Assembly (NCBI GenBank): GCA_963761305.1
Contig: CAVXGK010000002.1
Coordinates: forward strand, 2,848,001-2,912,000
DNA length: 64,000 bases
Direction: 5' to 3'
Source of the DNA: an uncultured Gemmatimonadaceae bacterium
Lineage (GTDB): Bacteria; Gemmatimonadota; Gemmatimonadetes; Gemmatimonadales; Gemmatimonadaceae
Positions 1 through 64,000 of the stretch are shown here, in pieces (position 1 is the stretch's first letter; the number at the start of each line of letters is the position of its first letter). Position numbers and translations under genes: made by a program. Below the pieces are notes generated by a model, which was not told where the DNA came from, did not search any database, and saw only the letters and a list, made by a program, of their open reading frames with translations.

Positions 1-34
1 GGAGACGTCGACGTCAGACGTCTGACATCTGACG

Positions 35-991
35 TCAGATTTCTCGATTCACGCCGTTAGCCTTCCGGTCCACCGGTTCACCCGCTGTCGCCACCTCGAA
101 CGCCGCGTTCGCCAGATCCGCGATTGGCGTCGGAACGCCGTGCTGGCGACCCAAGCGTCGCACCGTGCCGGCGAGCAGATCCAGCTCGGTCGGTCCGCCT
201 CGCTCGAGATCCAACAGAAAACTCGGCTTGATCGTCGGGCCGATGGCGAAGAGATCGTCGCGCACCTTCGCTTCGTCGGCGTCGTCGAGCGTGCCGGCGA
301 CCGCTCGCGCGACCATCACGACTTCGTGGAGCGAACCGGTGAGCAGCTTGCGCCCCGAATCCGTCGCGAGCACGGGGCCCATCGGCTGACGCGACAGACC
401 GCACGCGATTCCCATCGAGACGATGAACGAAAATTTCCGCCAGATGTCGCGCGTGATGTCCGGGCTCAGCGTCGCGGTCGAACCGGCGCCGGCGAATGCG
501 TCGACGATGCGCGACGTCCGCTCGCTCGTCGGTCGGTCGAATTCACCGATCGTGACACGATCGCCCGGACTCTTCCGCTGCACGACGCCCGGCTCGGGGC
601 GGACGAGACTCGCGTGAATGATTCCGCCGACGATCGCCGGGCTTGGAACACCGAGCCCCGCGAGCCGTTCCGCGACGTCGGCGCCGTTGAGCAACGGTAC
701 GATCGTCGCGCCGTTCTTCGCCGCGCCGACGAGCGCCGGGCCGACCTCGTTCAGCGAGTAGCTCTTGACCGACACGATTACGTAGTCGCATTTGGCGACG
801 ATGCTGCCGTCGTCCGACACCTCGGGCCGTACGACGAACGAACCGTCGAGGGTCCGCACCTCGAGACCGCGCTGTCGCATCGCGGTCAGATGCTCGCCGC
901 GGGCCACCAGGCGAACCTGATGACCCGCGCGACACAACGTTCCCGCGTAGTAGCTGCCGATCCCGCCCGCGCCGACGACGCCGATGTCCAC
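35..991 (-). CDS. panE: 2-dehydropantoate 2-reductase (ketopantoate reductase family)
   Basis: GAGGIG Rossmann motif, SVKSY, LLNG, WRKF and C-terminal SFLLDLERGGPTELD typical of ApbA/PanE. Confidence 0.85.
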   Translation of the reverse strand: MDIGVVGAGGIGSYYAGTLCRAGHQVRLVARGEHLTAMRQRGLEVRTLDGSFVVRPEVSDDGSIVAKCDYVIVSVKSYSLNEVGPALVGAAKNGATIVPLLNGADVAERLAGLGVPSPAIVGGIIHASLVRPEPGVVQRKSPGDRVTIGEFDRPTSERTSRIVDAFAGAGSTATLSPDITRDIWRKFSFIVSMGIACGLSRQPMGPVLATDSGRKLLTGSLHEVVMVARAVAGTLDDADEAKVRDDLFAIGPTIKPSFLLDLERGGPTELDLLAGTVRRLGRQHGVPTPIADLANAAFEVATAGEPVDRKANGVNREI

Positions 992-1004
992 GCGGTGCGC
1001 GCCG

Positions 1005-1592
1005 TTACTTCTTCGCCGGCGCGGTGAAGAGGTACGCGTACTGCCCGTACCCTTCCTCGACGAGCTTCGACGCCGGAATGAAACGCATCGACGCCGAGTT
1101 CATGCAGTAGCGCATGCCGGTGGGACGCGGGCCGTCGTCGAACAGGTGGCCGAGGTGCGAGTCGGCGTGAGCGGAACGCACTTCGGTGCGCACCATGCCG
1201 AGCGTGCGGTCGCTCTTGGTGGTGACGTTCTCGGGAACGAGCGGTTTGGTGAAGCTCGGCCAACCGGTGCCGGATTCGAATTTGTCGGTCGAGCTGAAGA
1301 GCGCCTCGCCCGACACGACGTCGACGTAGATGCCCGGCTCGTGGTTGTCCCAATACGCGTTCTGGAAAGGACGCTCGGTCGCTTCGTGCTGCGTGACCTC
1401 GTACTGGAGCGGCGTGAGCTCCTTCTTCAGACTGTCGTCGGACGGCTTCTTGTAGTTGTTCATGGAATGGCTACCCGATTGGGCCAGCTTGGTGGTCTGG
1501 GCGGAGAGACCGCTCGCGATCATCGGCAGCGCGGCCATGGCCGCAGTAGCAACGACTCCGGCGAGCCGCGAAACACGCATACGTTCGAGCAT
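1005..1592 (-). CDS. msrB: Peptide-methionine (R)-S-oxide reductase MsrB, Sec-type signal peptide, zinc-free type
   Basis: [26 protein letters not shown]; CxxC pairs replaced by DVVS/SAHA; start chosen at 1592 because GAGGA lies just upstream. Confidence 0.9.
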
Positions 1593-1780
1593 ATCGATTC
1601 CTCGGTGGAACGCGTCTAAATCCTCGATATCAAAACTGGTCGGCGCAGCGTTTGGTTCCACTTTGAATAAGTTACGCCGACCGGCGAGGGGCGGTATCCG
1701 GCTGTATCCGGTTATAGTACGCCCGTGGAACGTCCAGCGGATCTCGGGCGTCGTGGGCTCACCCCTAAGCGGAGCTAGCC

Positions 1781-2611
1781 GTGGCAGTCACGATCGATCC
1801 TGGCCTGGCGCAGACGCTCAGCGACGCTCGCCTGCAGCTGCACCATGCGGCGCAGCTCGCCACGGCCACCGGCATCTCGTATCTCCCCGCGCAGCCCGAC
1901 GACAGCCATACCAACCTGGAATGGATCGAGGCCCTGCGCGCGCTCGCCGGGCACGTGATTCCCGCACCTCAGCCGTTTCGCGCCGTCGTGCAACCGGCCG
2001 ACCTCTCGCTCTCGATCGTCGGCGAGGACGGACAGATCGTCACGTCGAAGCTGCTCAACGGTCAGACGATGAACGACGCGGCCGATTGGCTTCGCGCGCG
2101 GATCGCCGAACGCGGCGCCGACGGCGATCATCTCACGCTCGAGCGCCACTACGAGATTCCCGCGCATGCCGTGGACGACGGCGCGACGTTCGAGACGAAA
2201 AATGCCGCCGCGTTCGCGCAACTCGATGCGTGGTACTTCGCCGCGAACCGCGCGCTGGAGTACGTCCGCGGGTCCACGCCTGGCGCAAGCGAGATTCGCT
2301 GCTGGCCGCACCACTTCGACATCGCCACGCTGATCGACGTCGGTAAGGGTCGGAGCATCGGCGTCGGCATGGAGCCGGGCGATCAGTACTACGACGAACC
2401 GTATTTCTACGTGAACATGTCTCCGTCGCCGAAACCGGCGGCCGCCACGGCGTCGCTCTCCGGCGGCGGCACCTGGCACACCAAGGAGTGGGTCGGCGCG
2501 GTACTGCCCGGTTCACGAATCGCGGATGCCGATTCGGCGAAAGACCAGGTTCATGCGTTTCTCGATTCGGCAATCGTGGCGTGTCGGGAACTGCAAGACG
2601 CTGTGGCCTGA
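1781..2611 (+). CDS. Conserved hypothetical protein, DUF5996-like
   Basis: 276 aa ORF; motifs [28 protein letters not shown] resemble DUF5996-related proteins (from memory). Confidence 0.55.
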
Positions 2612-2657
2612 CGCCGTCCGGCGTGCGCGACTCGCACCTACGACGGACGAGCAAATG

Positions 2658-2756
2658 TTGACACAGATGCCGCAGACAAAAACAACAATTCCGCAGATAA
2701 ACCCGTTGGGATGTCATCTGCGGAATTGCCGTCCAAATCTGCGGCATCTGTGTTGA
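2658..2756. repeat. ~99 bp imperfect palindrome between convergent genes
   Basis: ACACAGATGCCGCAGA / TCTGCGGCATCTGTGT outer arms, CAATTCCGCAGAT / ATCTGCGGAATTG inner arms. Confidence 0.85.
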
Positions 2757-2788
2757 ATTCTCTTCTACGCCACGTCGTGCCCGTGCAC

Positions 2789-3970
2789 TCAGCCGGAATG
2801 CTCGGCGATCGCGGGCGCGCCCTCGTCCACGCCCAGCTCCTCAGCCACCATCCGGTGCGCCTTGCGCCCGCCGCGCGCCGTTGTGTGGGGCGCTTCCTCG
2901 TGATCGAGTAGCAGCTGCGCCGTGTCCACCGCGCGCGCCACGAGACTGCGCGCGCCTTCGCGCAATTCCGGACTCATCTGAACCGCGCGAGTGTTGTTCT
3001 CCATGTCTTCTGCCGTCCAGCCGCGCGAGTGGGCGATGTACGGAAACTGCGGAAAGTGGCATCCGATCTCGGCGAAGAAGCCCAGCATTTGTCCCGCCAC
3101 CGCCTGCACGTTGTCCTGTCCGCCCGTGATGATGAACGACGCGACCTTGTTTCGAAGGAGGACGCGGTTCGCGATCGTCACCTGGTTCTGAACGCAGTTC
3201 ATTCGCTCGACCATGCGATAGTAGAGCGAGCTGGCGTTGCCCCAGCGGATCGGCGTGGCAACGAGCACCACGTCCGCCCAGTGAACGATCGCCTCGTACA
3301 CGACCTCCATCTGATCCTTCGGATCCATCTGCGTGATGGAGCACGGCCACGTGCAGGCGTGCGCGCTCTTCGAGTAGTAGCCCTCGCACGGACGAAAACG
3401 CAGCCCCGCCAGATGAATCGTCTGCGTGTCGACGTCGAGCTGCGTCGCCGCGTGATGAATCGATTCGGCGAGCAGATCATCCGACGTGGAGTAGCGCGGA
3501 TTCTTCATGTCCATGTTCGTCGTCGAGATGCCGAGCACGCGCACTCGACCCGGCGAGCGCTCGATGCGGCGGGCGACGGGATGCGGCGGATGCGACCCGC
3601 GCGTCCGCTTCGTCACCGCAGACGACGACACGAACAGCCGTCCGTCGGCGACCTTCACGTTGTACGACGGAACCGCGTCGATCTCGAACCCGGGCTCGCC
3701 GAGTCCGGTCTGGAAATGGTATTTCCAATTGTGCCACGGGCAGGTGACGTACTCGCCGTCGATGCGGCCGTCGGCGAGCGGACCGCCTGCATGATTGCAC
3801 ACGCCCGACAGCGCGCCGAACGCCTCACCGACGTGCGTGACGGCGACTTTCAGATTGTTCACCGTCACCGCGGTGAGGGGACGTTTCGCGAGATCCGCCG
3901 TCGCGCCGACGTCGATCCAGTCCCGATTCGCGGGCGACGATTCTTCCCCGCCCCCCGTCGGCTCGCTCAC
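2789..3970 (-). CDS. Rieske [2Fe-2S] domain fused to flavodoxin-like (FMN reductase / iron-sulfur flavoprotein-like) domain
   Basis: CNHAGG...CPWH Rieske motif; CEGYYSKSAHACTWPC and ATPIRWG in C-terminal domain; GTG start overlaps egtD stop (GTGA); N-terminal part of the 744 aa track ORF is a shadow of egtD. Confidence 0.85.
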   Translation of the reverse strand: MSEPTGGGEESSPANRDWIDVGATADLAKRPLTAVTVNNLKVAVTHVGEAFGALSGVCNHAGGPLADGRIDGEYVTCPWHNWKYHFQTGLGEPGFEIDAVPSYNVKVADGRLFVSSSAVTKRTRGSHPPHPVARRIERSPGRVRVLGISTTNMDMKNPRYSTSDDLLAESIHHAATQLDVDTQTIHLAGLRFRPCEGYYSKSAHACTWPCSITQMDPKDQMEVVYEAIVHWADVVLVATPIRWGNASSLYYRMVERMNCVQNQVTIANRVLLRNKVASFIITGGQDNVQAVAGQMLGFFAEIGCHFPQFPYIAHSRGWTAEDMENNTRAVQMSPELREGARSLVARAVDTAQLLLDHEEAPHTTARGGRKAHRMVAEELGVDEGAPAIAEHSG

Positions 3971-4944
3971 GACGCGGCCGTCATCGCACCAACCCAGAAG
4001 AGTTCGTTCGCGTCGGTCCACAGGCGGTCGAGGCGGAAGCCGGCCGCGCTGGCCACCGTCGCGAGCTGCTCTTCGTCGTACTTGTACGACGATTCGGTCC
4101 AGATCGTCTCGCCCCGCGCGAAATCGAACGTGCTCCCCGCGACGTGCACCGACTGGTCGCGCGTGCTCTCGAGATGCATCTCGATGCGGCTCGCGTCGTC
4201 GTTGAAGAACGCGACGTGCCGGAAACTCGCCAGATCGAAGTCGGCGCCGAGCTCGCGGTTGATGCGGCGCAGTACGTTGCGGTTGAACGCGGCCGTCACG
4301 CCCTGCGGATCGTCGTACGCGGCGTGCAGCACGGCGGCATCCTTCCGGCGGTCGACACCGATCACCAACGCGCCGCCCGTTCCCACCGTGCGCCGAACGC
4401 GGGTGAGAAACGCCGCCGCCTCGGCCGGATGGAAATTGCCGATCGTCGATCCCGGGAAAAACGCCACGCGGCGCGCGTGCGGCGGGAGGCTCGGCAGCGG
4501 GAGGAGTCGCGTATAGTCGCCGCAGATCGGACGCACGGCGAGCGCCGGATAGTCCGCTTCGAGATCGGCCGCCACACGCGACAATTGCTCGCGCGAGATG
4601 TCGATCGGAACGTACGCCGCCGGATCGCGCAACGCGTCGAGCAGGAAGCGCACCTTCGTGGCCGCGCCGCTGCCGTACTCGATCAACGCGGCGCGCGGTC
4701 CGATGAAATCCGCGATCTCGCCCGCACGCGCGCGCAGAATCGAGAGCTCGCTGCGCGTGAGATAGTACTCGTCGAGCTTGCAGATGCGCTCGAAGAGCCG
4801 AGCGCCCACCTCGTCGTAGAAGAGCTTCGGCGGGAGCGTCTTTCGCGTCGCGCCCAGTCCCGCGAGCACGTCGGCGAGGATCTCGCTCGTGTCGAACTGC
4901 GGCGCGACGTGTGTCGCGCGCTGCGGATTCATCGACGCGCTCAT
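3967..4944 (-). CDS. egtD: L-histidine N-alpha-methyltransferase EgtD
   Basis: LPPKLFYDEVG, EYYLTRSE, EYGSG, PGSTIGNF, AYDDPQGVTAAFN, IWTESSYKY. Confidence 0.95.
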   Translation of the reverse strand: MSASMNPQRATHVAPQFDTSEILADVLAGLGATRKTLPPKLFYDEVGARLFERICKLDEYYLTRSELSILRARAGEIADFIGPRAALIEYGSGAATKVRFLLDALRDPAAYVPIDISREQLSRVAADLEADYPALAVRPICGDYTRLLPLPSLPPHARRVAFFPGSTIGNFHPAEAAAFLTRVRRTVGTGGALVIGVDRRKDAAVLHAAYDDPQGVTAAFNRNVLRRINRELGADFDLASFRHVAFFNDDASRIEMHLESTRDQSVHVAGSTFDFARGETIWTESSYKYDEEQLATVASAAGFRLDRLWTDANELFWVGAMTAAS

Positions 4945-6218
4945 GTGTTCTTGGCCAGACGCACGCCCATGAACTGCCAGCGCGCGTCAGACGGGAAAAA
5001 GTTTCGATAGCTGATGCGTGCATGCGACCGTGGAGTCGCGCACGACGCGCCGCGCAACACCCACTGGTCGCACATCCATTTGCCGTTGTACTCGCCGAGT
5101 GCTCCGGCCGACGGCGCGTAGCCGGGATACGCCGTGTACGCGCTCTGCGTCCATTGCCACACGTCGCCGTACAGCTGGCGCAACGAGTCGCCCCCAGCGC
5201 GCGCCGGCCGCGCCGGCGTCGGATGAAAGTGGCGCGCGTCGACGAACTCGCCGTCCACTCTCTGACTCTTCGCCGCGATCTCCCACTCGGCTTCCGTCGG
5301 CAGGCGAGCGCCGGCCCAGCGCGCGAAGGCGTCGGCCTCGTAGTAGCTCACGTGACACACCGGCGCGCCGGGATCCACCGCGTGCGTGCCGGCCAACGTG
5401 AACTCTGTCCAGCCGTCCGGCGTACGCTCCCAGTAAAACGGCGCTTCCCAGTTCGACGTGCGCACCGTCGCCCAGCCGTTCGACAGCCACAGCTCGGGGC
5501 GATGATATCCGCGGTCGTTCATGAACTCGAGCCATTCGCCGTTCGTCACGAGTCGATCCGCGACGCTGAACGCTTCGACGTACACGCGATGCGCCGGCGA
5601 CTCGTTGTCGAACGAAAATCCGTCGATCTCGTGGCCGATGCGATGAATGCCCGCCGTCACGCCGACCCAGTTCGCGGCGTCGCTTGCGTGCGACGTGGCG
5701 CGACGCGTGATGTACGCCGGCCGCAAAGGATTCGTCCAGAACACGTGCTTGATGTCGGTGAGCATCAGCTCCTGGTGCTGCTGCTCGTGGTGCAGCCCGA
5801 GCTCGATCACTGGAACCGCCGGATGATGCGAGTCGTCGCCGATGCGCTCGACCAGCGCGCGCAACGCCGCGTCCACGTGGGCGCGATACGCGAACACCTC
5901 GGCCACTGTCGGGCGAGTGACCAGGCCACGCTGCGCACGACAGTGGCGCTCGCCGGCCTGCACGTAGTACGAGTTGAACAGGAACGCGTACTTCGGATTC
6001 GGCGTGACGTACGTCGGATCGAATTGCGCCAGCACGAACGTCTCGAAGAACCAGCTGGTGTGCGCGAGGTGCCACTTCGTAGGACTCACGTCGGCCATCG
6101 TGCTCACGACGTAGTCTTCCGTCTCGAGCGGGGCACACAGCGCTTCGGTCTGCGCGCGCACCTCGATGCAGCGATCGAGCAAAGCCGGCGTGGCGGCGCG
6201 TACGTCGAGAATGGTCAT
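4941..6218 (-). CDS. egtB: Ergothioneine sulfoxide synthase EgtB
   Basis: DinB-like SPTKWHLAH and HHEQQHQE iron ligands, FGE-sulfatase domain (LPTEAEWE, EYNGKWM, YRNFF); stop overlaps egtD start. Confidence 0.93.
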   Translation of the reverse strand: MTILDVRAATPALLDRCIEVRAQTEALCAPLETEDYVVSTMADVSPTKWHLAHTSWFFETFVLAQFDPTYVTPNPKYAFLFNSYYVQAGERHCRAQRGLVTRPTVAEVFAYRAHVDAALRALVERIGDDSHHPAVPVIELGLHHEQQHQELMLTDIKHVFWTNPLRPAYITRRATSHASDAANWVGVTAGIHRIGHEIDGFSFDNESPAHRVYVEAFSVADRLVTNGEWLEFMNDRGYHRPELWLSNGWATVRTSNWEAPFYWERTPDGWTEFTLAGTHAVDPGAPVCHVSYYEADAFARWAGARLPTEAEWEIAAKSQRVDGEFVDARHFHPTPARPARAGGDSLRQLYGDVWQWTQSAYTAYPGYAPSAGALGEYNGKWMCDQWVLRGASCATPRSHARISYRNFFPSDARWQFMGVRLAKNT

Positions 6219-6296
6219 ACCATCCAAACCCCCAAAACCGTTCTGTGCAGCCCCCGAACCCGTCAAAACCGATACGGCCGCCTCAAAGTTCCAGAT

Positions 6297-7541
6297 TCAT
6301 CGGCGGCGCGCTGTGATCAACGTGGCTACTTCGTCCGGTCTCGGGTTGATGAAATCGAGACGGACTCGGCCGTCGGGCAGCGTGGTCACGGTCGCGGGGA
6401 TCGCGCTGTTGGTGAGCACCCAACCGGCGGGGAGCACAACCGCATTCGACGGCCGGCCGAAACTGCGATCCCACACGAGCTCGTCGCCGACGAGCTTATA
6501 ACGCGCCGTGTCGGTGTAGGTCTCGAACATTCGGAGCCGGATCGATTCGCCAGGCTTCACCGCCGCGAAACGGAACACTACGATCTCCAATTCGGGAGTG
6601 ACGTTGCTGACGCCGAGGTTGGCGCGCGAGATGGCTTCGCCCTTGAGGATCTCGAACTTGAGCGGCTCGCCCGTGTCGAGGTTCATCGCGCGCGGGCCCG
6701 ATACCGCGCTCCCCGCGCGCACCTCGTTGATGTATGTGCCAGTTCCGGGCCGCGATTCCGTGTAATCGTGATACAAGTCGAACGCGTGGGTCTCGGGCTG
6801 CTGGAGGAAGTACACGATCTCGCGATTCTGGCGGGCGCGATCGCCGAGGCGTGACGCGACACTGGACGTCGTCGCGCCGGACACTTTCGGGCCGACGCGC
6901 ACCGCGCGCATCATCAGCGGCGCTTCAGCCGGGGTGTTGTTCCAGAACGTGATGCCGATCCGACCGTCGTTCTCCTGCAGCACCTGCGACGGGAAGTTGC
7001 ACGACACCAGCTCATATCCTTTGGGCAGCACGACGGCGTTGCGTTTGATGCCGAGCGGCCGGCTGAACACGATCGTGTCGCCGCGCAGGAGATAGCTCGA
7101 CGCGTCCTCGTACGTCTTGTCGATGAGCAGCCGCGCTTCGCCTCCATCCGCGGGCACCGGATGCGTGAGCTTGACGCGGATGTAGGTCTGCGTCGTGTCC
7201 TGGCTGCGCACGCCGCCGTCGCGCGCCGCCGCCGCGCCGACGACGTCGAACTGGAGCGGCTTGCCGGTTGCGCGATCGCTCACGCTTTCGTTGCTGGCGA
7301 CGCTTCCCTTGCGAATCGGATTGAAGAAATACGTCGCGCCCGCGGTGGTCGCGGTGACTTCGTAGATGATTCGAAACTTGGCCGAGCCGGGCTCGAGCAG
7401 TTCGTAGCGCGTGTATTCGTCGGATTCCGTTTGGCGCGCCTGCGCCTCGACCGAACGCGGGGTCGAGGCCGTCATGACGCACGCGACGATCAGCGACGCC
7501 AGCACACGGAAAAGTCCAACGGCACCACGACGACGTCTCAT
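6297..7541 (-). CDS. Secreted hypothetical protein with two tandem homologous domains
   Basis: Signal peptide; repeats TYED..Y..GD..F.R..G...NAVVLPKGY..DGRI vs TYTD..Y..GD..W.R..G...NAVVLPAGW..DGRV. Confidence 0.75.
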   Translation of the reverse strand: MRRRRGAVGLFRVLASLIVACVMTASTPRSVEAQARQTESDEYTRYELLEPGSAKFRIIYEVTATTAGATYFFNPIRKGSVASNESVSDRATGKPLQFDVVGAAAARDGGVRSQDTTQTYIRVKLTHPVPADGGEARLLIDKTYEDASSYLLRGDTIVFSRPLGIKRNAVVLPKGYELVSCNFPSQVLQENDGRIGITFWNNTPAEAPLMMRAVRVGPKVSGATTSSVASRLGDRARQNREIVYFLQQPETHAFDLYHDYTESRPGTGTYINEVRAGSAVSGPRAMNLDTGEPLKFEILKGEAISRANLGVSNVTPELEIVVFRFAAVKPGESIRLRMFETYTDTARYKLVGDELVWDRSFGRPSNAVVLPAGWVLTNSAIPATVTTLPDGRVRLDFINPRPDEVATLITARRR

Positions 7542-7615
7542 CGCTCCCCTCGGATGGTCCGGGGCGTTGAACCTACGGTGGCCCTGACGGGTCCGCCATC
7601 CTATCTTCGTCGCCC

Positions 7616-9247
7616 ATGACGACAGCGACGGCGGTCGACGCGCCCCGCCCGCGCTACGCGTGGGCGACGACGGGTGACATCAACGCGTTCTTCGGGCTGA
7701 TGCTCGACAACGTCGTGAATCTCGCCGTGCTCGCGGGCATTCTCGTCGCCGGCTTCGGATTTCCGGCGACGCTCGTCTACACGCGAATGTTTCCGGGCAC
7801 CGCGCTCGGCGTGTTGTTCGGCGACGTCGTGTACACGGTGATGGCCATTCGGCTCGCGCAGCGGACCGGCCGCGACGACGTGACGGCGATGCCGCTCGGT
7901 CTCGACGCGCCGTCCACGATCGGCATGGCGCTCACCGTACTTGGTCCGGCGTTTCTCGTCGCGAAGACGAAGATGCCGGCGGCCGACGCGGCCATCGCCG
8001 CGTGGCAGGTCGGCATGGCGACGATGGTGCTGATGGGTGTGTTCAAGCTCGTCATGTCGTTCATCGGCGACCGCGTGCGGCGCGCGATTCCCGAAGCCGG
8101 ATTGCTCGGCTCCATCGGCGGCGTGGGGATCGCACTCCTCGGCACGTTGCAGCTGGGCGAGATCTACGGCGAGCCGATCGTCGGCATGATGGCGCTCGGG
8201 ATCATTCTCTACGCGCTGGTCGCGAAGCTGCGCCTTCCGATGCGCGCGCCGCAGGTGCTGGCGAGCGTCGTCGTCGGGGCCGCGCTCTACTACGGACTCG
8301 GTGCCGCCGGATTGCTGGTGCACCCGGTCGCGGTGCCGGCGGCGAACTTTCCGATGGGCGCGCCGCTGCCGTCGTTAGGGTTCTTGAAAGGCATGCCGGT
8401 CGCGGTGCACGACTACCTGCCGCTCGCGCTTCCCTTCGCGATCCTCACCGTGATCGGCGGCATCAACGTCACCGAGAGCGCGCGCATCGCGGGCGACGAC
8501 TACAACACGCGCGACATCCTGCTCACCGAAGCGATCGCGACGCTGATCGCCGGCGTGTGCGGCGGCGTGAGCCAGTCGACGCCGTACATCGGGCATCCGG
8601 CGTACAAGGCGATGGGCGGACGGGCCGGATACACGTTGGCCACCGGACTGTTCATCGGACTGGGCGGCATCTTCGGCTACATCGCGTTCATGGCCGACGC
8701 GTTGCCCAAACCCGCGCTGGCGCCGATTCTCGTATTCGTCGCGCTCGACATCACGGAGCAGAGCTACATCGCGACGCCCAGGCGCCACGCCGCGGCGGTC
8801 ACGCTCGCCGTATTTCCGAGCGTCGCGCAGCTGGTACAGATCTTCTTGTCGCAGACGTATAACGGCGCGCTGATGTCGGCCGCGATCGATCCCGTCGGTA
8901 CGATGAAGGCGACCGGCCTCACCAACCCGGACTTCATTTCAACCGTCGCCGTGATGGTGATGCTCGCGCACGGGTTCATTCTCACGGCCATGCTCTGGGG
9001 CGGCGGGCTGGCGTTCTTGATAGACCGGCGCATCACCGCCGCCGCGACGACCTTCGCGGCGTGCGCCGTGCTCGCGTTTTTCGGATTCATTCATTCCGTT
9101 ACGCCGGCCGGCGGCATCTATCTGCCGTGGCGCGCGGGATCGGCATTGCCGTATCACTGGGCCGCGGCGTATCTCGGGTTCGCGATCCTCATCATGATCC
9201 TCGGGAACACGCGAGCCGCGCGCGAGCAACCCGTTCTCGTGCATTGA
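7616..9247 (+). CDS. NCS2/AzgA-like nucleobase permease
   Basis: Highly hydrophobic 543 aa; GDINAFFGL, TAMPLG, PYIGHPAYKAMGGRAGY. Confidence 0.75.
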   Translation: MTTATAVDAPRPRYAWATTGDINAFFGLMLDNVVNLAVLAGILVAGFGFPATLVYTRMFPGTALGVLFGDVVYTVMAIRLAQRTGRDDVTAMPLGLDAPSTIGMALTVLGPAFLVAKTKMPAADAAIAAWQVGMATMVLMGVFKLVMSFIGDRVRRAIPEAGLLGSIGGVGIALLGTLQLGEIYGEPIVGMMALGIILYALVAKLRLPMRAPQVLASVVVGAALYYGLGAAGLLVHPVAVPAANFPMGAPLPSLGFLKGMPVAVHDYLPLALPFAILTVIGGINVTESARIAGDDYNTRDILLTEAIATLIAGVCGGVSQSTPYIGHPAYKAMGGRAGYTLATGLFIGLGGIFGYIAFMADALPKPALAPILVFVALDITEQSYIATPRRHAAAVTLAVFPSVAQLVQIFLSQTYNGALMSAAIDPVGTMKATGLTNPDFISTVAVMVMLAHGFILTAMLWGGGLAFLIDRRITAAATTFAACAVLAFFGFIHSVTPAGGIYLPWRAGSALPYHWAAAYLGFAILIMILGNTRAAREQPVLVH

Positions 9248-9276
9248 GCAGGTGACGGTCGCGCCGCAGGCAACAG

Positions 9277-9523
9277 AACTGCTTTACCGCAGAGACGCGG
9301 AGACGCAGAGAACGGCCGCCGAGGACCGCCAAGCATTTTCGCGCCACGAGCCGTGATTTTTTTGGGAACTGCCGCTCGGGATGCGGCGATGCAGCACGAG
9401 GATTTCCACCCGATGGAAGCGTCCCGGAGCGGCGGTTCCCCAAAGATCCCGGCTCGTTGCGGGACGACGCTTGGCCTGTGCGGCCGTTTCTCTGCGTCCT
9501 CTGCGTCTCGGCGGTGAGCAGTT
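9277..9523. repeat. Nested palindromic element, copy 1
   Basis: AACTGC..CGCAGAGACGCGGAG ... ACGAGCCG ... GCCGCTCGGGA [loop] TCCCGGAGCGGC ... CGGCTCGT ... CTCTGCGTCTC..GCAGTT. Confidence 0.9.
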
Positions 9524-9760
9524 TGAATGCTCGGTGGCAGAAATGACGAACAGGAGTCTGGCGCCGCGCGTGAATTTCCCACCCACCCGTTCAGCGCGCG
9601 AACGCCAGAGCTCCTGTCGCCTTCTACACACGCCGCCGAATGACGTTTGGGGGGCAATCTGCGGCGCGCAATGAAATTACGAATTGCGCTGCGCGGCTGT
9701 TGGTAAAGATTCCACAAAGACGCCCCCCGATCGCCGTAACGCGCTGTGTATCAACGTTTT

Positions 9761-12700
9761 TTAGCGCGCCTCGACGTCGCTCAGACGAGCCAAACGTTTA
9801 CGAACGTCCGTCACCTGCGGCTGCAGCGCGGGATCGGCGTTCTTCCACAGGTCGAGGAATTTCGCATAGTAGTGCGCAGCCTTCGCGCGGTCGCCCTTCG
9901 CTTCAAACAACTCGCCGAGCCGTTTGTACGAGCCGGCGAGAAAAAATCGGTCCTGCTGGTAGCGTTGGAGAATCGACGTCGAATTCACATATCGCGTGAA
10001 CGCCTCGATCGCCGAATCGGGCATTTGCGCGAGGTCGAACGCCAAGCCCGTCGCGGGCAGGCGGCAGACCGTGCAATTCCCGATATCCGCAGCCTCCGAC
10101 TCGTGCGCCGAATCCAGATATCGGTGTTCCGCCATCGCAATCATACTCTCGATGGCGTGGCGCGTCCGAGACGCCGCCTCCTGCGTGTAGGCCGGCGAAA
10201 TCCGATCGAACTCCGTGAGCATGGACCGCGCGAGATCCGGCTTGCCCATCAAGGCGTACGCTTGCGCCAGGCCGCCGTACGGTCGATCGAGCGGCTGAAA
10301 ACTCGTCAGAGGCACGCGCCTCAGCGCATTCTGCACCATCGCGAGCGCCTTCGCCGTGTCATTGAGGAACCAAACGGCAACCAGCGCCGAGTCGACCGCG
10401 GACCCGAGCGCGGATTGCACATTGCCTTGCGCAATGTTGTACGCGGTGTTCAGCGCGGCCAGTCGCATCCCTTCGGCGATTTGGCCGCGCGTCGTCGCGA
10501 CGATGCCGGCGACCCCATTGCGTTGGGCCTTGAGGAACTCATCCGTCGGATTCGCCACGGACAGGGAATCCATGAATGCGATCGTGCTGTCGTACTGCCC
10601 GCGCGCGAACAAGTACGTCGCCCGGCCCATCGCGACGCGCGGATTGTTGGCGGAGACCTTCAATACAGTAGCTGCCGTCGAGTCCACCGCCGACCACTTT
10701 CCGAGCTCCGCTTCGTTGGTGATCAAGTTGTTGTAGCTCGTGACCGCCGCGGGATTCGACGCGACCGCCCGCCGCAACAACGCCGCGGCCGAATCGAACT
10801 GTCGCTGATTCGCGTAGAGCAAGGCGAGGTTGTTGAGCGCCGCAGCCTGCGTCGGCCGGATCGACAGCAGCTTCTTGTAGGCATCGGCCGCCTTCGTCTC
10901 GTTGGGATGCGGCCCCTGCGTCCAGTACGTCGCCACCGCGAGCCAGCGCTCCACTTCCGGCAAGCGCGCGGTGTCCGCGTACGCCCGCTCCATCGCCGCG
11001 ATTTGACCCTCACGGTCCAACCCGCGATTCGAGAGCGCGACGGCGAGGGCGCGATAGGCCGACGCGAATCCCGTGTCGATCTTCACGGCTTCCTTGAACA
11101 ACGGAATCGCCTTGTCGGGGTCACCCTGAGTCATCGCGCGCTGCGCCGCAGTGTACTTCTCCAGGGCATCGATCGACGCGGTCGTGACCTGAGCGAGTTC
11201 GGCCGACGCCTGCACGTGTTTGAGCGACTCGCCCATTTGCCGCCGCAGCGACCGCGTGAGACCGCCGATCGTCGGGATGAGATCCCTCGCGCCATTCGCG
11301 CTGCCGGTGAGCAACGCGAGATTCTGGCCGGAGTCCGCGCCGACCAGGCGCATCGTGACGACGAAGCCGCCGCTCGCCAGCGAATGGACTTCGCCGGTGA
11401 CGATCGCCTTCGCGCCCTCGCGCCGCGCCACGACGCGCGCCACCGCCGTGTCGATCGGTGTGTTCGCCGCCCGCTGCATGAGCTGGAGATCCGCGGCCAC
11501 CGCCTGCGGCGTGATGATCGAAATGACCGGCGACTGCCCGAGGTCCGCCCGAACCGCCTCGGCAATGACGCTCCCGAGCGTGGTGTCGGATCCGGTCGAT
11601 GCGAAATCGCCGATGAGAATCTTGTCGCGGTCGTGCAGCTGGCCGCTCGCCATGAGCGACTTGAGCGGGCCGAGTCCGAGCGGCCGTAGCAGCATGAGCA
11701 CGACGACGAGCAGCGCGAAGCTGCCGATCGCGCTCGCCATGAATCCGCCGGCGTGCCGCCAGGAGAGGTACGGACTCGCCCGGACCGCGATCGTCGACAT
11801 CGTCGCCGGCGCGGAGGCGGATGCCGTCGCCGTTCGAGGCGTCGACGCGGTAGCCCGACGCGTCACACGCTGCACGTAGGCCGTCGCGAGGATGACCGGA
11901 ATGCCGAACGCCATGATCCCGATCGTCGCCGGCACGACCCAATCCGGAACGCCGAACGCGACTTCCGCCGCCTTCGCAAGAATGACCGCCGCGGCGAACG
12001 CGACGACGTAGCTGATCGACGCACGCCGAAGACCTCCCGGACGGCTCGCGCCCGACAGCGACGCCGTCGAACCCGTCGACACGGCGTCGAGCACGCGCGC
12101 GATGTCGGCGGCGCTCTGGGGCCTCGCGTCCGGATCCTTTTCCAGACACTGCATGACGACGTCGGCGAGCACCGCCGGCGTGTCGGGACGCGGATCGAGA
12201 ACGGGCTGCGGCTTCGTGCCCATGTGCGCCGCGAGCAGCTTGTGCGGCGATGGCTCGTTGAACGGCGGCCGACCGGTCAGCATCTCGTACGCCATGCAGC
12301 CGAACGAGTAGATGTCGGCGCGATGGTCCGTGCTCGGATCCGCCGCGGCCTGCTCGGGCGCCATGTACGCCGGCGTTCCAATCGACATGCCGAGCTGCGT
12401 CAGCGCGCCGGCGGGAGATCCGGCGAGCGTGTCCGGCGCGCGGGCCGCGGTGATGGCTTTCGCGATTCCAAAATCGGTGACCGTCGCCGACGCGCCGCTG
12501 ATCAGCACGTTGTCGGGCTTGATGTCGCGATGGACGACCCCGCGCTCGTGCGCGTAGGCCAACGCGCGCGACACGTCGCGCAAATAGCTCACGCACTCGG
12601 CGATCGGGATCGGGCCGGCGGCCAGCCGCGCGCGAAGCGACTGGCCGTCGATGAACGGCATCGTGTAGAACGGCACGCCGTCCATCTCGCCGGCCGTGAG

Positions 12701-12931
12701 CACGGGCACGATGTGCGGATGCTGCAGGTTCGCCGCGACCTGGATCTCGCGATTGAACCGGTCGACGTTGACGCCCGCGCCGAGCTCCGCCGGCAGCACC
12801 TTGATCACGACCTTGCGGCCGAACGCGGTTTCCGTCGCCGCAAACACGCGCGACATGCCGCCGCCGCCCAGCTCGCGATCGATCTGGTATGCGCCGCCCA
12901 GCAGCGTCTGGAGTTGTTCGCGAAGCTCCAT
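9761..12931 (-). CDS. Membrane-anchored Ser/Thr protein kinase with C-terminal TPR domain
   Basis: LGGGGMSRVF, HRDIKPDN, DFG, GTPAYMAPE; TM segments; TPR-like C-terminus. Confidence 0.92.
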   Translation of the reverse strand: MELREQLQTLLGGAYQIDRELGGGGMSRVFAATETAFGRKVVIKVLPAELGAGVNVDRFNREIQVAANLQHPHIVPVLTAGEMDGVPFYTMPFIDGQSLRARLAAGPIPIAECVSYLRDVSRALAYAHERGVVHRDIKPDNVLISGASATVTDFGIAKAITAARAPDTLAGSPAGALTQLGMSIGTPAYMAPEQAAADPSTDHRADIYSFGCMAYEMLTGRPPFNEPSPHKLLAAHMGTKPQPVLDPRPDTPAVLADVVMQCLEKDPDARPQSAADIARVLDAVSTGSTASLSGASRPGGLRRASISYVVAFAAAVILAKAAEVAFGVPDWVVPATIGIMAFGIPVILATAYVQRVTRRATASTPRTATASASAPATMSTIAVRASPYLSWRHAGGFMASAIGSFALLVVVLMLLRPLGLGPLKSLMASGQLHDRDKILIGDFASTGSDTTLGSVIAEAVRADLGQSPVISIITPQAVAADLQLMQRAANTPIDTAVARVVARREGAKAIVTGEVHSLASGGFVVTMRLVGADSGQNLALLTGSANGARDLIPTIGGLTRSLRRQMGESLKHVQASAELAQVTTASIDALEKYTAAQRAMTQGDPDKAIPLFKEAVKIDTGFASAYRALAVALSNRGLDREGQIAAMERAYADTARLPEVERWLAVATYWTQGPHPNETKAADAYKKLLSIRPTQAAALNNLALLYANQRQFDSAAALLRRAVASNPAAVTSYNNLITNEAELGKWSAVDSTAATVLKVSANNPRVAMGRATYLFARGQYDSTIAFMDSLSVANPTDEFLKAQRNGVAGIVATTRGQIAEGMRLAALNTAYNIAQGNVQSALGSAVDSALVAVWFLNDTAKALAMVQNALRRVPLTSFQPLDRPYGGLAQAYALMGKPDLARSMLTEFDRISPAYTQEAASRTRHAIESMIAMAEHRYLDSAHESEAADIGNCTVCRLPATGLAFDLAQMPDSAIEAFTRYVNSTSILQRYQQDRFFLAGSYKRLGELFEAKGDRAKAAHYYAKFLDLWKNADPALQPQVTDVRKRLARLSDVEAR

Positions 12932-13077
12932 TCAGCGGCGCTCGAAACCTCACAGGGGGAAGACCGTCGGCGAACCTGCCCGAGGCCGGGAAAGCGCCCT
13001 TAAGCTAGGAAAGACGCAGAGGCCCGGCCAGTCGGAGCGCGTTTCGCCACCGACGCGCCGACACGCTCATTACAGCG

Positions 13078-14511
13078 TCAGACCGGCTGCGCGATGGGTT
13101 CGAGCGCGTCGGCGCGGAGCTCGCTCGCGGGCAGGCGCAGCTCGAACACGGCGCCGCCGCCTTTGCGCGACGTGTAGCTCACCGACCCACCTTGGATCTG
13201 CGCCAGTGTGCGGGCGATCGACAGACCGAGTCCCGCCCGTGCCGCCGCATCGGGCGCCGAGCCGGCGGCTCGGTAAAACGGCTCGAAGATCCGACCGCGA
13301 TCCGCGTCCGGAACTCCCGGGCCGCGATCCGATACCGAGAAGACGATCTCGTCTCCGTCGCGCCGCGCCGCCAGCTCGACGGCTTCCAACGGCGGCGAAT
13401 ATCGCGCCGCGTTCTCGAGGAAGTTTCCGAGCACGCGCAGTGATTGCGCGAAATCGAAAAAGCCGACGAGAGCCGGGCTGTCGAGATCGATCACGGCGCG
13501 CACGGGTCGGCCGTTGAACAACCCACGGGTCTGCCGGACCGCCGCGCCGATGAGATCCTCCGCGGTGTTGAGCTCCGGTATCGCCGAAAAGCCGCCGCTC
13601 TTCAAGCGCGACAGGTCGAGCAGGTCACTGACGAGCCGCGTGAGGCGGTCGGCCTGTTCTTCGATCGCCGCCGCGCCCTCGCTGCCTTGCAGCGCTTCGC
13701 TCTGCGCGAGCGCCTTGATCGTGGTGAGCGGCGTGCGCAAGTCGTGCGACACCGACGCCAGTACGATGTCCTTCAATCGGTCCGCTTCGCGAAGGGCTTC
13801 GGCGCGCTCCGCTTCGGCGACGAGCCGCACGCGATCGAGCGCGAGCGCGGCGTAGTACGCGATGGCGTCGAGAAATCGTTTGTGCGCCGCGTCGAGCGCG
13901 ACCGGAGCCGCGTTGGCGAGGCGCAGCGCGCCGACGGAGCGGTCCTGCACCGTCAGCGGGATCACGACCTCGCGCACCCGGCCGTCGGCGGTGGCGTTCC
14001 AGAGAGCTTCCACGCGCCCGGTGTTGGCGGTGATCGAGCACTCCGACATCCCGAGCGCGGTCTTGATGATGTCGGCGATTCGCGACGGCGCGTCTTCGGC
14101 GCGTCCGGCGCTCAAGGTCTCCGATCCGAGTCGCGCCAGCGACTCGACCTCGACGGTTCGGCGCCGCGCTTCCTCAGCCTCGCTGCGCGCGCGCGCCAAG
14201 AGGTTCGTCGAGACCAGCGCGGTGACCAGGAACGCGATCAGCGCCAGCCAATCGAGCGGCTTCCCGATCGCCACTTCGCCGTACGGCGGCTGAAAGTAGT
14301 AGTCGATGAGAACGAAGCCGGCACACGCCAGCGTGATTCCGAGCGCGCGCCCCGAGCTCGCGCTCGCGAACAGCACGATCAGCAGGTACATGAGCACGAC
14401 ATGCACCTGGTCGAAATCGCCGCGAAACTGGATCATGACCACGGTCACCGCCGTCGTGACGGTGATCGCCAGTCCCCATGTCAGGGCCTGGCGACGGGCG
14501 AGCTTCGACAC
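13078..14511 (-). CDS. KdpD-like sensor histidine kinase (DUF4118 TM + HisKA + HATPase), lacking N-terminal KdpD/Usp domains
   Basis: 4 TM segments with DYYFQPPY, SVSHDLRTPLT, ENAARYS, DRGPG, GLGLSI; GTG start 2 nt after KdpE-like stop. Confidence 0.85.
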   Translation of the reverse strand: MSKLARRQALTWGLAITVTTAVTVVMIQFRGDFDQVHVVLMYLLIVLFASASSGRALGITLACAGFVLIDYYFQPPYGEVAIGKPLDWLALIAFLVTALVSTNLLARARSEAEEARRRTVEVESLARLGSETLSAGRAEDAPSRIADIIKTALGMSECSITANTGRVEALWNATADGRVREVVIPLTVQDRSVGALRLANAAPVALDAAHKRFLDAIAYYAALALDRVRLVAEAERAEALREADRLKDIVLASVSHDLRTPLTTIKALAQSEALQGSEGAAAIEEQADRLTRLVSDLLDLSRLKSGGFSAIPELNTAEDLIGAAVRQTRGLFNGRPVRAVIDLDSPALVGFFDFAQSLRVLGNFLENAARYSPPLEAVELAARRDGDEIVFSVSDRGPGVPDADRGRIFEPFYRAAGSAPDAAARAGLGLSIARTLAQIQGGSVSYTSRKGGGAVFELRLPASELRADALEPIAQPV

Positions 14512-14513
14512 GC

Positions 14514-15254
14514 TCAGCGCGGTTGCTCGACGCGGTACCCCACGCCGGGCTCGGTGATGATGATCTGCGGCGTCGCCGGGTCGACTTCGATCTTTCGCCG
14601 CAGATTGGTGATGTGAACGCGCAGGTACTGTTGAGGACTTCCGAATTCGCGGTCCCACACGGCGTCGAAGATCTGCTGGTGGGTCAACGTGCGTCCGGCG
14701 GTGCTGAGCAGCGTCGCCAGGATCTGCCATTCGATGGGCGTGAGGTGGATCGGCACTTCGTCGCGTGACACGCGGCGGTTGATCGTGTCCACGATCAACG
14801 ACCCGATGACCACGGGCGCGGTGCTCGCGCCGGCGGCGAATGTCTTCGCGCGGCGAATTTGCGCTTTGGCGCGCGCCGCCAGCTCGAGTACGCTGAACGG
14901 CTTCGTCACGTAGTCGTCCGCGCCCGCGTTGAGCAGGTCGACCTTCTCGTGCTCGGAGTGACGTGCCGACAGCACGATGATCGGGACCGCGGAGCGCCGG
15001 CGGATCTCGCGGCACACGTCCACGCCGGCCATGTCCGGCAGTCCGAGGTCGAGCACGACCAGATCGGGGTGCGCCGACGTCGCCGCGTCCACGCCTTCGG
15101 CACCGTTCGCCGCTTCGTCGACTTTCACCGTGACGTCGCGCAGCGCGTCGCGCACCGCGCGGCGAATCTGCGGCTCGTCGTCGATGATCAGCACGAGATC
15201 GGCATCCGGTACGGCGGACGACCTGAACGGCGGGGCGTCGGTTTCCGCGGTCAT
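14514..15254 (-). CDS. kdpE: KdpE-like OmpR-family response regulator
   Basis: IDDEPQIRR, LDLGLPD, AGADDYVTKPF, QYLRVHITNLRRKIE, ITEPGVGYR. Confidence 0.85.
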   Translation of the reverse strand: MTAETDAPPFRSSAVPDADLVLIIDDEPQIRRAVRDALRDVTVKVDEAANGAEGVDAATSAHPDLVVLDLGLPDMAGVDVCREIRRRSAVPIIVLSARHSEHEKVDLLNAGADDYVTKPFSVLELAARAKAQIRRAKTFAAGASTAPVVIGSLIVDTINRRVSRDEVPIHLTPIEWQILATLLSTAGRTLTHQQIFDAVWDREFGSPQQYLRVHITNLRRKIEVDPATPQIIITEPGVGYRVEQPR

Positions 15255-15381
15255 AGCGAAAAAGTGGCTCATCGTTCGCTGGCCGGCACGACTGTTGGCA
15301 TTTCTTAGCGCAACGCGAGGCGCCGCGGAACGGCCCGTTTGCGAGACGGTCGTGGGCACGGATTCTGTTCCTGGTCGGTGC

Positions 15382-15759
15382 ATGACTCGGCAGCTCCTTT
15401 TTTCAATTGCGGCGAGCGCGGCTCTCGCCGCTGTCGCCTGCGACACGAACCCGCGAAATCAGATCGCTCTGGTCGGCCCACCTGTGATCGATACGGTGGT
15501 CTCGAACGGGGCGTTGATCATCACGCCTTCGTTCGTTCAAGTCGACGCCGGGAGCATCGTGCAGCTCTCGACGCCAGCGGGCACGTTCGCCCCGGACCTC
15601 ATTTGGGAATCGGACCGACCGTCCGTCGCATCGGTGTCGCAAACCGGCCTCGTAACGACCCTGCTCCCCGGAACAGCAACCATCACCGCCCACTTTTCGT
15701 TCGACCCGCTCACCCGCGGCTTCGCAACGATCGTCGTGACGCCCTTCGGCAACCCGTAG
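15382..15759 (+). CDS. Lipoprotein with Ig-like (Big_2) domain
   Basis: Lipobox AVAC; WESDRPSVASVSQTGLVT..PGTATITA. Confidence 0.75.
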   Translation: MTRQLLFSIAASAALAAVACDTNPRNQIALVGPPVIDTVVSNGALIITPSFVQVDAGSIVQLSTPAGTFAPDLIWESDRPSVASVSQTGLVTTLLPGTATITAHFSFDPLTRGFATIVVTPFGNP

Positions 15760-15812
15760 GGAGATCCGCTATCACAGCACCCATCGAGGCCGCCTCGTGT
15801 TTAATTATATGA

Positions 15813-16205
15813 GTGCGCCTCGATCGAAAACTGCTGCTCATCGCGCCGGCCTTCGTGCTGGCCCTCGTCGTCGCCGGAATGGTCTACACCGCGACCGAGC
15901 TTCAGGTTCTCGTCCAATCCAACGAGACCATCGCCGGGCGAAAAAGCTTCGTTGACGCGGTGGTCCGCGGCGAGAAGCCGCTCGACCGACAGCAGGCCGT
16001 TGGGATTCTCCAGGTGGCCCTCGACGTCGAGGCCAAGCGCAGCGCGGCCATCGTCGCGACGCGCGACCTGCTCATCGAGCTGGCCGCGGTAGCGCTCGTC
16101 GCCTGGGTCGTGCTCGCCATCGGCATTCGGGGCGTTCCGCGCGAACATTGGCCGCGTTTCGGACGCTCGCCGACAACGGACGCGGCGCGGCCGGAAAGCG
16201 GGTGA
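15813..16205 (+). CDS. Hypothetical membrane protein (2 TM)
   Basis: 130 aa ORF with two hydrophobic helices, fits between neighbours. Confidence 0.65.
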   Translation: MRLDRKLLLIAPAFVLALVVAGMVYTATELQVLVQSNETIAGRKSFVDAVVRGEKPLDRQQAVGILQVALDVEAKRSAAIVATRDLLIELAAVALVAWVVLAIGIRGVPREHWPRFGRSPTTDAARPESG

Positions 16206-16218
16206 CGCCCTCCGCGCG

Positions 16219-17394
16219 ATGACCCACCGCCACTACTACACCGACGCGTACCGGCGCGAATTCACCGCGACCGTCCTCGAGCGTAGCGCCGACGGGACCC
16301 GGCTCTACCTCGACGAAACCGCCTTCTATCCGACCTCCGGCGGCCAGCCCCACGACCTCGGGACACTCGGCGGCGTCGACGTGGTCGATGTCGTGGACGA
16401 GGATTCGCGAATCGCCCACGTCGTGTCCCGCCCGATCGACGCGGTCGAGCCACGGCTCGTCGGGCGCATCGACTGGACGCGGCGCTACGACCATATGCAG
16501 CAGCACACGGGGCAGCACCTGCTCTCGGCGGTATTCGAGGACCTGTTCGGCGCCAGGACAGTGAGCGTGCACTTCGGCCCCGAGTCGTCGACGCTCGACC
16601 TCGACGTCGAAGGCCTCACGCGCGAGCAGATCGTCACGGCCGAGTCGCGGGCGAACGACGTGGTCGGCGAAGCGAGGCCCGTGTTGGTGACGTTCGAAGA
16701 TGCCGCGACCGCGCAGGGACTCCGCAAGGCGTCCGAGCGGGCGGGCACGCTGCGCATCGTGTCGATCGAAGGCGTGGATCGGAGCGCCTGCGGCGGAACC
16801 CACGTTCGCACGACGGCCGAGATCGGGGCTGTGCTGGTCCGGTCGTCGGAGAAGGTTCGCAAGACGACCCGCGTCGAATTCGTCTGCGGCCGCCGCGCGC
16901 TGCGTCGCGCACGCCGCGACCTCGAGGCGCTGTCCGCCATAGCCGGGTCGCTGTCGTCGTCGCTCGACGACGCGCCGGCCGTCGTCGCCACGCAAAGCGA
17001 GCGCCTGCGCGACGCGGACAACGTGCGCAAGAAGCTCGACCGCGAGTTGAGCGCGTATCGCGTGCGCGAGCGTTACGACGCGACGACGCCCGATGCGGCC
17101 GGCGTGCGCACCATCGTCGTGCGCGACGCGGCGTCGATCGACGAGTTGCGCGCGCTCGCGCAGGCGGCGTTCGCGCTGCCGCGCGCCGTCGTCGTCGGGT
17201 CGTTGGCCTCGCCGCCGTCCGTGCTGCTCGCGTCGTCGGAAGATTCCGGCGTCGATGCGGGCAAGCTGTTGAAGGAGCGACTGGCCGCCGTCGGCGGACG
17301 TGGCGGCGGTTCGCCGCGCCTCGCGCAGGGGAGCGTTCCCGACGCGAGCGCCGTCGAGTCGGTCGTCGCCGCGCTCGTCAGCCGCGGCGGCTGA
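16219..17394 (+). CDS. Alanyl-tRNA editing protein (AlaX-like with DHHA1 domain)
   Basis: FYPTSGGQPHD, HMQQHTGQH, CGGTH, GGRGGG..AQG. Confidence 0.9.
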   Translation: MTHRHYYTDAYRREFTATVLERSADGTRLYLDETAFYPTSGGQPHDLGTLGGVDVVDVVDEDSRIAHVVSRPIDAVEPRLVGRIDWTRRYDHMQQHTGQHLLSAVFEDLFGARTVSVHFGPESSTLDLDVEGLTREQIVTAESRANDVVGEARPVLVTFEDAATAQGLRKASERAGTLRIVSIEGVDRSACGGTHVRTTAEIGAVLVRSSEKVRKTTRVEFVCGRRALRRARRDLEALSAIAGSLSSSLDDAPAVVATQSERLRDADNVRKKLDRELSAYRVRERYDATTPDAAGVRTIVVRDAASIDELRALAQAAFALPRAVVVGSLASPPSVLLASSEDSGVDAGKLLKERLAAVGGRGGGSPRLAQGSVPDASAVESVVAALVSRGG

Positions 17395-18466
17395 CGGCGG
17401 ACTCCCACACCGCGTCGACGGCATCGATCACACGATCCGCCGGCAGATCCTCGAGCGACGATGCCGGATGTATGACCATCCGTCCGGGATTGTCGTAGAG
17501 GCCCCACCGCTCGCTCTTCCCGCTCGTGTACATCGCGACGGCGGGAACTCGGAACGCTGACGCGGCGTGCGCGATGCTCGTGTCCGGCGTGATCACGAGA
17601 TCGGCGGTGGCGACGAGTGAAAACGCGTCGCGAATCGTTCCCGTCGACACGACGCGCGCGTCCGTCTCCCGCGCGATTCGCGCCGCTCGCTCCAACTCCG
17701 CCGGCGAGGCGATCACGCGCAACACGACGTCGGGGTGCCGCTCGCGGATGTGCAGCATCACCTCCGCGTAGCGACCGTCGGGCCACGTGCGCTCGGCGGT
17801 TCCGGCCGAGATGTTCATGAGCACGCGAATGCCGCCGCGGTCGGCCGGCCCCGCGCCCCACATTTGATTCGCTCTGGCGCGTTCGGTTTCACTGAGCGCG
17901 AGCGACGGACCGCGCGCCATCGTCTCGGGATCCACGTCGAACGCGCGCGCCAGGGCCGAGAGGCGATCCACCATGTGGCCGTCGGGGCGCGGATCCGGCG
18001 GCACGGTGATCGTGAACGCCGCGTCGTTCCCGCGCCCGGCGATCCCGATTCGATGATGCGCGCCGCTCGCCAGCACCAGGAGCAACGTCGTCACCGACGG
18101 TGCGGTGACCATGCAATCCACGACCGCGTCGTATCGCGCGCGTCGCAGCCGAAGCGCCGTCGGCACGTAGGACGCGAGCGAGTGCTTGTCGAACGAAATC
18201 ACGTCGCACACGTAATCGGCGCCTTCGAGAATCGGAGCGTTCATCGGCGACGCGAGCACGTCGAGCGTGATCGTCGGATGTGACTTGGCGATGGCGCGCA
18301 GCACGCCGGTCGAGAGGACCATGTCGCCGGCGCGGTCGTGGCGCAGAAAGAGCACCCGGAACGGGCGCTCGCTCCAGCGGGGCGACGACGGCGCCCTGCG
18401 CATCAGCCGCACAAGCGACTTGATCCACAGACCCCTCCACCAAAGCTCGAGACGCCGCAGCCGCAT
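17378..18466 (-). CDS. Glycosyltransferase family 9 (heptosyltransferase-like)
   Basis: RHDRAGDMVL, ERTWP, TPDTSIAHAASA. Confidence 0.85.
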   Translation of the reverse strand: MRLRRLELWWRGLWIKSLVRLMRRAPSSPRWSERPFRVLFLRHDRAGDMVLSTGVLRAIAKSHPTITLDVLASPMNAPILEGADYVCDVISFDKHSLASYVPTALRLRRARYDAVVDCMVTAPSVTTLLLVLASGAHHRIGIAGRGNDAAFTITVPPDPRPDGHMVDRLSALARAFDVDPETMARGPSLALSETERARANQMWGAGPADRGGIRVLMNISAGTAERTWPDGRYAEVMLHIRERHPDVVLRVIASPAELERAARIARETDARVVSTGTIRDAFSLVATADLVITPDTSIAHAASAFRVPAVAMYTSGKSERWGLYDNPGRMVIHPASSLEDLPADRVIDAVDAVWESAVSRRG

Positions 18467-18612
18467 GTAAGGAATCTATGAGCCCGTCTGGCCGTCTTGT
18501 CACTCGCACATTGAGTTTTCCCTTCCCGTCTTCATACTTCTGAGAATCGCCTCGACACGCCCGCCGCCGGGCGTCGACGAGGGCCCGGCCTCCTTCTCCC
18601 ACGGGTGGCGTC

Positions 18613-20043
18613 ATGTCACGCATTCGGTTCGTTGTAGTGGTCGCGGCGCTCCTGCCCGCGACCACGATCGCCGCGCAAGGCTCGAAGAGCGCGAGCAAAT
18701 CGGCGATCAACATTCCCTTCGAGAAGTACACCCTCCCCAACGGGCTCACCGTGGTCCTGTCAGAGGATCACACCACGCCCACGGTCGCCGTCGAGGTGAT
18801 CTACCACGTCGGCTCGAAGAACGAGATCCCGGGGCACACCGGGTTCGCGCACATGTTCGAGCACGTGATGTTCACCGGCTCGGGCCACGTGCCGTACGGC
18901 ACGCACGACCGCTTCACCGAAGGCGTCGGCGGCAGCAACAATGGCCAGACGTTCTACGACTGGACGCGGTATTGGGAGACCGATCCCTCGAACTATCTCG
19001 AGACGACGCTCTGGCTCGAGGCCGATCGCATGGGGTTTCTCCTCGATTCGCTCGACGAGGCGAAGTTCAAGGCCCAGCGCGACATCGTGAAGAACGAGCG
19101 GCGCCAGAGCTACGACAACCAACCGAACGGGCGCGACGGCGAAGTGATCAGCCTCGCGATGTACCCGAATGGCCATCCGCACTCGTGGCCCGTCATCGGC
19201 GCCATGAGCGATCTCACGGGCGCCGGCGTCGACGATGTGAAGCGCTTCTTCCGCTTGTACTACGCGCCGAACAACGCCACGCTCTCCATCGTCGGCGACA
19301 TCGACAAAGCACAGACCAAGGCGTGGATCGCCAAGTACTTCGGCGACCTCCCGCGCGGCAAGCCGATCGTGCGGCCGCATCTCGGACCGACGGCGCTCAC
19401 CGGCGAAAAGCGACTGACGTTCGAGGATCGCGTGCAGGTTCCGCGTTTGAACATTCGCTGGCCTTCCGCCGACCAGGCGAGCGTCGATGCGCCGGCGCTT
19501 CAGATGCTCGGCCGCGTGCTCGCCGGTTCGCGCACCGCGCGCCTCACCAAGCCGCTCGTCTACGACGCGCAGTCCGCGGCGAACGTGAACGCGTTTCAAT
19601 CAGGGTTCGAGGGCGACGGCGAGTTCACGGTCGTCGCCACGCCGCGACCGGGGCATACGCTCACCGAGCTCGAGACGCAAGTCGACTCGATTCTCACACG
19701 TCTCAAGAAGGACGGCCCGACGGCCGAAGAGCTCGAGCGCGCGAAGGCCGGGCAGGAATTCGCGTTTCTCAGCGGACTCCAGTCGAACCTCGGCAAGGCG
19801 TTCGAGCTCGCCGAGGATCAGACTTTCTATAACGACCCCAGTTACACGTTCCGCACCGAGTATCCGCGAATTCAGGCGGTGACGCCGGCCGACATCAAGC
19901 GCGTCGCCAACAAGTACCTCGGCGACAAACGCGTCGTGCTCAGCAACGTGCCGCTCGGCAAGACCGACCTCGCGTCGCACTCCGACAAGAGCACCGTCGT
20001 CACCGATCCGCTCACCGAGATGACCACGGGGATCAAACCATGA
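18613..20043 (+). CDS. M16 zinc peptidase, catalytic subunit
   Basis: Signal peptide; GFAHMFEH (HxxEH), NERRQSYDN, YYAPNNA. Confidence 0.92.
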   Translation: MSRIRFVVVVAALLPATTIAAQGSKSASKSAINIPFEKYTLPNGLTVVLSEDHTTPTVAVEVIYHVGSKNEIPGHTGFAHMFEHVMFTGSGHVPYGTHDRFTEGVGGSNNGQTFYDWTRYWETDPSNYLETTLWLEADRMGFLLDSLDEAKFKAQRDIVKNERRQSYDNQPNGRDGEVISLAMYPNGHPHSWPVIGAMSDLTGAGVDDVKRFFRLYYAPNNATLSIVGDIDKAQTKAWIAKYFGDLPRGKPIVRPHLGPTALTGEKRLTFEDRVQVPRLNIRWPSADQASVDAPALQMLGRVLAGSRTARLTKPLVYDAQSAANVNAFQSGFEGDGEFTVVATPRPGHTLTELETQVDSILTRLKKDGPTAEELERAKAGQEFAFLSGLQSNLGKAFELAEDQTFYNDPSYTFRTEYPRIQAVTPADIKRVANKYLGDKRVVLSNVPLGKTDLASHSDKSTVVTDPLTEMTTGIKP

Positions 20044-21545
20044 CGCGGACCATGCATCGCGCCTTCGTGCGCCACGCCGCGGCGATCGTCGCCGCCGGCG
20101 CGTTCGTTTCGCTCGCCGCGCCGCTCGCGGCGCAACAGAAGGCCGTTCAGGCGGGCAACGCGTCGAAGACGACGCTCGATCGGACCAGGATTCCGGCCCC
20201 CGCCAAGCCCGCCGATTTGCGCGTGCCGACGTGGACGAAGACGACGCTCGGCGACGGCGCGGAACTGATCGTCTCCGAAAAGCACGACCTGCCGCTCGTG
20301 TCGTTCACGATCAACTTCGTCGGCGGCGCGGCGCAGTTCGAGCCGGCGGACAAGACGGGACTCGCGTCGATCGTGGCGTCGATGCTCACCGAAGGCACCA
20401 CGCACCGCACCGGCGATCAGATCTCGAACGATCTCCAGTTGCTCGGCACGTTCCTCAACGCCGGCGTGGGGAGCGAGTCGGGCCGCCTCGGCTTCACGTC
20501 GACCACCGACAAGTTCGACAAAGCGCTCGCGATCGCCGCCGACCTGCTCGAGAACCCGACGTTCCCGCAGGAAGCGCTCGACCGCCTCAAGGGGCGGCTC
20601 AACGTGTCGTTGCTCCAGAACCGCGACCGCACCTCGGGAATCGCCAGCGTCGTGTTCACCAAGGTGCTCTACACGACGAGTCATCCGTACGGCACGTCGC
20701 TCACGCCGGCGACGCTCGCGTCGATCACCCGCGACGACGTCGTGTCGTTCTACAAATCGTACTTCCAACCGGGCCGCGCGGTCATCACCGTCGTGGGCGA
20801 CATCACGCCCGCGGCGGCGAAGCAGACCATCGAGCGCGAGCTCGCGGGTTGGCACGCCGGCGGATCGATGCCGACGTTCGCGTATCCGGCGGTAGCGGCG
20901 GCGAAGCCGACGACGATCTACCTCGTCGACAAGCCGGGCGCCGCGCAATCGACGTTCGCCATCGGTGCGCCGGGCCCGGCGCGCGACACGCCCGACTACT
21001 ACGCGCTCCGGGTGATGAACGAGATGCTCGGCGTGCTCTTCCAGTCGCGGCTCAATCACAACATTCGCGAGGTGAAGGGCTACAGCTACGGCGTGTTCTC
21101 GAGCTACGCGTTCGGCAAGGGCCCCGGTGCGTTCCGCGCCGGCGGCGAGATCGTCACGGCGAAATCGGACAGCGCACTCATCGAGTTCATGAAAGAGCTG
21201 CGCGACATCCGCGGTCCGCGTCCACCGACGGACGATGAGCTCGCGCAGGCGAAGGCGAGCTTGGTGCAGAGCCTGCCGGAGAGTTTCTCGTCGGTCGGCG
21301 GAATCAACGGCAGCATCGGGTCCCTCTACGTGCAGGGCCTGCCGGAGAACTATTTCCAGCAGTTCGCGCATGCCGTGAACGCGGTGACGAAGGACGACGT
21401 CGTTCGCGTGGCCAAGCAGTACATCGACCCGGACCACCTGGCGATCGTGATCGTCGGCGATCGCTCGAAGATCGAAGCCCCGCTCGCCGCAACAAGCATC
21501 GCGCCGATCGTGCACCTCGATCTGGACGGGAACCCGCTGCCGTGA
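20040..21545 (+). CDS. M16 peptidase, non-catalytic partner subunit
   Basis: No HxxEH; SRLNHNIREVKGYSY motif; ATGA overlap with upstream subunit. Confidence 0.88.
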   Translation: MTRTMHRAFVRHAAAIVAAGAFVSLAAPLAAQQKAVQAGNASKTTLDRTRIPAPAKPADLRVPTWTKTTLGDGAELIVSEKHDLPLVSFTINFVGGAAQFEPADKTGLASIVASMLTEGTTHRTGDQISNDLQLLGTFLNAGVGSESGRLGFTSTTDKFDKALAIAADLLENPTFPQEALDRLKGRLNVSLLQNRDRTSGIASVVFTKVLYTTSHPYGTSLTPATLASITRDDVVSFYKSYFQPGRAVITVVGDITPAAAKQTIERELAGWHAGGSMPTFAYPAVAAAKPTTIYLVDKPGAAQSTFAIGAPGPARDTPDYYALRVMNEMLGVLFQSRLNHNIREVKGYSYGVFSSYAFGKGPGAFRAGGEIVTAKSDSALIEFMKELRDIRGPRPPTDDELAQAKASLVQSLPESFSSVGGINGSIGSLYVQGLPENYFQQFAHAVNAVTKDDVVRVAKQYIDPDHLAIVIVGDRSKIEAPLAATSIAPIVHLDLDGNPLP

Positions 21546-21552
21546 CGCGGGA

Positions 21553-21600
21553 GGACGGGTGGACGGGTGGACGGGTGGACGGATGGACGGATGGACGGAT
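21553..21600. repeat. Tandem 8-mer repeat (GGACGGGT)x3 (GGACGGAT)x3
   Basis: Read directly; same unit occurs twice on the reverse strand near 63921-63938. Confidence 0.95.
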
Positions 21601-21682
21601 GAACAGCGTGGGTTGCGTCGGGCATCAGGCCCCGTTTAGCTTGCCCGTCCCGCGTTGAACACACACGGAGATTGGTGATTCA

Positions 21683-21784
21683 ATGAGCACTCAGTTCAGC
21701 CCGATGACCGTTGCCGGTCTGGCCGCCCTCCGAGGCGTCCCGACGGGCTATGGCATCGTCCCCGGCCCCGCTCTCAATCACTGA
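21683..21784 (+). CDS. Putative 33 aa leader peptide MSTQFSPMTVAGLAALRGVPTGYGIVPGPALNH
   Basis: ATG..TGA ORF preceded by GGAG/GGTGA, followed by a terminator-like hairpin and the MATE gene. Confidence 0.5.
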   Translation: MSTQFSPMTVAGLAALRGVPTGYGIVPGPALNH

Positions 21785-21810
21785 TCGCGCATCAAGGCTC
21801 GAGTAGTCAC

Positions 21811-21849
21811 GAGGGCGGCGCCGCGATCGGTGCCGCCCTTTCGATTTTC
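21811..21849 (+). terminator. Terminator/attenuator hairpin in MATE leader
   Basis: AGGGCGGCGCC-GCGATC-GGTGCCGCCCT followed by TTCGATTTTC. Confidence 0.6.
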
Positions 21850-21922
21850 ATCACACTCGATCGCTCGGCGTTCGCCGCCACGCCACGATCGCTTCGAACC
21901 CGGAGTTCCCTTGAGTACGTCG

Positions 21923-23368
21923 ATGTCTGATTCAACCGAATCCATGGCGATCCCTTCCGCGGCGGCGGATGGGCCAGCCGCGCCGCTGTCGCTACGGGCG
22001 GCCGTTCGCGAAGCCCTGCGCGGCACGCATCGCGACTACACCGAAGGCGCCGTCGCCCAGGCGATCCTCATCCTCGCCATTCCGATGGTGCTGGAGATGA
22101 TCATGGAGAGCGTGTTCGCGGTCTGCGACGTGTTCTTCGTCTCCAAGCTCGGGGCAAGTGCCATCGCGACCGTCGGTCTCACCGAATCCTGGATCGCGAT
22201 CGTGTTCGCGCTCGCCATGGGTCTGGCGATCGCGACCTCGGCGACGGTCGCGCGTCGAACGGGAGAGCGCGATCGCGAGGGCGCAGCGCGCGCCGCGACG
22301 CAGGGAATTCTCCTGGCACTCGCACTGTCGCTCGTGCTCGGCGTGTTCGGCGGCATTTTCGCGCCGCAGGCGCTGCGCGTGATGGGCGCGTCGCCCGACG
22401 TCGTCGCACAGGGCACGGGTTACGCCCGCGTCATGCTCGGCGGCAACGCGACGATCGTCATGCTCTTTCTCATCAACGCCGTCTTCCGCGGTGCGGGAGA
22501 CGCGGCGATCGCGATGCGCGTGCTGTGGCTCGCCAATGCGATCAACATCGTGCTGGGACCTTGTTTGATCTTCGGCCTCGGCCCGTTTCCCCGGCTTGGC
22601 GTGACCGGGGCGGCTGTCGCCACGAACATCGGCCGAGGCACCGGCGCGCTGTTCGCGCTGTGGAGTCTCTTGAAGCCTGGATCGCGCGTCGACATCCACG
22701 CGCGCCATCTCAAGATCGAACCGGCATTGATCGGCAAGCTGCTCCAGCTCGCGTGGTCGGCGGCGCTGCAGTTTCTGATCGGGATGGGCAGTTGGATCGC
22801 GTTGGTGCGAATCCTGTCGAGCTTCGGCAGCGACACGCTGGCCGGATACACGATCGGCATTCGCGTCATCATGTTCACGCTGCTTCCGTCGTCCGGCGTC
22901 GCCAACGCCGCCGCGACGATGGTCGGGCAGGCACTCGGCGCGCGGAAGCCCGAGCGGGCCGAGGCCGCGGTGAAGATCGCGGGGAAGTACAACATGATCG
23001 TGCTCACGGCGATCGGCGTCCTGCTCGCGTTCGGGGCTCCACTGATCGCTCGGCTGTTCTCGTCCGACCCGAACGTCGCGTCGGTGGCGACGAATCTGCT
23101 GCGACTCGTCGCGTGCGGCTTCCCGTTCTATGGGTGGGGCATGGTGTACTCGCAGTCGTTCAACGGCGCCGGCGACACGCGCACGCCGACGTTGCTGAAC
23201 CTGGCGGTGTTCTGGTGCTGGGAGATTCCGTTGGCCTACGTGCTGGCGGTGCCGCTCCGCATGGGGCCATTCGGCGTCTTTCTCGCGCTGGCGATCGCGT
23301 TCTCGACGTACGCGGTGGCCGGAAGTTGGGCGTTCAAGCGTGGAACCTGGAAGCGCCGTCACGTCTGA
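21923..23368 (+). CDS. MATE family efflux transporter
   Basis: Many TM segments, LAIPMVLEM, FRGAGDA and FNGAGDTRTP half-repeats; start approximate. Confidence 0.92.
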   Translation: MSDSTESMAIPSAAADGPAAPLSLRAAVREALRGTHRDYTEGAVAQAILILAIPMVLEMIMESVFAVCDVFFVSKLGASAIATVGLTESWIAIVFALAMGLAIATSATVARRTGERDREGAARAATQGILLALALSLVLGVFGGIFAPQALRVMGASPDVVAQGTGYARVMLGGNATIVMLFLINAVFRGAGDAAIAMRVLWLANAINIVLGPCLIFGLGPFPRLGVTGAAVATNIGRGTGALFALWSLLKPGSRVDIHARHLKIEPALIGKLLQLAWSAALQFLIGMGSWIALVRILSSFGSDTLAGYTIGIRVIMFTLLPSSGVANAAATMVGQALGARKPERAEAAVKIAGKYNMIVLTAIGVLLAFGAPLIARLFSSDPNVASVATNLLRLVACGFPFYGWGMVYSQSFNGAGDTRTPTLLNLAVFWCWEIPLAYVLAVPLRMGPFGVFLALAIAFSTYAVAGSWAFKRGTWKRRHV

Positions 23369-23419
23369 CTTCTCGCGGCCGGCGATTTCGAGCGCGTCGA
23401 AGGCGGCTTCTCTGACCTG

Positions 23420-23617
23420 TCAGAGGAGCCGTTTTCGTTTCTTTCTTCTCCGCCCTTTCGACGACGGCCGCTTGGGTCGATCCGCGCCGATCACGGCGTC
23501 GAGCGCGAGCTCGGCCGTATGCCGAGACGCCGTCCACCGCACGCGTCCTCGCTTCTCGCTCCTGATCTCTCGCAGCCGCTTCTCGACTTCTTCGATGTCG
23601 TCCGGCTCACTCGCCAT
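23420..23617 (-). CDS. Small basic hypothetical protein (65 aa)
   Basis: GGGGAGG RBS 5 nt before ATG; acidic N-terminus, KGRRRKKRKR tail. Confidence 0.5.
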   Translation of the reverse strand: MASEPDDIEEVEKRLREIRSEKRGRVRWTASRHTAELALDAVIGADRPKRPSSKGRRRKKRKRLL

Positions 23618-23673
23618 TGAATCCTCCCCGTTCTCTTCCCATACCCGCATATTCCACTCGCCGTCTTTCGGCG

Positions 23674-23737
23674 TTCGTCACTTTCGCACTTCGTTACCCT
23701 CGCCCGTCGTCACCTTCGCAGTTCGTCACTTTCGCCG
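23674..23737. repeat. Four tandem ~16 bp repeats (TTCGTCACTTTCGCAC-like)
   Basis: TTCGTCACTTTCGCAC / TTCGTTACCCTCGCCC / GTCGTCACCTTCGCAG / TTCGTCACTTTCGCCG. Confidence 0.85.
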
Positions 23738-23746
23738 TCCGGTGTT

Positions 23747-25084
23747 ATGACTCTCGCCTCTCCGCTGGTTTCCGCCCCGCCGTCGCTCGACGAGCTCTGG
23801 CTTCCCTTCACCGCGAACCGCACCTTCAAGCGCGCGCCTCGTATGCTCGTCGCCGCGAACGGTATGTACTACACCGCGGCCGATGGTCGGCAAATTCTCG
23901 ATGGCACCGCCGGCCTCTGGTGCGTGAACGCCGGCCATTGCCGCGAGTCCATCACGGCGGCCATTCGCGAACAAGCGGGGGTGATGGACTACGCTCCGCC
24001 GTTCCAGATGGCCCACCCGCTCGCCTTCGAGCTCGCGCAGCAGTTGGCGCACATGCTCCCCGGCGATCTCGATCACGTGTTTTTCACCAACTCGGGCTCG
24101 GAAGCGGTCGACACGGCACTCAAGATCGCGCTCGCCTATTGGCAGGCCAAGGGTGAACCCGAGCGCGTGCGCTTCGTCGGTCGTGCGCGCGGCTACCATG
24201 GCGTGGGTTTCGGCGGTACGGCCGTCGGCGGCATCGAGCCGAATCGCCGCCAGTTCGCCGCGCAGTTGCCCGCCGCCGTCGATCATCTTCCGCACACGCA
24301 CGATCTCGCCGCCAACGCGTTCACGCGGGGACAGCCGCGCAGCGGCGCCCAACTGGCCGACGCGCTCGAGGACCTCGTGCGCACGCGCGGTGCGCACACC
24401 ATCGCCGCCGTGATCGTGGAACCCGTCGCCGGTTCGACCGGTGTGCTCGTTCCGCCGGTCGGCTATCTCGAGCGTCTGCGCGAGATCTGCGACGCGCATG
24501 GGATCTTACTCATCTTCGACGAGGTGATCACGGGCTTCGGCCGACTCGGCTCGGCGTTCGGCGCCACCAAGTTCGGCGTGACGCCCGACATGATGACGCT
24601 CGCGAAAGGCATCACCAACGCCGCGGTACCGATGGGCGCCGTGTGTCTGCGGCGCGGCATCTATGACGCGATCGTCGAGAACGCCCCGGCGGGCATCGAG
24701 CTGTTTCACGGATACACGTACTCTGGCCATCCGCTGGCCGCCGCCGCGGGCTTGGCGACGCTCGATCTCTACGCGTCGGAAGGGTTGTTCGATCGCGCGG
24801 AGTCGCTGGAGCCGGTGGTGGCCGACGCGGTGCATTCGCTTCGTGGCTCGCCGCACGTGATCGATCTCCGCAGCATCGGCGTAGTGGGCGGCATCGAGCT
24901 CGAGCCGCGTCCCGGCGCACCGGGCGCGCGAGGATTCGAGACGTTCCTCAAGTGCTTCGAGGCCGGCGTGCTCGTTCGGTCGACCGGCGACACGATCGCG
25001 CTGTCGCCGCCGCTCATCGTCGAGCCGGGTCAGGTTGCGCAGATGATCGACACAGTGCGCACGGCGCTTCGCTCAGTCGCCTGA
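23747..25084 (+). CDS. Class III PLP aminotransferase, omega-amino acid/beta-alanine:pyruvate type
   Basis: WLPFTANR, DGTAGLWCVNAGH, FDEVITGFGR, LAKGIT, HGYTYSGHP. Confidence 0.9.
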   Translation: MTLASPLVSAPPSLDELWLPFTANRTFKRAPRMLVAANGMYYTAADGRQILDGTAGLWCVNAGHCRESITAAIREQAGVMDYAPPFQMAHPLAFELAQQLAHMLPGDLDHVFFTNSGSEAVDTALKIALAYWQAKGEPERVRFVGRARGYHGVGFGGTAVGGIEPNRRQFAAQLPAAVDHLPHTHDLAANAFTRGQPRSGAQLADALEDLVRTRGAHTIAAVIVEPVAGSTGVLVPPVGYLERLREICDAHGILLIFDEVITGFGRLGSAFGATKFGVTPDMMTLAKGITNAAVPMGAVCLRRGIYDAIVENAPAGIELFHGYTYSGHPLAAAAGLATLDLYASEGLFDRAESLEPVVADAVHSLRGSPHVIDLRSIGVVGGIELEPRPGAPGARGFETFLKCFEAGVLVRSTGDTIALSPPLIVEPGQVAQMIDTVRTALRSVA

Positions 25085-25092
25085 CGACACGC

Positions 25093-26070
25093 ATGCGTTT
25101 CGCGGAGGGGCCGGTCGTCTCGCGACTGCTCGCGATCGCCGTGGCGGCGGTCGCGAGCGGCGCTCTCGCCGCGTGCACGATTCAGGAAGCTGGACGTCCC
25201 GACTCGACGGCCACCGCCGCGCAGCGCACGGCGACGCGTGCCTACAATCCCGAGACCTGGCAGCCGCCGGTCGTCGACAGCACGCCCGACGATGCGCTCG
25301 CGGCGTCGGTGTACCGCGGGTTGGCACTCGTCACCCACACGCGCGACAGCCTGCGCGCGTTCGTCGGCGGGAATCTCGTCTGCACGAGCTGTCACCTCGA
25401 CGAAGGGCGACGCCCCAACGCGGCGCCGCTCGTGGGCGTCATGGCGCGGTTCCCGCGATTCATCGACCGCGCCGGCGCCGTCGTGCCGATCGAGGACCGC
25501 ATCAACTATTGCTTCACGCGGAGCCTCTCGGGATCCAAGCTCCCGTCCGACAGCCGCGAGATGCAGGACATCGTCGCCTATCTGGCGTACATCTCCAAAG
25601 GCGTGCCAACGGGCGAGCATGTACGCGGCGAAGGCTTCGCGACGATGCCCAAGCTCATCGGCGACGCCGGCCCTGGGAAAAAGCTCTACACCGACAACTG
25701 CGCCCGCTGTCATGGAAACGACGGCGCGGGCATCGGCCCCGTTCCGGCGCTGTGGGGGCCGAAGTCGTTCAGCATCGGCGCGTCGATGGCGCGCACCGAG
25801 CGGGCCGCGTCTTTCATCCGGCACAACATGCCGTTCGACAAACCCGGCTCGCTCACCAACCAGCAGTCGTTCGACATCGCCGCGTACGTCACGTCGATGC
25901 CCCGCCCCGACCAGCCGGGGAAGGAAGCCGACTGGCCGACCGGCGGCGCGCCGCCCGACGTCCCCTACGACACGAGAGGACACAAGGCCTTCCACCCGCC
26001 CAAAGTGCTCCCGCGCGCGAACCCGGCGCTGGCCGTCGTCGGCGTGCCGTCGTCGGTCATTCACAAGTAG
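25093..26070 (+). CDS. tsdA: Thiosulfate dehydrogenase TsdA-like diheme cytochrome c lipoprotein
   Basis: Lipobox LAAC; CTSCH and CARCH; RINYCFTRS active-site Cys motif; PALWGPKSF..GASM, FIRHNMP. Confidence 0.82.
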   Translation: MRFAEGPVVSRLLAIAVAAVASGALAACTIQEAGRPDSTATAAQRTATRAYNPETWQPPVVDSTPDDALAASVYRGLALVTHTRDSLRAFVGGNLVCTSCHLDEGRRPNAAPLVGVMARFPRFIDRAGAVVPIEDRINYCFTRSLSGSKLPSDSREMQDIVAYLAYISKGVPTGEHVRGEGFATMPKLIGDAGPGKKLYTDNCARCHGNDGAGIGPVPALWGPKSFSIGASMARTERAASFIRHNMPFDKPGSLTNQQSFDIAAYVTSMPRPDQPGKEADWPTGGAPPDVPYDTRGHKAFHPPKVLPRANPALAVVGVPSSVIHK

Positions 26071-26086
26071 TCATTCCAGGAGTGAA

Positions 26087-27355
26087 ATGAGCCCTCCCCA
26101 ACGCCCGATCAGCCGTCGGTCGATGATCGCGGGCACCGCCGCCGCGGCCGGCAGCGCGTTGGTGGCCAAGCTCCCTGTCCCGGCGGCCGAGGCGCAGCAG
26201 GCCGCCGCGGCGCCGGCGCCGCCGATTCCTCCCGCGGTCGGCGATCCCACCAAGGCACCCGGTGCGCCGACCACGGCCGTCGGCGGGCGCTCGCCGTTCG
26301 TTCAGCCCAAACGCGCTCCGGTGGGCGACATCGCCGGCACGACGCTCACGCCGCTGCAGGATTTCGCCGGCACCATCACGCCGGCCGACCTGCACTTCGC
26401 GCGCATCCATTCCGGCATCCCCACGATCGACCCGGCAACGCACACGCTCCTCATCCACGGCCTCGTCGATCGTCCGATGACCTTCACCGTCGAGGATATC
26501 AAGCGTTTTCCGGCGGTCACGCAGATTCATTTCATCGAGTGCTCGGGCAACGGACGCGCCGCGTACCGAGCGCCACGTCCCGACATGACGCCGCAGCAAG
26601 TCGATGGCATGACCAGCCAGAGCGAATGGACCGGCGTTCCGCTGTCGCTTCTCTTGCGCGAGACCGGCGTGCAGCGCGACGCCAAATGGTTCCTCGCCGA
26701 GGGAGGCGATTCGTGTCTCCTCGCGCGCAGCATTCCGGTCGCCAAGGCGTTCGACGACGCGCTCATCGCGTGGGCGCAGAACGGCGAACCGCTGCGACCC
26801 GAGCAAGGCTTCCCGATCCGGCTGCTGCTCCCCGGCTTCGAGGGCAACACGAACGTGAAGTGGCTGCGCCGCCTCAAATTCGGCACCGAGCCATTCATGA
26901 CGCGGTGGGAGACGTCGAAGTACACCGATCCGCTCCCCGGCGGCAAAGCACGCCAGTTCAGCCTCGAGATGGACGCGAAGTCGATCATCACGAGCCCCAC
27001 GTATCCCGAACGACTCGCGTCGCCCGGGTGGTGGCCCATTCGCGGGCTCGCCTGGAGCGGTCGCGGCCGCATCACCCGCGTCGACGTGAGCACCGACGGC
27101 GGAGGAACATGGCACGCGGCGTCGCTCCGTACGCCGTCGCTCGTGAAAGCGCACGTGCGGTTCGAGCTGCCGTGGCACTGGACCGGCGATCCGAGTTTTC
27201 TCATGAGCCGCGCCGTCGACGACACGGGCTACGTGCAGCCGACGTTCGCCGAGCTTCGATCGGCGCGCGGGCCGGCGACCGAGTACCACTTCAACTGCAT
27301 TCGCGGCTGGCGCGTCGCGCGCGACGGCTCGGTGACGTTCGAGGCCAACACGTGA
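26087..27355 (+). CDS. soxC: SoxC-like molybdopterin sulfite/sulfane dehydrogenase subunit, Tat signal
   Basis: SRRSM Tat motif; TPLQD, LHFARIHSG, FIECSGN, LRPEQGFP, ETSKYTD, AWSGRG. Confidence 0.85.
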   Translation: MSPPQRPISRRSMIAGTAAAAGSALVAKLPVPAAEAQQAAAAPAPPIPPAVGDPTKAPGAPTTAVGGRSPFVQPKRAPVGDIAGTTLTPLQDFAGTITPADLHFARIHSGIPTIDPATHTLLIHGLVDRPMTFTVEDIKRFPAVTQIHFIECSGNGRAAYRAPRPDMTPQQVDGMTSQSEWTGVPLSLLLRETGVQRDAKWFLAEGGDSCLLARSIPVAKAFDDALIAWAQNGEPLRPEQGFPIRLLLPGFEGNTNVKWLRRLKFGTEPFMTRWETSKYTDPLPGGKARQFSLEMDAKSIITSPTYPERLASPGWWPIRGLAWSGRGRITRVDVSTDGGGTWHAASLRTPSLVKAHVRFELPWHWTGDPSFLMSRAVDDTGYVQPTFAELRSARGPATEYHFNCIRGWRVARDGSVTFEANT

Positions 27356-27954
27356 ACCGCGGCCTCATCTGCGCGGTGACTGCGATGGCCGTCGTCGCGT
27401 GCGCGCCACAGTCGCAACGATCGCGCGACCCATCCATCGCCGACGGTTTGCCCGCCAACCTCGGTCTCGGACGCACCGCGACCCCCGCCGAGATTGCCGC
27501 GCGTAACGTCGAGATCGGCCCCGATGGCGCGGGTCTCCCCGCCGGGTCTGGAACGCCGGAGCAGGGCAGAGCCGTGTTCCTTATGAACTGCGCGACGTGC
27601 CACGGCAACGACGGTGAAGGCCGGCCACCGCTCTACCCGCAAATACTCGGCGGTCCGCGCGGGTCGTTCAATTTCGCGAACGACCCGAAGATGACGCGCA
27701 CCATCGGCAACTACTGGCCGTACGCGACGACCGTCTTCGACTACGTCCGGCGCGCGATGCCGTTCGGCGCGCCGCGCTCATTGACCGACGATCAGTACTA
27801 CGCCGTCACCGCGTACCTCCTCGAGCGCGAAGGAATCATCGCGCCCGGCACCGTCGTCGACGCGAAATCACTTCCGGCCGTGCAGATGCCGGCGCGCGCC
27901 CATTTCGTGCTCGACGATCGCGCCGGCACCACCGGCGGACGGAACGCCCGGTAG
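27352..27954 (+). CDS. soxD: SoxD-like monoheme cytochrome c
   Basis: GRTATPAEI, PDGAGLPAGSG, CATCH, TIGNYWPYATT..DYVRRAMP; GTGA overlap with soxC. Confidence 0.82.
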   Translation: MNRGLICAVTAMAVVACAPQSQRSRDPSIADGLPANLGLGRTATPAEIAARNVEIGPDGAGLPAGSGTPEQGRAVFLMNCATCHGNDGEGRPPLYPQILGGPRGSFNFANDPKMTRTIGNYWPYATTVFDYVRRAMPFGAPRSLTDDQYYAVTAYLLEREGIIAPGTVVDAKSLPAVQMPARAHFVLDDRAGTTGGRNAR

Positions 27955-27979
27955 CTCCCTCTTTCGGGGCGATTCGTGA

Positions 27980-28223
27980 AACTGCTCGACGCAGAGACGC
28001 GGAGAAACCGCTGAGGACATGCCGAGTCCGTCGCGCAACGAGCCGGGATTTTTGGGGGAACAGCCGCTCGGGATGCATCGCGATGCGTGGTACCTTCGCC
28101 GATGCGTCGAAGCATCCCGAGCGGCTGTTCACAAAAACATCCCGGCTCGTTGCGCGACAGAGCCGGCTTCAGCGGCAGTTCTCTGCGTGTCTTGCGCCCT
28201 CTGCGCCTCTGCGTCGAGCTGTT
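27980..28223. repeat. Nested palindromic element, copy 2
   Basis: AACTGCTCGACGCAGAG ... GTCGCGCAACGAGCCGGGAT ... AACAGCCGCTCGGGATGC / GCATCCCGAGCGGCTGTT ... ATCCCGGCTCGTTGCGCGAC ... CTCTGCGTCGAGCTGTT. Confidence 0.92.
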
Positions 28224-28243
28224 GCAGTTCCCGAGAGCGGGCG

Positions 28244-29413
28244 CTATTTGCCGGCCAGGTGCTTGGCGAAGAACGCCCACGTGCGATTCCACGAATCGAT
28301 CTGCTCCGGTGAATCATCGCGCTCGAGCGTCTGCTCGTTCACGCGCCGGCTGAACGTGTGCCCGCAGCCGTGCGGACCTTCCGGAGGATTCACGTAGATC
28401 TTCGTCTCGGCGAGATCGGGCTTGAGCGCACGCAGCGTATAGACCATCTGCTGGTCTTCGCGGAAGAACACGTCGCAGTCGTTCGTCGCGACGTGGACGA
28501 GCATCGGGACTTTGAGGTTGTCGGCGTGGAAGACCGGCGACCGTTTGAGATACTCGTCGATGCAATCGTGATCGTGATTCGGTCCGCAGTTCTGTTCCCA
28601 GGGAAGCCCCTGAATTCCCGTCTCCGCCGCGTAGTCGCGAGCGTAGCCGGGCCCGTGGTCCATCAGGCGGAAGACGAGGTTCGTCACCGGCACGATCGCC
28701 GCACCCGCCTTGAACGGATTGTCGTCGCGGAAGAGAATGTGTGACGTGATGAAGCCGCCGTGGCTCCAGCCCATGATCCCCAGCTTGGTGTTGTCCACGT
28801 ACGGCAGCGTCGCGAGATAGTCGACCGACGACAGCACGTCGTCGACCTCCTTACCGCCGTAGTCGATCTTCTTCATCCACTCGTCGCCGTAGCCGGTGCT
28901 GCCGCGGTAGTCGGGCGTGAGGATCACGTAGCCGCGCTTGACCGCCTCGACGATGAACGGATAGAGCGCCGTGTCCCAATCGCCGTGCACGCCGCCGTGG
29001 ACCCACACCAGTGCGACGTGCTTCGCCGTCCCGTGGTTGATCGGCGAGAAGAGGTACGCCGGAATCTCGAGCCCGTCGGCGCGGCTCTTGTACTTGATCT
29101 TCTGAAATTCGTAGTTGCCGGCCGCCTTCGCCGCGTAGACGCTGTCCGTGAGGTGCTTGTTCTGGATGTCGCGCTCGCAGATCTGCGGCGAGCACCCGCG
29201 AAGATCCTTCGGGTCCTTGCTCACGTAGAGATCCCGCTCGCGCGTCGAGTCGAGGGTGCCGCGCCACGGCGACGCCGGGCCGGCACGATGCGGGTCCCGC
29301 GCGGCGCGTCCTCCGCCGCGTCCTTGTTGGCGGACCCCCGACGTGTCCTGGGCGGCGAGCGGCCGCGCGACGAGCGGCGCGGCGATGAGTGCGACAAGAA
29401 CGAGACGTCTCAT
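28244..29413 (-). CDS. S9/prolyl oligopeptidase-family alpha/beta hydrolase, secreted
   Basis: Signal peptide MRRLVLVALI; HGG, DYRGSTGYG, GWSHGG. Confidence 0.88.
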   Translation of the reverse strand: MRRLVLVALIAAPLVARPLAAQDTSGVRQQGRGGGRAARDPHRAGPASPWRGTLDSTRERDLYVSKDPKDLRGCSPQICERDIQNKHLTDSVYAAKAAGNYEFQKIKYKSRADGLEIPAYLFSPINHGTAKHVALVWVHGGVHGDWDTALYPFIVEAVKRGYVILTPDYRGSTGYGDEWMKKIDYGGKEVDDVLSSVDYLATLPYVDNTKLGIMGWSHGGFITSHILFRDDNPFKAGAAIVPVTNLVFRLMDHGPGYARDYAAETGIQGLPWEQNCGPNHDHDCIDEYLKRSPVFHADNLKVPMLVHVATNDCDVFFREDQQMVYTLRALKPDLAETKIYVNPPEGPHGCGHTFSRRVNEQTLERDDSPEQIDSWNRTWAFFAKHLAGK

Positions 29414-29502
29414 GCGACCCTCGGCCAAGCTGTTGACTGGCGACTGGTGCCCGACGACGACTCGTCGTCGGCCCGACGAATCTACGCGCGGGCCTTTCGC
29501 CC

Positions 29503-31035
29503 TCAACTCCCCGAACGGCGGCCTCGAGAGGGCGGCCCGACTCCGACATCGAGAGTTGTTGCAGGACTTTCCACGCCGGTGCGACTCACCGCCGTCACGA
29601 CGACTCGTTTCGTTGCCGGATCCGTCAGGCGATGCTGCCTGAGCGACCCGGGTAACACTTCTGTCGTCCAGCTCGCTGCGCCGAGCGAACGGACGGTCCA
29701 CAGCCACACTCGCTGGTCCGGTGCCACGGTCAGGCGCACCAGCAGATCGCCGGTGGCCGAGTCGCGCGCCACGCGCGCCGTCGGCCGAGCGGGCGTGACG
29801 CCGCCGAGCCACGGCGACGCCGGGACGAGCGCCGGTTCGCGGTAGCGCGCGGCCAGCTTCTCATCGAGGCTGTCCGGGTCCTTCATGAGCGCCGTCATGT
29901 TGAAGTGGATGTGGCCTTCGTCGCGATCGCGCGAGCGCAGCGTGTCGATCTGGTCGGCGATCTCTTGTGCCGGTATGTGGGCCGCACCGGGATCGGTCAC
30001 GCGATAGTCGGCGAGCCCCGGCCACACGTGGCGATGTTGAGTGTTCTGTGACAACCACCAGTCGAGCAGCACCGGAAAGCTCTGTTCGGTTTGACGAATC
30101 GGCCAATAGAGCTGTGGCGCGAGGTAGTCGACCCACCCTTTCTCGAGCCACAGCTTCGAGTCGCCGTAGATCTGCGCGTACGCGTCGAGCCCGCGAATCT
30201 GCGGCGGGTTGCCGGGGCGCCAGATGCCGAACGGGCTGATCCCGACTCTGACCCACGGCTTGGCCGCGTGCACGGCGCGGTAGAGCGTGACGACCATCGA
30301 ATCGACGTTTGCACGCCGCCAATCCGGCTTCGCCAGCGTGCCGCCGGCTTTCTTATAGACGGCGAAGGTAGTGGCGTCGGGAAAATCCAGCGTGCGTCCG
30401 GCCGCGTCGGTTTCCGGATACGGATAGAAGTAGTCGTCGAGATGGACGCCGTCGATGTCGTAGCGCTTCACCACGTCCACGATCGCGCGAATGGTTCGCC
30501 GTTGTACCTCGGGGCTCCCCGGATCCATCCAGAGGAAGCGGCCGTATGGGCGAACGAGATCGGGACGCGTGCGCACGATGTGCGTTGCGGCGATTGCCGT
30601 GTCGCGCACGTAGGCCGCCCGATACGGATTGAACCACGCGTGCAACTCGAGGCCGCGTTTGTGCGCCGCGTCGACGGCGAACGCGAGCGGATCCCACGGC
30701 GGCTCCGGCGCGCGTCCCTGTCGCCCGGTGAGGAACTGCGACCATGGCTCGTAGGGCGACGCATAGAACGCGTCGCCGCCCGGCCGCACGTGAAGAATGA
30801 TCGCGTTCAGCCCGAGGCTCGTCGCCCGATCGAGAATCGTCAACAGCTCGCGCTGCTGATCCCAGGTGGACAGGCCCGGTTTGGACGGCCAATCCATGTT
30901 CCCGACCGTGGTGACCCACACGGCGCGAAACTCGCGCGGCACCGGCGGCGGTTCCTGTGCCGCGGCGGCCGCGGCGGCCGAGCTCAGCACGCCACTCAGC
31001 GCCACGGTGACGCACACAAAAAAAATCGAGCGCAT
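29503..31035 (-). CDS. Glycosyl hydrolase-like 10 (YddW/DigH family)
   Basis: REFRAVWV, DWPS, LELHAWFNPYR, YDIDGVHLDDYFYPY, ISPFGIWRPG, PQLYW. Confidence 0.9.
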   Translation of the reverse strand: MRSIFFVCVTVALSGVLSSAAAAAAAQEPPPVPREFRAVWVTTVGNMDWPSKPGLSTWDQQRELLTILDRATSLGLNAIILHVRPGGDAFYASPYEPWSQFLTGRQGRAPEPPWDPLAFAVDAAHKRGLELHAWFNPYRAAYVRDTAIAATHIVRTRPDLVRPYGRFLWMDPGSPEVQRRTIRAIVDVVKRYDIDGVHLDDYFYPYPETDAAGRTLDFPDATTFAVYKKAGGTLAKPDWRRANVDSMVVTLYRAVHAAKPWVRVGISPFGIWRPGNPPQIRGLDAYAQIYGDSKLWLEKGWVDYLAPQLYWPIRQTEQSFPVLLDWWLSQNTQHRHVWPGLADYRVTDPGAAHIPAQEIADQIDTLRSRDRDEGHIHFNMTALMKDPDSLDEKLAARYREPALVPASPWLGGVTPARPTARVARDSATGDLLVRLTVAPDQRVWLWTVRSLGAASWTTEVLPGSLRQHRLTDPATKRVVVTAVSRTGVESPATTLDVGVGPPSRGRRSGS

Positions 31036-31072
31036 ACTGCAAGCTATGCGCTCGAGCGCTGCTACTCGAAGC

Positions 31073-31906
31073 TCAGCGTTCTCGCGTCCAGAGGACGAGC
31101 GTGCCGCACCCTTGCTTGGTCTCGTTGTACTCGGGGGGCGCCGCCGCGCCGCCGGCGTAGTACTCTGCCGCCGCGAGATCGAGTCCATCCATCTTGGAGA
31201 AGTCCAGCGGCTGCATGCGCGTCGTAATGTCGTAAATCGTCACGCCATCTTCCACGACTTGCACGAAGCAATTGGGCTGCCTGCAACCCGCGAGCGCAGC
31301 GCCGGCGCACGGCTTTCGGGACGAAACCAGATACTCCTCGCCATGCGGTCCGTTGCTTCGCAGAATACCCGGAATGTGCGAGACCAGGATGTTGGCCAAC
31401 GTCTTCCCGTCGTCTTTGCGGAACTGGTCCTCGGTCACGAAATGGCCGAAGCCCATTTTCATGTGCTCCTCGAAGGTCCGGAGCCCACCGCCGATGTACT
31501 TGCTCGCCGTATCGTTCACGATGACAGGCGCGAGGGTCGTCGCATGCGCCAGGACCACTGTGACCGGCGCCGTATCCGCGGGTGAGATCGCCACCGTGAG
31601 CGTCTGCATCTCGTAACCCACCTTGCGAACACGCACCAGGCTCCCGCCGTCCGGCAGGAACATGAGGCTCACGGTCCCCGTTTTCGTGGTCAGGGCCTTG
31701 GTGCCGGTGAACGCGTCGATTACCTCGACGCCCTCGATCGGGTCGCCCGACGCCGCGTCGTACACGCCGAGGAACCGGTACCGGTACCTGTAATCCACGG
31801 GTTTCTTGGCGGCCCCCGTGTCGGCGGGAGGCTTCTGCGCCGCGACTAGCGGAGCCGCGATGGCCGCAAGAAGGGCGGCGCACCCGAACGCCATGAATGT
31901 TTTCAT
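31073..31906 (-). CDS. Secreted carboxypeptidase-regulatory-like domain protein with plug-like C-terminus
   Basis: Signal peptide; GVYDAASGDPIEG, RKVGY; ends CGTLVLWTRER. Confidence 0.7.
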   Translation of the reverse strand: MKTFMAFGCAALLAAIAAPLVAAQKPPADTGAAKKPVDYRYRYRFLGVYDAASGDPIEGVEVIDAFTGTKALTTKTGTVSLMFLPDGGSLVRVRKVGYEMQTLTVAISPADTAPVTVVLAHATTLAPVIVNDTASKYIGGGLRTFEEHMKMGFGHFVTEDQFRKDDGKTLANILVSHIPGILRSNGPHGEEYLVSSRKPCAGAALAGCRQPNCFVQVVEDGVTIYDITTRMQPLDFSKMDGLDLAAAEYYAGGAAAPPEYNETKQGCGTLVLWTRER

Positions 31907-31959
31907 AACCCGTCTAACCCCACGAAAGCCGTAACCGTCACGCGGCTATATTGATACGC

Positions 31960-33771
31960 ATGGCCAAGTACGACAAGACCCGCGCATGGAAAGAAGCCAA
32001 AGAGCTGGTTGCCGAGCACAAGATGTCGCTGGCGATCGGCTTCGGGCTGATGCTGATAAACCGCGTCGCCGGATTGGTGCTCCCGTTCACGTCGAAGTTC
32101 CTCGTCGACGACGTGATCACGAAGAAGCAAACCGACCTGCTGATGCCGCTCGCCGCCTTCGCCGTCGTCATGACAGTCATTCAAGGCGGCACGTCGTTCG
32201 CCCTGTCCCAGGTCGTCAGCATCGCGGCACAACGGGCGATCACCGAGATGCGCAAGCGCGTGCAAGCCCACGTGCTGCGGCTGCCGATCTCGTACTTCGA
32301 TTCGACCAAGACCGGCGTTCTCATCTCGCGCGTAATGACCGACGCCGAAGGCGTGCGCAATCTGGTCGGTACCGGACTCATCCAGCTCGTGGGGAGCGTG
32401 CTGACCGCCGTCATGTCGCTCGCCGTGCTGTTCTACGTGAACTGGAAGCTCACCAGCGCCACGCTCGTTCTACTCGCCATTTTCGGCGTCATGATGACGG
32501 TGGCGTTCAACCGCCTGCGCCCGCTCTTCCGCGAGCGCGGCGCGATCAACGCCGAAGTGACGGGCCGCCTCACCGAGACGATCGGCGGCGTGCGACTCGT
32601 GAAGATCTACGTCGCGGAACCGCGGGAGCGTCTCGTGTTCGCTCGCGGCGTGCACAAGCTGTTTCGTAACGTCGCCAAGACGATCACCGGCACGTCGGTC
32701 GTGGGCGCCGGGACGGCCGTCCTCACCGGATTGATCGGCGTCCTGCTCATCGTCATCGGCGGTCCGTCGGTGCTCAACGGATCGATGACGCTCGGTGAAA
32801 TGTTCATGTACGTGTTTTTCATCGGACTCCTCGCCGCCCCGCTCGTGCAGATGGCGTCTATCGGCACGCAGGTGAGCGAAGCGTTCGCCGGTCTCGATCG
32901 CATCGCCGAGATCCGCGCGATGACGACGGAGGACGAAGCCGACGCCGACAAGGAGACGGTGAACGACATCGACGGCAACGTCGAGTTCCAAGACGTCTCG
33001 TTCGAGTACGTGCCCGACGTACCGGTGCTGAAGCACGTGTCGTTCTCCGCGGAAGCCGGCTCCACCACGGCGCTGGTGGGCTCGAGCGGCTCGGGCAAGA
33101 GCACGCTCATTGGCTTGATCATGGCGTTCAACCATCCTAAGAGCGGTCGCGTGCTGGTCGACGGCAAGGACATCGCCAACGTCAAGCTGCGCGACTATCG
33201 CTCGCATGTGGGCGTCGTGATGCAGGACAACTTCCTCTTCGATGGCACCGTCCGCGAAAACATCGCGTTCAGCAAGCCGGGTGCGACCGACGAGGAGGTT
33301 CGGACCGCCGCCCACATCGCCCACTGCGACGAGTTCGTGGATCGCTTCGAAAAGGGATACGACACCATCGTCGGCGAACGCGGCGTGAAGCTCTCGGGCG
33401 GACAACGTCAGCGCGTCGCCATCGCGCGCGCCGTCCTCGCCGATCCGAGAATTCTCATCCTCGACGAGGCCACGTCGAGCCTGGACAGCGAGAGCGAAGC
33501 GATGATCCGCGACGGCCTCCGCTCGCTTCGGCGCGGCCGCACGACGTTCGTCATCGCACACCGGCTGTCGACGATCGAGAGCGCCGACCAGATCCTCGTG
33601 ATCGAAAACGGTGAGATCGTCGAGCGCGGCTCGCACCGCCAACTTCTCGCGCTCGGCGGTCGCTATCGCTCGCTCTATGAGCGGCAGTACGGCGCGGAAA
33701 AGGACGAGTACATCAATCCCGGCGAAGACTTCCTCTCCGTCGCCGGGAAAGACGTCGTGCGCAAGATGTAG
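31960..33771 (+). CDS. ABC exporter, fused permease/ATP-binding (MsbA-like)
   Basis: GSSGSGKST, LSGGQRQR, ILDEATS, IAHRLST; N-terminal TM domain. Confidence 0.95.
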   Translation: MAKYDKTRAWKEAKELVAEHKMSLAIGFGLMLINRVAGLVLPFTSKFLVDDVITKKQTDLLMPLAAFAVVMTVIQGGTSFALSQVVSIAAQRAITEMRKRVQAHVLRLPISYFDSTKTGVLISRVMTDAEGVRNLVGTGLIQLVGSVLTAVMSLAVLFYVNWKLTSATLVLLAIFGVMMTVAFNRLRPLFRERGAINAEVTGRLTETIGGVRLVKIYVAEPRERLVFARGVHKLFRNVAKTITGTSVVGAGTAVLTGLIGVLLIVIGGPSVLNGSMTLGEMFMYVFFIGLLAAPLVQMASIGTQVSEAFAGLDRIAEIRAMTTEDEADADKETVNDIDGNVEFQDVSFEYVPDVPVLKHVSFSAEAGSTTALVGSSGSGKSTLIGLIMAFNHPKSGRVLVDGKDIANVKLRDYRSHVGVVMQDNFLFDGTVRENIAFSKPGATDEEVRTAAHIAHCDEFVDRFEKGYDTIVGERGVKLSGGQRQRVAIARAVLADPRILILDEATSSLDSESEAMIRDGLRSLRRGRTTFVIAHRLSTIESADQILVIENGEIVERGSHRQLLALGGRYRSLYERQYGAEKDEYINPGEDFLSVAGKDVVRKM

Positions 33772-33821
33772 CGTCCGGCGCGTGGCCGTAGATTGTCGAG
33801 TTCCCACCCACACACGTCCAC

Positions 33822-34628
33822 ATGCTGTTGCCACTGCTGTCTTCCGTATTCGTAATTCTGACGACGCCGAACGCCGGCGCATTTCGCGCGGCGCCGGAGG
33901 ACAGCCTCCACTGTGCCCCCGGCGAGCAGCGCATCGAGATCAGCGCCGCGACGCTCGCCGACGGCCGGCGTCTCCCGTTCGCCGTCGGCGAGCAGCTGCA
34001 ATACACGCCCTACTTCGGCCGACTGCGCGTCCCCGGGCTCGGTGAGATGCGGTTGATCGCGCGCGACACCGTCCGCGGGCATCTGGCGTGGAAGTCGGTG
34101 TTCACCACCGACGGCGGCATCCCCGGCGCGCACGTTCACGACACGACGATGAGTTGGTTCGACTCGGTCACATTCAGCTCGTTGCGATTCGTGCAGAACG
34201 TGCACGATCCCGGATATCACGCGAATCGCGACACGCAGATCTTCCCCGACGAGAAGATCTATCGAACGAAGGATGGCGTGACGCATCCGTCGGCGGCCGA
34301 TCCGCTCGACGACATGTCGCTCGTGTACCTCGTGCGCACGCTGCCGCTCGAGCCGGGACAATGCTACGTGCTCAGCCGGTATTTCAAAACGGAGAGCAAC
34401 CCGGTCGTGATTCACGTCGTCCGTCGCGACACCGTGAACGTCCCCGCCGGCCGCTTCCCGGCGATTCTGTTGCGTCCCGAGATCAAGACGACGGGAATCT
34501 TCTCGGAGAACGGGCACGCCGAACTGTGGCTCGCCGACGATTCGACCCGAACCGTTCTGCAACTGAACACGAGCCTCAAGTTCGGATCGATCAGCCTTCG
34601 ACTGCGTCACGTCGGGCACGATCAATAG
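33822..34628 (+). CDS. DUF3108-like secreted protein
   Basis: PFAVGEQLQY, VNVPAGRF, LWLADD motifs. Confidence 0.65.
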   Translation: MLLPLLSSVFVILTTPNAGAFRAAPEDSLHCAPGEQRIEISAATLADGRRLPFAVGEQLQYTPYFGRLRVPGLGEMRLIARDTVRGHLAWKSVFTTDGGIPGAHVHDTTMSWFDSVTFSSLRFVQNVHDPGYHANRDTQIFPDEKIYRTKDGVTHPSAADPLDDMSLVYLVRTLPLEPGQCYVLSRYFKTESNPVVIHVVRRDTVNVPAGRFPAILLRPEIKTTGIFSENGHAELWLADDSTRTVLQLNTSLKFGSISLRLRHVGHDQ

Positions 34629-34792
34629 GGATTGACCAGGGCGGCGTCGGCGAATTCGGCGCGCGCGGCCGCGTTAAGACATCTAAACGCGATCTATGCG
34701 GTCCCTCACACCGGAGGAAGTTCCCAACCCCGGACGCCGGCCGCGCGTAGAGAGGATGTCCAATCAATCTGCGAACACCCCGAGGGCGTCCC

Positions 34793-37700
34793 GTGTCACC
34801 TCGCAGCTCCATATCACTGTTTCTCGTTCTCCTCCTCGGCGCATTTGCTCCGACTCGACTGCACGCTCAGGGCGACGCCGACATCATTCGTGGCCGCGTC
34901 ACGGGCCCGGATAAGAAGCCCGTCGAGAACGTCACCGTCACGGCGACGTCGCTTGTAAACCAGACGTCGCGCACCGCCAAGACCAACGCCGACGGCCGCT
35001 TCTCGATCATCTTCAACGGCGGCGGCGGCGACTACATGATGGCGTACATCGCCATCGGCTTCGCGCCGACGCGATTCGAGGTCAAGCGCGAGGTCGATGA
35101 GGATATTCTCATCGCCGACGCGTCAGTCAGCAAGACGGCCGTGTCGCTGGAGGCCGTGCGGGTCAACGCCGGGCGCGAGCGCCCCGACCGCAACGGCAAT
35201 TCCCTCGACGTCGGCGGCCGCGACCAGGCCGTCAACACGAACAACGTACCGATCGACATTCTCGGCGACCTGTCCGCGATGGCGGCGACGCTGCCCGGCG
35301 TCACGCTCATCCCCGGCGCCGACGGCGCTGCCAACGGGTTCTCCGTGCTCGGCCTCGGTGCCGACCAGAACAACATCACCCTGAACGGCCTGAACTTCGC
35401 CGGCACCGACCTGCCGCGCGACGCGACGACGCAGCAGCGCGTCACGACGTCCAGCTTCGACCCCTCGCGCGGCGGATTCTCCGGCGCGCAGATCTCCCTG
35501 CGAACGAACAGCGGCACCAATTACGTCACGCGATCGCTCCATCAAACGGTCGACGCGCCGAGTCTGCAGTACACCGACGCCGTCGGGCGAGCGCTCGGAA
35601 CGCAGTTCACGAATCTGCAGTTCAGCGGCAACGCCGCGGGTCCATTTCAACTCGACAAGTCCTTCTATTCGATGTCCTGGCAGGTCGGGCAACGGACCAG
35701 CACCCTCGAGGACTTGCTGAATCTGAGCGGCGACCAACTCGCCCTCGAACGCCTCGGCGTGTCAGGAGACTCGGTGCAGCGTCTGATCGGTCTGCTGAAC
35801 CAGGCCAACATTCCGCTGACGACGAACGGGATCCCCAGCTCGAAGCTGACGCGGAACGGGTCCTTCCTGACCAGCCTCGACTTCGCACCGAGCGGTGGGC
35901 ATTTCTTCAACATCACGGCGAACGGCCGTTGGCAGGGCCAGGACGGTGCCAGCGTCACCAACACCGCCGTCCCCGATCACGGCGGTGACAGGCGCACCTA
36001 TGGAGGCACGCTCCAGGGGCGGCACTCGACGTATTTCCTCGACAACTTCCTCGACAACACCAGCGCCTCGATTCAGGAGAGCGTGACCCAGGGCAATCCG
36101 TACATCGAGCTGCCATCGGCGACAGTGCGCGTCAACTCGGATTTCTCGGACGGAACCGCCGGGGTGTCGAACCTGCTGTTCGGTGGCAGCACGAGTTTGC
36201 CGACCGATTCGCACCAGTTGAACACCGAGTTGCAGAACGAATTGTCGTGGATCAGCCTCGACAACAAGCACCGCTACAAGTTCGGTCTCGATCTCCGATA
36301 CAATCGCTACTCGCAGGACAACACGGCGAATCGGTTCGGCACGTACACGTACAACTCGATTGAGGATTTCGAGGATGGCGTGCCGGCGAGCTTCAGCCGG
36401 CGGCTCCAGGTGAACGAGCGGCTCGGTGACGACCTCGGGGCCTCGTCGTGGCTCGGCGACGCATGGCGTCCCGCGCAGCGATTCCAGGTGACGTATGGCG
36501 TGCGCGTCGACGCGTCGCACTTCCAGGGCAATCCCGACTTCAACCCGGCGATCGATTCGGCATTCAAGCTCCGGAACGACGCGGTACCGCGCGGCGTGTA
36601 CGTCAGTCCGCGCCTCGGTTTCAGCTGGACTTACGGGACCAACCCGCAGATCGGCGGCTTCCAGGGCGCGCAGCGCGGATCGCGCGGGCAGATCAGCGGC
36701 GGCATCGGCCAGTTCCAAAATTTGCCGAGCTCTCCGCTGATCGCTGCTGCCGTCGATCAGACCGGGCTTCCGGCGGCGGCGCAGCAGCTGAGTTGCATCG
36801 GCGGCGCCGTGCCGACGCCGGATTGGCTTCAGTATCTCGGGAACACGGGCATGATTCCGAGCACGTGCGCGGGCGACCTTTCGACGTTCTCGAGCACGGT
36901 ACCAAACGTCGCGCTCTTCTCGAAGGACTACATCCCGCAGCGCAGCTGGCGCGCGAACCTCAACTGGAACGCGCCGATTCTCGACAACACGTTCCGGCTC
37001 ACCAGCGCGGCCACGTACTCGCTCAACCTGAATCAGCAGAGCCAGGTCGACGTCAACTTCGACCAGGCCCCTGTCTTCACGCTGGCGGCCGAGGGAGGCC
37101 GTCCGATCTACGTCGATCCGGCCAGCATCTTCCCGACCACGGGCACGCCGATCCAGACCACCTCTCGCGTGTCGCCCGAGTTCGCGAACGTGACGGACTA
37201 CTTGTCGGACCTCCGCTCGCACACGACGCAGTTCAGCGTCGGCCTCTCGCCGGTCGCGTTCAACTCGGCGTTCCAGTGGAGCGTGACCTACGTCTGGCAA
37301 AAGATCGTCGATGAACAGCGCGGCTTCGCCGGTGGCAATACGGGGGGCGACCCGGATCTCGTGCAGTGGGCGCGCGGCAACATGGATGCGCGTCACCAGA
37401 TCACGTACAACATCGGCTACACGTTCCACCAGGCGGTCAGCGTCGTCGCGCTCGGACGCGTCCAGTCGGGCAATCCGTTCACGCCGATGGTCGCGACCGA
37501 CATCAACGGCGACGGCTATGCGAACGATCGCGCGTTCATCTACGATCCGTCGAAGGTCGCCGACTCGGCGCTCGCGACCGGCATGAAGAACCTGTTGGCG
37601 ACGGCGCCCGCCTCGGTGCGCTCGTGCCTCGAGAGCCAGATCAACTCCATCGCCGGCCGCAACAGCTGCTCGGCGCCGTGGTACACGACGCTGAGCCTGC

Positions 37701-38470
37701 GCATCTCGCTCGTCTCACAGGCGATGAAGATTCCCGATCGCGCCACGATCTCGCTCGGCATCGCGAATCCGCTGACCGGAATCGACGCGCTGGTTCACGG
37801 CTCCAACAACCTTCACGGATGGGGCGCGCCGTCGTTGGCCGACCCGAACTTGCTGTTCGTCCGCGGCTTCGACCCGACGACCAATCAGTACGAATACACG
37901 GTCAATCCGCGCTTCGGCGCCAACCGGCAGGCGACGGCGGCCCTGCTGGCGCCGACGCAGCTCACACTCGACGTCAAGGTCGACGTCGGACCGGAGCGCG
38001 AGGAACAGGATCTGTTCCTCCGCCTGCGCCCGGGACGCTCGGGTAAGGGCAACAGGCTCACGGCCGATCAGATCAAGGTACAGTACGAGCGCACCTACCC
38101 GAACCCGTTCGAGCAGATGCTTCGCCAGCAGGACTCGCTCGGCTTGAGCAACGAGATCGCTGACAGCATCGCGACGCTCAACAAGGCCTACGGCAGGGTG
38201 ATCGACTCGATCTGGACACCGGTCTCGACGTACCTCGCCGGCCTGGAGGACAAGTACGACCTCAACGCCGCGTACTCGAAGGTGAGCGAGGCAGAGAACA
38301 AGTCGCTCGACCAGATGGCGATCTACGGCCCGGCCGCCAAACAGTTGTTGACCCCGGAGCAAGTTCGCAAGCTTCCGCCCTTCATCGCGCTGTTCCTCGA
38401 CAACCAGGCGATTCGCCAGGTTCGGCCCGGCAGGGCAGGTGGAGGAAGAGGCGGATTCTTCGGCGGGTGA
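34793..38470 (+). CDS. TonB-dependent receptor-like outer membrane protein (carboxypeptidase-regulatory-like N-terminus)
   Basis: Signal peptide, TLPGV, NITLNG, FDPSRGGFSG, YGVRVD, SPRLGFSW, DINGDG.ND. Confidence 0.8.
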   Translation: MSPRSSISLFLVLLLGAFAPTRLHAQGDADIIRGRVTGPDKKPVENVTVTATSLVNQTSRTAKTNADGRFSIIFNGGGGDYMMAYIAIGFAPTRFEVKREVDEDILIADASVSKTAVSLEAVRVNAGRERPDRNGNSLDVGGRDQAVNTNNVPIDILGDLSAMAATLPGVTLIPGADGAANGFSVLGLGADQNNITLNGLNFAGTDLPRDATTQQRVTTSSFDPSRGGFSGAQISLRTNSGTNYVTRSLHQTVDAPSLQYTDAVGRALGTQFTNLQFSGNAAGPFQLDKSFYSMSWQVGQRTSTLEDLLNLSGDQLALERLGVSGDSVQRLIGLLNQANIPLTTNGIPSSKLTRNGSFLTSLDFAPSGGHFFNITANGRWQGQDGASVTNTAVPDHGGDRRTYGGTLQGRHSTYFLDNFLDNTSASIQESVTQGNPYIELPSATVRVNSDFSDGTAGVSNLLFGGSTSLPTDSHQLNTELQNELSWISLDNKHRYKFGLDLRYNRYSQDNTANRFGTYTYNSIEDFEDGVPASFSRRLQVNERLGDDLGASSWLGDAWRPAQRFQVTYGVRVDASHFQGNPDFNPAIDSAFKLRNDAVPRGVYVSPRLGFSWTYGTNPQIGGFQGAQRGSRGQISGGIGQFQNLPSSPLIAAAVDQTGLPAAAQQLSCIGGAVPTPDWLQYLGNTGMIPSTCAGDLSTFSSTVPNVALFSKDYIPQRSWRANLNWNAPILDNTFRLTSAATYSLNLNQQSQVDVNFDQAPVFTLAAEGGRPIYVDPASIFPTTGTPIQTTSRVSPEFANVTDYLSDLRSHTTQFSVGLSPVAFNSAFQWSVTYVWQKIVDEQRGFAGGNTGGDPDLVQWARGNMDARHQITYNIGYTFHQAVSVVALGRVQSGNPFTPMVATDINGDGYANDRAFIYDPSKVADSALATGMKNLLATAPASVRSCLESQINSIAGRNSCSAPWYTTLSLRISLVSQAMKIPDRATISLGIANPLTGIDALVHGSNNLHGWGAPSLADPNLLFVRGFDPTTNQYEYTVNPRFGANRQATAALLAPTQLTLDVKVDVGPEREEQDLFLRLRPGRSGKGNRLTADQIKVQYERTYPNPFEQMLRQQDSLGLSNEIADSIATLNKAYGRVIDSIWTPVSTYLAGLEDKYDLNAAYSKVSEAENKSLDQMAIYGPAAKQLLTPEQVRKLPPFIALFLDNQAIRQVRPGRAGGGRGGFFGG

Positions 38471-38489
38471 CGTCGGGAAGTGCGATCAG

Positions 38490-38526
38490 AAAAGCGGCGC
38501 CGTCTTGCGACGGCGCGGTTTTTTTT
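38490..38526. terminator. Rho-independent terminator between convergent genes
   Basis: AAAA..GCGCCGTC-TTGC-GACGGCGC..TTTTTTTT. Confidence 0.8.
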
Positions 38527-38552
38527 CGTGAGTCCCCGGCCACTCGTGAGCA

Positions 38553-39836
38553 CTATTTGACGAGCGTGGCTCCTGTCAGCATCGCGATCGCCGCCAGCGT
38601 CGTCTGCGCCGCGTTCAATCCGAGCCGAAAGTCCTTGTCGTTGTACGTCGCGAAGAGATCCGTCGGCTGGTGCCACTGCGGATCCCACCCCGCGCCGATT
38701 TGTTCGCCGCGCTCGTTCTCGCGCAGCGAGATCGCCGGGACGAGATCCTGAAACGGCCCCGAGTCCGTGTTGGTCATGTGCTGGCCGACGCGTGCCGGAT
38801 AATCCGTGGCGTACTTCTCGTTCGCCGTCTGGAAGAACCACGCGAGCTTCTGCGCCCCCTCGGCCTGCTTCGACGTCACTTGGAATTCGACGTTGACGTC
38901 GGCCTCGGGACGCTGCTCCGGACTCATCGTGCCGTCGGCGCGCGGCATGCCGTGGTCGAACATCAGCATGTCGTGCTGAATCATGCCGAGCCATTTCGGC
39001 TCGGGGTATTTGCCGGAGCCCGGCGGATTCTCCTTGCCCTGCAGCGAATCGCGCTGGGCGACGTAGGCGCGCGCGCCGTTCGTGCCCGTCTCCTCGTTGT
39101 TCCACAAGATGAAGCGGATGCTGCGATCCGTCTTCACGTCCGGGCTGCTGAACACGCGCGCCACTTCCATCACGAGCGCGGTGCCGGAGCCGTCGTCGTT
39201 CGCCGCTTCACCCCAGCCGATGCCGTCCATGTGGCCGCCGACGATGTACATCTCGTTCGGATGCGTCGTGCCGACCTTGGTGCAGAAGACTTCCTGCCGC
39301 TCGCCGTCGACCGACTGCGGCGTGTCGAGCGCGCGGAGCTTGGGATCCGGCTGCTTGAGAGAGTCGGTGTTGACACCTGTCGGCAGGCGAATGCCACGCA
39401 GGCGCCCCCCGCCTTGCGCCGTGTTGCCGCGGCCGCGGCCGCCTCCACCACCCGCGCGTCCTCGGCCGCCGGTGGTGTCGCCAGGCGCGCCACTGCGCCC
39501 GCGGGCCGGCGGAGCGACGTACGTGTAGGTGATTCGCTCGGTCGGCGTGCAGCCGTAGCTCTTGAGCTGCGCCTGGATCCAATCGACTGCCTGGCGATTG
39601 CGCTCGGTGCCTTGGCGGCGATCGCCGAACTGGGTCAGGCCTTTGACCGTCGCCTTGTACTTCTGGAGGTCGAGCCGCGCCACCATCAGCCGAACTGGAT
39701 CGTTCAGCGTGTCGGGAGGCGCCTGGTTGGCGCCGGGCTGTTGCGCGTGTGCGCGCGTCGGGGCGAGAGCGAAGGACGCGGCGGCGACCGCGAGGATCGC
39801 GGTCCGTTTACTCTGAGTGCGAACGAGGGTGCTCAT
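38553..39836 (-). CDS. M28 family peptidase, secreted
   Basis: GGHMD, ANDDGSG, NNEETG, QHD, WHQPTD. Confidence 0.88.
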   Translation of the reverse strand: MSTLVRTQSKRTAILAVAAASFALAPTRAHAQQPGANQAPPDTLNDPVRLMVARLDLQKYKATVKGLTQFGDRRQGTERNRQAVDWIQAQLKSYGCTPTERITYTYVAPPARGRSGAPGDTTGGRGRAGGGGGRGRGNTAQGGGRLRGIRLPTGVNTDSLKQPDPKLRALDTPQSVDGERQEVFCTKVGTTHPNEMYIVGGHMDGIGWGEAANDDGSGTALVMEVARVFSSPDVKTDRSIRFILWNNEETGTNGARAYVAQRDSLQGKENPPGSGKYPEPKWLGMIQHDMLMFDHGMPRADGTMSPEQRPEADVNVEFQVTSKQAEGAQKLAWFFQTANEKYATDYPARVGQHMTNTDSGPFQDLVPAISLRENERGEQIGAGWDPQWHQPTDLFATYNDKDFRLGLNAAQTTLAAIAMLTGATLVK

Positions 39837-39895
39837 GGTCTCGGCGGATTGGACGCCGGATCATGAGCACCCTCGCTACAGCGTGCAAGTAGTGC

Positions 39896-40471
39896 TTAGC
39901 GACGACGGCCACGCTGCGGCCCGTCGTCGTTCCCGCCGACCTGAAAGGACAGGCCGACGCGAAGCTCGTTCGTTCGCGGCGGCGCGTCCTGGGCCGTGGG
40001 CAGCACGTACTCCGTCATGCGCCAGCGCGCTTCACCGAACAGCTCGACCGCGCGGGTGATCGGCAGGTTGGCGCCGAAGCCGTAGCTCCAGTCGGTGCGC
40101 GTCGTGGTGTTCACGACGTTCTGGACCCCCTCGACGCCCACGCCCGTGAACACGAACGGGGTGATCGAGCGGGACCCGCCGAACAGAAACATGGCGTCCG
40201 CGTCCGCGCCCCACGGGCGCATGTCGGTCGAGTAGGCCGCCGAGGCGTTCAGGTTCTGAAGAGCGAGGTTACCGCTGGCACGGAACGCCAATCCGCTGTT
40301 TCCGCCGAGCGTCAGCGCGAGACCGGCGAGCGGGCTGGCGCCCGTCGACGGCAGGAACGACACGAACGGCGAGATGGCGAGGTTGGATTGCTGCGCAGAC
40401 GCCGCGACGACCGGGGCGGCGATGCCGGCCAGGAGAAGCTGCGGCAGCCGGAAAGTGATGGATCGATTCAC
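39896..40471 (-). CDS. Small outer membrane beta-barrel protein
   Basis: GTG start with GGAG; signal peptide; TPFVFTGVG, YGFGAN, ELRVGLSF strands. Confidence 0.7.
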   Translation of the reverse strand: MNRSITFRLPQLLLAGIAAPVVAASAQQSNLAISPFVSFLPSTGASPLAGLALTLGGNSGLAFRASGNLALQNLNASAAYSTDMRPWGADADAMFLFGGSRSITPFVFTGVGVEGVQNVVNTTTRTDWSYGFGANLPITRAVELFGEARWRMTEYVLPTAQDAPPRTNELRVGLSFQVGGNDDGPQRGRRR

Positions 40472-40737
40472 GGGCGACTCCGGAAAGGGATGTGTCGGCG
40501 GGGAGAGAGTGCACGTCGGTTGCCAGGAGGTTCCAAATCCGCAACTCATTACCGGGACGGCGGTTGCCTCGCAGGCTCGCTCCCGTGACTGGTCCCGTGT
40601 GTCCCGCGGCAGGGACACCGGGTGTCGCCTCCGGCGGGCGCTTTCAGGGCGGACCGAGTCCCGGTAGGCTTCGCCTCTCCGAGGGACGACGACGATCAGC
40701 GAGGGACGGCGAAGCCGGCGGCCAGGAGGATATTCTA

Positions 40738-41229
40738 ATGAGCATCGGTTCATCGATGGTGCCCGAGTTCGACCAGGAAATGACGACCACGCGACGGCTG
40801 CTCGAGCGCGTCCCGTCGGAAAAGGCCGAGTGGAAGCCGCATCCCAAATCGTTCGCGCTCGGACATCTTGCGCAGCTCGTGGCACGCATGCCGGGCTGGA
40901 TCACGATGACCATCGCGCGCCCCGACCTGGACCTCGCCGGCGGCGGCGGATATTCGTTTCAGCCGACCGGCGAACTGCTGGCGCAATTCGACACGCACGT
41001 CGGCGAAGCACGCACCGCGCTGTCCGGCGTGCGCGACGAGGCGTTCGCCGAACCGTGGTCCCTCCGCATGGGCGATCGAGTGCTCTCCACGCTCCCGCGC
41101 GGCGTGGTGGTGCGGACGCACATCAACCATCTCGTGCACCACCGCGGCCAACTCACCGTCTATTTGAGATTGCTCGACGTGCCGATTCCGTCGATCTACG
41201 GACCGACGGCGGACGAACGGTGGGGTTAG
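40738..41229 (+). CDS. DinB family protein
   Basis: AGGAGG RBS; WKPHPKS, HLVHHRGQLTVYLR, PSIYGP. Confidence 0.9.
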   Translation: MSIGSSMVPEFDQEMTTTRRLLERVPSEKAEWKPHPKSFALGHLAQLVARMPGWITMTIARPDLDLAGGGGYSFQPTGELLAQFDTHVGEARTALSGVRDEAFAEPWSLRMGDRVLSTLPRGVVVRTHINHLVHHRGQLTVYLRLLDVPIPSIYGPTADERWG

Positions 41230-41257
41230 AGCCGCGCGGCGGAGCGCGGCCCGGCCC

Positions 41258-42673
41258 TTAGCGATTTCTGAACGTGTACTTCGTCCAGACGACGACCATC
41301 CCGCACTCCGGCGCCCGCCCTGGCGGCAAGAGCTGCGCGGGAACCATCAGCGGGCGCGCGTAGACCTCGATCCCGGCGACTTCATGCGATTGCAGGTCGG
41401 ACAGCGCGTTCGCCGACACCTCGACTCCGTCGAGCAGAATCGTCGGCTGGCAGGCGACTCCCCGGTCGTTCATCGTCGTCAACGAGACGCTGCCGAAGCG
41501 CCGCAGCATGCGAATGCCCGGGACGTCGTTGAACACGTTGATGAAGTCCGGATACCGCGCAATCGACATCGAGTCGAGCACGTAGCCGTTTCCGGCGTGG
41601 CGCCGGACGTCGAACTCCTGGGCCATCACGTGGACGCCCGGCGTCGCCACAGTTCGCATGCCGCTGAGCACGATCGGCCGCCCGAATTGCACCGCCATCC
41701 GCGTCGTGTCGTTGGGAACGACGTCGACCGTCGTCGAGATCGGCGCCACGCCAACGGAGAGGACGTCCATCTGCTGAGTGCCGAGCGGAACGTGGTGCAG
41801 CACGAAATGGCCGTCTTGGTCCGTCCGGACCTCGCGCATGCCCGGGATGGCGACCCGCGCCTCGCCGAACGGCGAGCCGTCCATCTTGCTGACGATGCCG
41901 CTCACCACCCCGACGCGCGACGACGTGGAGTCGGTCGGGCCGACCAGGAGATCGCGCCGTTCGATCCGTCCGGGACGCGGGGCGAGATCGATGTCGCCGC
42001 TCGCCACCGAATCCCGCCGCCCCGCGCCGCCAGCGCGGATGGACATCTCTTCCCAGGTGGGGATGTCGCAAACGCTGTAGTTGCCGCTGTCGTCCGCGAC
42101 ACCCTCGGCGCGCCAAATTCGGCCGCGCACGCGACCGCCTTTCGCCTCGAACTCCGTCCAGCTGATCAGGATGTGCGCGTGCGCCAACGGACGCATCGTC
42201 GTGGCGTCGCGGACCGTGCCGAAGACGAAGCCGCTGTCTTTGGGCACGTGGAGCCCGGCGCATTCGATTCGCCAGAGTGTGCCGAACGACGGAACGCCGA
42301 GGCGAATCTCGTCGCCTTCGCTGACCACCGTCGCCTTGCGCGAGATGCCGGTGAGGCCGAGCGAATCGAGCACGGCGTGCTGGATCGCGAAGGTGTAGTC
42401 GCCCGGCGCGACGCTGTCGAACTGGAAGCGGCCGTGTGAGTCGGTAGTGGTGTTTCTGGCACCGGACTGGCTGCCGAGAATGCTCACGAAGGCGTCGCGG
42501 AGCGGCTCGCGGCGGATGCTGTCGTAGGCGACGCCGTGCACCGGCATGGTCTTCGGGACCGCCTGCGGCGGGGCAGGCGACGGGGAGGCGCGCGGAGTTC
42601 CTTGCGCGGGAGCGCTGCGCGTTGCCACGATGACGCCCAGGAAAGCGGCGCGCAAAACGAGGAACGTCTTCAC
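41258..42673 (-). CDS. Secreted protein with repeated carboxypeptidase-regulatory-like domains and plug-like C-terminus
   Basis: TDSHGRF, DDSGNY, TDQDGHF repeats; CQPTILLDG..IEVY..CGMVVVWTK; start approximate. Confidence 0.72.
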   Translation of the reverse strand: MKTFLVLRAAFLGVIVATRSAPAQGTPRASPSPAPPQAVPKTMPVHGVAYDSIRREPLRDAFVSILGSQSGARNTTTDSHGRFQFDSVAPGDYTFAIQHAVLDSLGLTGISRKATVVSEGDEIRLGVPSFGTLWRIECAGLHVPKDSGFVFGTVRDATTMRPLAHAHILISWTEFEAKGGRVRGRIWRAEGVADDSGNYSVCDIPTWEEMSIRAGGAGRRDSVASGDIDLAPRPGRIERRDLLVGPTDSTSSRVGVVSGIVSKMDGSPFGEARVAIPGMREVRTDQDGHFVLHHVPLGTQQMDVLSVGVAPISTTVDVVPNDTTRMAVQFGRPIVLSGMRTVATPGVHVMAQEFDVRRHAGNGYVLDSMSIARYPDFINVFNDVPGIRMLRRFGSVSLTTMNDRGVACQPTILLDGVEVSANALSDLQSHEVAGIEVYARPLMVPAQLLPPGRAPECGMVVVWTKYTFRNR

Positions 42674-42873
42674 GAGCAGAGTTCCGCCCGGGTGGGGTGC
42701 GGTCGATATTGTATACACGGCATCTCGACGGACCGCAAGATCATTGCGTGACTCCCGATCCCACCGGGATGAATCATGCCACCTCGCCAAGCGTTCACGC
42801 CGGGGTCGTCGCTGTTGGTGCGCGGCGCTATTGTAAGTTCGACCGACTTGCGAACAGATTCGTCAACGCCGAC

Positions 42874-43764
42874 ATGTCTTCACCCGCCTCAATCCTCAGT
42901 CTGGTCGCATCCCTCGAGCTTCGCCTGGGAAATGGCTATGCCATCGAGGGCGAGGTCGCCAAGGGCGGTATGTCGCGGATCTACTCCGCCAGGCGATCGG
43001 ATACGCGAGATCGCATCGCCATCAAGGTGATGGTCGACCGTCTCAGCGGCGCGTCGGGACCGGAGCGGCTCGAGCTCGAGGAACGGTTTCTTCTGGAGAT
43101 GCAGGTGCTCCAGAAGCTCAACCACCCGCGCATTCCGGCGGTGCTCTCGTCGGGCGACGTCGGCGGCGCGCTGTACTACACCATGCCGTTCGTCGAGGGC
43201 GAATCGCTGCGCTCGCGACTCAAGCGCAAGGACGACATCTCCGTGCGCGATGCGCTGCTCTTCACGCGCGACGTCGCCGACGCGTTGGCGCACGTGCACG
43301 AGAACGGCATCATCCATCGCGACGTCAAGCCGGACAACCTGATGTTGTCGCCGACCGGCGTCTGGCTGCTCGACTTCGGCATCGCCAGAGCGCCGGCCTT
43401 CAACCAGGCCGACGCCGGTTTCGAAAAGCCCAGGTACATCATGGGCACGCCGGAGTACACGAGCCCGGAGCGTCTCACGGCCCGCGTCGTGGAGGACGCG
43501 CGATCGGATCTGTTTTCGCTCGGGTGCGTGTTCTACGAAATGCTCTCCGGGCGGCCGCCGTTTCCGCACGGCCTGCGCGACGCGATGAAGAAGCACGCGC
43601 CGACCTTGCCGATCGATCTCGCGCCGCTGCCACCGAATCTTCCCGACGAAGTGATCGGTCTGCTGCGCCGGTCGATCGCGTTGCATCCGTCCGATCGCTT
43701 CGTGAACGCGACCGCCATGCTCGCCGCCGCCGACAGCGCGGCCAAGCAGGTCGGCTTCGACTGA
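42874..43764 (+). CDS. Stand-alone Ser/Thr protein kinase
   Basis: [31 protein letters not shown]. Confidence 0.9.
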
Positions 43765-43787
43765 TTTCCGTTCGAGGATCGTCAACG

Positions 43788-44324
43788 ATGAACGAATCCA
43801 ACTTCACCCGGCGCGATTTCGTGGCGGCGATCGTCACGCTCCCCGCGCTGGCCGCGTTGCGCAGCCGCGCCACCGACGAGGTCGAGATCGTCGAGTTCAC
43901 CGACGCCGGCGTGCGCCAAGGGAAGGTTCACGTGGCGAAAGTCGTGAAATCAGACGGCGAGTGGCGGAGCCAACTGTCGCCGATCTCGTACCAGATCACC
44001 CGCCAGCACGGCACCGAGCGCGCGTTCACCGGACCATATTGGGATCTGCACGACCACGGGATCTTCCGCTGCGTCTGCTGCGGCAACGCGTTGTTCGCGT
44101 CGGCGGCGAAATTCGATTCCGGCACCGGATGGCCGAGCTTCTGGCAACCGATCGCCGAGGAGAACGTGCACCACGGCACGCCGAGCCACGGCTACACCGA
44201 AAGCGAAGTCACTTGCCGGCGCTGCGACGCGCACCTCGGTGATCTCTTCGACGACGGGCCGAAACCGACGGGGCTTCGATATTGCATCGACTCCGTGGCA
44301 CTGCGCTTCGTGAAGTTCGCCTGA
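43788..44324 (+). CDS. msrB: MsrB, Tat signal, zinc-binding type
   Basis: TRRDF Tat motif; CVCC and [18 protein letters not shown]. Confidence 0.9.
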
Positions 44325-44382
44325 ATCGCGCCGACGGGCCGGAGGGGCGATCGCCGGCGCGTGGATTGGGAGTGGTGGCGCG

Positions 44383-44988
44383 ATGAACTTCTTGCGACGG
44401 TTGCGCGATGCGCTCGGCGAGACTCGGGCTCCGGCGAATTCGTCCGGTGGCGAGGCCTACGCCATTCGGGGCTTCACCGTTTTCGTCGACAACACGCGCC
44501 CCGACATCGAGACGCGAGCGGTGCTCGAACGATTCGACGAGGCGTTGGCGTTGATCGAGCGGGCGCAGCCGTGGCGGCTCGCCCACATGCGACGCGACCT
44601 CTCGCGGTTTCTCATCATCCGGTATCCGTGTCGCGGCGCGTTCTTCCCGCACACGCGGGAGTGCATGACGGAGCTCACGTTCCTCGCCCGGCGCGACATC
44701 TCGGCGGCGCCAGTCGCGGCGTCGATTCTCCACGAGGGAATTCACGCGCGCGTCCACGGGATGGGTGTGCGGCCGGAGTCGAAGGATCCGGCGCGCGAAG
44801 AGCGCATCTGCCGGCAGGCCGAGCTCGAGTTCGGGCTGGGGCTGCCGCCGCAGTTGGGAGCGCCCGTCGTCGAACGCGCGAAGCTCAGCCTCGAGCTGGC
44901 CGACGAAGAGGTGGCGCCGGCCGTGGATTGGAACGTGGCGATGGAACGACAAGCGGCGATCGATCGCGCCGCCGCGCGACCCGATTGA
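44383..44988 (+). CDS. Hypothetical protein with HExxH motif
   Basis: ILHEGIH followed by EE..C. Confidence 0.6.
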   Translation: MNFLRRLRDALGETRAPANSSGGEAYAIRGFTVFVDNTRPDIETRAVLERFDEALALIERAQPWRLAHMRRDLSRFLIIRYPCRGAFFPHTRECMTELTFLARRDISAAPVAASILHEGIHARVHGMGVRPESKDPAREERICRQAELEFGLGLPPQLGAPVVERAKLSLELADEEVAPAVDWNVAMERQAAIDRAAARPD

Positions 44989-45044
44989 GAGATCTCTCCA
45001 GCGGTCGTGCTCGCTGGACAACCGGATGAGGCCGAGGCAAGCTT

Positions 45045-47735
45045 GTGGGTCCACCCAGGCCTGCTGTGTCCGCGTCGTCCTCTGATTCGAGTGCCCCCAC
45101 GGGCCCTGCTGCGTCGCCGGATCTCGTCGAGGCGCTGCGCGACCGCTACGAGATCGTGCGCGAAGCCGGACGGGGCGCGTCGGCGATCGTGTATTTCGCG
45201 CGCGACCTGAGACACCATCGCGCCGTCGCGCTCAAAGCGCTGAACCCCGACGTGAGCGCCGTCGCCGGGGAGCGTTTTCTCCGCGAGATCGAAGTGTCGG
45301 CGGGCATGCAGCATCCGCACATCCTGCCGACGTACGATTCCGGAATCGCGGTCGGACGGCTGTACTTCGTCATGCCGTTCGTCGAGGGCGGATCGCTGCG
45401 GCAGCGGCTCGACAAGGAGCCGAAGCTTCCGCTGGAGGAGGCGCTTCGCTACGCGCACGAAGTCGCGGTCGCCATCGCGTTCGCGCACGACCGCGGGATC
45501 GTGCATCGGGACGTCAAGCCGGAGAACATTCTCTTCTATCACGACCACGCGTGCCTCGCCGACTTCGGGTTGGCGCGCGCGATGGAGGAGATCGACGTTC
45601 GCGTCACCGCGCACGGCATGGTGGTGGGCACACCGGCCTACATGAGTCCCGAGCAGCTCAGCGACGGCGAGTTCGACGGCCGCAGCGACGTGTACTCGTT
45701 GGCCTGCGTGTTGTACGAGATGCTCGCCGGGAAGCACGCGTTTTCGGGAACCACGCCAAGGGAATTGCTTCGCCAGCGGCTGCGCGAACCACCCGCTCCG
45801 ATCCGCGACCTGCGCTCGGACGTGCCGGCATCGGTGGACGCGCTCCTGCAGCGCGCGTTGGCGCGCTCACGCGACGACCGTTTCCAGAATGCTCATGAGC
45901 TGGCCGCGGCGATCGAGGACGCGCGCTTCGAGATCTCGACCGGACGGGCGGCGACGCGAAAGCGCGTGCGTGCGCTGCGTCCGCTGCGGCGTCCGTTGAT
46001 CTGGGCCGGCGCGACGGTTCTCGCGCTGGCCCTCACCGCGCTCATGACGCCGCCGATTCGAACGGCCGTGGCGAACAACCGTGCCGAGGCGAGCGCGCGC
46101 TCGGCCGCCGTGGCGCAGGTGCGTGCGGCGGAGCAGCTCCAACTCACGCATCGCGTCGGCACGCAGGATTTTGGCATGGCCGTGTCGCGCCTCGTTCGCG
46201 CGCGTTCGCGCTTGCGAGGGCGAGATTCAGTCTACGCCGAAGGATTGATCGCGCTCGGGAACGGCGCGTACCAAACCGCCTGCGGGGCATTCGAGCGAAT
46301 GCGCGCGTCCGACTCGCTCGACGCGATGGCGTGGTACGCGCTCGGCGACTGCCAGGCGCTCGACTCGGCGGTGGTGCGCGACGCGAAGAGCGCCTCGGGA
46401 TGGCGATTCCGCACGAGCTGGTCGGCGGCCGCGCGCGACTACATCCGTGCCGCTACGCTGTCACAACCGTCGAATCGCGCGCTGACTTACGTGATGCTCG
46501 CCAGTCTGCTGCCGATCTCTCCGGTCCAGATGCGGCTCGGGCGTTCCGTCGAAGGCACTCCCCAGATCTTCGCGGCGCATCCGTCGTCCGAGGGCGACTC
46601 GGTCGCGTTCGTACCGTTCCCGCTCGCCGACATCGTGGCGGCGAAATCGGCCGCGATCTCACCGTCCCTTCCGGAGGCGTTGCGACTCAATCGCGACCTG
46701 TTCGTGAACGCCGCGCGCCGCTGGAGCGCCGCGTTTCCCGACAATCCGGATGCGTTCGAGGCGTTGGCCGCGGGACTCGAGGCGCGTGGGGAGATCGGCG
46801 CGGGCGACGACGGCGCCGGCGGCGCACTGCGGAAGGCGCGTTCGCTCGCGCAGGCCCCGGACGCGCGCGTGCGACTCGCGACCAGCGAGGTCCGGCTGCG
46901 CATCAAACGAGGAGAGCTCGAGTCGGCGATAGGCCTCGCCGACTCGCTGCTCACCGCGAGTCCCTCAGCCGCTCCGCCGTCCCGGGATCAGGCGGCGAGG
47001 CTCGTCGGACTCGCCGCGCTGACCGGCCGCGTTGCGCGACAGAGCGAATTGAGCACGATCGCGTTCGCATCGCGCAACGCCGATGGGGGAATCGCACCGC
47101 AACTCACGGCGCCGGCGAGTCGGTTGTTCGCGCGCGCCGCCTCGGGCATCTGCGACGATTCGCTGCTCGTGTTGCGCCGGGACCTCGAGACCGCTCTCGA
47201 GAGTTACAGCCAACCGATTCGCCGCACGCAGTTCATTCGGACGTTGATCACGCGACCGATGTCGCTCGCGTATCCGTGCTTCGGCGCCAAGGCGTTCGAC
47301 GGTTTGCCGCCGTACGTGTCGCTCGACATCGCGGAGCGTGCCGCCTTGCGCGGCGACCGCCGCCGCGCCGCCGGGACCCTCGACTCGCTCGAAGCCGTGC
47401 GCCGCGTCTCTCTTCCCGGGGAGATTCCGCTCGACGCCGTGGTTCAGGAAGCGAGAGTGCGAGCGTCGATCGGCGACACGGCGAGCGCGATCCGGCAGCT
47501 CGACCGCGTACTCCGTGCTCTGCCGACGCTGTCGCCGTTCGCGATTCGCGAGGAGGCGCAGGCCGCGGCCTTCGGCCGCGCGTTTCTGCTGCGCGCCGAG
47601 TTGGCGCGTGCGACCGGAGACGCCGCCGAGCAGCAGTTCAGAGCGCGCCAGGCGCTGGTCGTGTGGCAGCACGCCGACGCCTCGTTCGCGCCGACGATCG
47701 AGCGCTTGCGCGTCCTCGCCTCTGGGGTGCGATAA
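45045..47735 (+). CDS. Membrane-anchored Ser/Thr kinase with helical/TPR-like C-terminus
   Basis: GRGASAIVY, HRDVKPEN, DFG, GTPAYMSPE; one TM; start approximate. Confidence 0.88.
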   Translation: MGPPRPAVSASSSDSSAPTGPAASPDLVEALRDRYEIVREAGRGASAIVYFARDLRHHRAVALKALNPDVSAVAGERFLREIEVSAGMQHPHILPTYDSGIAVGRLYFVMPFVEGGSLRQRLDKEPKLPLEEALRYAHEVAVAIAFAHDRGIVHRDVKPENILFYHDHACLADFGLARAMEEIDVRVTAHGMVVGTPAYMSPEQLSDGEFDGRSDVYSLACVLYEMLAGKHAFSGTTPRELLRQRLREPPAPIRDLRSDVPASVDALLQRALARSRDDRFQNAHELAAAIEDARFEISTGRAATRKRVRALRPLRRPLIWAGATVLALALTALMTPPIRTAVANNRAEASARSAAVAQVRAAEQLQLTHRVGTQDFGMAVSRLVRARSRLRGRDSVYAEGLIALGNGAYQTACGAFERMRASDSLDAMAWYALGDCQALDSAVVRDAKSASGWRFRTSWSAAARDYIRAATLSQPSNRALTYVMLASLLPISPVQMRLGRSVEGTPQIFAAHPSSEGDSVAFVPFPLADIVAAKSAAISPSLPEALRLNRDLFVNAARRWSAAFPDNPDAFEALAAGLEARGEIGAGDDGAGGALRKARSLAQAPDARVRLATSEVRLRIKRGELESAIGLADSLLTASPSAAPPSRDQAARLVGLAALTGRVARQSELSTIAFASRNADGGIAPQLTAPASRLFARAASGICDDSLLVLRRDLETALESYSQPIRRTQFIRTLITRPMSLAYPCFGAKAFDGLPPYVSLDIAERAALRGDRRRAAGTLDSLEAVRRVSLPGEIPLDAVVQEARVRASIGDTASAIRQLDRVLRALPTLSPFAIREEAQAAAFGRAFLLRAELARATGDAAEQQFRARQALVVWQHADASFAPTIERLRVLASGVR

Positions 47736-47852
47736 TTCGCAGAAGCGGACGCGGCGGCCCGCGTCCGAATTTCGTCGGGCATTCACATCCGAGAGCCGGG
47801 ACATCGCCTATTGCGCGGCGTCGCGGCGCCGAACCTTCACGCAGGAGAACGA

Positions 47853-48599
47853 GTGACGCTGCGATCCACGTGGATGGGCTCGCGGGCAATAGCAGCCGGA
47901 CTTGTGGTCTTTGTTGTCGTCGCGTGCAGCGGAAGCGAGAAATCGCCGAAGGCGGGATCGAGCGCCGCGGCGGCGCCGCCTGCCGCCGCGGTCGCGTCGC
48001 TGCCCGGCGCGCTCGCGAAGCCCATCGGCCAATACAGCGGGGACGAGTTCTACGCGCTCACTCGTCAATTGCAGTTCGGCGGCGGCGGCGAACATCAGCG
48101 GCCGTGCCGCGGGCGGGCCGGATGCCGCGGCGCCAACGCGCGTGAATTCACGCGCATCCAGGTGGACGGCGTCGCCGGCGACGACTCGCTCAGCGCGACG
48201 AACCTCCCGGCAAACGGCGCGATCGCCGTCCGCGCGTTGAACCACGGCCGGTTCGCGGACTCGTTGTACAACATGCGTCCGGGCGCCGCGTATGAGAATT
48301 ATCTCATCGTCCTGCCGACGCCGAACAGCGCCAGCGCGTCGTGGGTGCTCGAAGAGCTCACGACGACCGACGGCTCCCGCACGCACCAGACGATCGCCAA
48401 GGGCACGCTGCGCGAATGCACGGGCCCCGGCCATTCGTTCCAACGCGGACCGCGAGCGGACTTCAAGACGTGCGAACAGGCCGCCCAAGTGCGGCCGGCA
48501 TCATTCGGGTCGATGCTTCAGGGCGACATCGGTCCGCCGATCTGGTTCGGCTGTGCGTTCGGCTGCTGCACGGCCGATCCGCCGGGCCTCCGCGGGTGA
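47853..48599 (+). CDS. Cys-rich hypothetical lipoprotein
   Basis: AGGAG RBS; lipobox VVAC; CRGRAGC, WFGCAFGCC. Confidence 0.7.
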   Translation: MTLRSTWMGSRAIAAGLVVFVVVACSGSEKSPKAGSSAAAAPPAAAVASLPGALAKPIGQYSGDEFYALTRQLQFGGGGEHQRPCRGRAGCRGANAREFTRIQVDGVAGDDSLSATNLPANGAIAVRALNHGRFADSLYNMRPGAAYENYLIVLPTPNSASASWVLEELTTTDGSRTHQTIAKGTLRECTGPGHSFQRGPRADFKTCEQAAQVRPASFGSMLQGDIGPPIWFGCAFGCCTADPPGLRG

Positions 48600-48603
48600 C
48601 GCG

Positions 48604-49125
48604 ATGATCGAGCTGCGATCGCGCGAGTGCGTCGTTCGGACGTTTCGGCCCGAGGACGCGGCGAGCCTGGCGCGCCACGGCAACAACCGGCGCATCTGGG
48701 AGAACTTGCGCGATCGCTTCCCGCATCCGTACACCGAGGCACATGCCTCCGGCTACATCGCGCACTTGTTGAGCAGCCACGACGACGAGCCGAGCTTCGC
48801 CATCGAAGTCGATGGTGAAGCGGTTGGCGGCATCAGCCTCCAGCCGGGCATCGACGTCGAGCGCGTCAGCGCCGAGATCGGCTACTGGCTCGGCGAGTCG
48901 GTGTGGGGACGCGGCGTTGCGACGTCGGCGATCCGTCTGGTGACCGACTACGGGTTCACTCGGCGCCGGCTCGAGCGCGTATTCGCCGTTCCGTTCGTGA
49001 CGAACGTCGCGTCATGCCGGGTCCTCGAGAAGGCGGGATACCAACGCGAAGGGACGATGCGGCGCAGCGCGATCAAGGACGGCCGCATCATGGACCAGCA
49101 TCTGTACGCGAAGACGCGAAACTGA
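48604..49125 (+). CDS. GNAT acetyltransferase (RimJ/RimL family)
   Basis: AEIGYWLG, WGRGVAT, NVASCRVLEKAG. Confidence 0.9.
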   Translation: MIELRSRECVVRTFRPEDAASLARHGNNRRIWENLRDRFPHPYTEAHASGYIAHLLSSHDDEPSFAIEVDGEAVGGISLQPGIDVERVSAEIGYWLGESVWGRGVATSAIRLVTDYGFTRRRLERVFAVPFVTNVASCRVLEKAGYQREGTMRRSAIKDGRIMDQHLYAKTRN

Positions 49126-49736
49126 TGGGAGACGCGAAGCGCTACATGAAAATCGCGAGTGTAGTGGTCCTGACCTGCGCCGTGATCGCGGGCTGTTCGG
49201 GCGACGAGACGCGCGGTGACTCGCACGAAGCCGGAGCGAGCGCCGCGGGGACCGTGATGAGCGCGGCCGAGTTCAGCTCGGCCACGAAGTACCTGGGGAT
49301 TCGCTACGACTCGCTGCCGCCGGCGTTCACGTTCGTGGCGGGCGCGTTGCTGCCCGGATCGTCTGGCGCGGGCGCAGCCGGGTTCGACCTCGATCTGGTG
49401 CGCACGCCTCGCGGCAACATGCTTTGGTTGGATTCGATCGTCGCCGTGTCTCCGCGCGGACGTCCGAGCCTCGTGGTGCGCGCCGAGCTCAAGGTGCCGC
49501 CGCTCGCCGCGGACGAACGGCTCATGATGTCGACGTGCGACGTGGATGGACACGTGGATCCACGTGTCGTGGCGATCGTGGTCATCGGGCCGGGTGTCGC
49601 GCAGTTCCCGCCCGTGCGCCAAGCGTGGCGAGCCAATGCGACGACTGGGGTGTTCGACGTGATCCCTGTCACAGGAGTCGCTTGCGGCCAAACGGAATCG
49701 TCAGCGACGACGACCGATAGTCGCGTCGTTCCTTGA
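49125..49736 (+). CDS. Hypothetical lipoprotein
   Basis: TGATG overlap with GNAT stop; lipobox IAGC. Confidence 0.65.
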   Translation: MGDAKRYMKIASVVVLTCAVIAGCSGDETRGDSHEAGASAAGTVMSAAEFSSATKYLGIRYDSLPPAFTFVAGALLPGSSGAGAAGFDLDLVRTPRGNMLWLDSIVAVSPRGRPSLVVRAELKVPPLAADERLMMSTCDVDGHVDPRVVAIVVIGPGVAQFPPVRQAWRANATTGVFDVIPVTGVACGQTESSATTTDSRVVP

Positions 49737-49762
49737 CAACCCCGCCATTCACGTATTAGAAT
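49733..49762 (+). promoter_or_regulatory. Near-consensus sigma-70 promoter
   Basis: TTGACA-N18-TAGAAT. Confidence 0.6.
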
Positions 49763-49909
49763 GGCTTTACAGGGAGTCGCGTCCCGATGGTAGTTCGTCG
49801 TTCCTCATGCCTCGGCGTGGAGCGGCCTGATCGATGCCAAGTGCATCGACCTGAACATCGGCGGCGCGACTTTTCGTTTTCCGGCAGTTCGACTCACACT
49901 TTCGACTCG

Positions 49910-50098
49910 ATGATTCGATCCGCGACTCATGTCCTCGCCGTCACGCGCCAGCCGGCCTTTGCCGTCTCGGCCGACAGCTGGCGCGCGCCGGTGAGCGTCG
50001 TGGGCAGTCAGGCGCAAATCGACGATCGGAGTTCCATGCTCGAATCGCAGCGAAGCACAACTGACGCAGGCAGTTGGACCGGAGCACCGGCGCGATAG
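49910..50098 (+). CDS. Possible 62 aa small ORF
   Basis: Lies between promoter and terminator; no clear RBS or motif. Confidence 0.35.
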   Translation: MIRSATHVLAVTRQPAFAVSADSWRAPVSVVGSQAQIDDRSSMLESQRSTTDAGSWTGAPAR

Positions 50099-50125
50099 CG
50101 CACTCCGAGCCGACACGGGCAAACC

Positions 50126-50170
50126 ACCGCCCCGCCTGCGCAGAGCGCGCGGCGGGGCGGTTTTGTTTTT
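50126..50170 (+). terminator. Rho-independent terminator
   Basis: ACCGCCCCGCC...GGCGGGGCGGT followed by TTTGTTTTT. Confidence 0.8.
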
Positions 50171-50371
50171 GGGGAGGGGGTTGGAAAACTCTTCACGGGG
50201 AGGAACGTCCTGATGGGAACAATGCAACGAATGGCCGACCAGGCATGACGCTCGGATAGCTGGACACGCGACTCCCCTATCCGGTACGCGTCCGCTGCCT
50301 GGCCGAGCCTTCGTTTAACAGGTGAAGAAAAGTCCGATGACCGGCGCGTATGGGCCTTAGCCGCGCGCCGT

Positions 50372-50492
50372 CCGGGTCGAGCTCGTGAAATACAAGGAGC
50401 ACGGCGCCGCCGCACGATCATCCCATGGGCCGAAAGCCGGGACCGTGCGGGCCAACGTCGCCGCGTAGTGGGTGTGAGTCCCGCCGGCCCGG
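50372..50492 (+). ncRNA. tRNA-like cloverleaf RNA (not a canonical tRNA)
   Basis: 8 bp closing stem, GCTC/GAGC D-like stem, CGGCG/CGCCG arm with large insert, GTGGG-TGTGAGT-CCCGC T-like arm. Confidence 0.35.
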
Positions 50493-50590
50493 TCTGGCTG
50501 TGTCGCCCGTCGCAACCCGCGGCGGGCGCGCTCCGTATTGCGTTCGGATGCACAGCGTTCGACACGCCACCAGGGCCACGGACGGATTCC

Positions 50591-50887
50591 ATGTTCAACG
50601 ACCACGACCTTCTCGAGTTCCTGCTCGTCGCGGCGCCCGGCTTGCTTGCCACGACAGTGCTGTTCGCTGTCTTGTGGGTCCGCGCGCGTGAACGCGCACT
50701 GCGTTCGCAGGTGTCTCAGCGCCGCCCCGACGCACTGAGTGAAGAGCTCACGCATGTCGTTCACGCGGTGGACGCGATCGCCATCGAAGTCGAGCGGATC
50801 TCCGAGGCCCAGCGCTTCACCGCGTTGGCGCTGGCGGAGCGCGCCGGGGCGAAACGGGTCGGCGAACGGGTCATCACGCCGCACTGA
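50591..50887 (+). CDS. Small membrane-anchored coiled-coil hypothetical protein
   Basis: N-terminal TM; DAIAIEVERISEAQRF; ends VITPH. Confidence 0.7.
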   Translation: MFNDHDLLEFLLVAAPGLLATTVLFAVLWVRARERALRSQVSQRRPDALSEELTHVVHAVDAIAIEVERISEAQRFTALALAERAGAKRVGERVITPH

Positions 50888-51020
50888 CGCGCCGACGAGG
50901 GTGAAGGGGGAAACGATCCCGGCGCGGGCGGAGTTCGTTCGTGGACAGCGTCCGAGGCGCGTCGTACGTTGATGCCAGTGGGCGACAGTCGACCCTCTAC
51001 CCCTCTCCCCCGATAGAGCC

Positions 51021-51509
51021 ATGAATCGCAGCTTTTTCATTCGACCGACGCTGTTCATCGTGGCCGCGGCAGTGATTGCGGCGTGCAGTTCAGGCGGCGG
51101 GACCACTACGACGACGTCGGCTCCGACACCGTCCGCGGCGCCGAGTTCACGTCCCGCGACGACAGCCGCCGCGGCTCCGGCAGCAGCCGCTTCCGCCGTG
51201 ACGCCGGCGATGATCACGCTCGGAGACTCGATCTTCCATGCCGCGAGCTGCCAGCGCTGCCATGGCGCGGACGCAAAGGGCGCCCGGAACGGGCCGAGCC
51301 TCCTCGGGCCGACGTTCCTGCACATCAAGGGCACTGGGACATACAGCGACTTCCTGAACGTCATCATGAGCGGCGTACCGGCTGACTCGATCAAGGACAA
51401 GTCGCACCAGATCGTGATGCGGCCGCGTGGTGGCGGCCAGACCCCCCTCACCGACGATCAGGTCAAAGCGGTCGCCGCGTACGTCTATTCCCTGAGCCAC
51501 AAGTCGTGA
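51021..51509 (+). CDS. Monoheme cytochrome c lipoprotein
   Basis: Lipobox IAAC; CQRCH; GPSL; distal Met in VMRPRGG. Confidence 0.85.
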   Translation: MNRSFFIRPTLFIVAAAVIAACSSGGGTTTTTSAPTPSAAPSSRPATTAAAAPAAAASAVTPAMITLGDSIFHAASCQRCHGADAKGARNGPSLLGPTFLHIKGTGTYSDFLNVIMSGVPADSIKDKSHQIVMRPRGGGQTPLTDDQVKAVAAYVYSLSHKS

Positions 51510-51513
51510 TGCC

Positions 51514-52275
<762 letters not shown>

Positions 52276-52311
52276 GCGTGGCGGCCTGGCCTCTATCGGG
52301 GCGGCCTGCTG

Positions 52312-52558
52312 AACTGCTTTGACGCAGAGGCGCGGAGAACTGCCGCAGAGGGACACTCGAGGCTCCGTCGCGCGACGAGCCGGGATTTTTGGGGGAACAG
52401 CCGCCCGGGAAGCTTCCGACGCCGTGGAGGCTTCGCCGCGGATCGATGGTTCCCGAGCGGCTTTAACAAAAACATCCCGGCTCGTCGCGCGACGGAGCCT
52501 GTCCTCCGCGGCTGCTCTCTGCGTCTCTGCCTCCTCTGCGTCTCTGCGTCAAGCAGTT
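52312..52558. repeat. Nested palindromic element, copy 3
   Basis: AACTGCTTTGACGCAGAG ... AGGCTCCGTCGCGCGACGAGCCGGGAT / ATCCCGGCTCGTCGCGCGACGGAGCCT ... CTCTGCGTCAAGCAGTT. Confidence 0.92.
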
Positions 52559-52618
52559 GCAGTTTCAGAGGTAAGCGTTAAGCAGTTGCAGCTTCAGCGC
52601 TCGAACGCCAGCAGATCG

Positions 52619-53065
52619 CTAGACCGCGCAGTAGCGATTGAACGCGTTCACCAGATCGTGCGCGATCTCCTCGGCGTGGCGGCCTTCGATCTGCCAGCGC
52701 TCGAGCATGAACACCAGATCGCCGTCCTTGAACAGCGCGATCTGCGGCGAGCTCGGCGCATAGCCGGTGAAATACTCGCGCGCGCGATTCGTGGCGTCGG
52801 CGTCCTGCCCGGCGAACACCGTGGTCAGCTTGCTCGGCTTGATCGGGTTCTCGAGCGCGATCGCGACGGCGGGGCGCGCCATGCGTGCCGAGCAGCCGCA
52901 CACCGAGTTCACGACGACCAGCGTCGTGCCGTCGGCGTTCTGGAGCTCGCGGTCGACGTCTTCGACCGTTCGCAGTTCCTGCACCCCGAGGCGGGTGAGG
53001 TCCTGGCGCATCGGGGTCACGAGCCGTTCGTCGTACATCTGTTGAGGAAGCCGCATATGGGTCAC
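52619..53065 (-). CDS. BrxA/BrxB family bacilliredoxin
   Basis: NSVCGC, ARPA, TVFAGQD, PSSP..ALFKDG, IEG. Confidence 0.9.
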   Translation of the reverse strand: MTHMRLPQQMYDERLVTPMRQDLTRLGVQELRTVEDVDRELQNADGTTLVVVNSVCGCSARMARPAVAIALENPIKPSKLTTVFAGQDADATNRAREYFTGYAPSSPQIALFKDGDLVFMLERWQIEGRHAEEIAHDLVNAFNRYCAV

Positions 53066-53119
53066 TGAGGAAGATTCACATGGTTGACAGTCGAGCGATC
53101 ACGGGGTCACGCCACGAGG

Positions 53120-53485
53120 TCACTCGTCACGCACGAGCGCCAGGATCGCCGCTTGGGGCACGACGAGATAGCGGTCGCCTTCGAAAGTGATCTCGACCGC
53201 CGCCTTGCGGAAAAAGAGCGCGTAGTCGCCGGTCTTGGCCTGCATCGGAACGAACCGTGTTGCCCGTTCGCCCGCGCCGGTCTGCCACGGTTCGTCGGAG
53301 AACGAATCGAGGCTCGGCATCGGAAGACCCGGGCCGGTCGCCACGATCTTGCCGCCCTGCACCGCCTGGTTGTCGATCGCCGTCGGAGGAAGGTACAACC
53401 CGACGGTCGTACGTTCCTCGCCTTCCTCCACGCGCACCAGCACGCGGTCGCCGACGACGATGAGCTCTTTGTCTCGCTTGATCAT
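53120..53485 (-). CDS. GroES/Cpn10-family co-chaperone (orphan, long type)
   Basis: GDRVLV, GLYLP, ATGPG, GDYALF; CAGGAG RBS. Confidence 0.82.
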   Translation of the reverse strand: MIKRDKELIVVGDRVLVRVEEGEERTTVGLYLPPTAIDNQAVQGGKIVATGPGLPMPSLDSFSDEPWQTGAGERATRFVPMQAKTGDYALFFRKAAVEITFEGDRYLVVPQAAILALVRDE

Positions 53486-53527
53486 GGGTCGCTCCTGACT
53501 CAGGTGCTTTGGCGGATCCGTCAAAAG

Positions 53528-54871
53528 TTACTCTGCGGGAATAGGGGTGGTCGGGTTGGGCCGGGCGAGCCGGAACACAGGGTAGCTCACCACGAGAATT
53601 CCCAGGGCGAAAAGGCTGTTTCGGCGGTCCTCGACGACGGCGCTGACCAGGAACCCCAGCGATCCCAGCAACACGAGCCCCGTCGTCCACGGATAGCCGA
53701 CCGTCCGATACGGCCGTGCGCGTTGCGGCTCGCGAATGCGCAAGCGAATCAGGCCGAGGAAGGACATGCTGTAGTTCGCGACGAAAAAGAACGCCGCGAT
53801 CGCAATCATCGTCTCGAAGGTGCCGGTCGCCAGAAATCCAATCGTGATGATTCCCGTCGCGACCAGCGAGACGACGGGCGTCCCTTTCGGGTTCACCCGT
53901 GCCGCGACCGGGATCCCCAGGCCGTCGCGACTCATCGAGAACAGCGTGCGCGAGGCCATCAGAATGCACGCGTTCACGGCGCTCGGCAGCGACACGATCA
54001 CGAGGAGCTGCACGATGCGCTCGCCGCCTGCGCCGAGGATGGCGTTGGCGACCGTTCCCGCCGCCAGCTTCGAGCCGGCGAGCGTGGAGAGCGGAAGGAC
54101 ATGAAGAAAGGCGATGTTGATGAGCAGATAGATCGCTGCCACGCCCGCCAAGCCGTAGAACATCGAGCGAGGAATCTGGTGCGCCGGGTCGTTCAGCTCT
54201 TCCGAGAAGTAGATCGGTCCGGTCCAGCCGTCGTACGCGTAGATCACTGACTGCGCGGCCAGGAGAAACGCGGCGAAATGAAACCCGCTCGGCGCAGACG
54301 ATGCAGCGGCGGCCGGCGGCGCGGCGCCACGTGCGTCGAACGCGAAGCACGCGACGACGAGCGCGACGAGCGCCACGGCCTTGAGGAGGCTGGTCAACTG
54401 CTGTGCGCGATCGCCGCGACGTGTTCCGCCCAACAAAAGCAGCGTGAACGCCGCGGTGACAACCATCGCGATCGGCGCGACGCCCGATGTCACTCCAATG
54501 AAACCGACGACCGACTCTCCGATGACCGTGGCAATTGCCGCTGTCGAGGCGCACGTCGAGACCCAGTCCATCCACCCGGCGACGAACCCGACGTAATCGC
54601 CGAAGATGTCGTGCGCGAAGACGTATTGTCCTCCGCTCCTCGGCATCATCGTCCCGAGCTCGGCCAGCGCGTTGGCGCCGAGCAGCGCGTAGAGCCCGCC
54701 GATGACCCAGATGCCGATGAAGCCGAGCGCGTTCGGTAGATAGCCCGCGATCTCGCCCGGCGTGCGCAGGATTCCCGCACCGATCGTATTGCCGATCGTC
54801 ACAGCCAGGCCGAAGGTTAGGCCGAGCATCTGGACGAGGGATTGCTTGGATCGGCTGGGCTCGGTCACCAC
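53528..54871 (-). CDS. APC family amino acid permease
   Basis: IGAGI, AELGTMMPRSGG.Y, YDGW, SEE, RPYR..GYP. Confidence 0.92.
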   Translation of the reverse strand: MVTEPSRSKQSLVQMLGLTFGLAVTIGNTIGAGILRTPGEIAGYLPNALGFIGIWVIGGLYALLGANALAELGTMMPRSGGQYVFAHDIFGDYVGFVAGWMDWVSTCASTAAIATVIGESVVGFIGVTSGVAPIAMVVTAAFTLLLLGGTRRGDRAQQLTSLLKAVALVALVVACFAFDARGAAPPAAAASSAPSGFHFAAFLLAAQSVIYAYDGWTGPIYFSEELNDPAHQIPRSMFYGLAGVAAIYLLINIAFLHVLPLSTLAGSKLAAGTVANAILGAGGERIVQLLVIVSLPSAVNACILMASRTLFSMSRDGLGIPVAARVNPKGTPVVSLVATGIITIGFLATGTFETMIAIAAFFFVANYSMSFLGLIRLRIREPQRARPYRTVGYPWTTGLVLLGSLGFLVSAVVEDRRNSLFALGILVVSYPVFRLARPNPTTPIPAE

Positions 54872-54934
54872 GCAAACGATCGCTCTCGGACGGCGTGACG
54901 GCTAGAAGCCGGACCGGTGGACGAAGTCGACCAC

Positions 54935-54982
54935 AAAAAATCAGCGGGATGGACCGTATCCAACCGGCACACCCCGCTGATT
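54935..54982 (-). terminator. Rho-independent terminator on minus strand
   Basis: Minus strand AATCAGCGGGGTGTGCCG-GTTGGATA-CGGTCCATCCCGCTGATTTTTT. Confidence 0.75.
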
Positions 54983-55070
54983 GTGCTTTCGGAGATCAGG
55001 CCGACCCCCACCCGAGTCAACGCAACCTCAACGAAAGCGACCTTCTGTTGTCCACCGACGATCAGTACAC
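54935..55070 (-). ncRNA. Candidate ECF-dependent small RNA (~130 nt)
   Basis: Bounded by AGGGT-N15-TGTC site (55078-55101) and a terminator; no ORF with RBS. Confidence 0.45.
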
Positions 55071-55077
55071 GCTTCTA

Positions 55078-55101
55078 GACAAGGACGTTGGGGCGAACCC
55101 T
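55078..55101 (-). promoter_or_regulatory. Putative ECF promoter site 3
   Basis: AGGGT tcgccccaacgtcct TGTC. Confidence 0.6.
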
Positions 55102-55114
55102 GACGTTTTTCTCG

Positions 55115-56029
55115 TTACTGGCAATTAAGATGTCCAAACGGTAGGGGCAGCGTGCAGTTCTGCGTATTGCCGTCTTCGGTGATCACGACCTTCGCCGTCG
55201 CCGAACCGTCGTACGTGATGACTTCGCGTCGCGAAGACGTGGCCGGCGACTGGCCCGAGAGCGTCATCGTCACCGACATCGAGCGGATGATCGTGCCCGC
55301 GGTCGGATACGGCGGATGGCTCAACGCCGCGGTGCCGACAGGGATCACGATGCCGGTGATGGTGTCGCCGGCCATGCGCTGCGCGGTGAACGCTCCCATC
55401 GACGAGGTGCCCGTCGTGTTTTCCGATCCGGCCGATACGCCGTCGACCTTTCGTTGCGTGCTGCCCCGCGCGAGACCACTGATCGTCTGACTGCTCGATT
55501 CGTTCACGTGCGTCGTGTCGCCGTCGTGGCGCGTCACTGTGCCCGTGACGCTGAAAGTGGAGACGAGGGTGTTCGTCGTGCTGTCGAATTTCGACTGCGG
55601 AGCGCCGCTCGCGTCGGTGAGCAAGTAGGTGCGAGTGACCGTGAGGCCGTTGTGCGCCTCTTTCGCGCACGTCACGACACCCGTGCTAGCGGACGTACAC
55701 GCGTTGCCTCGCATGACCACCCCGAGGCCGAAGCCGAGGAACGGCTGGCCCAGACCGCCCATGAATCCGATGCCGAAGCCGGCGCCGTGACCGAACAGGA
55801 AACGCGACAGCGGCCCGCGCCCTTCGAACAGCGGCGAGAACGGGTTATCGGTGTCCGAGGCATCGAAGCTGGTACTCAGATCGGAAAAGCCGGGCGGCAC
55901 GGTGGAGAACGCGGACGACGCGTCCAACAACGCCGCGCTGCCGCTATTCGGCGCGCTGCTGGAATCGCTGCTGCACGCGACGGTCACGGCGGCGGCGGCG
56001 AGGCAGGTCACGGTCACAATTCGTTTCAT
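55115..56029 (-). CDS. Ser/Thr/Gly-rich hypothetical lipoprotein
   Basis: Lipobox TVAC; beta-rich C-terminal part; AAGGA RBS. Confidence 0.78.
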   Translation of the reverse strand: MKRIVTVTCLAAAAVTVACSSDSSSAPNSGSAALLDASSAFSTVPPGFSDLSTSFDASDTDNPFSPLFEGRGPLSRFLFGHGAGFGIGFMGGLGQPFLGFGLGVVMRGNACTSASTGVVTCAKEAHNGLTVTRTYLLTDASGAPQSKFDSTTNTLVSTFSVTGTVTRHDGDTTHVNESSSQTISGLARGSTQRKVDGVSAGSENTTGTSSMGAFTAQRMAGDTITGIVIPVGTAALSHPPYPTAGTIIRSMSVTMTLSGQSPATSSRREVITYDGSATAKVVITEDGNTQNCTLPLPFGHLNCQ

Positions 56030-56059
56030 GGCTCACGTCCTTTGTCGAGTCCGAATGCA

Positions 56060-56083
56060 GACACGGCCTGCGTCTGCTACCCT
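56060..56083 (-). promoter_or_regulatory. Putative ECF promoter site 2 (lipoprotein)
   Basis: AGGGT agcagacgcaggccg TGTC. Confidence 0.65.
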
Positions 56084-56158
56084 CAGTTTGTCGTTTGGAC
56101 CGGCCCAGCGTTAACAAAAAAAACGAAATTCGGTCCCGACACGTTCTCGGACTGTGAC

Positions 56159-56710
56159 TTAGATCGCTGTCGTCTCAGGCAACCACGCGGCGAGGCGGTT
56201 GCGTAAGTGCTTCAGCGCCTTCCCCATCTGCGATTCGACCGTCTTGATCGAGATGCCGAGCGTCTCGGCGATTTCGGCGTAGCGCAATCCCTGTTCCCGG
56301 CTCAGCCGAAATACTTCGCGGCAGGCGGGCGGCAGCTCGGCGACCGCGGTCGTGATGGCGTCGCGCAGCTCCGCGGCGACGAGGCCCGAGGTTCCGGCCG
56401 CGGCGACGCTTTCTTCGCCGATGAGATGGGGTTCGGCGCGCTTCTGTACATTGGCGTGGCGAATCTGGTTCAACGCGCGATTGCGCGTGGACCGCACCAG
56501 GTAGGCGCGCAACGACTCCTGGATCATCACGGTTTGCCGGCGCCGCCAGAGCTCCAGCATCACTTCCTGTACGACGTCCTCGCTCGCGCTTCGATCATGC
56601 AACAGGCTCTGGGCCAGGATGACGAGGGCGGGGTAGTGCGTTCGGAAGATCGTGTCGAAGGCCGCCTGGTCGTCTCCTTTCAGGCGGTCGAGAAGCGCTC
56701 GGTCATCCAT
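56159..56710 (-). CDS. ECF RNA polymerase sigma-70 factor (FecI-like)
   Basis: EDVVQEV, YL..S.RNRALN, LP..CREVF.LSR..GL.Y.EIAETLGISIKTVESQM. Confidence 0.93.
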   Translation of the reverse strand: MDDRALLDRLKGDDQAAFDTIFRTHYPALVILAQSLLHDRSASEDVVQEVMLELWRRRQTVMIQESLRAYLVRSTRNRALNQIRHANVQKRAEPHLIGEESVAAAGTSGLVAAELRDAITTAVAELPPACREVFRLSREQGLRYAEIAETLGISIKTVESQMGKALKHLRNRLAAWLPETTAI

Positions 56711-56838
56711 GCCCGTATCGTGGGGCAGGACAAGCGCTCCAGGACGAGCTCAATCGCCGGCCAACTGTCCGCGGCAGCGTGGTTTCCGTATACTCCCGTC
56801 TCCGCGGGTGGACCGTGATCGGGGCCATGATTCGCATA

Positions 56839-56862
56839 AGGGTATACGTTTTCCGACGTGTC
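56839..56862 (+). promoter_or_regulatory. Putative ECF promoter site 1 (fecR, probably leaderless)
   Basis: AGGGT atacgttttccgacg TGTC, 8 nt before ATG. Confidence 0.65.
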
Positions 56863-56870
56863 GATAGGCC

Positions 56871-57941
56871 ATGACCGACGACGCTCATCACCAGTCCGGT
56901 ACGTCCGATTTCGTCCCGGATTGGGACATGCTCGCACGTTTCGTCGCCGGTGAAAGCTCGGTCGACGAAATCTCGCACGTCACCCAATGGCTGGACGCGA
57001 ATCCCGCCGAGCGGGCGTTGCTGGAGCGCTTGACCGAAGTCACCGCGGCAACCTCCGCGCCGGATGTCGACGTCGAGGCCGCGTTGGAACGGGTCCACGC
57101 ACGGATGGGTCAGGCCGCGACGCTGTCGATCGCCGAGAGGCCGACGCGGCGATCCTGGCGGCCGATGGCTTCGATTGCCCTGCTCGCCGCGGCCGCGGCG
57201 ATCGGGTTTCTCGTCGTATCGAAGCGGAAGGCCGGATCGTTCCGTGACAAGGCGGCCACGACGGTCGCGTCGCGCACGTACATGACGAGCTATGGCCAGC
57301 GCGACTCGATCGATCTGGGCGATGGCTCGCGCGTGGTGCTCGGACCCGACAGCCGCCTGACCGTTTCCGGCGGCTTCGGAACCAAGTCGCGGTCCGTCGA
57401 GTTGCGTGGAGACGCGTATTTTGACGTGCGCCATGACTCAGCGAATCCCTTCGCCGTGCGGGTTGGTTCGGCCCTCATTCAGGACGTCGGCACGACGTTC
57501 ACCGTCGAGAGCGACGACGCCAACGCGACCGTGGTGACCGTTGTAACTGGGAGTGTGCGGCTGCGGACCATGCAATCCGCGGCCAGTGCGGGCGTCGTTC
57601 TTGCTGCGGGGGAGCGTGGATCAATCGACGACGCGGGGCGTACCAGCATGGAGCGCTCGCCCTCGCCCGACGATGACGTTGCCTGGACGACGGGCAAGCT
57701 CGTGTTCCGCGACGCACTCTTGTCGCGCGTGGCGGCCGAGGTTCATCGCTGGTACGGAGTTCGATTGCACGTGGATGACCCATCGCTCTTGTCGCACCAT
57801 GTCACGACGACTCTGCTCACGAATCAATCGGCGGATGAGGTGCTTCACATTCTCGAGCTCGAGCTCGGCGTGCGAATCGAGCGTCAAGGCGACTCGGCGG
57901 TGGTCATGAACGGACGGAGCTCCGTGTCCCCGCCCCGGTGA
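56871..57941 (+). CDS. FecR-family anti-sigma factor
   Basis: One TM; LGDGSRVVLGPDS, GDAYFDV.HD..PF.V, GTTF, WTTGKLVF. Confidence 0.92.
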   Translation: MTDDAHHQSGTSDFVPDWDMLARFVAGESSVDEISHVTQWLDANPAERALLERLTEVTAATSAPDVDVEAALERVHARMGQAATLSIAERPTRRSWRPMASIALLAAAAAIGFLVVSKRKAGSFRDKAATTVASRTYMTSYGQRDSIDLGDGSRVVLGPDSRLTVSGGFGTKSRSVELRGDAYFDVRHDSANPFAVRVGSALIQDVGTTFTVESDDANATVVTVVTGSVRLRTMQSAASAGVVLAAGERGSIDDAGRTSMERSPSPDDDVAWTTGKLVFRDALLSRVAAEVHRWYGVRLHVDDPSLLSHHVTTTLLTNQSADEVLHILELELGVRIERQGDSAVVMNGRSSVSPPR

Positions 57942-60478
57942 TCGCCACGCGTTCGCGGGTATGCTATCTCAGCGCGAGCACCGTAATGGTGCTCGCGTTC
58001 GCGCGTTCAATGGACGCTCAAACGCGCGCGTGTCAGGCGACGCCCGTCGATTCTTCGGCCGCCGCCGCCCCCACGTGGGCGCCCCCGCTGGACCGATCGA
58101 TCAGCCTTCGAGCGATCAATCTTTCGCTGCGCGACGCGCTCGATCGAGTCGCGACGACGGCACGCATCCGCCTGTCGTACAGCGCCGAGCAATTGCCCCT
58201 CGACCGCGTAGTGTGCGTTTCGGCAGAGGGGTCTCAGGCTGGTCGTGTGCTGTCCGATCTGCTGAACGGAACGAACGTCTCGCCGGTCGTCGTCGGCAGC
58301 GATCAGGTCGTTCTCGCGCCGCGGCTGCGGTCGGCCCGATCCGAGGCGCCGCCGATGGCGCCGACGCTCGGCGTGCTCGACCGCGTCGTCGTCACGGGAA
58401 CCGCGACCGGCGCGCCGGCGAAGGAACTGTCCGTCGGACTCGGCGTCGTGAACGGCCGCGCGCTGTCGCGCGACAACACGACTACGATCTCCGACGCGCT
58501 CGACTCGTACGTGCCCGGCATGTGGTCGTGGGCTCAGTCGCCGTCGAGCATGTTGAGCTCGTACGCGAGCATCCGCGGCGCCAGCTCGTTTGGATTGAGC
58601 TATCCAAAGATCTACATCGACGGGATCGAGGTCGCGAACCCGCTGCTGCTCAGCCGCTTCAATCCGGGCGCGATCGATCGCATCGAAGTGGTTCGCGGCC
58701 CGCAAGGTGCCGCGCTCTACGGCGCGGACGCGATCAGCGGCGTGGTGAACATCGTGACGCGTCACGACGGCTCCGACGGCGACGGCCCGCAGGCCGCGAT
58801 CCGCTCGACGGCCGGCGTGTCGCAGAGCTCCTACGCGCGCGACGTCGTGGCGCAGGATCACGCGCTCTCGTTCGTCACCGGCACGAGCACGCGGTCGGCC
58901 GATCTGCACGTGAGCGGGTCGACGCTCGGCGCCTTCGTGCCCAACGGATACAGCCGCGACATCATGGCGTCCGGCGGCGGGCGGATCGTCGGCAGCTCCG
59001 GCACGCTCACGACGACGGCGCGTCTTTTCTTCGAGCAGGCGGGAGTTCCATCGAGCCCGCTGGTGCAAGCGCCGGTGTCCAACTCATCGCCGGGCGGTTC
59101 CTCGTCGATGATGCCGGCCACCAACACCTCGCCGCAGACGGTCACCGAATACACGCTCGGCACGACCGCGATGCGCGCGTCCGATCAGAACACTGTCGAT
59201 TCGTTCATCATCGGCGTCGACGGGTACCGTCTCGCCAACGTCCAGACGAACTACACGCCGGTGCCGAGCATCGTCGACTCGGCGTTGCGCGCGGCGCAGG
59301 GCGGCGCTGACCGCGCGACGCTGCGCGCGACCCGCGTGATTCATTTCCGCGGCGACGATCCGACGCGCGGTTCGCTCACGCTCTCCGCCGAACACGCCAC
59401 GCTGCGCGCGTCAACGGTGGCTTCGTCGGCCTTCATCGTCGGCAGCCGCGGCGTAGGCAGTCAGGGTAGCCCCGGCGGCCCGAACGGCCAAACCGGCCAG
59501 CAGCAGCTGCTCGAGCCGATGGTCAGCTGGCAGAACAGCACTGGTGTCACGGCGCAGGCCAACGCCGCGCTCGACAACGCGCTGTTCTTCACGACGGGCG
59601 TAAGGCTCGAGGAAGACAGCCGCCTCGCTGCCGGCGATCGCGTCGTCAAGCTGCCGATGGTAGGAGTGTCGGGCGTGAACGACTTCGGTCCGTTCACGAT
59701 GAAACTGCGCGCCGCGTACGGCCGCGGCATTCGTCCGCCGAGCACCGCGGAGCGCTGGCAACTGTGGCAGCCGCAGACGGCCTCACAGGCGGCGTTGGGA
59801 CCGGAAGTGCAGTCGGGCACCGAGGTCGGCCTCGACTTGACGTTCCATCGAGCGCTGACGCTGCAGCTCACGCGGTTCGATCAGCGCGCGTCCGGGCTCA
59901 TCCAGCAGGTCCCGTTCGCGTCGGACAGCGCGGTCACCGGCCGGCGGATGGAGTACGTCGCGCAGAACGTCGGCGAGATCTCGAATCAGGGATGGGAGCT
60001 CGGCGCCACGAGCTCGTGGTCGCGGCTGACGATGAACGCGTCGTTCGCCTCCGTAGACAGCCGCGTGCGCCGGTTGGCTGACGGCTACACCGGCGATCTC
60101 GCGACCGGCGATCGAATGCTGCAGGTCCCGGCGATCACGGCGAGCTTCGGCGCCGCGTGGACGGGCGAGACGTGGTCGACGTCCATCGGCGGAACGCGCG
60201 CCTTCGACTGGATCAACTACGACGAGGTGGCGCTCGCGCAGGCCGGGATGTCGGGAACCCAGCCCGTTCAGGGCCTGGTCGGCCCCTCGCTGCGTAGCTA
60301 CTGGCGCCAATACACGGGTGGACTCCACCTCCGCGCGAGCGTCTCGCACGACATCCGGCGCGACTTCGCCGTCGAGATGTCGGGCGACAATCTGCTGAAC
60401 TACCAGCGCGGCGAGCCGGACAACATCACGATCATCCCCGGCCGGACGATCATGACGGGAGTTCGCGTTAACTTCTAG
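57938..60478 (+). CDS. TonB-dependent receptor with N-terminal signalling (STN-like) domain
   Basis: GTGA overlap with fecR; VVVTG, IRG, YIDG, IEVVRGPQGAALYGADAISGVVNI; terminal Phe. Confidence 0.88.
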   Translation: MIATRSRVCYLSASTVMVLAFARSMDAQTRACQATPVDSSAAAAPTWAPPLDRSISLRAINLSLRDALDRVATTARIRLSYSAEQLPLDRVVCVSAEGSQAGRVLSDLLNGTNVSPVVVGSDQVVLAPRLRSARSEAPPMAPTLGVLDRVVVTGTATGAPAKELSVGLGVVNGRALSRDNTTTISDALDSYVPGMWSWAQSPSSMLSSYASIRGASSFGLSYPKIYIDGIEVANPLLLSRFNPGAIDRIEVVRGPQGAALYGADAISGVVNIVTRHDGSDGDGPQAAIRSTAGVSQSSYARDVVAQDHALSFVTGTSTRSADLHVSGSTLGAFVPNGYSRDIMASGGGRIVGSSGTLTTTARLFFEQAGVPSSPLVQAPVSNSSPGGSSSMMPATNTSPQTVTEYTLGTTAMRASDQNTVDSFIIGVDGYRLANVQTNYTPVPSIVDSALRAAQGGADRATLRATRVIHFRGDDPTRGSLTLSAEHATLRASTVASSAFIVGSRGVGSQGSPGGPNGQTGQQQLLEPMVSWQNSTGVTAQANAALDNALFFTTGVRLEEDSRLAAGDRVVKLPMVGVSGVNDFGPFTMKLRAAYGRGIRPPSTAERWQLWQPQTASQAALGPEVQSGTEVGLDLTFHRALTLQLTRFDQRASGLIQQVPFASDSAVTGRRMEYVAQNVGEISNQGWELGATSSWSRLTMNASFASVDSRVRRLADGYTGDLATGDRMLQVPAITASFGAAWTGETWSTSIGGTRAFDWINYDEVALAQAGMSGTQPVQGLVGPSLRSYWRQYTGGLHLRASVSHDIRRDFAVEMSGDNLLNYQRGEPDNITIIPGRTIMTGVRVNF

Positions 60479-60500
60479 CCTCGTGAGATTCCACGAGGAC

Positions 60501-62039
60501 ATGATGACCGCCACCGCGACGAGGACGAACGCGGACGCGTCTCCCGAGACCGCGCTTCCCACAATCGATCACTGGATCGACGGCGCGACGAGTGCCGGCA
60601 CGTCGGACCGATTCGGTCTCGTCTACAATCCCGCGCGCGGCGCGCCCAGTGCGCGCGTGCGCTTCGCGGCGGCGGCGGACGTGGATCGCGCGGTCGACGC
60701 CGCGACGGCGGCCTTCGCGACGTGGAGCCGCGCGGGCCTCGGAAAGCGTGCGACCGTGCTGTTCAAGTTCCGTGAACTCGTCGAGCGGCACGCCGAGGAG
60801 CTGACGCGGTGCATCGTGCGCGAGCACGGCAAAGTGCTCGCCGACGCGCGCGGCGAGGTGCAGCGCGGACTCGAGGTGGTGGAGTTCGCGTGCGGCATCC
60901 CGCATCTCGCCAAGGGCGAATTCTCCGAGAACGTGTCTTCGAACGTCGACAGCTACTCCATTCGACAGCCACTCGGCGTCGTCGCCGGGATCACGCCGTT
61001 CAACTTCCCGGTGATGGTGCCGATGTGGATGTACCCCGTCGCCATCGCCGCGGGGAACGCGTTCATCCTCAAGCCGTCGGAGAAGGATCCCTCGGCATCG
61101 ATGCTGATGGCCGAGCTCTGGCGCGAGGCTGGTTTGCCGGCGGGTGTGTTCAACGTCGTGAACGGCGATCAGGCGGCGGTCGAGCGAATCCTCGAGCATC
61201 CGGGCATCGCGGCGGTGAGCTTTGTCGGATCGACGCCGATCGCGCGCCACATTTACGAGACCGCGACCTCTCACGGCAAGCGAGTGCAGGCGCTCGGCGG
61301 CGCGAAGAATCACATGATCGTGCTGCCCGACGCGGACATGGAGCTCGCGGCGGATTCCGCGGTGAACGCGGCGTTCGGCTCGGCCGGCGAACGATGCATG
61401 GCGATCTCGGTGACGGTCGCGGTGGGAGACGCGGCTGATCGGTTGGTACCGCTCGTCGCGCAGCGAATGCGCGCGATCAGGGTAGGCGACGGCCTCGATC
61501 CGAAGAACGACATGGGCCCGCTGGTGACGAAGCAGCACCTCGACCGCGTGCGTCGCTACGTGGACGAAGGCGTCGCGGCCGGCGCATCATTGGTCGCCGA
61601 CGGACGCGGCACGACGCCGCACGACGGCGATGGGTTCTTCCTCGGGCCGTGCCTGTTCGATCACGTGGGCACGGAGATGTCGATCTATCGCGACGAGATC
61701 TTCGGCCCGGTGTTGTCGGTGGTGCGCGCACGCTCGTACGACGACGCCGTGGCGCTGGTGAACGCGAATCCATACGCGAACGGCGTGGCGATCTTCACGA
61801 ACGACGGCGGCGCGGCGCGACGATTCCAGAACGAAGTGCAGGTAGGGATGGTCGGCATCAACGTGCCGATTCCCGTGCCGATGGCCTACTACTCGTTCGG
61901 CGGATGGAAAGCGTCGTTGTTCGGCGACGCGCACGTGCACGGCATGGAAGGCGTGAAGTTCTACACGCGCGGGAAAGTCGTGACGGCGCGGTGGCCGGAT
62001 CCAAGTCTGCGGGGGAAGAATCTCGGCTTTCCGACCTAG
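60501..62039 (+). CDS. mmsA: CoA-acylating (methyl)malonate-semialdehyde dehydrogenase
   Basis: ITPFNFP, KPSEKDP, FVGST, GGAKNH, GERCMA, EIFGPV, GINVPIPVP. Confidence 0.92.
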   Translation: MMTATATRTNADASPETALPTIDHWIDGATSAGTSDRFGLVYNPARGAPSARVRFAAAADVDRAVDAATAAFATWSRAGLGKRATVLFKFRELVERHAEELTRCIVREHGKVLADARGEVQRGLEVVEFACGIPHLAKGEFSENVSSNVDSYSIRQPLGVVAGITPFNFPVMVPMWMYPVAIAAGNAFILKPSEKDPSASMLMAELWREAGLPAGVFNVVNGDQAAVERILEHPGIAAVSFVGSTPIARHIYETATSHGKRVQALGGAKNHMIVLPDADMELAADSAVNAAFGSAGERCMAISVTVAVGDAADRLVPLVAQRMRAIRVGDGLDPKNDMGPLVTKQHLDRVRRYVDEGVAAGASLVADGRGTTPHDGDGFFLGPCLFDHVGTEMSIYRDEIFGPVLSVVRARSYDDAVALVNANPYANGVAIFTNDGGAARRFQNEVQVGMVGINVPIPVPMAYYSFGGWKASLFGDAHVHGMEGVKFYTRGKVVTARWPDPSLRGKNLGFPT

Positions 62040-62089
62040 TCCCGGGGAGCAGGGCCCCCGGGGGGAACTGCAACAACTGCCAAAACTGC

Positions 62090-62317
62090 AACTGCTCGAC
62101 GCAGAGACGCAGAGGTTCTCGGACTGCGCTGCGATTTGTGCGCAACGAGCCGAGAATGCTTTGGGAACGGCCGCTCGGGACGCTTCGTAGCGCGGTCCCG
62201 GCATCGGTGACGTCCCGAGCGGCTTTAACAAAAAATCCGCTCGTCGCGGGCCGACGCAAGCTGGTGTGCAGTTCTCTGCGTCTCTCTTTCACCTCTGCGT
62301 CTCTGCGTCGAGTCGTT
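62090..62317. repeat. Nested palindromic element, copy 4 (most diverged), preceded by extra AACTGC units
   Basis: AACTGCTCGACGCAGAGACGCAGAGG / CCTCTGCGTCTCTGCGTCGAG; GCCGCTCGGGACG / CGTCCCGAGCGGC. Confidence 0.88.
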
Positions 62318-62445
62318 GCTGTTCGCAGTTGCGGTTGCCGTTCAGTCAGCCCACCCGAACACAACACTTACATCTAAACGCGTTGACCGTGCTCGCGCGC
62401 GCGAGATCTTGTCGTGAGTCTCACTCACCGCCATCGAGGGCTACA

Positions 62446-63237
62446 GTGATTCGATTCGGTTCGATTGCCCGTGCGGTCACGACGATCGCGATCACCGGCG
62501 TCACGGCCCGTGCGCAGGGCGTTCCCAAGACCGGTGCCGAGGTGTTTCAGCGGATGCAGGACGCGTATGCCGGGAAGTGGTACCGCTCGCTCACGTTCGT
62601 GCAGACGACCACGCAGCGTCGTGCCGACGGGACAGACGCGGTCAGCACGTGGTACGAGACTCTGCGACAGAACGGCACCGCGACGCAGCTGCGCATCGAC
62701 ATCGGGGACCCCGCGGCCGGGACCGGGGTGCTCTACACGGCGGATTCGTCGTGGCGCGTGCGAGACGGCAAGCTCGCGGCCGCCAGCGCCGGCGGGAACG
62801 AGTTTCTGCCGTTGATCGAAGGCGTGTACTTCAACCCGGTCGCGCAGACGATTCGCGAGCTGGCGTCGACGAAGATCGACATGTCGCGCGTCGCCGAGGG
62901 TCGCTACATGGATCGCCGGGTGTGGATCATCGGGACGTCATCGGCGGCGGACACGACGACGCCGCAGATCTGGATTGACGCGGAGCGCAATGTGGCGGTG
63001 CGGGCGATTCTCAGCCCGGCGCCCAACGTCCCGGTGCTGGACATCCATCTCGACGGCTACGTGCCGATCGAGCGCGCGTGGCTCGCCACGAAGATCACGA
63101 TGACGCAGGGCGGCGTTCCGCGGCAAATGGAGGAGTACCGCGACTGGAAGGTCAACGTCGATCTGCCGCCGGGACTCTTCGACGTCGCCACATGGACGAC
63201 CGCGCCACACTGGGCAGCGGGCGCCAAACGACCGTAG
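62446..63237 (+). CDS. Secreted hypothetical protein, possibly LolA-like fold
   Basis: Signal-like N-terminus; KWYRSLTFVQ.T, LRID, WID, EEY; start approximate. Confidence 0.6.
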   Translation: MIRFGSIARAVTTIAITGVTARAQGVPKTGAEVFQRMQDAYAGKWYRSLTFVQTTTQRRADGTDAVSTWYETLRQNGTATQLRIDIGDPAAGTGVLYTADSSWRVRDGKLAAASAGGNEFLPLIEGVYFNPVAQTIRELASTKIDMSRVAEGRYMDRRVWIIGTSSAADTTTPQIWIDAERNVAVRAILSPAPNVPVLDIHLDGYVPIERAWLATKITMTQGGVPRQMEEYRDWKVNVDLPPGLFDVATWTTAPHWAAGAKRP

Positions 63238-63248
63238 CGAGCTAGGAC

Positions 63249-63782
63249 CTAGTGAGACCGCGCGCCGCGCCCGAGGGGTGCGGGTGCGCTGCTCACGTCG
63301 TCGTCGTCGTGCACCATCGTTCGCCGCACGAGCTGGACGGAGGCGGCGAGGACCGCCGACCACACGAGGATCGCGGTCCCGCGAATGAGCAGCGCGTTGA
63401 GGCTCATGCCGAGCCAGTCGTCCCAATGCGCGCGGACCGTTCCGTTCGCCTCGTGGCCGAGCGAAATGAACAGCGCACTGGTGACCATCTCCGCCGCGAC
63501 TTCGATCCCGGCGAACGCCGGCGCGCGCCACAGGTACTGGTGGAGCGGGAAATTGGCGAGGTGCGCCGTCACCATGCCGAACAGGAAGATCGCGCCGACC
63601 GCGAAGCTCGCACCCAGGTAGAGCCAGTTATTGGCTCCGTGGGTGAGCATCAGGAGGCGGTACGCGCGAATGACGACGCCGGTGACCAGCGCCATCTGGA
63701 CCAGCGAATACGAGAGCCGGCGAAAAGCTCGCGGCTCGTGGATTCGGATTTCGGTGGTCTTTCGAGGGAAGAATTGCGGCAT
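63249..63782 (-). CDS. Hypothetical membrane protein (4 TM)
   Basis: 177 aa hydrophobic ORF; HLANFP..WRAP. Confidence 0.7.
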   Translation of the reverse strand: MPQFFPRKTTEIRIHEPRAFRRLSYSLVQMALVTGVVIRAYRLLMLTHGANNWLYLGASFAVGAIFLFGMVTAHLANFPLHQYLWRAPAFAGIEVAAEMVTSALFISLGHEANGTVRAHWDDWLGMSLNALLIRGTAILVWSAVLAASVQLVRRTMVHDDDDVSSAPAPLGRGARSH

Positions 63783-63937
63783 GGTGGCCCGTACTTAGAC
63801 AAACGAACGGGCCAAACCGTGGCAACTGCCGAGGTCGGGGAGGGCCGTTTGAGGGGGTCGCGGTGGAAAGAACCGGAGAGGTCGGACGTCGGACGTCTAG
63901 TTGCTCCGCCGCGAGCTTTCCCCGTCCACCCGTCCAC

Positions 63938-64000
63938 CTAAGTCAGAAACTCGTGCAGCAGCGAGTGAAAATGATGCACGCCGTTCTCTCGCTTGGCTGA
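63938..64000 (-). CDS. 3' end of a gene truncated by the window, probably a Rieske oxygenase alpha subunit (choline monooxygenase-like)
   Basis: Translates SAKRENGVHHFHSLLHEFLT*, resembling the E.GVHHFH C-terminus of such proteins; only 20 aa visible. Confidence 0.5.
   Translation of the reverse strand, partial: SAKRENGVHHFHSLLHEFLT

Follow-up and report, generated by a model that had tools for sequence, protein, structure and literature searches.

We suggest that four long nested hairpins in a window of 64,000 nucleotides belong, as forms without a gene, to a cassette system whose small nuclease likely triggers replacement of whatever lies between a pair of inverted arms, a reading to which we give a probability of roughly 0.55. 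Related species fill the same pair of arms, at the same chromosomal spots, with different DNA, and the system is therefore likely a selfish one, so far undescribed, that replaces DNA in situ rather than hopping as transposons do. The apparent in-place exchange is the new element, and the action of the nuclease is what we infer. The relevant features of the window are given below; G000 is the genome of the window, and the other G-numbers are genomes of relatives.

2661..2753, no strand: hairpin of the sister family B, with CGCAGATG arms, tied to a second GxxExxY gene (G000:C1:1120087)
9277..9523, + strand: copy 1, with A-type outer arms (AACTGC and tandem CGCAGAG units), inner core and loop; its neighbours are a 543-aa ORF and, in convergent orientation, a Ser/Thr kinase gene
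21553..21600, + strand: GGTGGAC-type tandem array, the arm type of a four-helix-bundle gene
27957..27971, + strand: degenerate outermost motif of CTCTATCGGG type next to copy 2, a motif that also flanks the secY-adk GxxExxY cassette
27980..28223, + strand: copy 2, with a cytochrome-c-like ORF and an S9-type peptidase as convergent neighbours
28035..28153, + strand: inner core module of copy 2, comprising a ACGAGCCGGGA layer, a T/A tract, a GCCGCTCGGGA layer and the loop
52287..52303, + strand: outermost motif of CTCTATCGGG type beside copy 3
52312..52558, + strand: copy 3, between a 253-aa ORF and a convergent brxA/brxB bacilliredoxin gene
62090..62317, + strand: copy 4, downstream of a methylmalonate-semialdehyde dehydrogenase gene; beyond its arms stand additional AACTGC-type hexamers in tandem (about 62065-62345)

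The copies, all recovered where a preliminary description had placed them, are gene-less nested palindromes of 228-247 bp. As it had reported, each lies shortly 3' of a + strand stop codon, here at distances of 29, 25, 36 and 50 bp, and convergent genes flank three of them; the fourth has tandem genes on its two sides. The covarying arm variants it quoted are present in the sequence. Folding into one long rod was computed for copy 1 (-168.6 kcal/mol, z -14.3) and copy 3 (-165.6 kcal/mol, z -11.9), in both cases far below shuffled sequences, none of 200 being as low. The common orientation, judged from inner asymmetry, holds for all four window copies but is a local accident, as the 30 full copies in G000 divide into 18 on the + and 12 on the - strand. 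These 30, together with 10 partial or variant matches, extend the family beyond the window, while falling well short of the hundreds that had been projected. Copies in tandem gaps are found in sense (4) and antisense (6), G-U pairs number 188 and 177 on the two strands, and the forward strand is the more stable in 19 of the 30 copies. Given both orientations and no strand bias, a strand-specific, multicopy structured RNA, one of the possibilities raised at the outset, is unlikely, and the orientation changes at orthologous sites described below count against it as well; a search of the window against Rfam at gathering thresholds gave no match.

Covariation was assessed on 29 of the 30 full copies, with the helices named by hand from the alignment because RNAalifold missed the middle helix; 88.5% of the aligned cells pair. 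Cells changed on both sides exceed expectation (52 versus 31.3±4.9 in shuffles, 0/500), as does the covariation score (0.123 versus 0.096, 0/500), whereas the number of pairs with a both-side change does not differ significantly (16 versus 13.8, 89/500), so that the compensatory change claimed earlier stands by the first two measures and not by the third. The arms themselves are non-palindromic, consisting of tandem CGCAGAG units behind AACTGC. The inner core recurs within several arm families in relatives and metagenomes, and the nested layers are separable modules. Of 101 metagenome stretches, 80 supplied 65 distinct inner-core contexts, in none of which the loop contained an ORF, and a gene inside the core, as the preliminary description had envisaged, occurs in a single case among the relatives (L037, G003); viral contigs gave 0 matches to the inner-core pattern. 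Pairwise identity among copies has a median of 70% and a maximum of 90%, indicating no recent burst, and we read the copies as old occupants of fixed sites whose interiors have been exchanged.

The link to GxxExxY genes, which the preliminary description had suggested, is borne out elsewhere in G000, where the same CGCAGAG outer arms bracket an intact TIGR04256/PF13366 gene (G000:C2:2215363-2215743) between secY and adk, outside the window. The encoded protein of 126 aa has a predicted PD-(D/E)XK fold (pLDDT 91 for the alignment-based model; only 45 for a single-sequence model). Among 120 homologues E28 and D68 are invariant and E78 and K80 are kept in at least 90%, corresponding to the E..D..ExK catalytic residues, and all four are retained in 9 of 9 sequences of a further comparison. 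Purifying selection is evident from ten pairs (dN 0.18-0.27, dS 1.2-2.4 or saturated), although the high dS could partly reflect faster mutation of a low-GC, hairpin-enclosed gene. The best structural match of the model is a restriction-endonuclease-like fold (Z 8.2, rmsd 3.2, 99 residues aligned); the Holliday junction resolvase-type entry Hjc (1gef; Z 6.6, rmsd 3.1, 86 aligned) ties with many other PD-(D/E)XK proteins, and the searches yielded no standout structural relative, no sequence relative in the PDB and no Foldseek match at E<=0.001. A Shine-Dalgarno-like GGAG of the gene sits in the left arm; a consensus scan for an outward promoter formed by the arm end and the outermost motif found none at the gene. 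The family is very large, with at least 7993 of 8000 scored candidates passing, and is listed in one source without a known function (PMC3424549).

Across genomes of many phyla, inverted arms were present at 63 of 78 GxxExxY loci, against 1 of 290 shifted controls. AG-type arms accompany 70 of 88 proteins in one clade of a quick tree and 0 of 23 in the other; in this comparison, arm type follows protein clade. The secY-adk interval could be examined in 27 of 31 genomes of the genus, with the gene in 11, a gene-less hairpin in one (G003) and neither in 15. A motifs number 5-61 in the 11 gene-bearing genomes and 0-2 in the 15 with neither, counts that are not independent because the gene-bearing genomes form only two clades; on the host tree (FastTree), two sister contrasts bear on the coupling (G043/G004 and G001/G011). 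A prediction made beforehand held, in that CACAGAG occurs 4-30 times in the four genomes with a gene armed in this way and once in the other 27. Among the genomes compared, arm motifs track their cognate gene, with three exceptions: G003 has 21 A motifs but lacks the gene at secY-adk, in G023 an A-like armed gene elsewhere goes with only 2 motifs, and G008 has 92 motifs and only two GxxExxY matches.

The same arm architecture, with their own tandem inverted arms and hairpins, is found at the unrelated PF05635 four-helix-bundle genes (10 matches at 9 loci in G000), which have no known nuclease activity, and the arms therefore need no nuclease in cis. This gene-in-stem arrangement, together with the GGAG in the left arm and the single reverse transcriptase of G000, could point to an RNA-level element resembling the intervening sequences of 23S rRNA, in which transcribed arms pair, the resulting stem undergoes processing, and spread combines reverse transcription with nuclease nicking of the target. 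We consider this very improbable, as the reverse transcriptase has IS-like genes as neighbours and no cassette linked to it, strand bias is lacking, and retrotransposition would not be expected to give in-place exchange with fixed flanks.

Such exchange is best seen at secY-adk. In G003 the same arms enclose a gene-less nested hairpin of four layers in place of the gene, and among G017, G005 and G019 the gene is only 65-69% identical where adk is 89-91% and the end of secY 97-98%, the drop between sister species being located at the arms. The host tree is rejected for the GxxExxY gene (AU p=0.004; gene tree bootstraps are weak, 42-89), and the allele turnover at this one site is a homing-like comparative signature. 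Frameshifts interrupt the gene in the assemblies of G022 and G024, and in G005 its upstream arm is missing.

The hairpin sites behave similarly. The relatives carry 70 copies, 39 of which lie at 14 sites in common with G000, and orientation has changed at 9 of 13 shared sites, as called from two independent markers that agree in 36 of 39 doubly called copies (these replaced noisy whole-element HMM calls, 20 flipped and 19 same). None of the 13 G000 copies has its own orthologue as best match, and 26 of 28 G000 copies bear a G000-specific variant, the alternative form being present in 57 of 65 copies of the relatives. Among the relatives alone, 35 of 42 same-site pairs keep their orientation and best matches are usually orthologues; their copies thus seem mostly vertically inherited. 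Replaced copies have no near-identical donor in their own genome, the best same-genome matches being about 0.72-0.88. Within the window, the copy 1 site holds the same family in G022 and G024, a B-family hairpin in G017, G015 and G005, and neither in G019. At copy 2 the inner orientation is opposite in G019 and G022, the innermost layer is missing in G017, the interior differs in G024, and short remnants are left in G005 and G015. The site and orientation of copy 3 are kept in G017, G019, G015, G024 and G022, with a 12-bp mini-palindrome as remnant in G005. Copy 4 is absent from G017, G005, G015 and G022, and G019 has a four-helix-bundle-type hairpin there; at the 21553..21600 array G017 and G022 carry an A-type element instead. 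What lies between the arms at orthologous sites can be a different allele of the gene, a hairpin of four layers without a gene, a copy that is inverted or unrelated, or a remnant left by collapse; the outer flanks and the outermost motif remain where they are.

That these inversions and deletions are sequencing or assembly artefacts is hardly credible. Library preparation can skip stable hairpins, two runs of one study (X1 and X2) gave contigs that pass over 110 bp of the copy 2 core (28042-28151), and several of the relatives' assemblies are error-rich; however, replaced interiors differ in sequence and not in orientation alone, the losses in G005 (3 contigs) stand alongside other retained copies, and at one site the opposite orientation recurs in five relatives.

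Cut-and-paste or peel-and-paste transposition in the manner of REPINs or MITEs, with the nuclease excising the whole hairpin and inserting it anew, so that swaps would be independent insertions into tolerant hot spots, appears unlikely. It would account for the linkage and co-occurrence of gene and arms, as for RAYT and REP (as described in PMC3686654), for presence and absence at orthologous sites (15 of the relatives' 70 copies lie where G000 has none, and copy 4 is missing from four relatives) and for the enrichment in convergent gaps, which hold 17 of 30 copies against 126 of 823 long gaps. Flanking repeats of at least 5 bp, on the other hand, were found at 0 of 30 copies within 3 bp of the AACTGC ends (control 0.7%) and at 1 of 30 within 10 bp (control 5.9%; the true ends may lie further out), so that target duplication is not supported. 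Flanks and outermost motif are fixed while the interior changes, the gene itself is replaced at one site, and a lone 126-aa PD-(D/E)XK domain is not known to have strand-transfer chemistry. The earlier reading as REPIN-like, non-autonomous elements whose structure is kept under sequence drift is thus retained, and that as MITEs or a strand-specific RNA is not.

A further alternative is that the host selects the hairpins at transcript ends, as RNA stabilisers or bidirectional terminators, with ordinary recombination and template switching homogenising them and the nuclease gene a passenger. Copies near stop codons, sites persisting across species, covarying arms and the unrelated hairpins that other lineages have at the same sites all fit this view, which we nevertheless regard as improbable: strand preference is absent, several relatives have no hairpin at these sites, and conserved, sequence-specific motifs track cognate genes, which a function of structure alone does not predict. 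The long-lived copies after stop codons may nonetheless have a secondary role for the host as transcript-end hairpins.

Under arm-bounded replacement, a cassette would consist of inverted arms of tandem 8-10 base units around either a GxxExxY gene or nested hairpin layers. The nuclease would bind the arm units in their phased array, probably with the DNA extruded as a cruciform or folded as a single-strand hairpin, and would cut; the break would then be repaired by host recombination from another cassette with matching arms, and as these are inverted repeats the donor could pair in either orientation. The outcome would be swaps, inversions and copies homogenised across the genome, and target duplications would not be expected. 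Concentric layers would arise where one cassette inserts into the tip of another and the gene is then lost, and stem deletions would remove layers. This scheme covers exchange at existing sites, not first colonisation. All links between arms and nuclease are comparative, which makes action on the arms a candidate activity. More tentatively, and with somewhat less than an even chance, GxxExxY nucleases could form a new class of selfish element based on arm-bounded exchange, in which arms serve as recognition code and portable homology, gene-less hairpins act as landing pads, and layers build up as cassettes of one family, four-helix-bundle genes included, enter the tips of another. If true, such elements would spread without a transposase, in a homing-like manner and with a specificity programmed by the arms, in many phyla.

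Homing endonucleases include PD-(D/E)XK types such as I-Ssp6803I, and are similar in their small nuclease gene, discordance with the host tree at one locus and a spread that we likewise place in break repair; they differ in that here no intron or intein is involved, portable inverted arms would give the homology, and each genome has many gene-less arm pairs. Intervening sequences of 23S rRNA carry a small four-helix-bundle ORF in the loop of a long stem, to which the PF05635 genes with their own tandem inverted arms and hairpins are comparable; the present sites are intergenic rather than in rRNA and are without strand bias. The closest plan is that of REPINs and RAYTs (TnpA-REP, HUH/Y1), which, as described in PMC3116915 and PMC3686654, share inverted arms flanking a cognate nuclease gene at a fixed locus, dispersed extragenic gene-less hairpins with compensatory changes, several families per genome, and an abundance that follows the cognate gene (here with the exceptions G003, G023 and G008 and few independent contrasts). 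The differences are that the enzyme here is PD-(D/E)XK (PF13366/TIGR04256) rather than HUH, with PF01797 (RAYT/Y1) giving 0 matches in G000 (93% complete) and DUF559 one weak partial match; that the arms are tandem 8-10-mers, where REPs, by those descriptions, are palindromic with a 5' GTAG/GTGG tetranucleotide; that the hairpins measure 240 bp and have nested layers that can be swapped; and that replacement between arms extends to the gene. Bacterial MITEs (Correia, ERIC, Nezha, Chunjie), as characterised in PMC3184786, are also under 400 bp with terminal inverted repeats, a stable long stem-loop and ends common to the gene-bearing form, but here target-site duplication is lacking, the partner is a 126-aa GxxExxY protein and not a transposase, the interior is no gene remnant, and copies are old and divergent. 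The system would thus be REPIN-like in plan, with another enzyme and putative in-place exchange. A search of the open literature, with subscription papers and supplements outside its scope, found no description of an arm-GxxExxY system.

PF13366/GxxExxY thereby gains a candidate substrate in its own arms, a specificity rule (arm type by protein clade) and a testable outcome, the interior being exchanged, inverted or lost. How REP-like repeats spread and are replaced is, according to PMC3686654, mechanistically unknown even for RAYTs, and a second, unrelated enzyme with RAYT-like architecture makes the question testable from a new side; a putative 126-aa arm-directed nuclease could also serve as a tool. 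Family B comprises 17 inverted pairs across G000. The A-type unit is slightly longer than the ends given above: in 9 of 30 copies one arm is bordered on its outer side by a degenerate motif of CTCTATCGGG type, seen in the window at 27959 and 52291 next to copies 2 and 3.

The palindromes belong to a dispersed family of the source genome (5.2 Mb, 93% complete; contigs C1 and C2), in which an iterated profile search found 40 matching places, 30 of them full copies; nine others are partial, and in one the outer arm differs. The preliminary description had placed four copies in the window, and all four positions were borne out, with a mean column identity of 76%. Judging by the names that near homologues carry, the host is probably a Gemmatimonadaceae bacterium.

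Palindrome copies in the window and the state of their sites in related genomes
9277-9523: copy 1; alternates with a hairpin of the B family, another arm type, in relatives
27980-28223: copy 2; flipped, trimmed, refilled or cut to remnants in relatives
52312-52558: copy 3; conserved in five relatives, collapsed in G005
62090-62317: copy 4; absent in four relatives, replaced by another hairpin in G019

Copies 1 and 3 fold as single rods (z -14.3 and -11.9, respectively), and a scan of the 64-kb window returned no Rfam match for the palindromes. The compensatory change claimed for the arms was upheld in part: across 29 of the 30 full copies (the omitted copy has tandem expansions), two measures exceeded all 500 shuffles, but for the count of covarying pairs 89 of the 500 shuffles did as well. 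Based on gene calls made in this analysis, 17 full copies lie in convergent gaps, 10 in tandem and three in divergent ones, compared with 126 convergent among 823 gaps of 250 bp or more; 18 are on the + strand and 12 on the - strand. A reading as RNA hairpins selected by the host, with the nuclease gene described below as a passenger, is quite unlikely. The copies are old, their pairwise identity having a median of 70% and a maximum of 90%. Eleven of the 40 matches crowd into 68 kb (C1:1647648-1715284), where the most similar pair (90%) lies 1.6 kb apart.

The preliminary description suggested a link between such arms and GxxExxY genes, which encode small PD-(D/E)XK nuclease-like proteins, and this is confirmed: the A outer arms (AACTGC plus tandem CGCAGAG units) directly enclose one intact gene.

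GxxExxY genes of the source genome
C2:2215363-2215743: 126 aa (PF13366, TIGR04256), between secY and adk, A-armed
C1:1120087, C2:1973716, C2:2302118, C1:1110908, C2:151842: five further genes, each with its own arm type

The six genes carry several arm types, each accompanied by dispersed hairpins (17 inverted pairs of B, 14 of C and 10 of D type); that genes and hairpins have arms in common is established. One of the five further genes has an internal stop and one is broken. The 126-aa protein is predicted to adopt a PD-(D/E)XK fold (pLDDT 91), structure comparison of the model gave no standout relative, and the active site is intact, E28, D68, E78 and K80 being conserved in homologues. Among 78 homologous loci spread over many phyla (80 initially, two excluded for short flanks), 63 have an upstream flank that matches the downstream one in reverse complement, a level reached by 1/290 shifted controls and 10.8% of mismatched-locus pairs; flanks match in direct orientation at 18 of the 78. 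In a quick tree that left 35 rows unclassified, AG-type arms accompany 70 of 88 proteins in one clade and 0 of 23 in the other.

Coupling between gene and repeats is evident across the genus, where adk was located in 27 of 31 genomes. Eleven genomes with an A-armed gene beside adk hold 5-61 exact A motifs each, and 15 without it hold 0-2; the carriers form two clades and therefore represent few independent events. Two sister comparisons (G004 vs G043, G011 vs G001) show that gene and repeats were lost together. Four loci with CACAGAG arms led to a prediction, set in advance, that this motif would recur in G001, G004, G007 and G011. These genomes contain 5, 30, 11 and 4 instances, respectively, compared with a single one in the other 27 genomes combined. 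The exceptions are G003 (21 A motifs, secY-adk gene replaced), G023 (an A-like armed gene elsewhere, just two motifs), and G008 and G042 (92 and 42 motifs, the secY-adk site recovered in neither).

At secY-adk itself, G017, G005 and G019 share 97-98% identity over the end of secY and 89-91% over adk, compared with 65-69% over the GxxExxY gene; between G022 and G024 the flank is 98% and the gene 85% identical. As gene identity is far below flank identity and an AU test rules against the host topology (p=0.004, with a weakly supported gene tree), the gene was not inherited with its flanks. Identity is 94-100% up to the left arm, drops there to about 58-78% and is high again beyond the outer motif, also in non-coding flanks. 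The gene shows dN of 0.18-0.27 and dS of 1.2-2.4 or saturated (adk dS 0.36-0.84). G003 keeps the A arms and outer motif around a gene-less, four-layered hairpin of about 430 bp that includes the window's inner core. In G013 an ORF stands in place of the cassette, presumably an isopentenyl-diphosphate isomerase judging by eye.

Turnover at fixed sites extends to the gene-less hairpins. Among the matches listed, 70 copies from six relatives comprise 39 at 14 sites also filled in the source genome, 15 at sites empty there and 16 without site assignment; orientation changed at 9 of 13 assessable sites common to source genome and relatives, and among the relatives themselves 6 of 42 pairs were flipped and 35 shared orientation. 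One G022 copy has just 71% identity with its G024 counterpart, the other 11 shared sites showing 79-95% and flanks 91-98%. A genome-specific variant occurs in 26 of 28 source-genome copies, the alternative in 57 of 65 copies of relatives. Source-genome copies resemble their orthologues (identity 0.73) about as they do other copies (0.71), and their best match lies within the genome for 20 of 30 and is the orthologue for 0 of 13. Within relatives the best match is usually the orthologue, and no near-identical donor was found for replaced copies, both of which count against fast exchange. More distant genus members have unrelated hairpin families at the copy 2 site, or it is empty. Contigs from two soil runs of one study skip 110 bp of the copy 2 core, which may be a library artefact.

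The layers behave as modules. The inner core occurs in 28 of 31 genus genomes, including ones without A arms, and a number of other arm types enclose it, both in relatives and in 65 metagenome contexts. Its inner half sits outside C-type arms beside a GxxExxY gene in G023. At a G003 locus (C259) a GxxExxY gene lies within the inner core of a three-layer nest, ordered as other outer arms, inner core and an outermost-type motif immediately around the gene, so module order can be permuted. Of 52 metagenome contexts (L255-L334) in which the core loop could be measured, 45 have a loop of 12 or 16 nt, and the 16-nt loops share a conserved 8-nt tip; in the source-genome clade the loop is enlarged to about 43 nt. 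Such layering would fit a history in which cassettes inserted again and again at hairpin tips and their genes were later lost.

The palindrome-GxxExxY system is real and of the nuclease-plus-palindrome kind. We favor, at a little over one half (about 0.55), nuclease-triggered exchange between inverted arms completed by recombination: the nuclease would bind the arms and cut them in cruciform or hairpin form, and the break would be repaired from another cassette. REPIN/MITE-like transposition is unlikely, an intervening-sequence or retro route very unlikely, and an artefact hardly credible. The architecture resembles REPIN/RAYT (PMC3116915, PMC3686654), but enzyme and arm type differ, and no RAYT was found in the 93% complete genome. 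The target duplication and transposase tested for in MITEs (PMC3184786) are likewise not evident here; no target duplication was found at the source-genome copies. PF13366 is listed as of unknown function in PMC3424549, and the openly accessible literature searched yielded no published description of a GxxExxY-arm hairpin system. What is new is the evidence, drawn from genome comparison, that cassettes are exchanged in place and that their nesting is modular.

Genes for an unrelated protein, the PF05635 four-helix bundle, show the same architecture, a caution that the mobiliser may serve the two families in trans. Of the ten matches, at nine loci, most are flanked by inverted tandem arms of their own, and hairpins lacking a gene are dispersed in the genome (34 inverted pairs of the GGTGGAC type).

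Other elements of the source genome
C1:1510596, 796595, 1106721, 1526087, 31056: PF05635 genes (among loci L046-L055)
C2:78536, 2381411, 37073, 1513599: PF05635 genes (among loci L046-L055)
C1:16960-17359, 1010907-1011102; C2:1702748-1703035, 3366941-3377546, 3387521-3395858: two more families of long inverted repeats, of about 200 bp and 280-300 bp
C1:820702-821943: reverse transcriptase, 413 aa, the only one in the genome, between pieces of an IS3-like element

In the window, positions 10-75 hold a GACGTCAG-type mini-palindrome and GGTCCACC units, which are arm types of the four-helix-bundle genes. The two additional inverted-repeat families have near-identical arms and no gene link here, and the N-terminus of the reverse transcriptase appears group II intron-like by eye.
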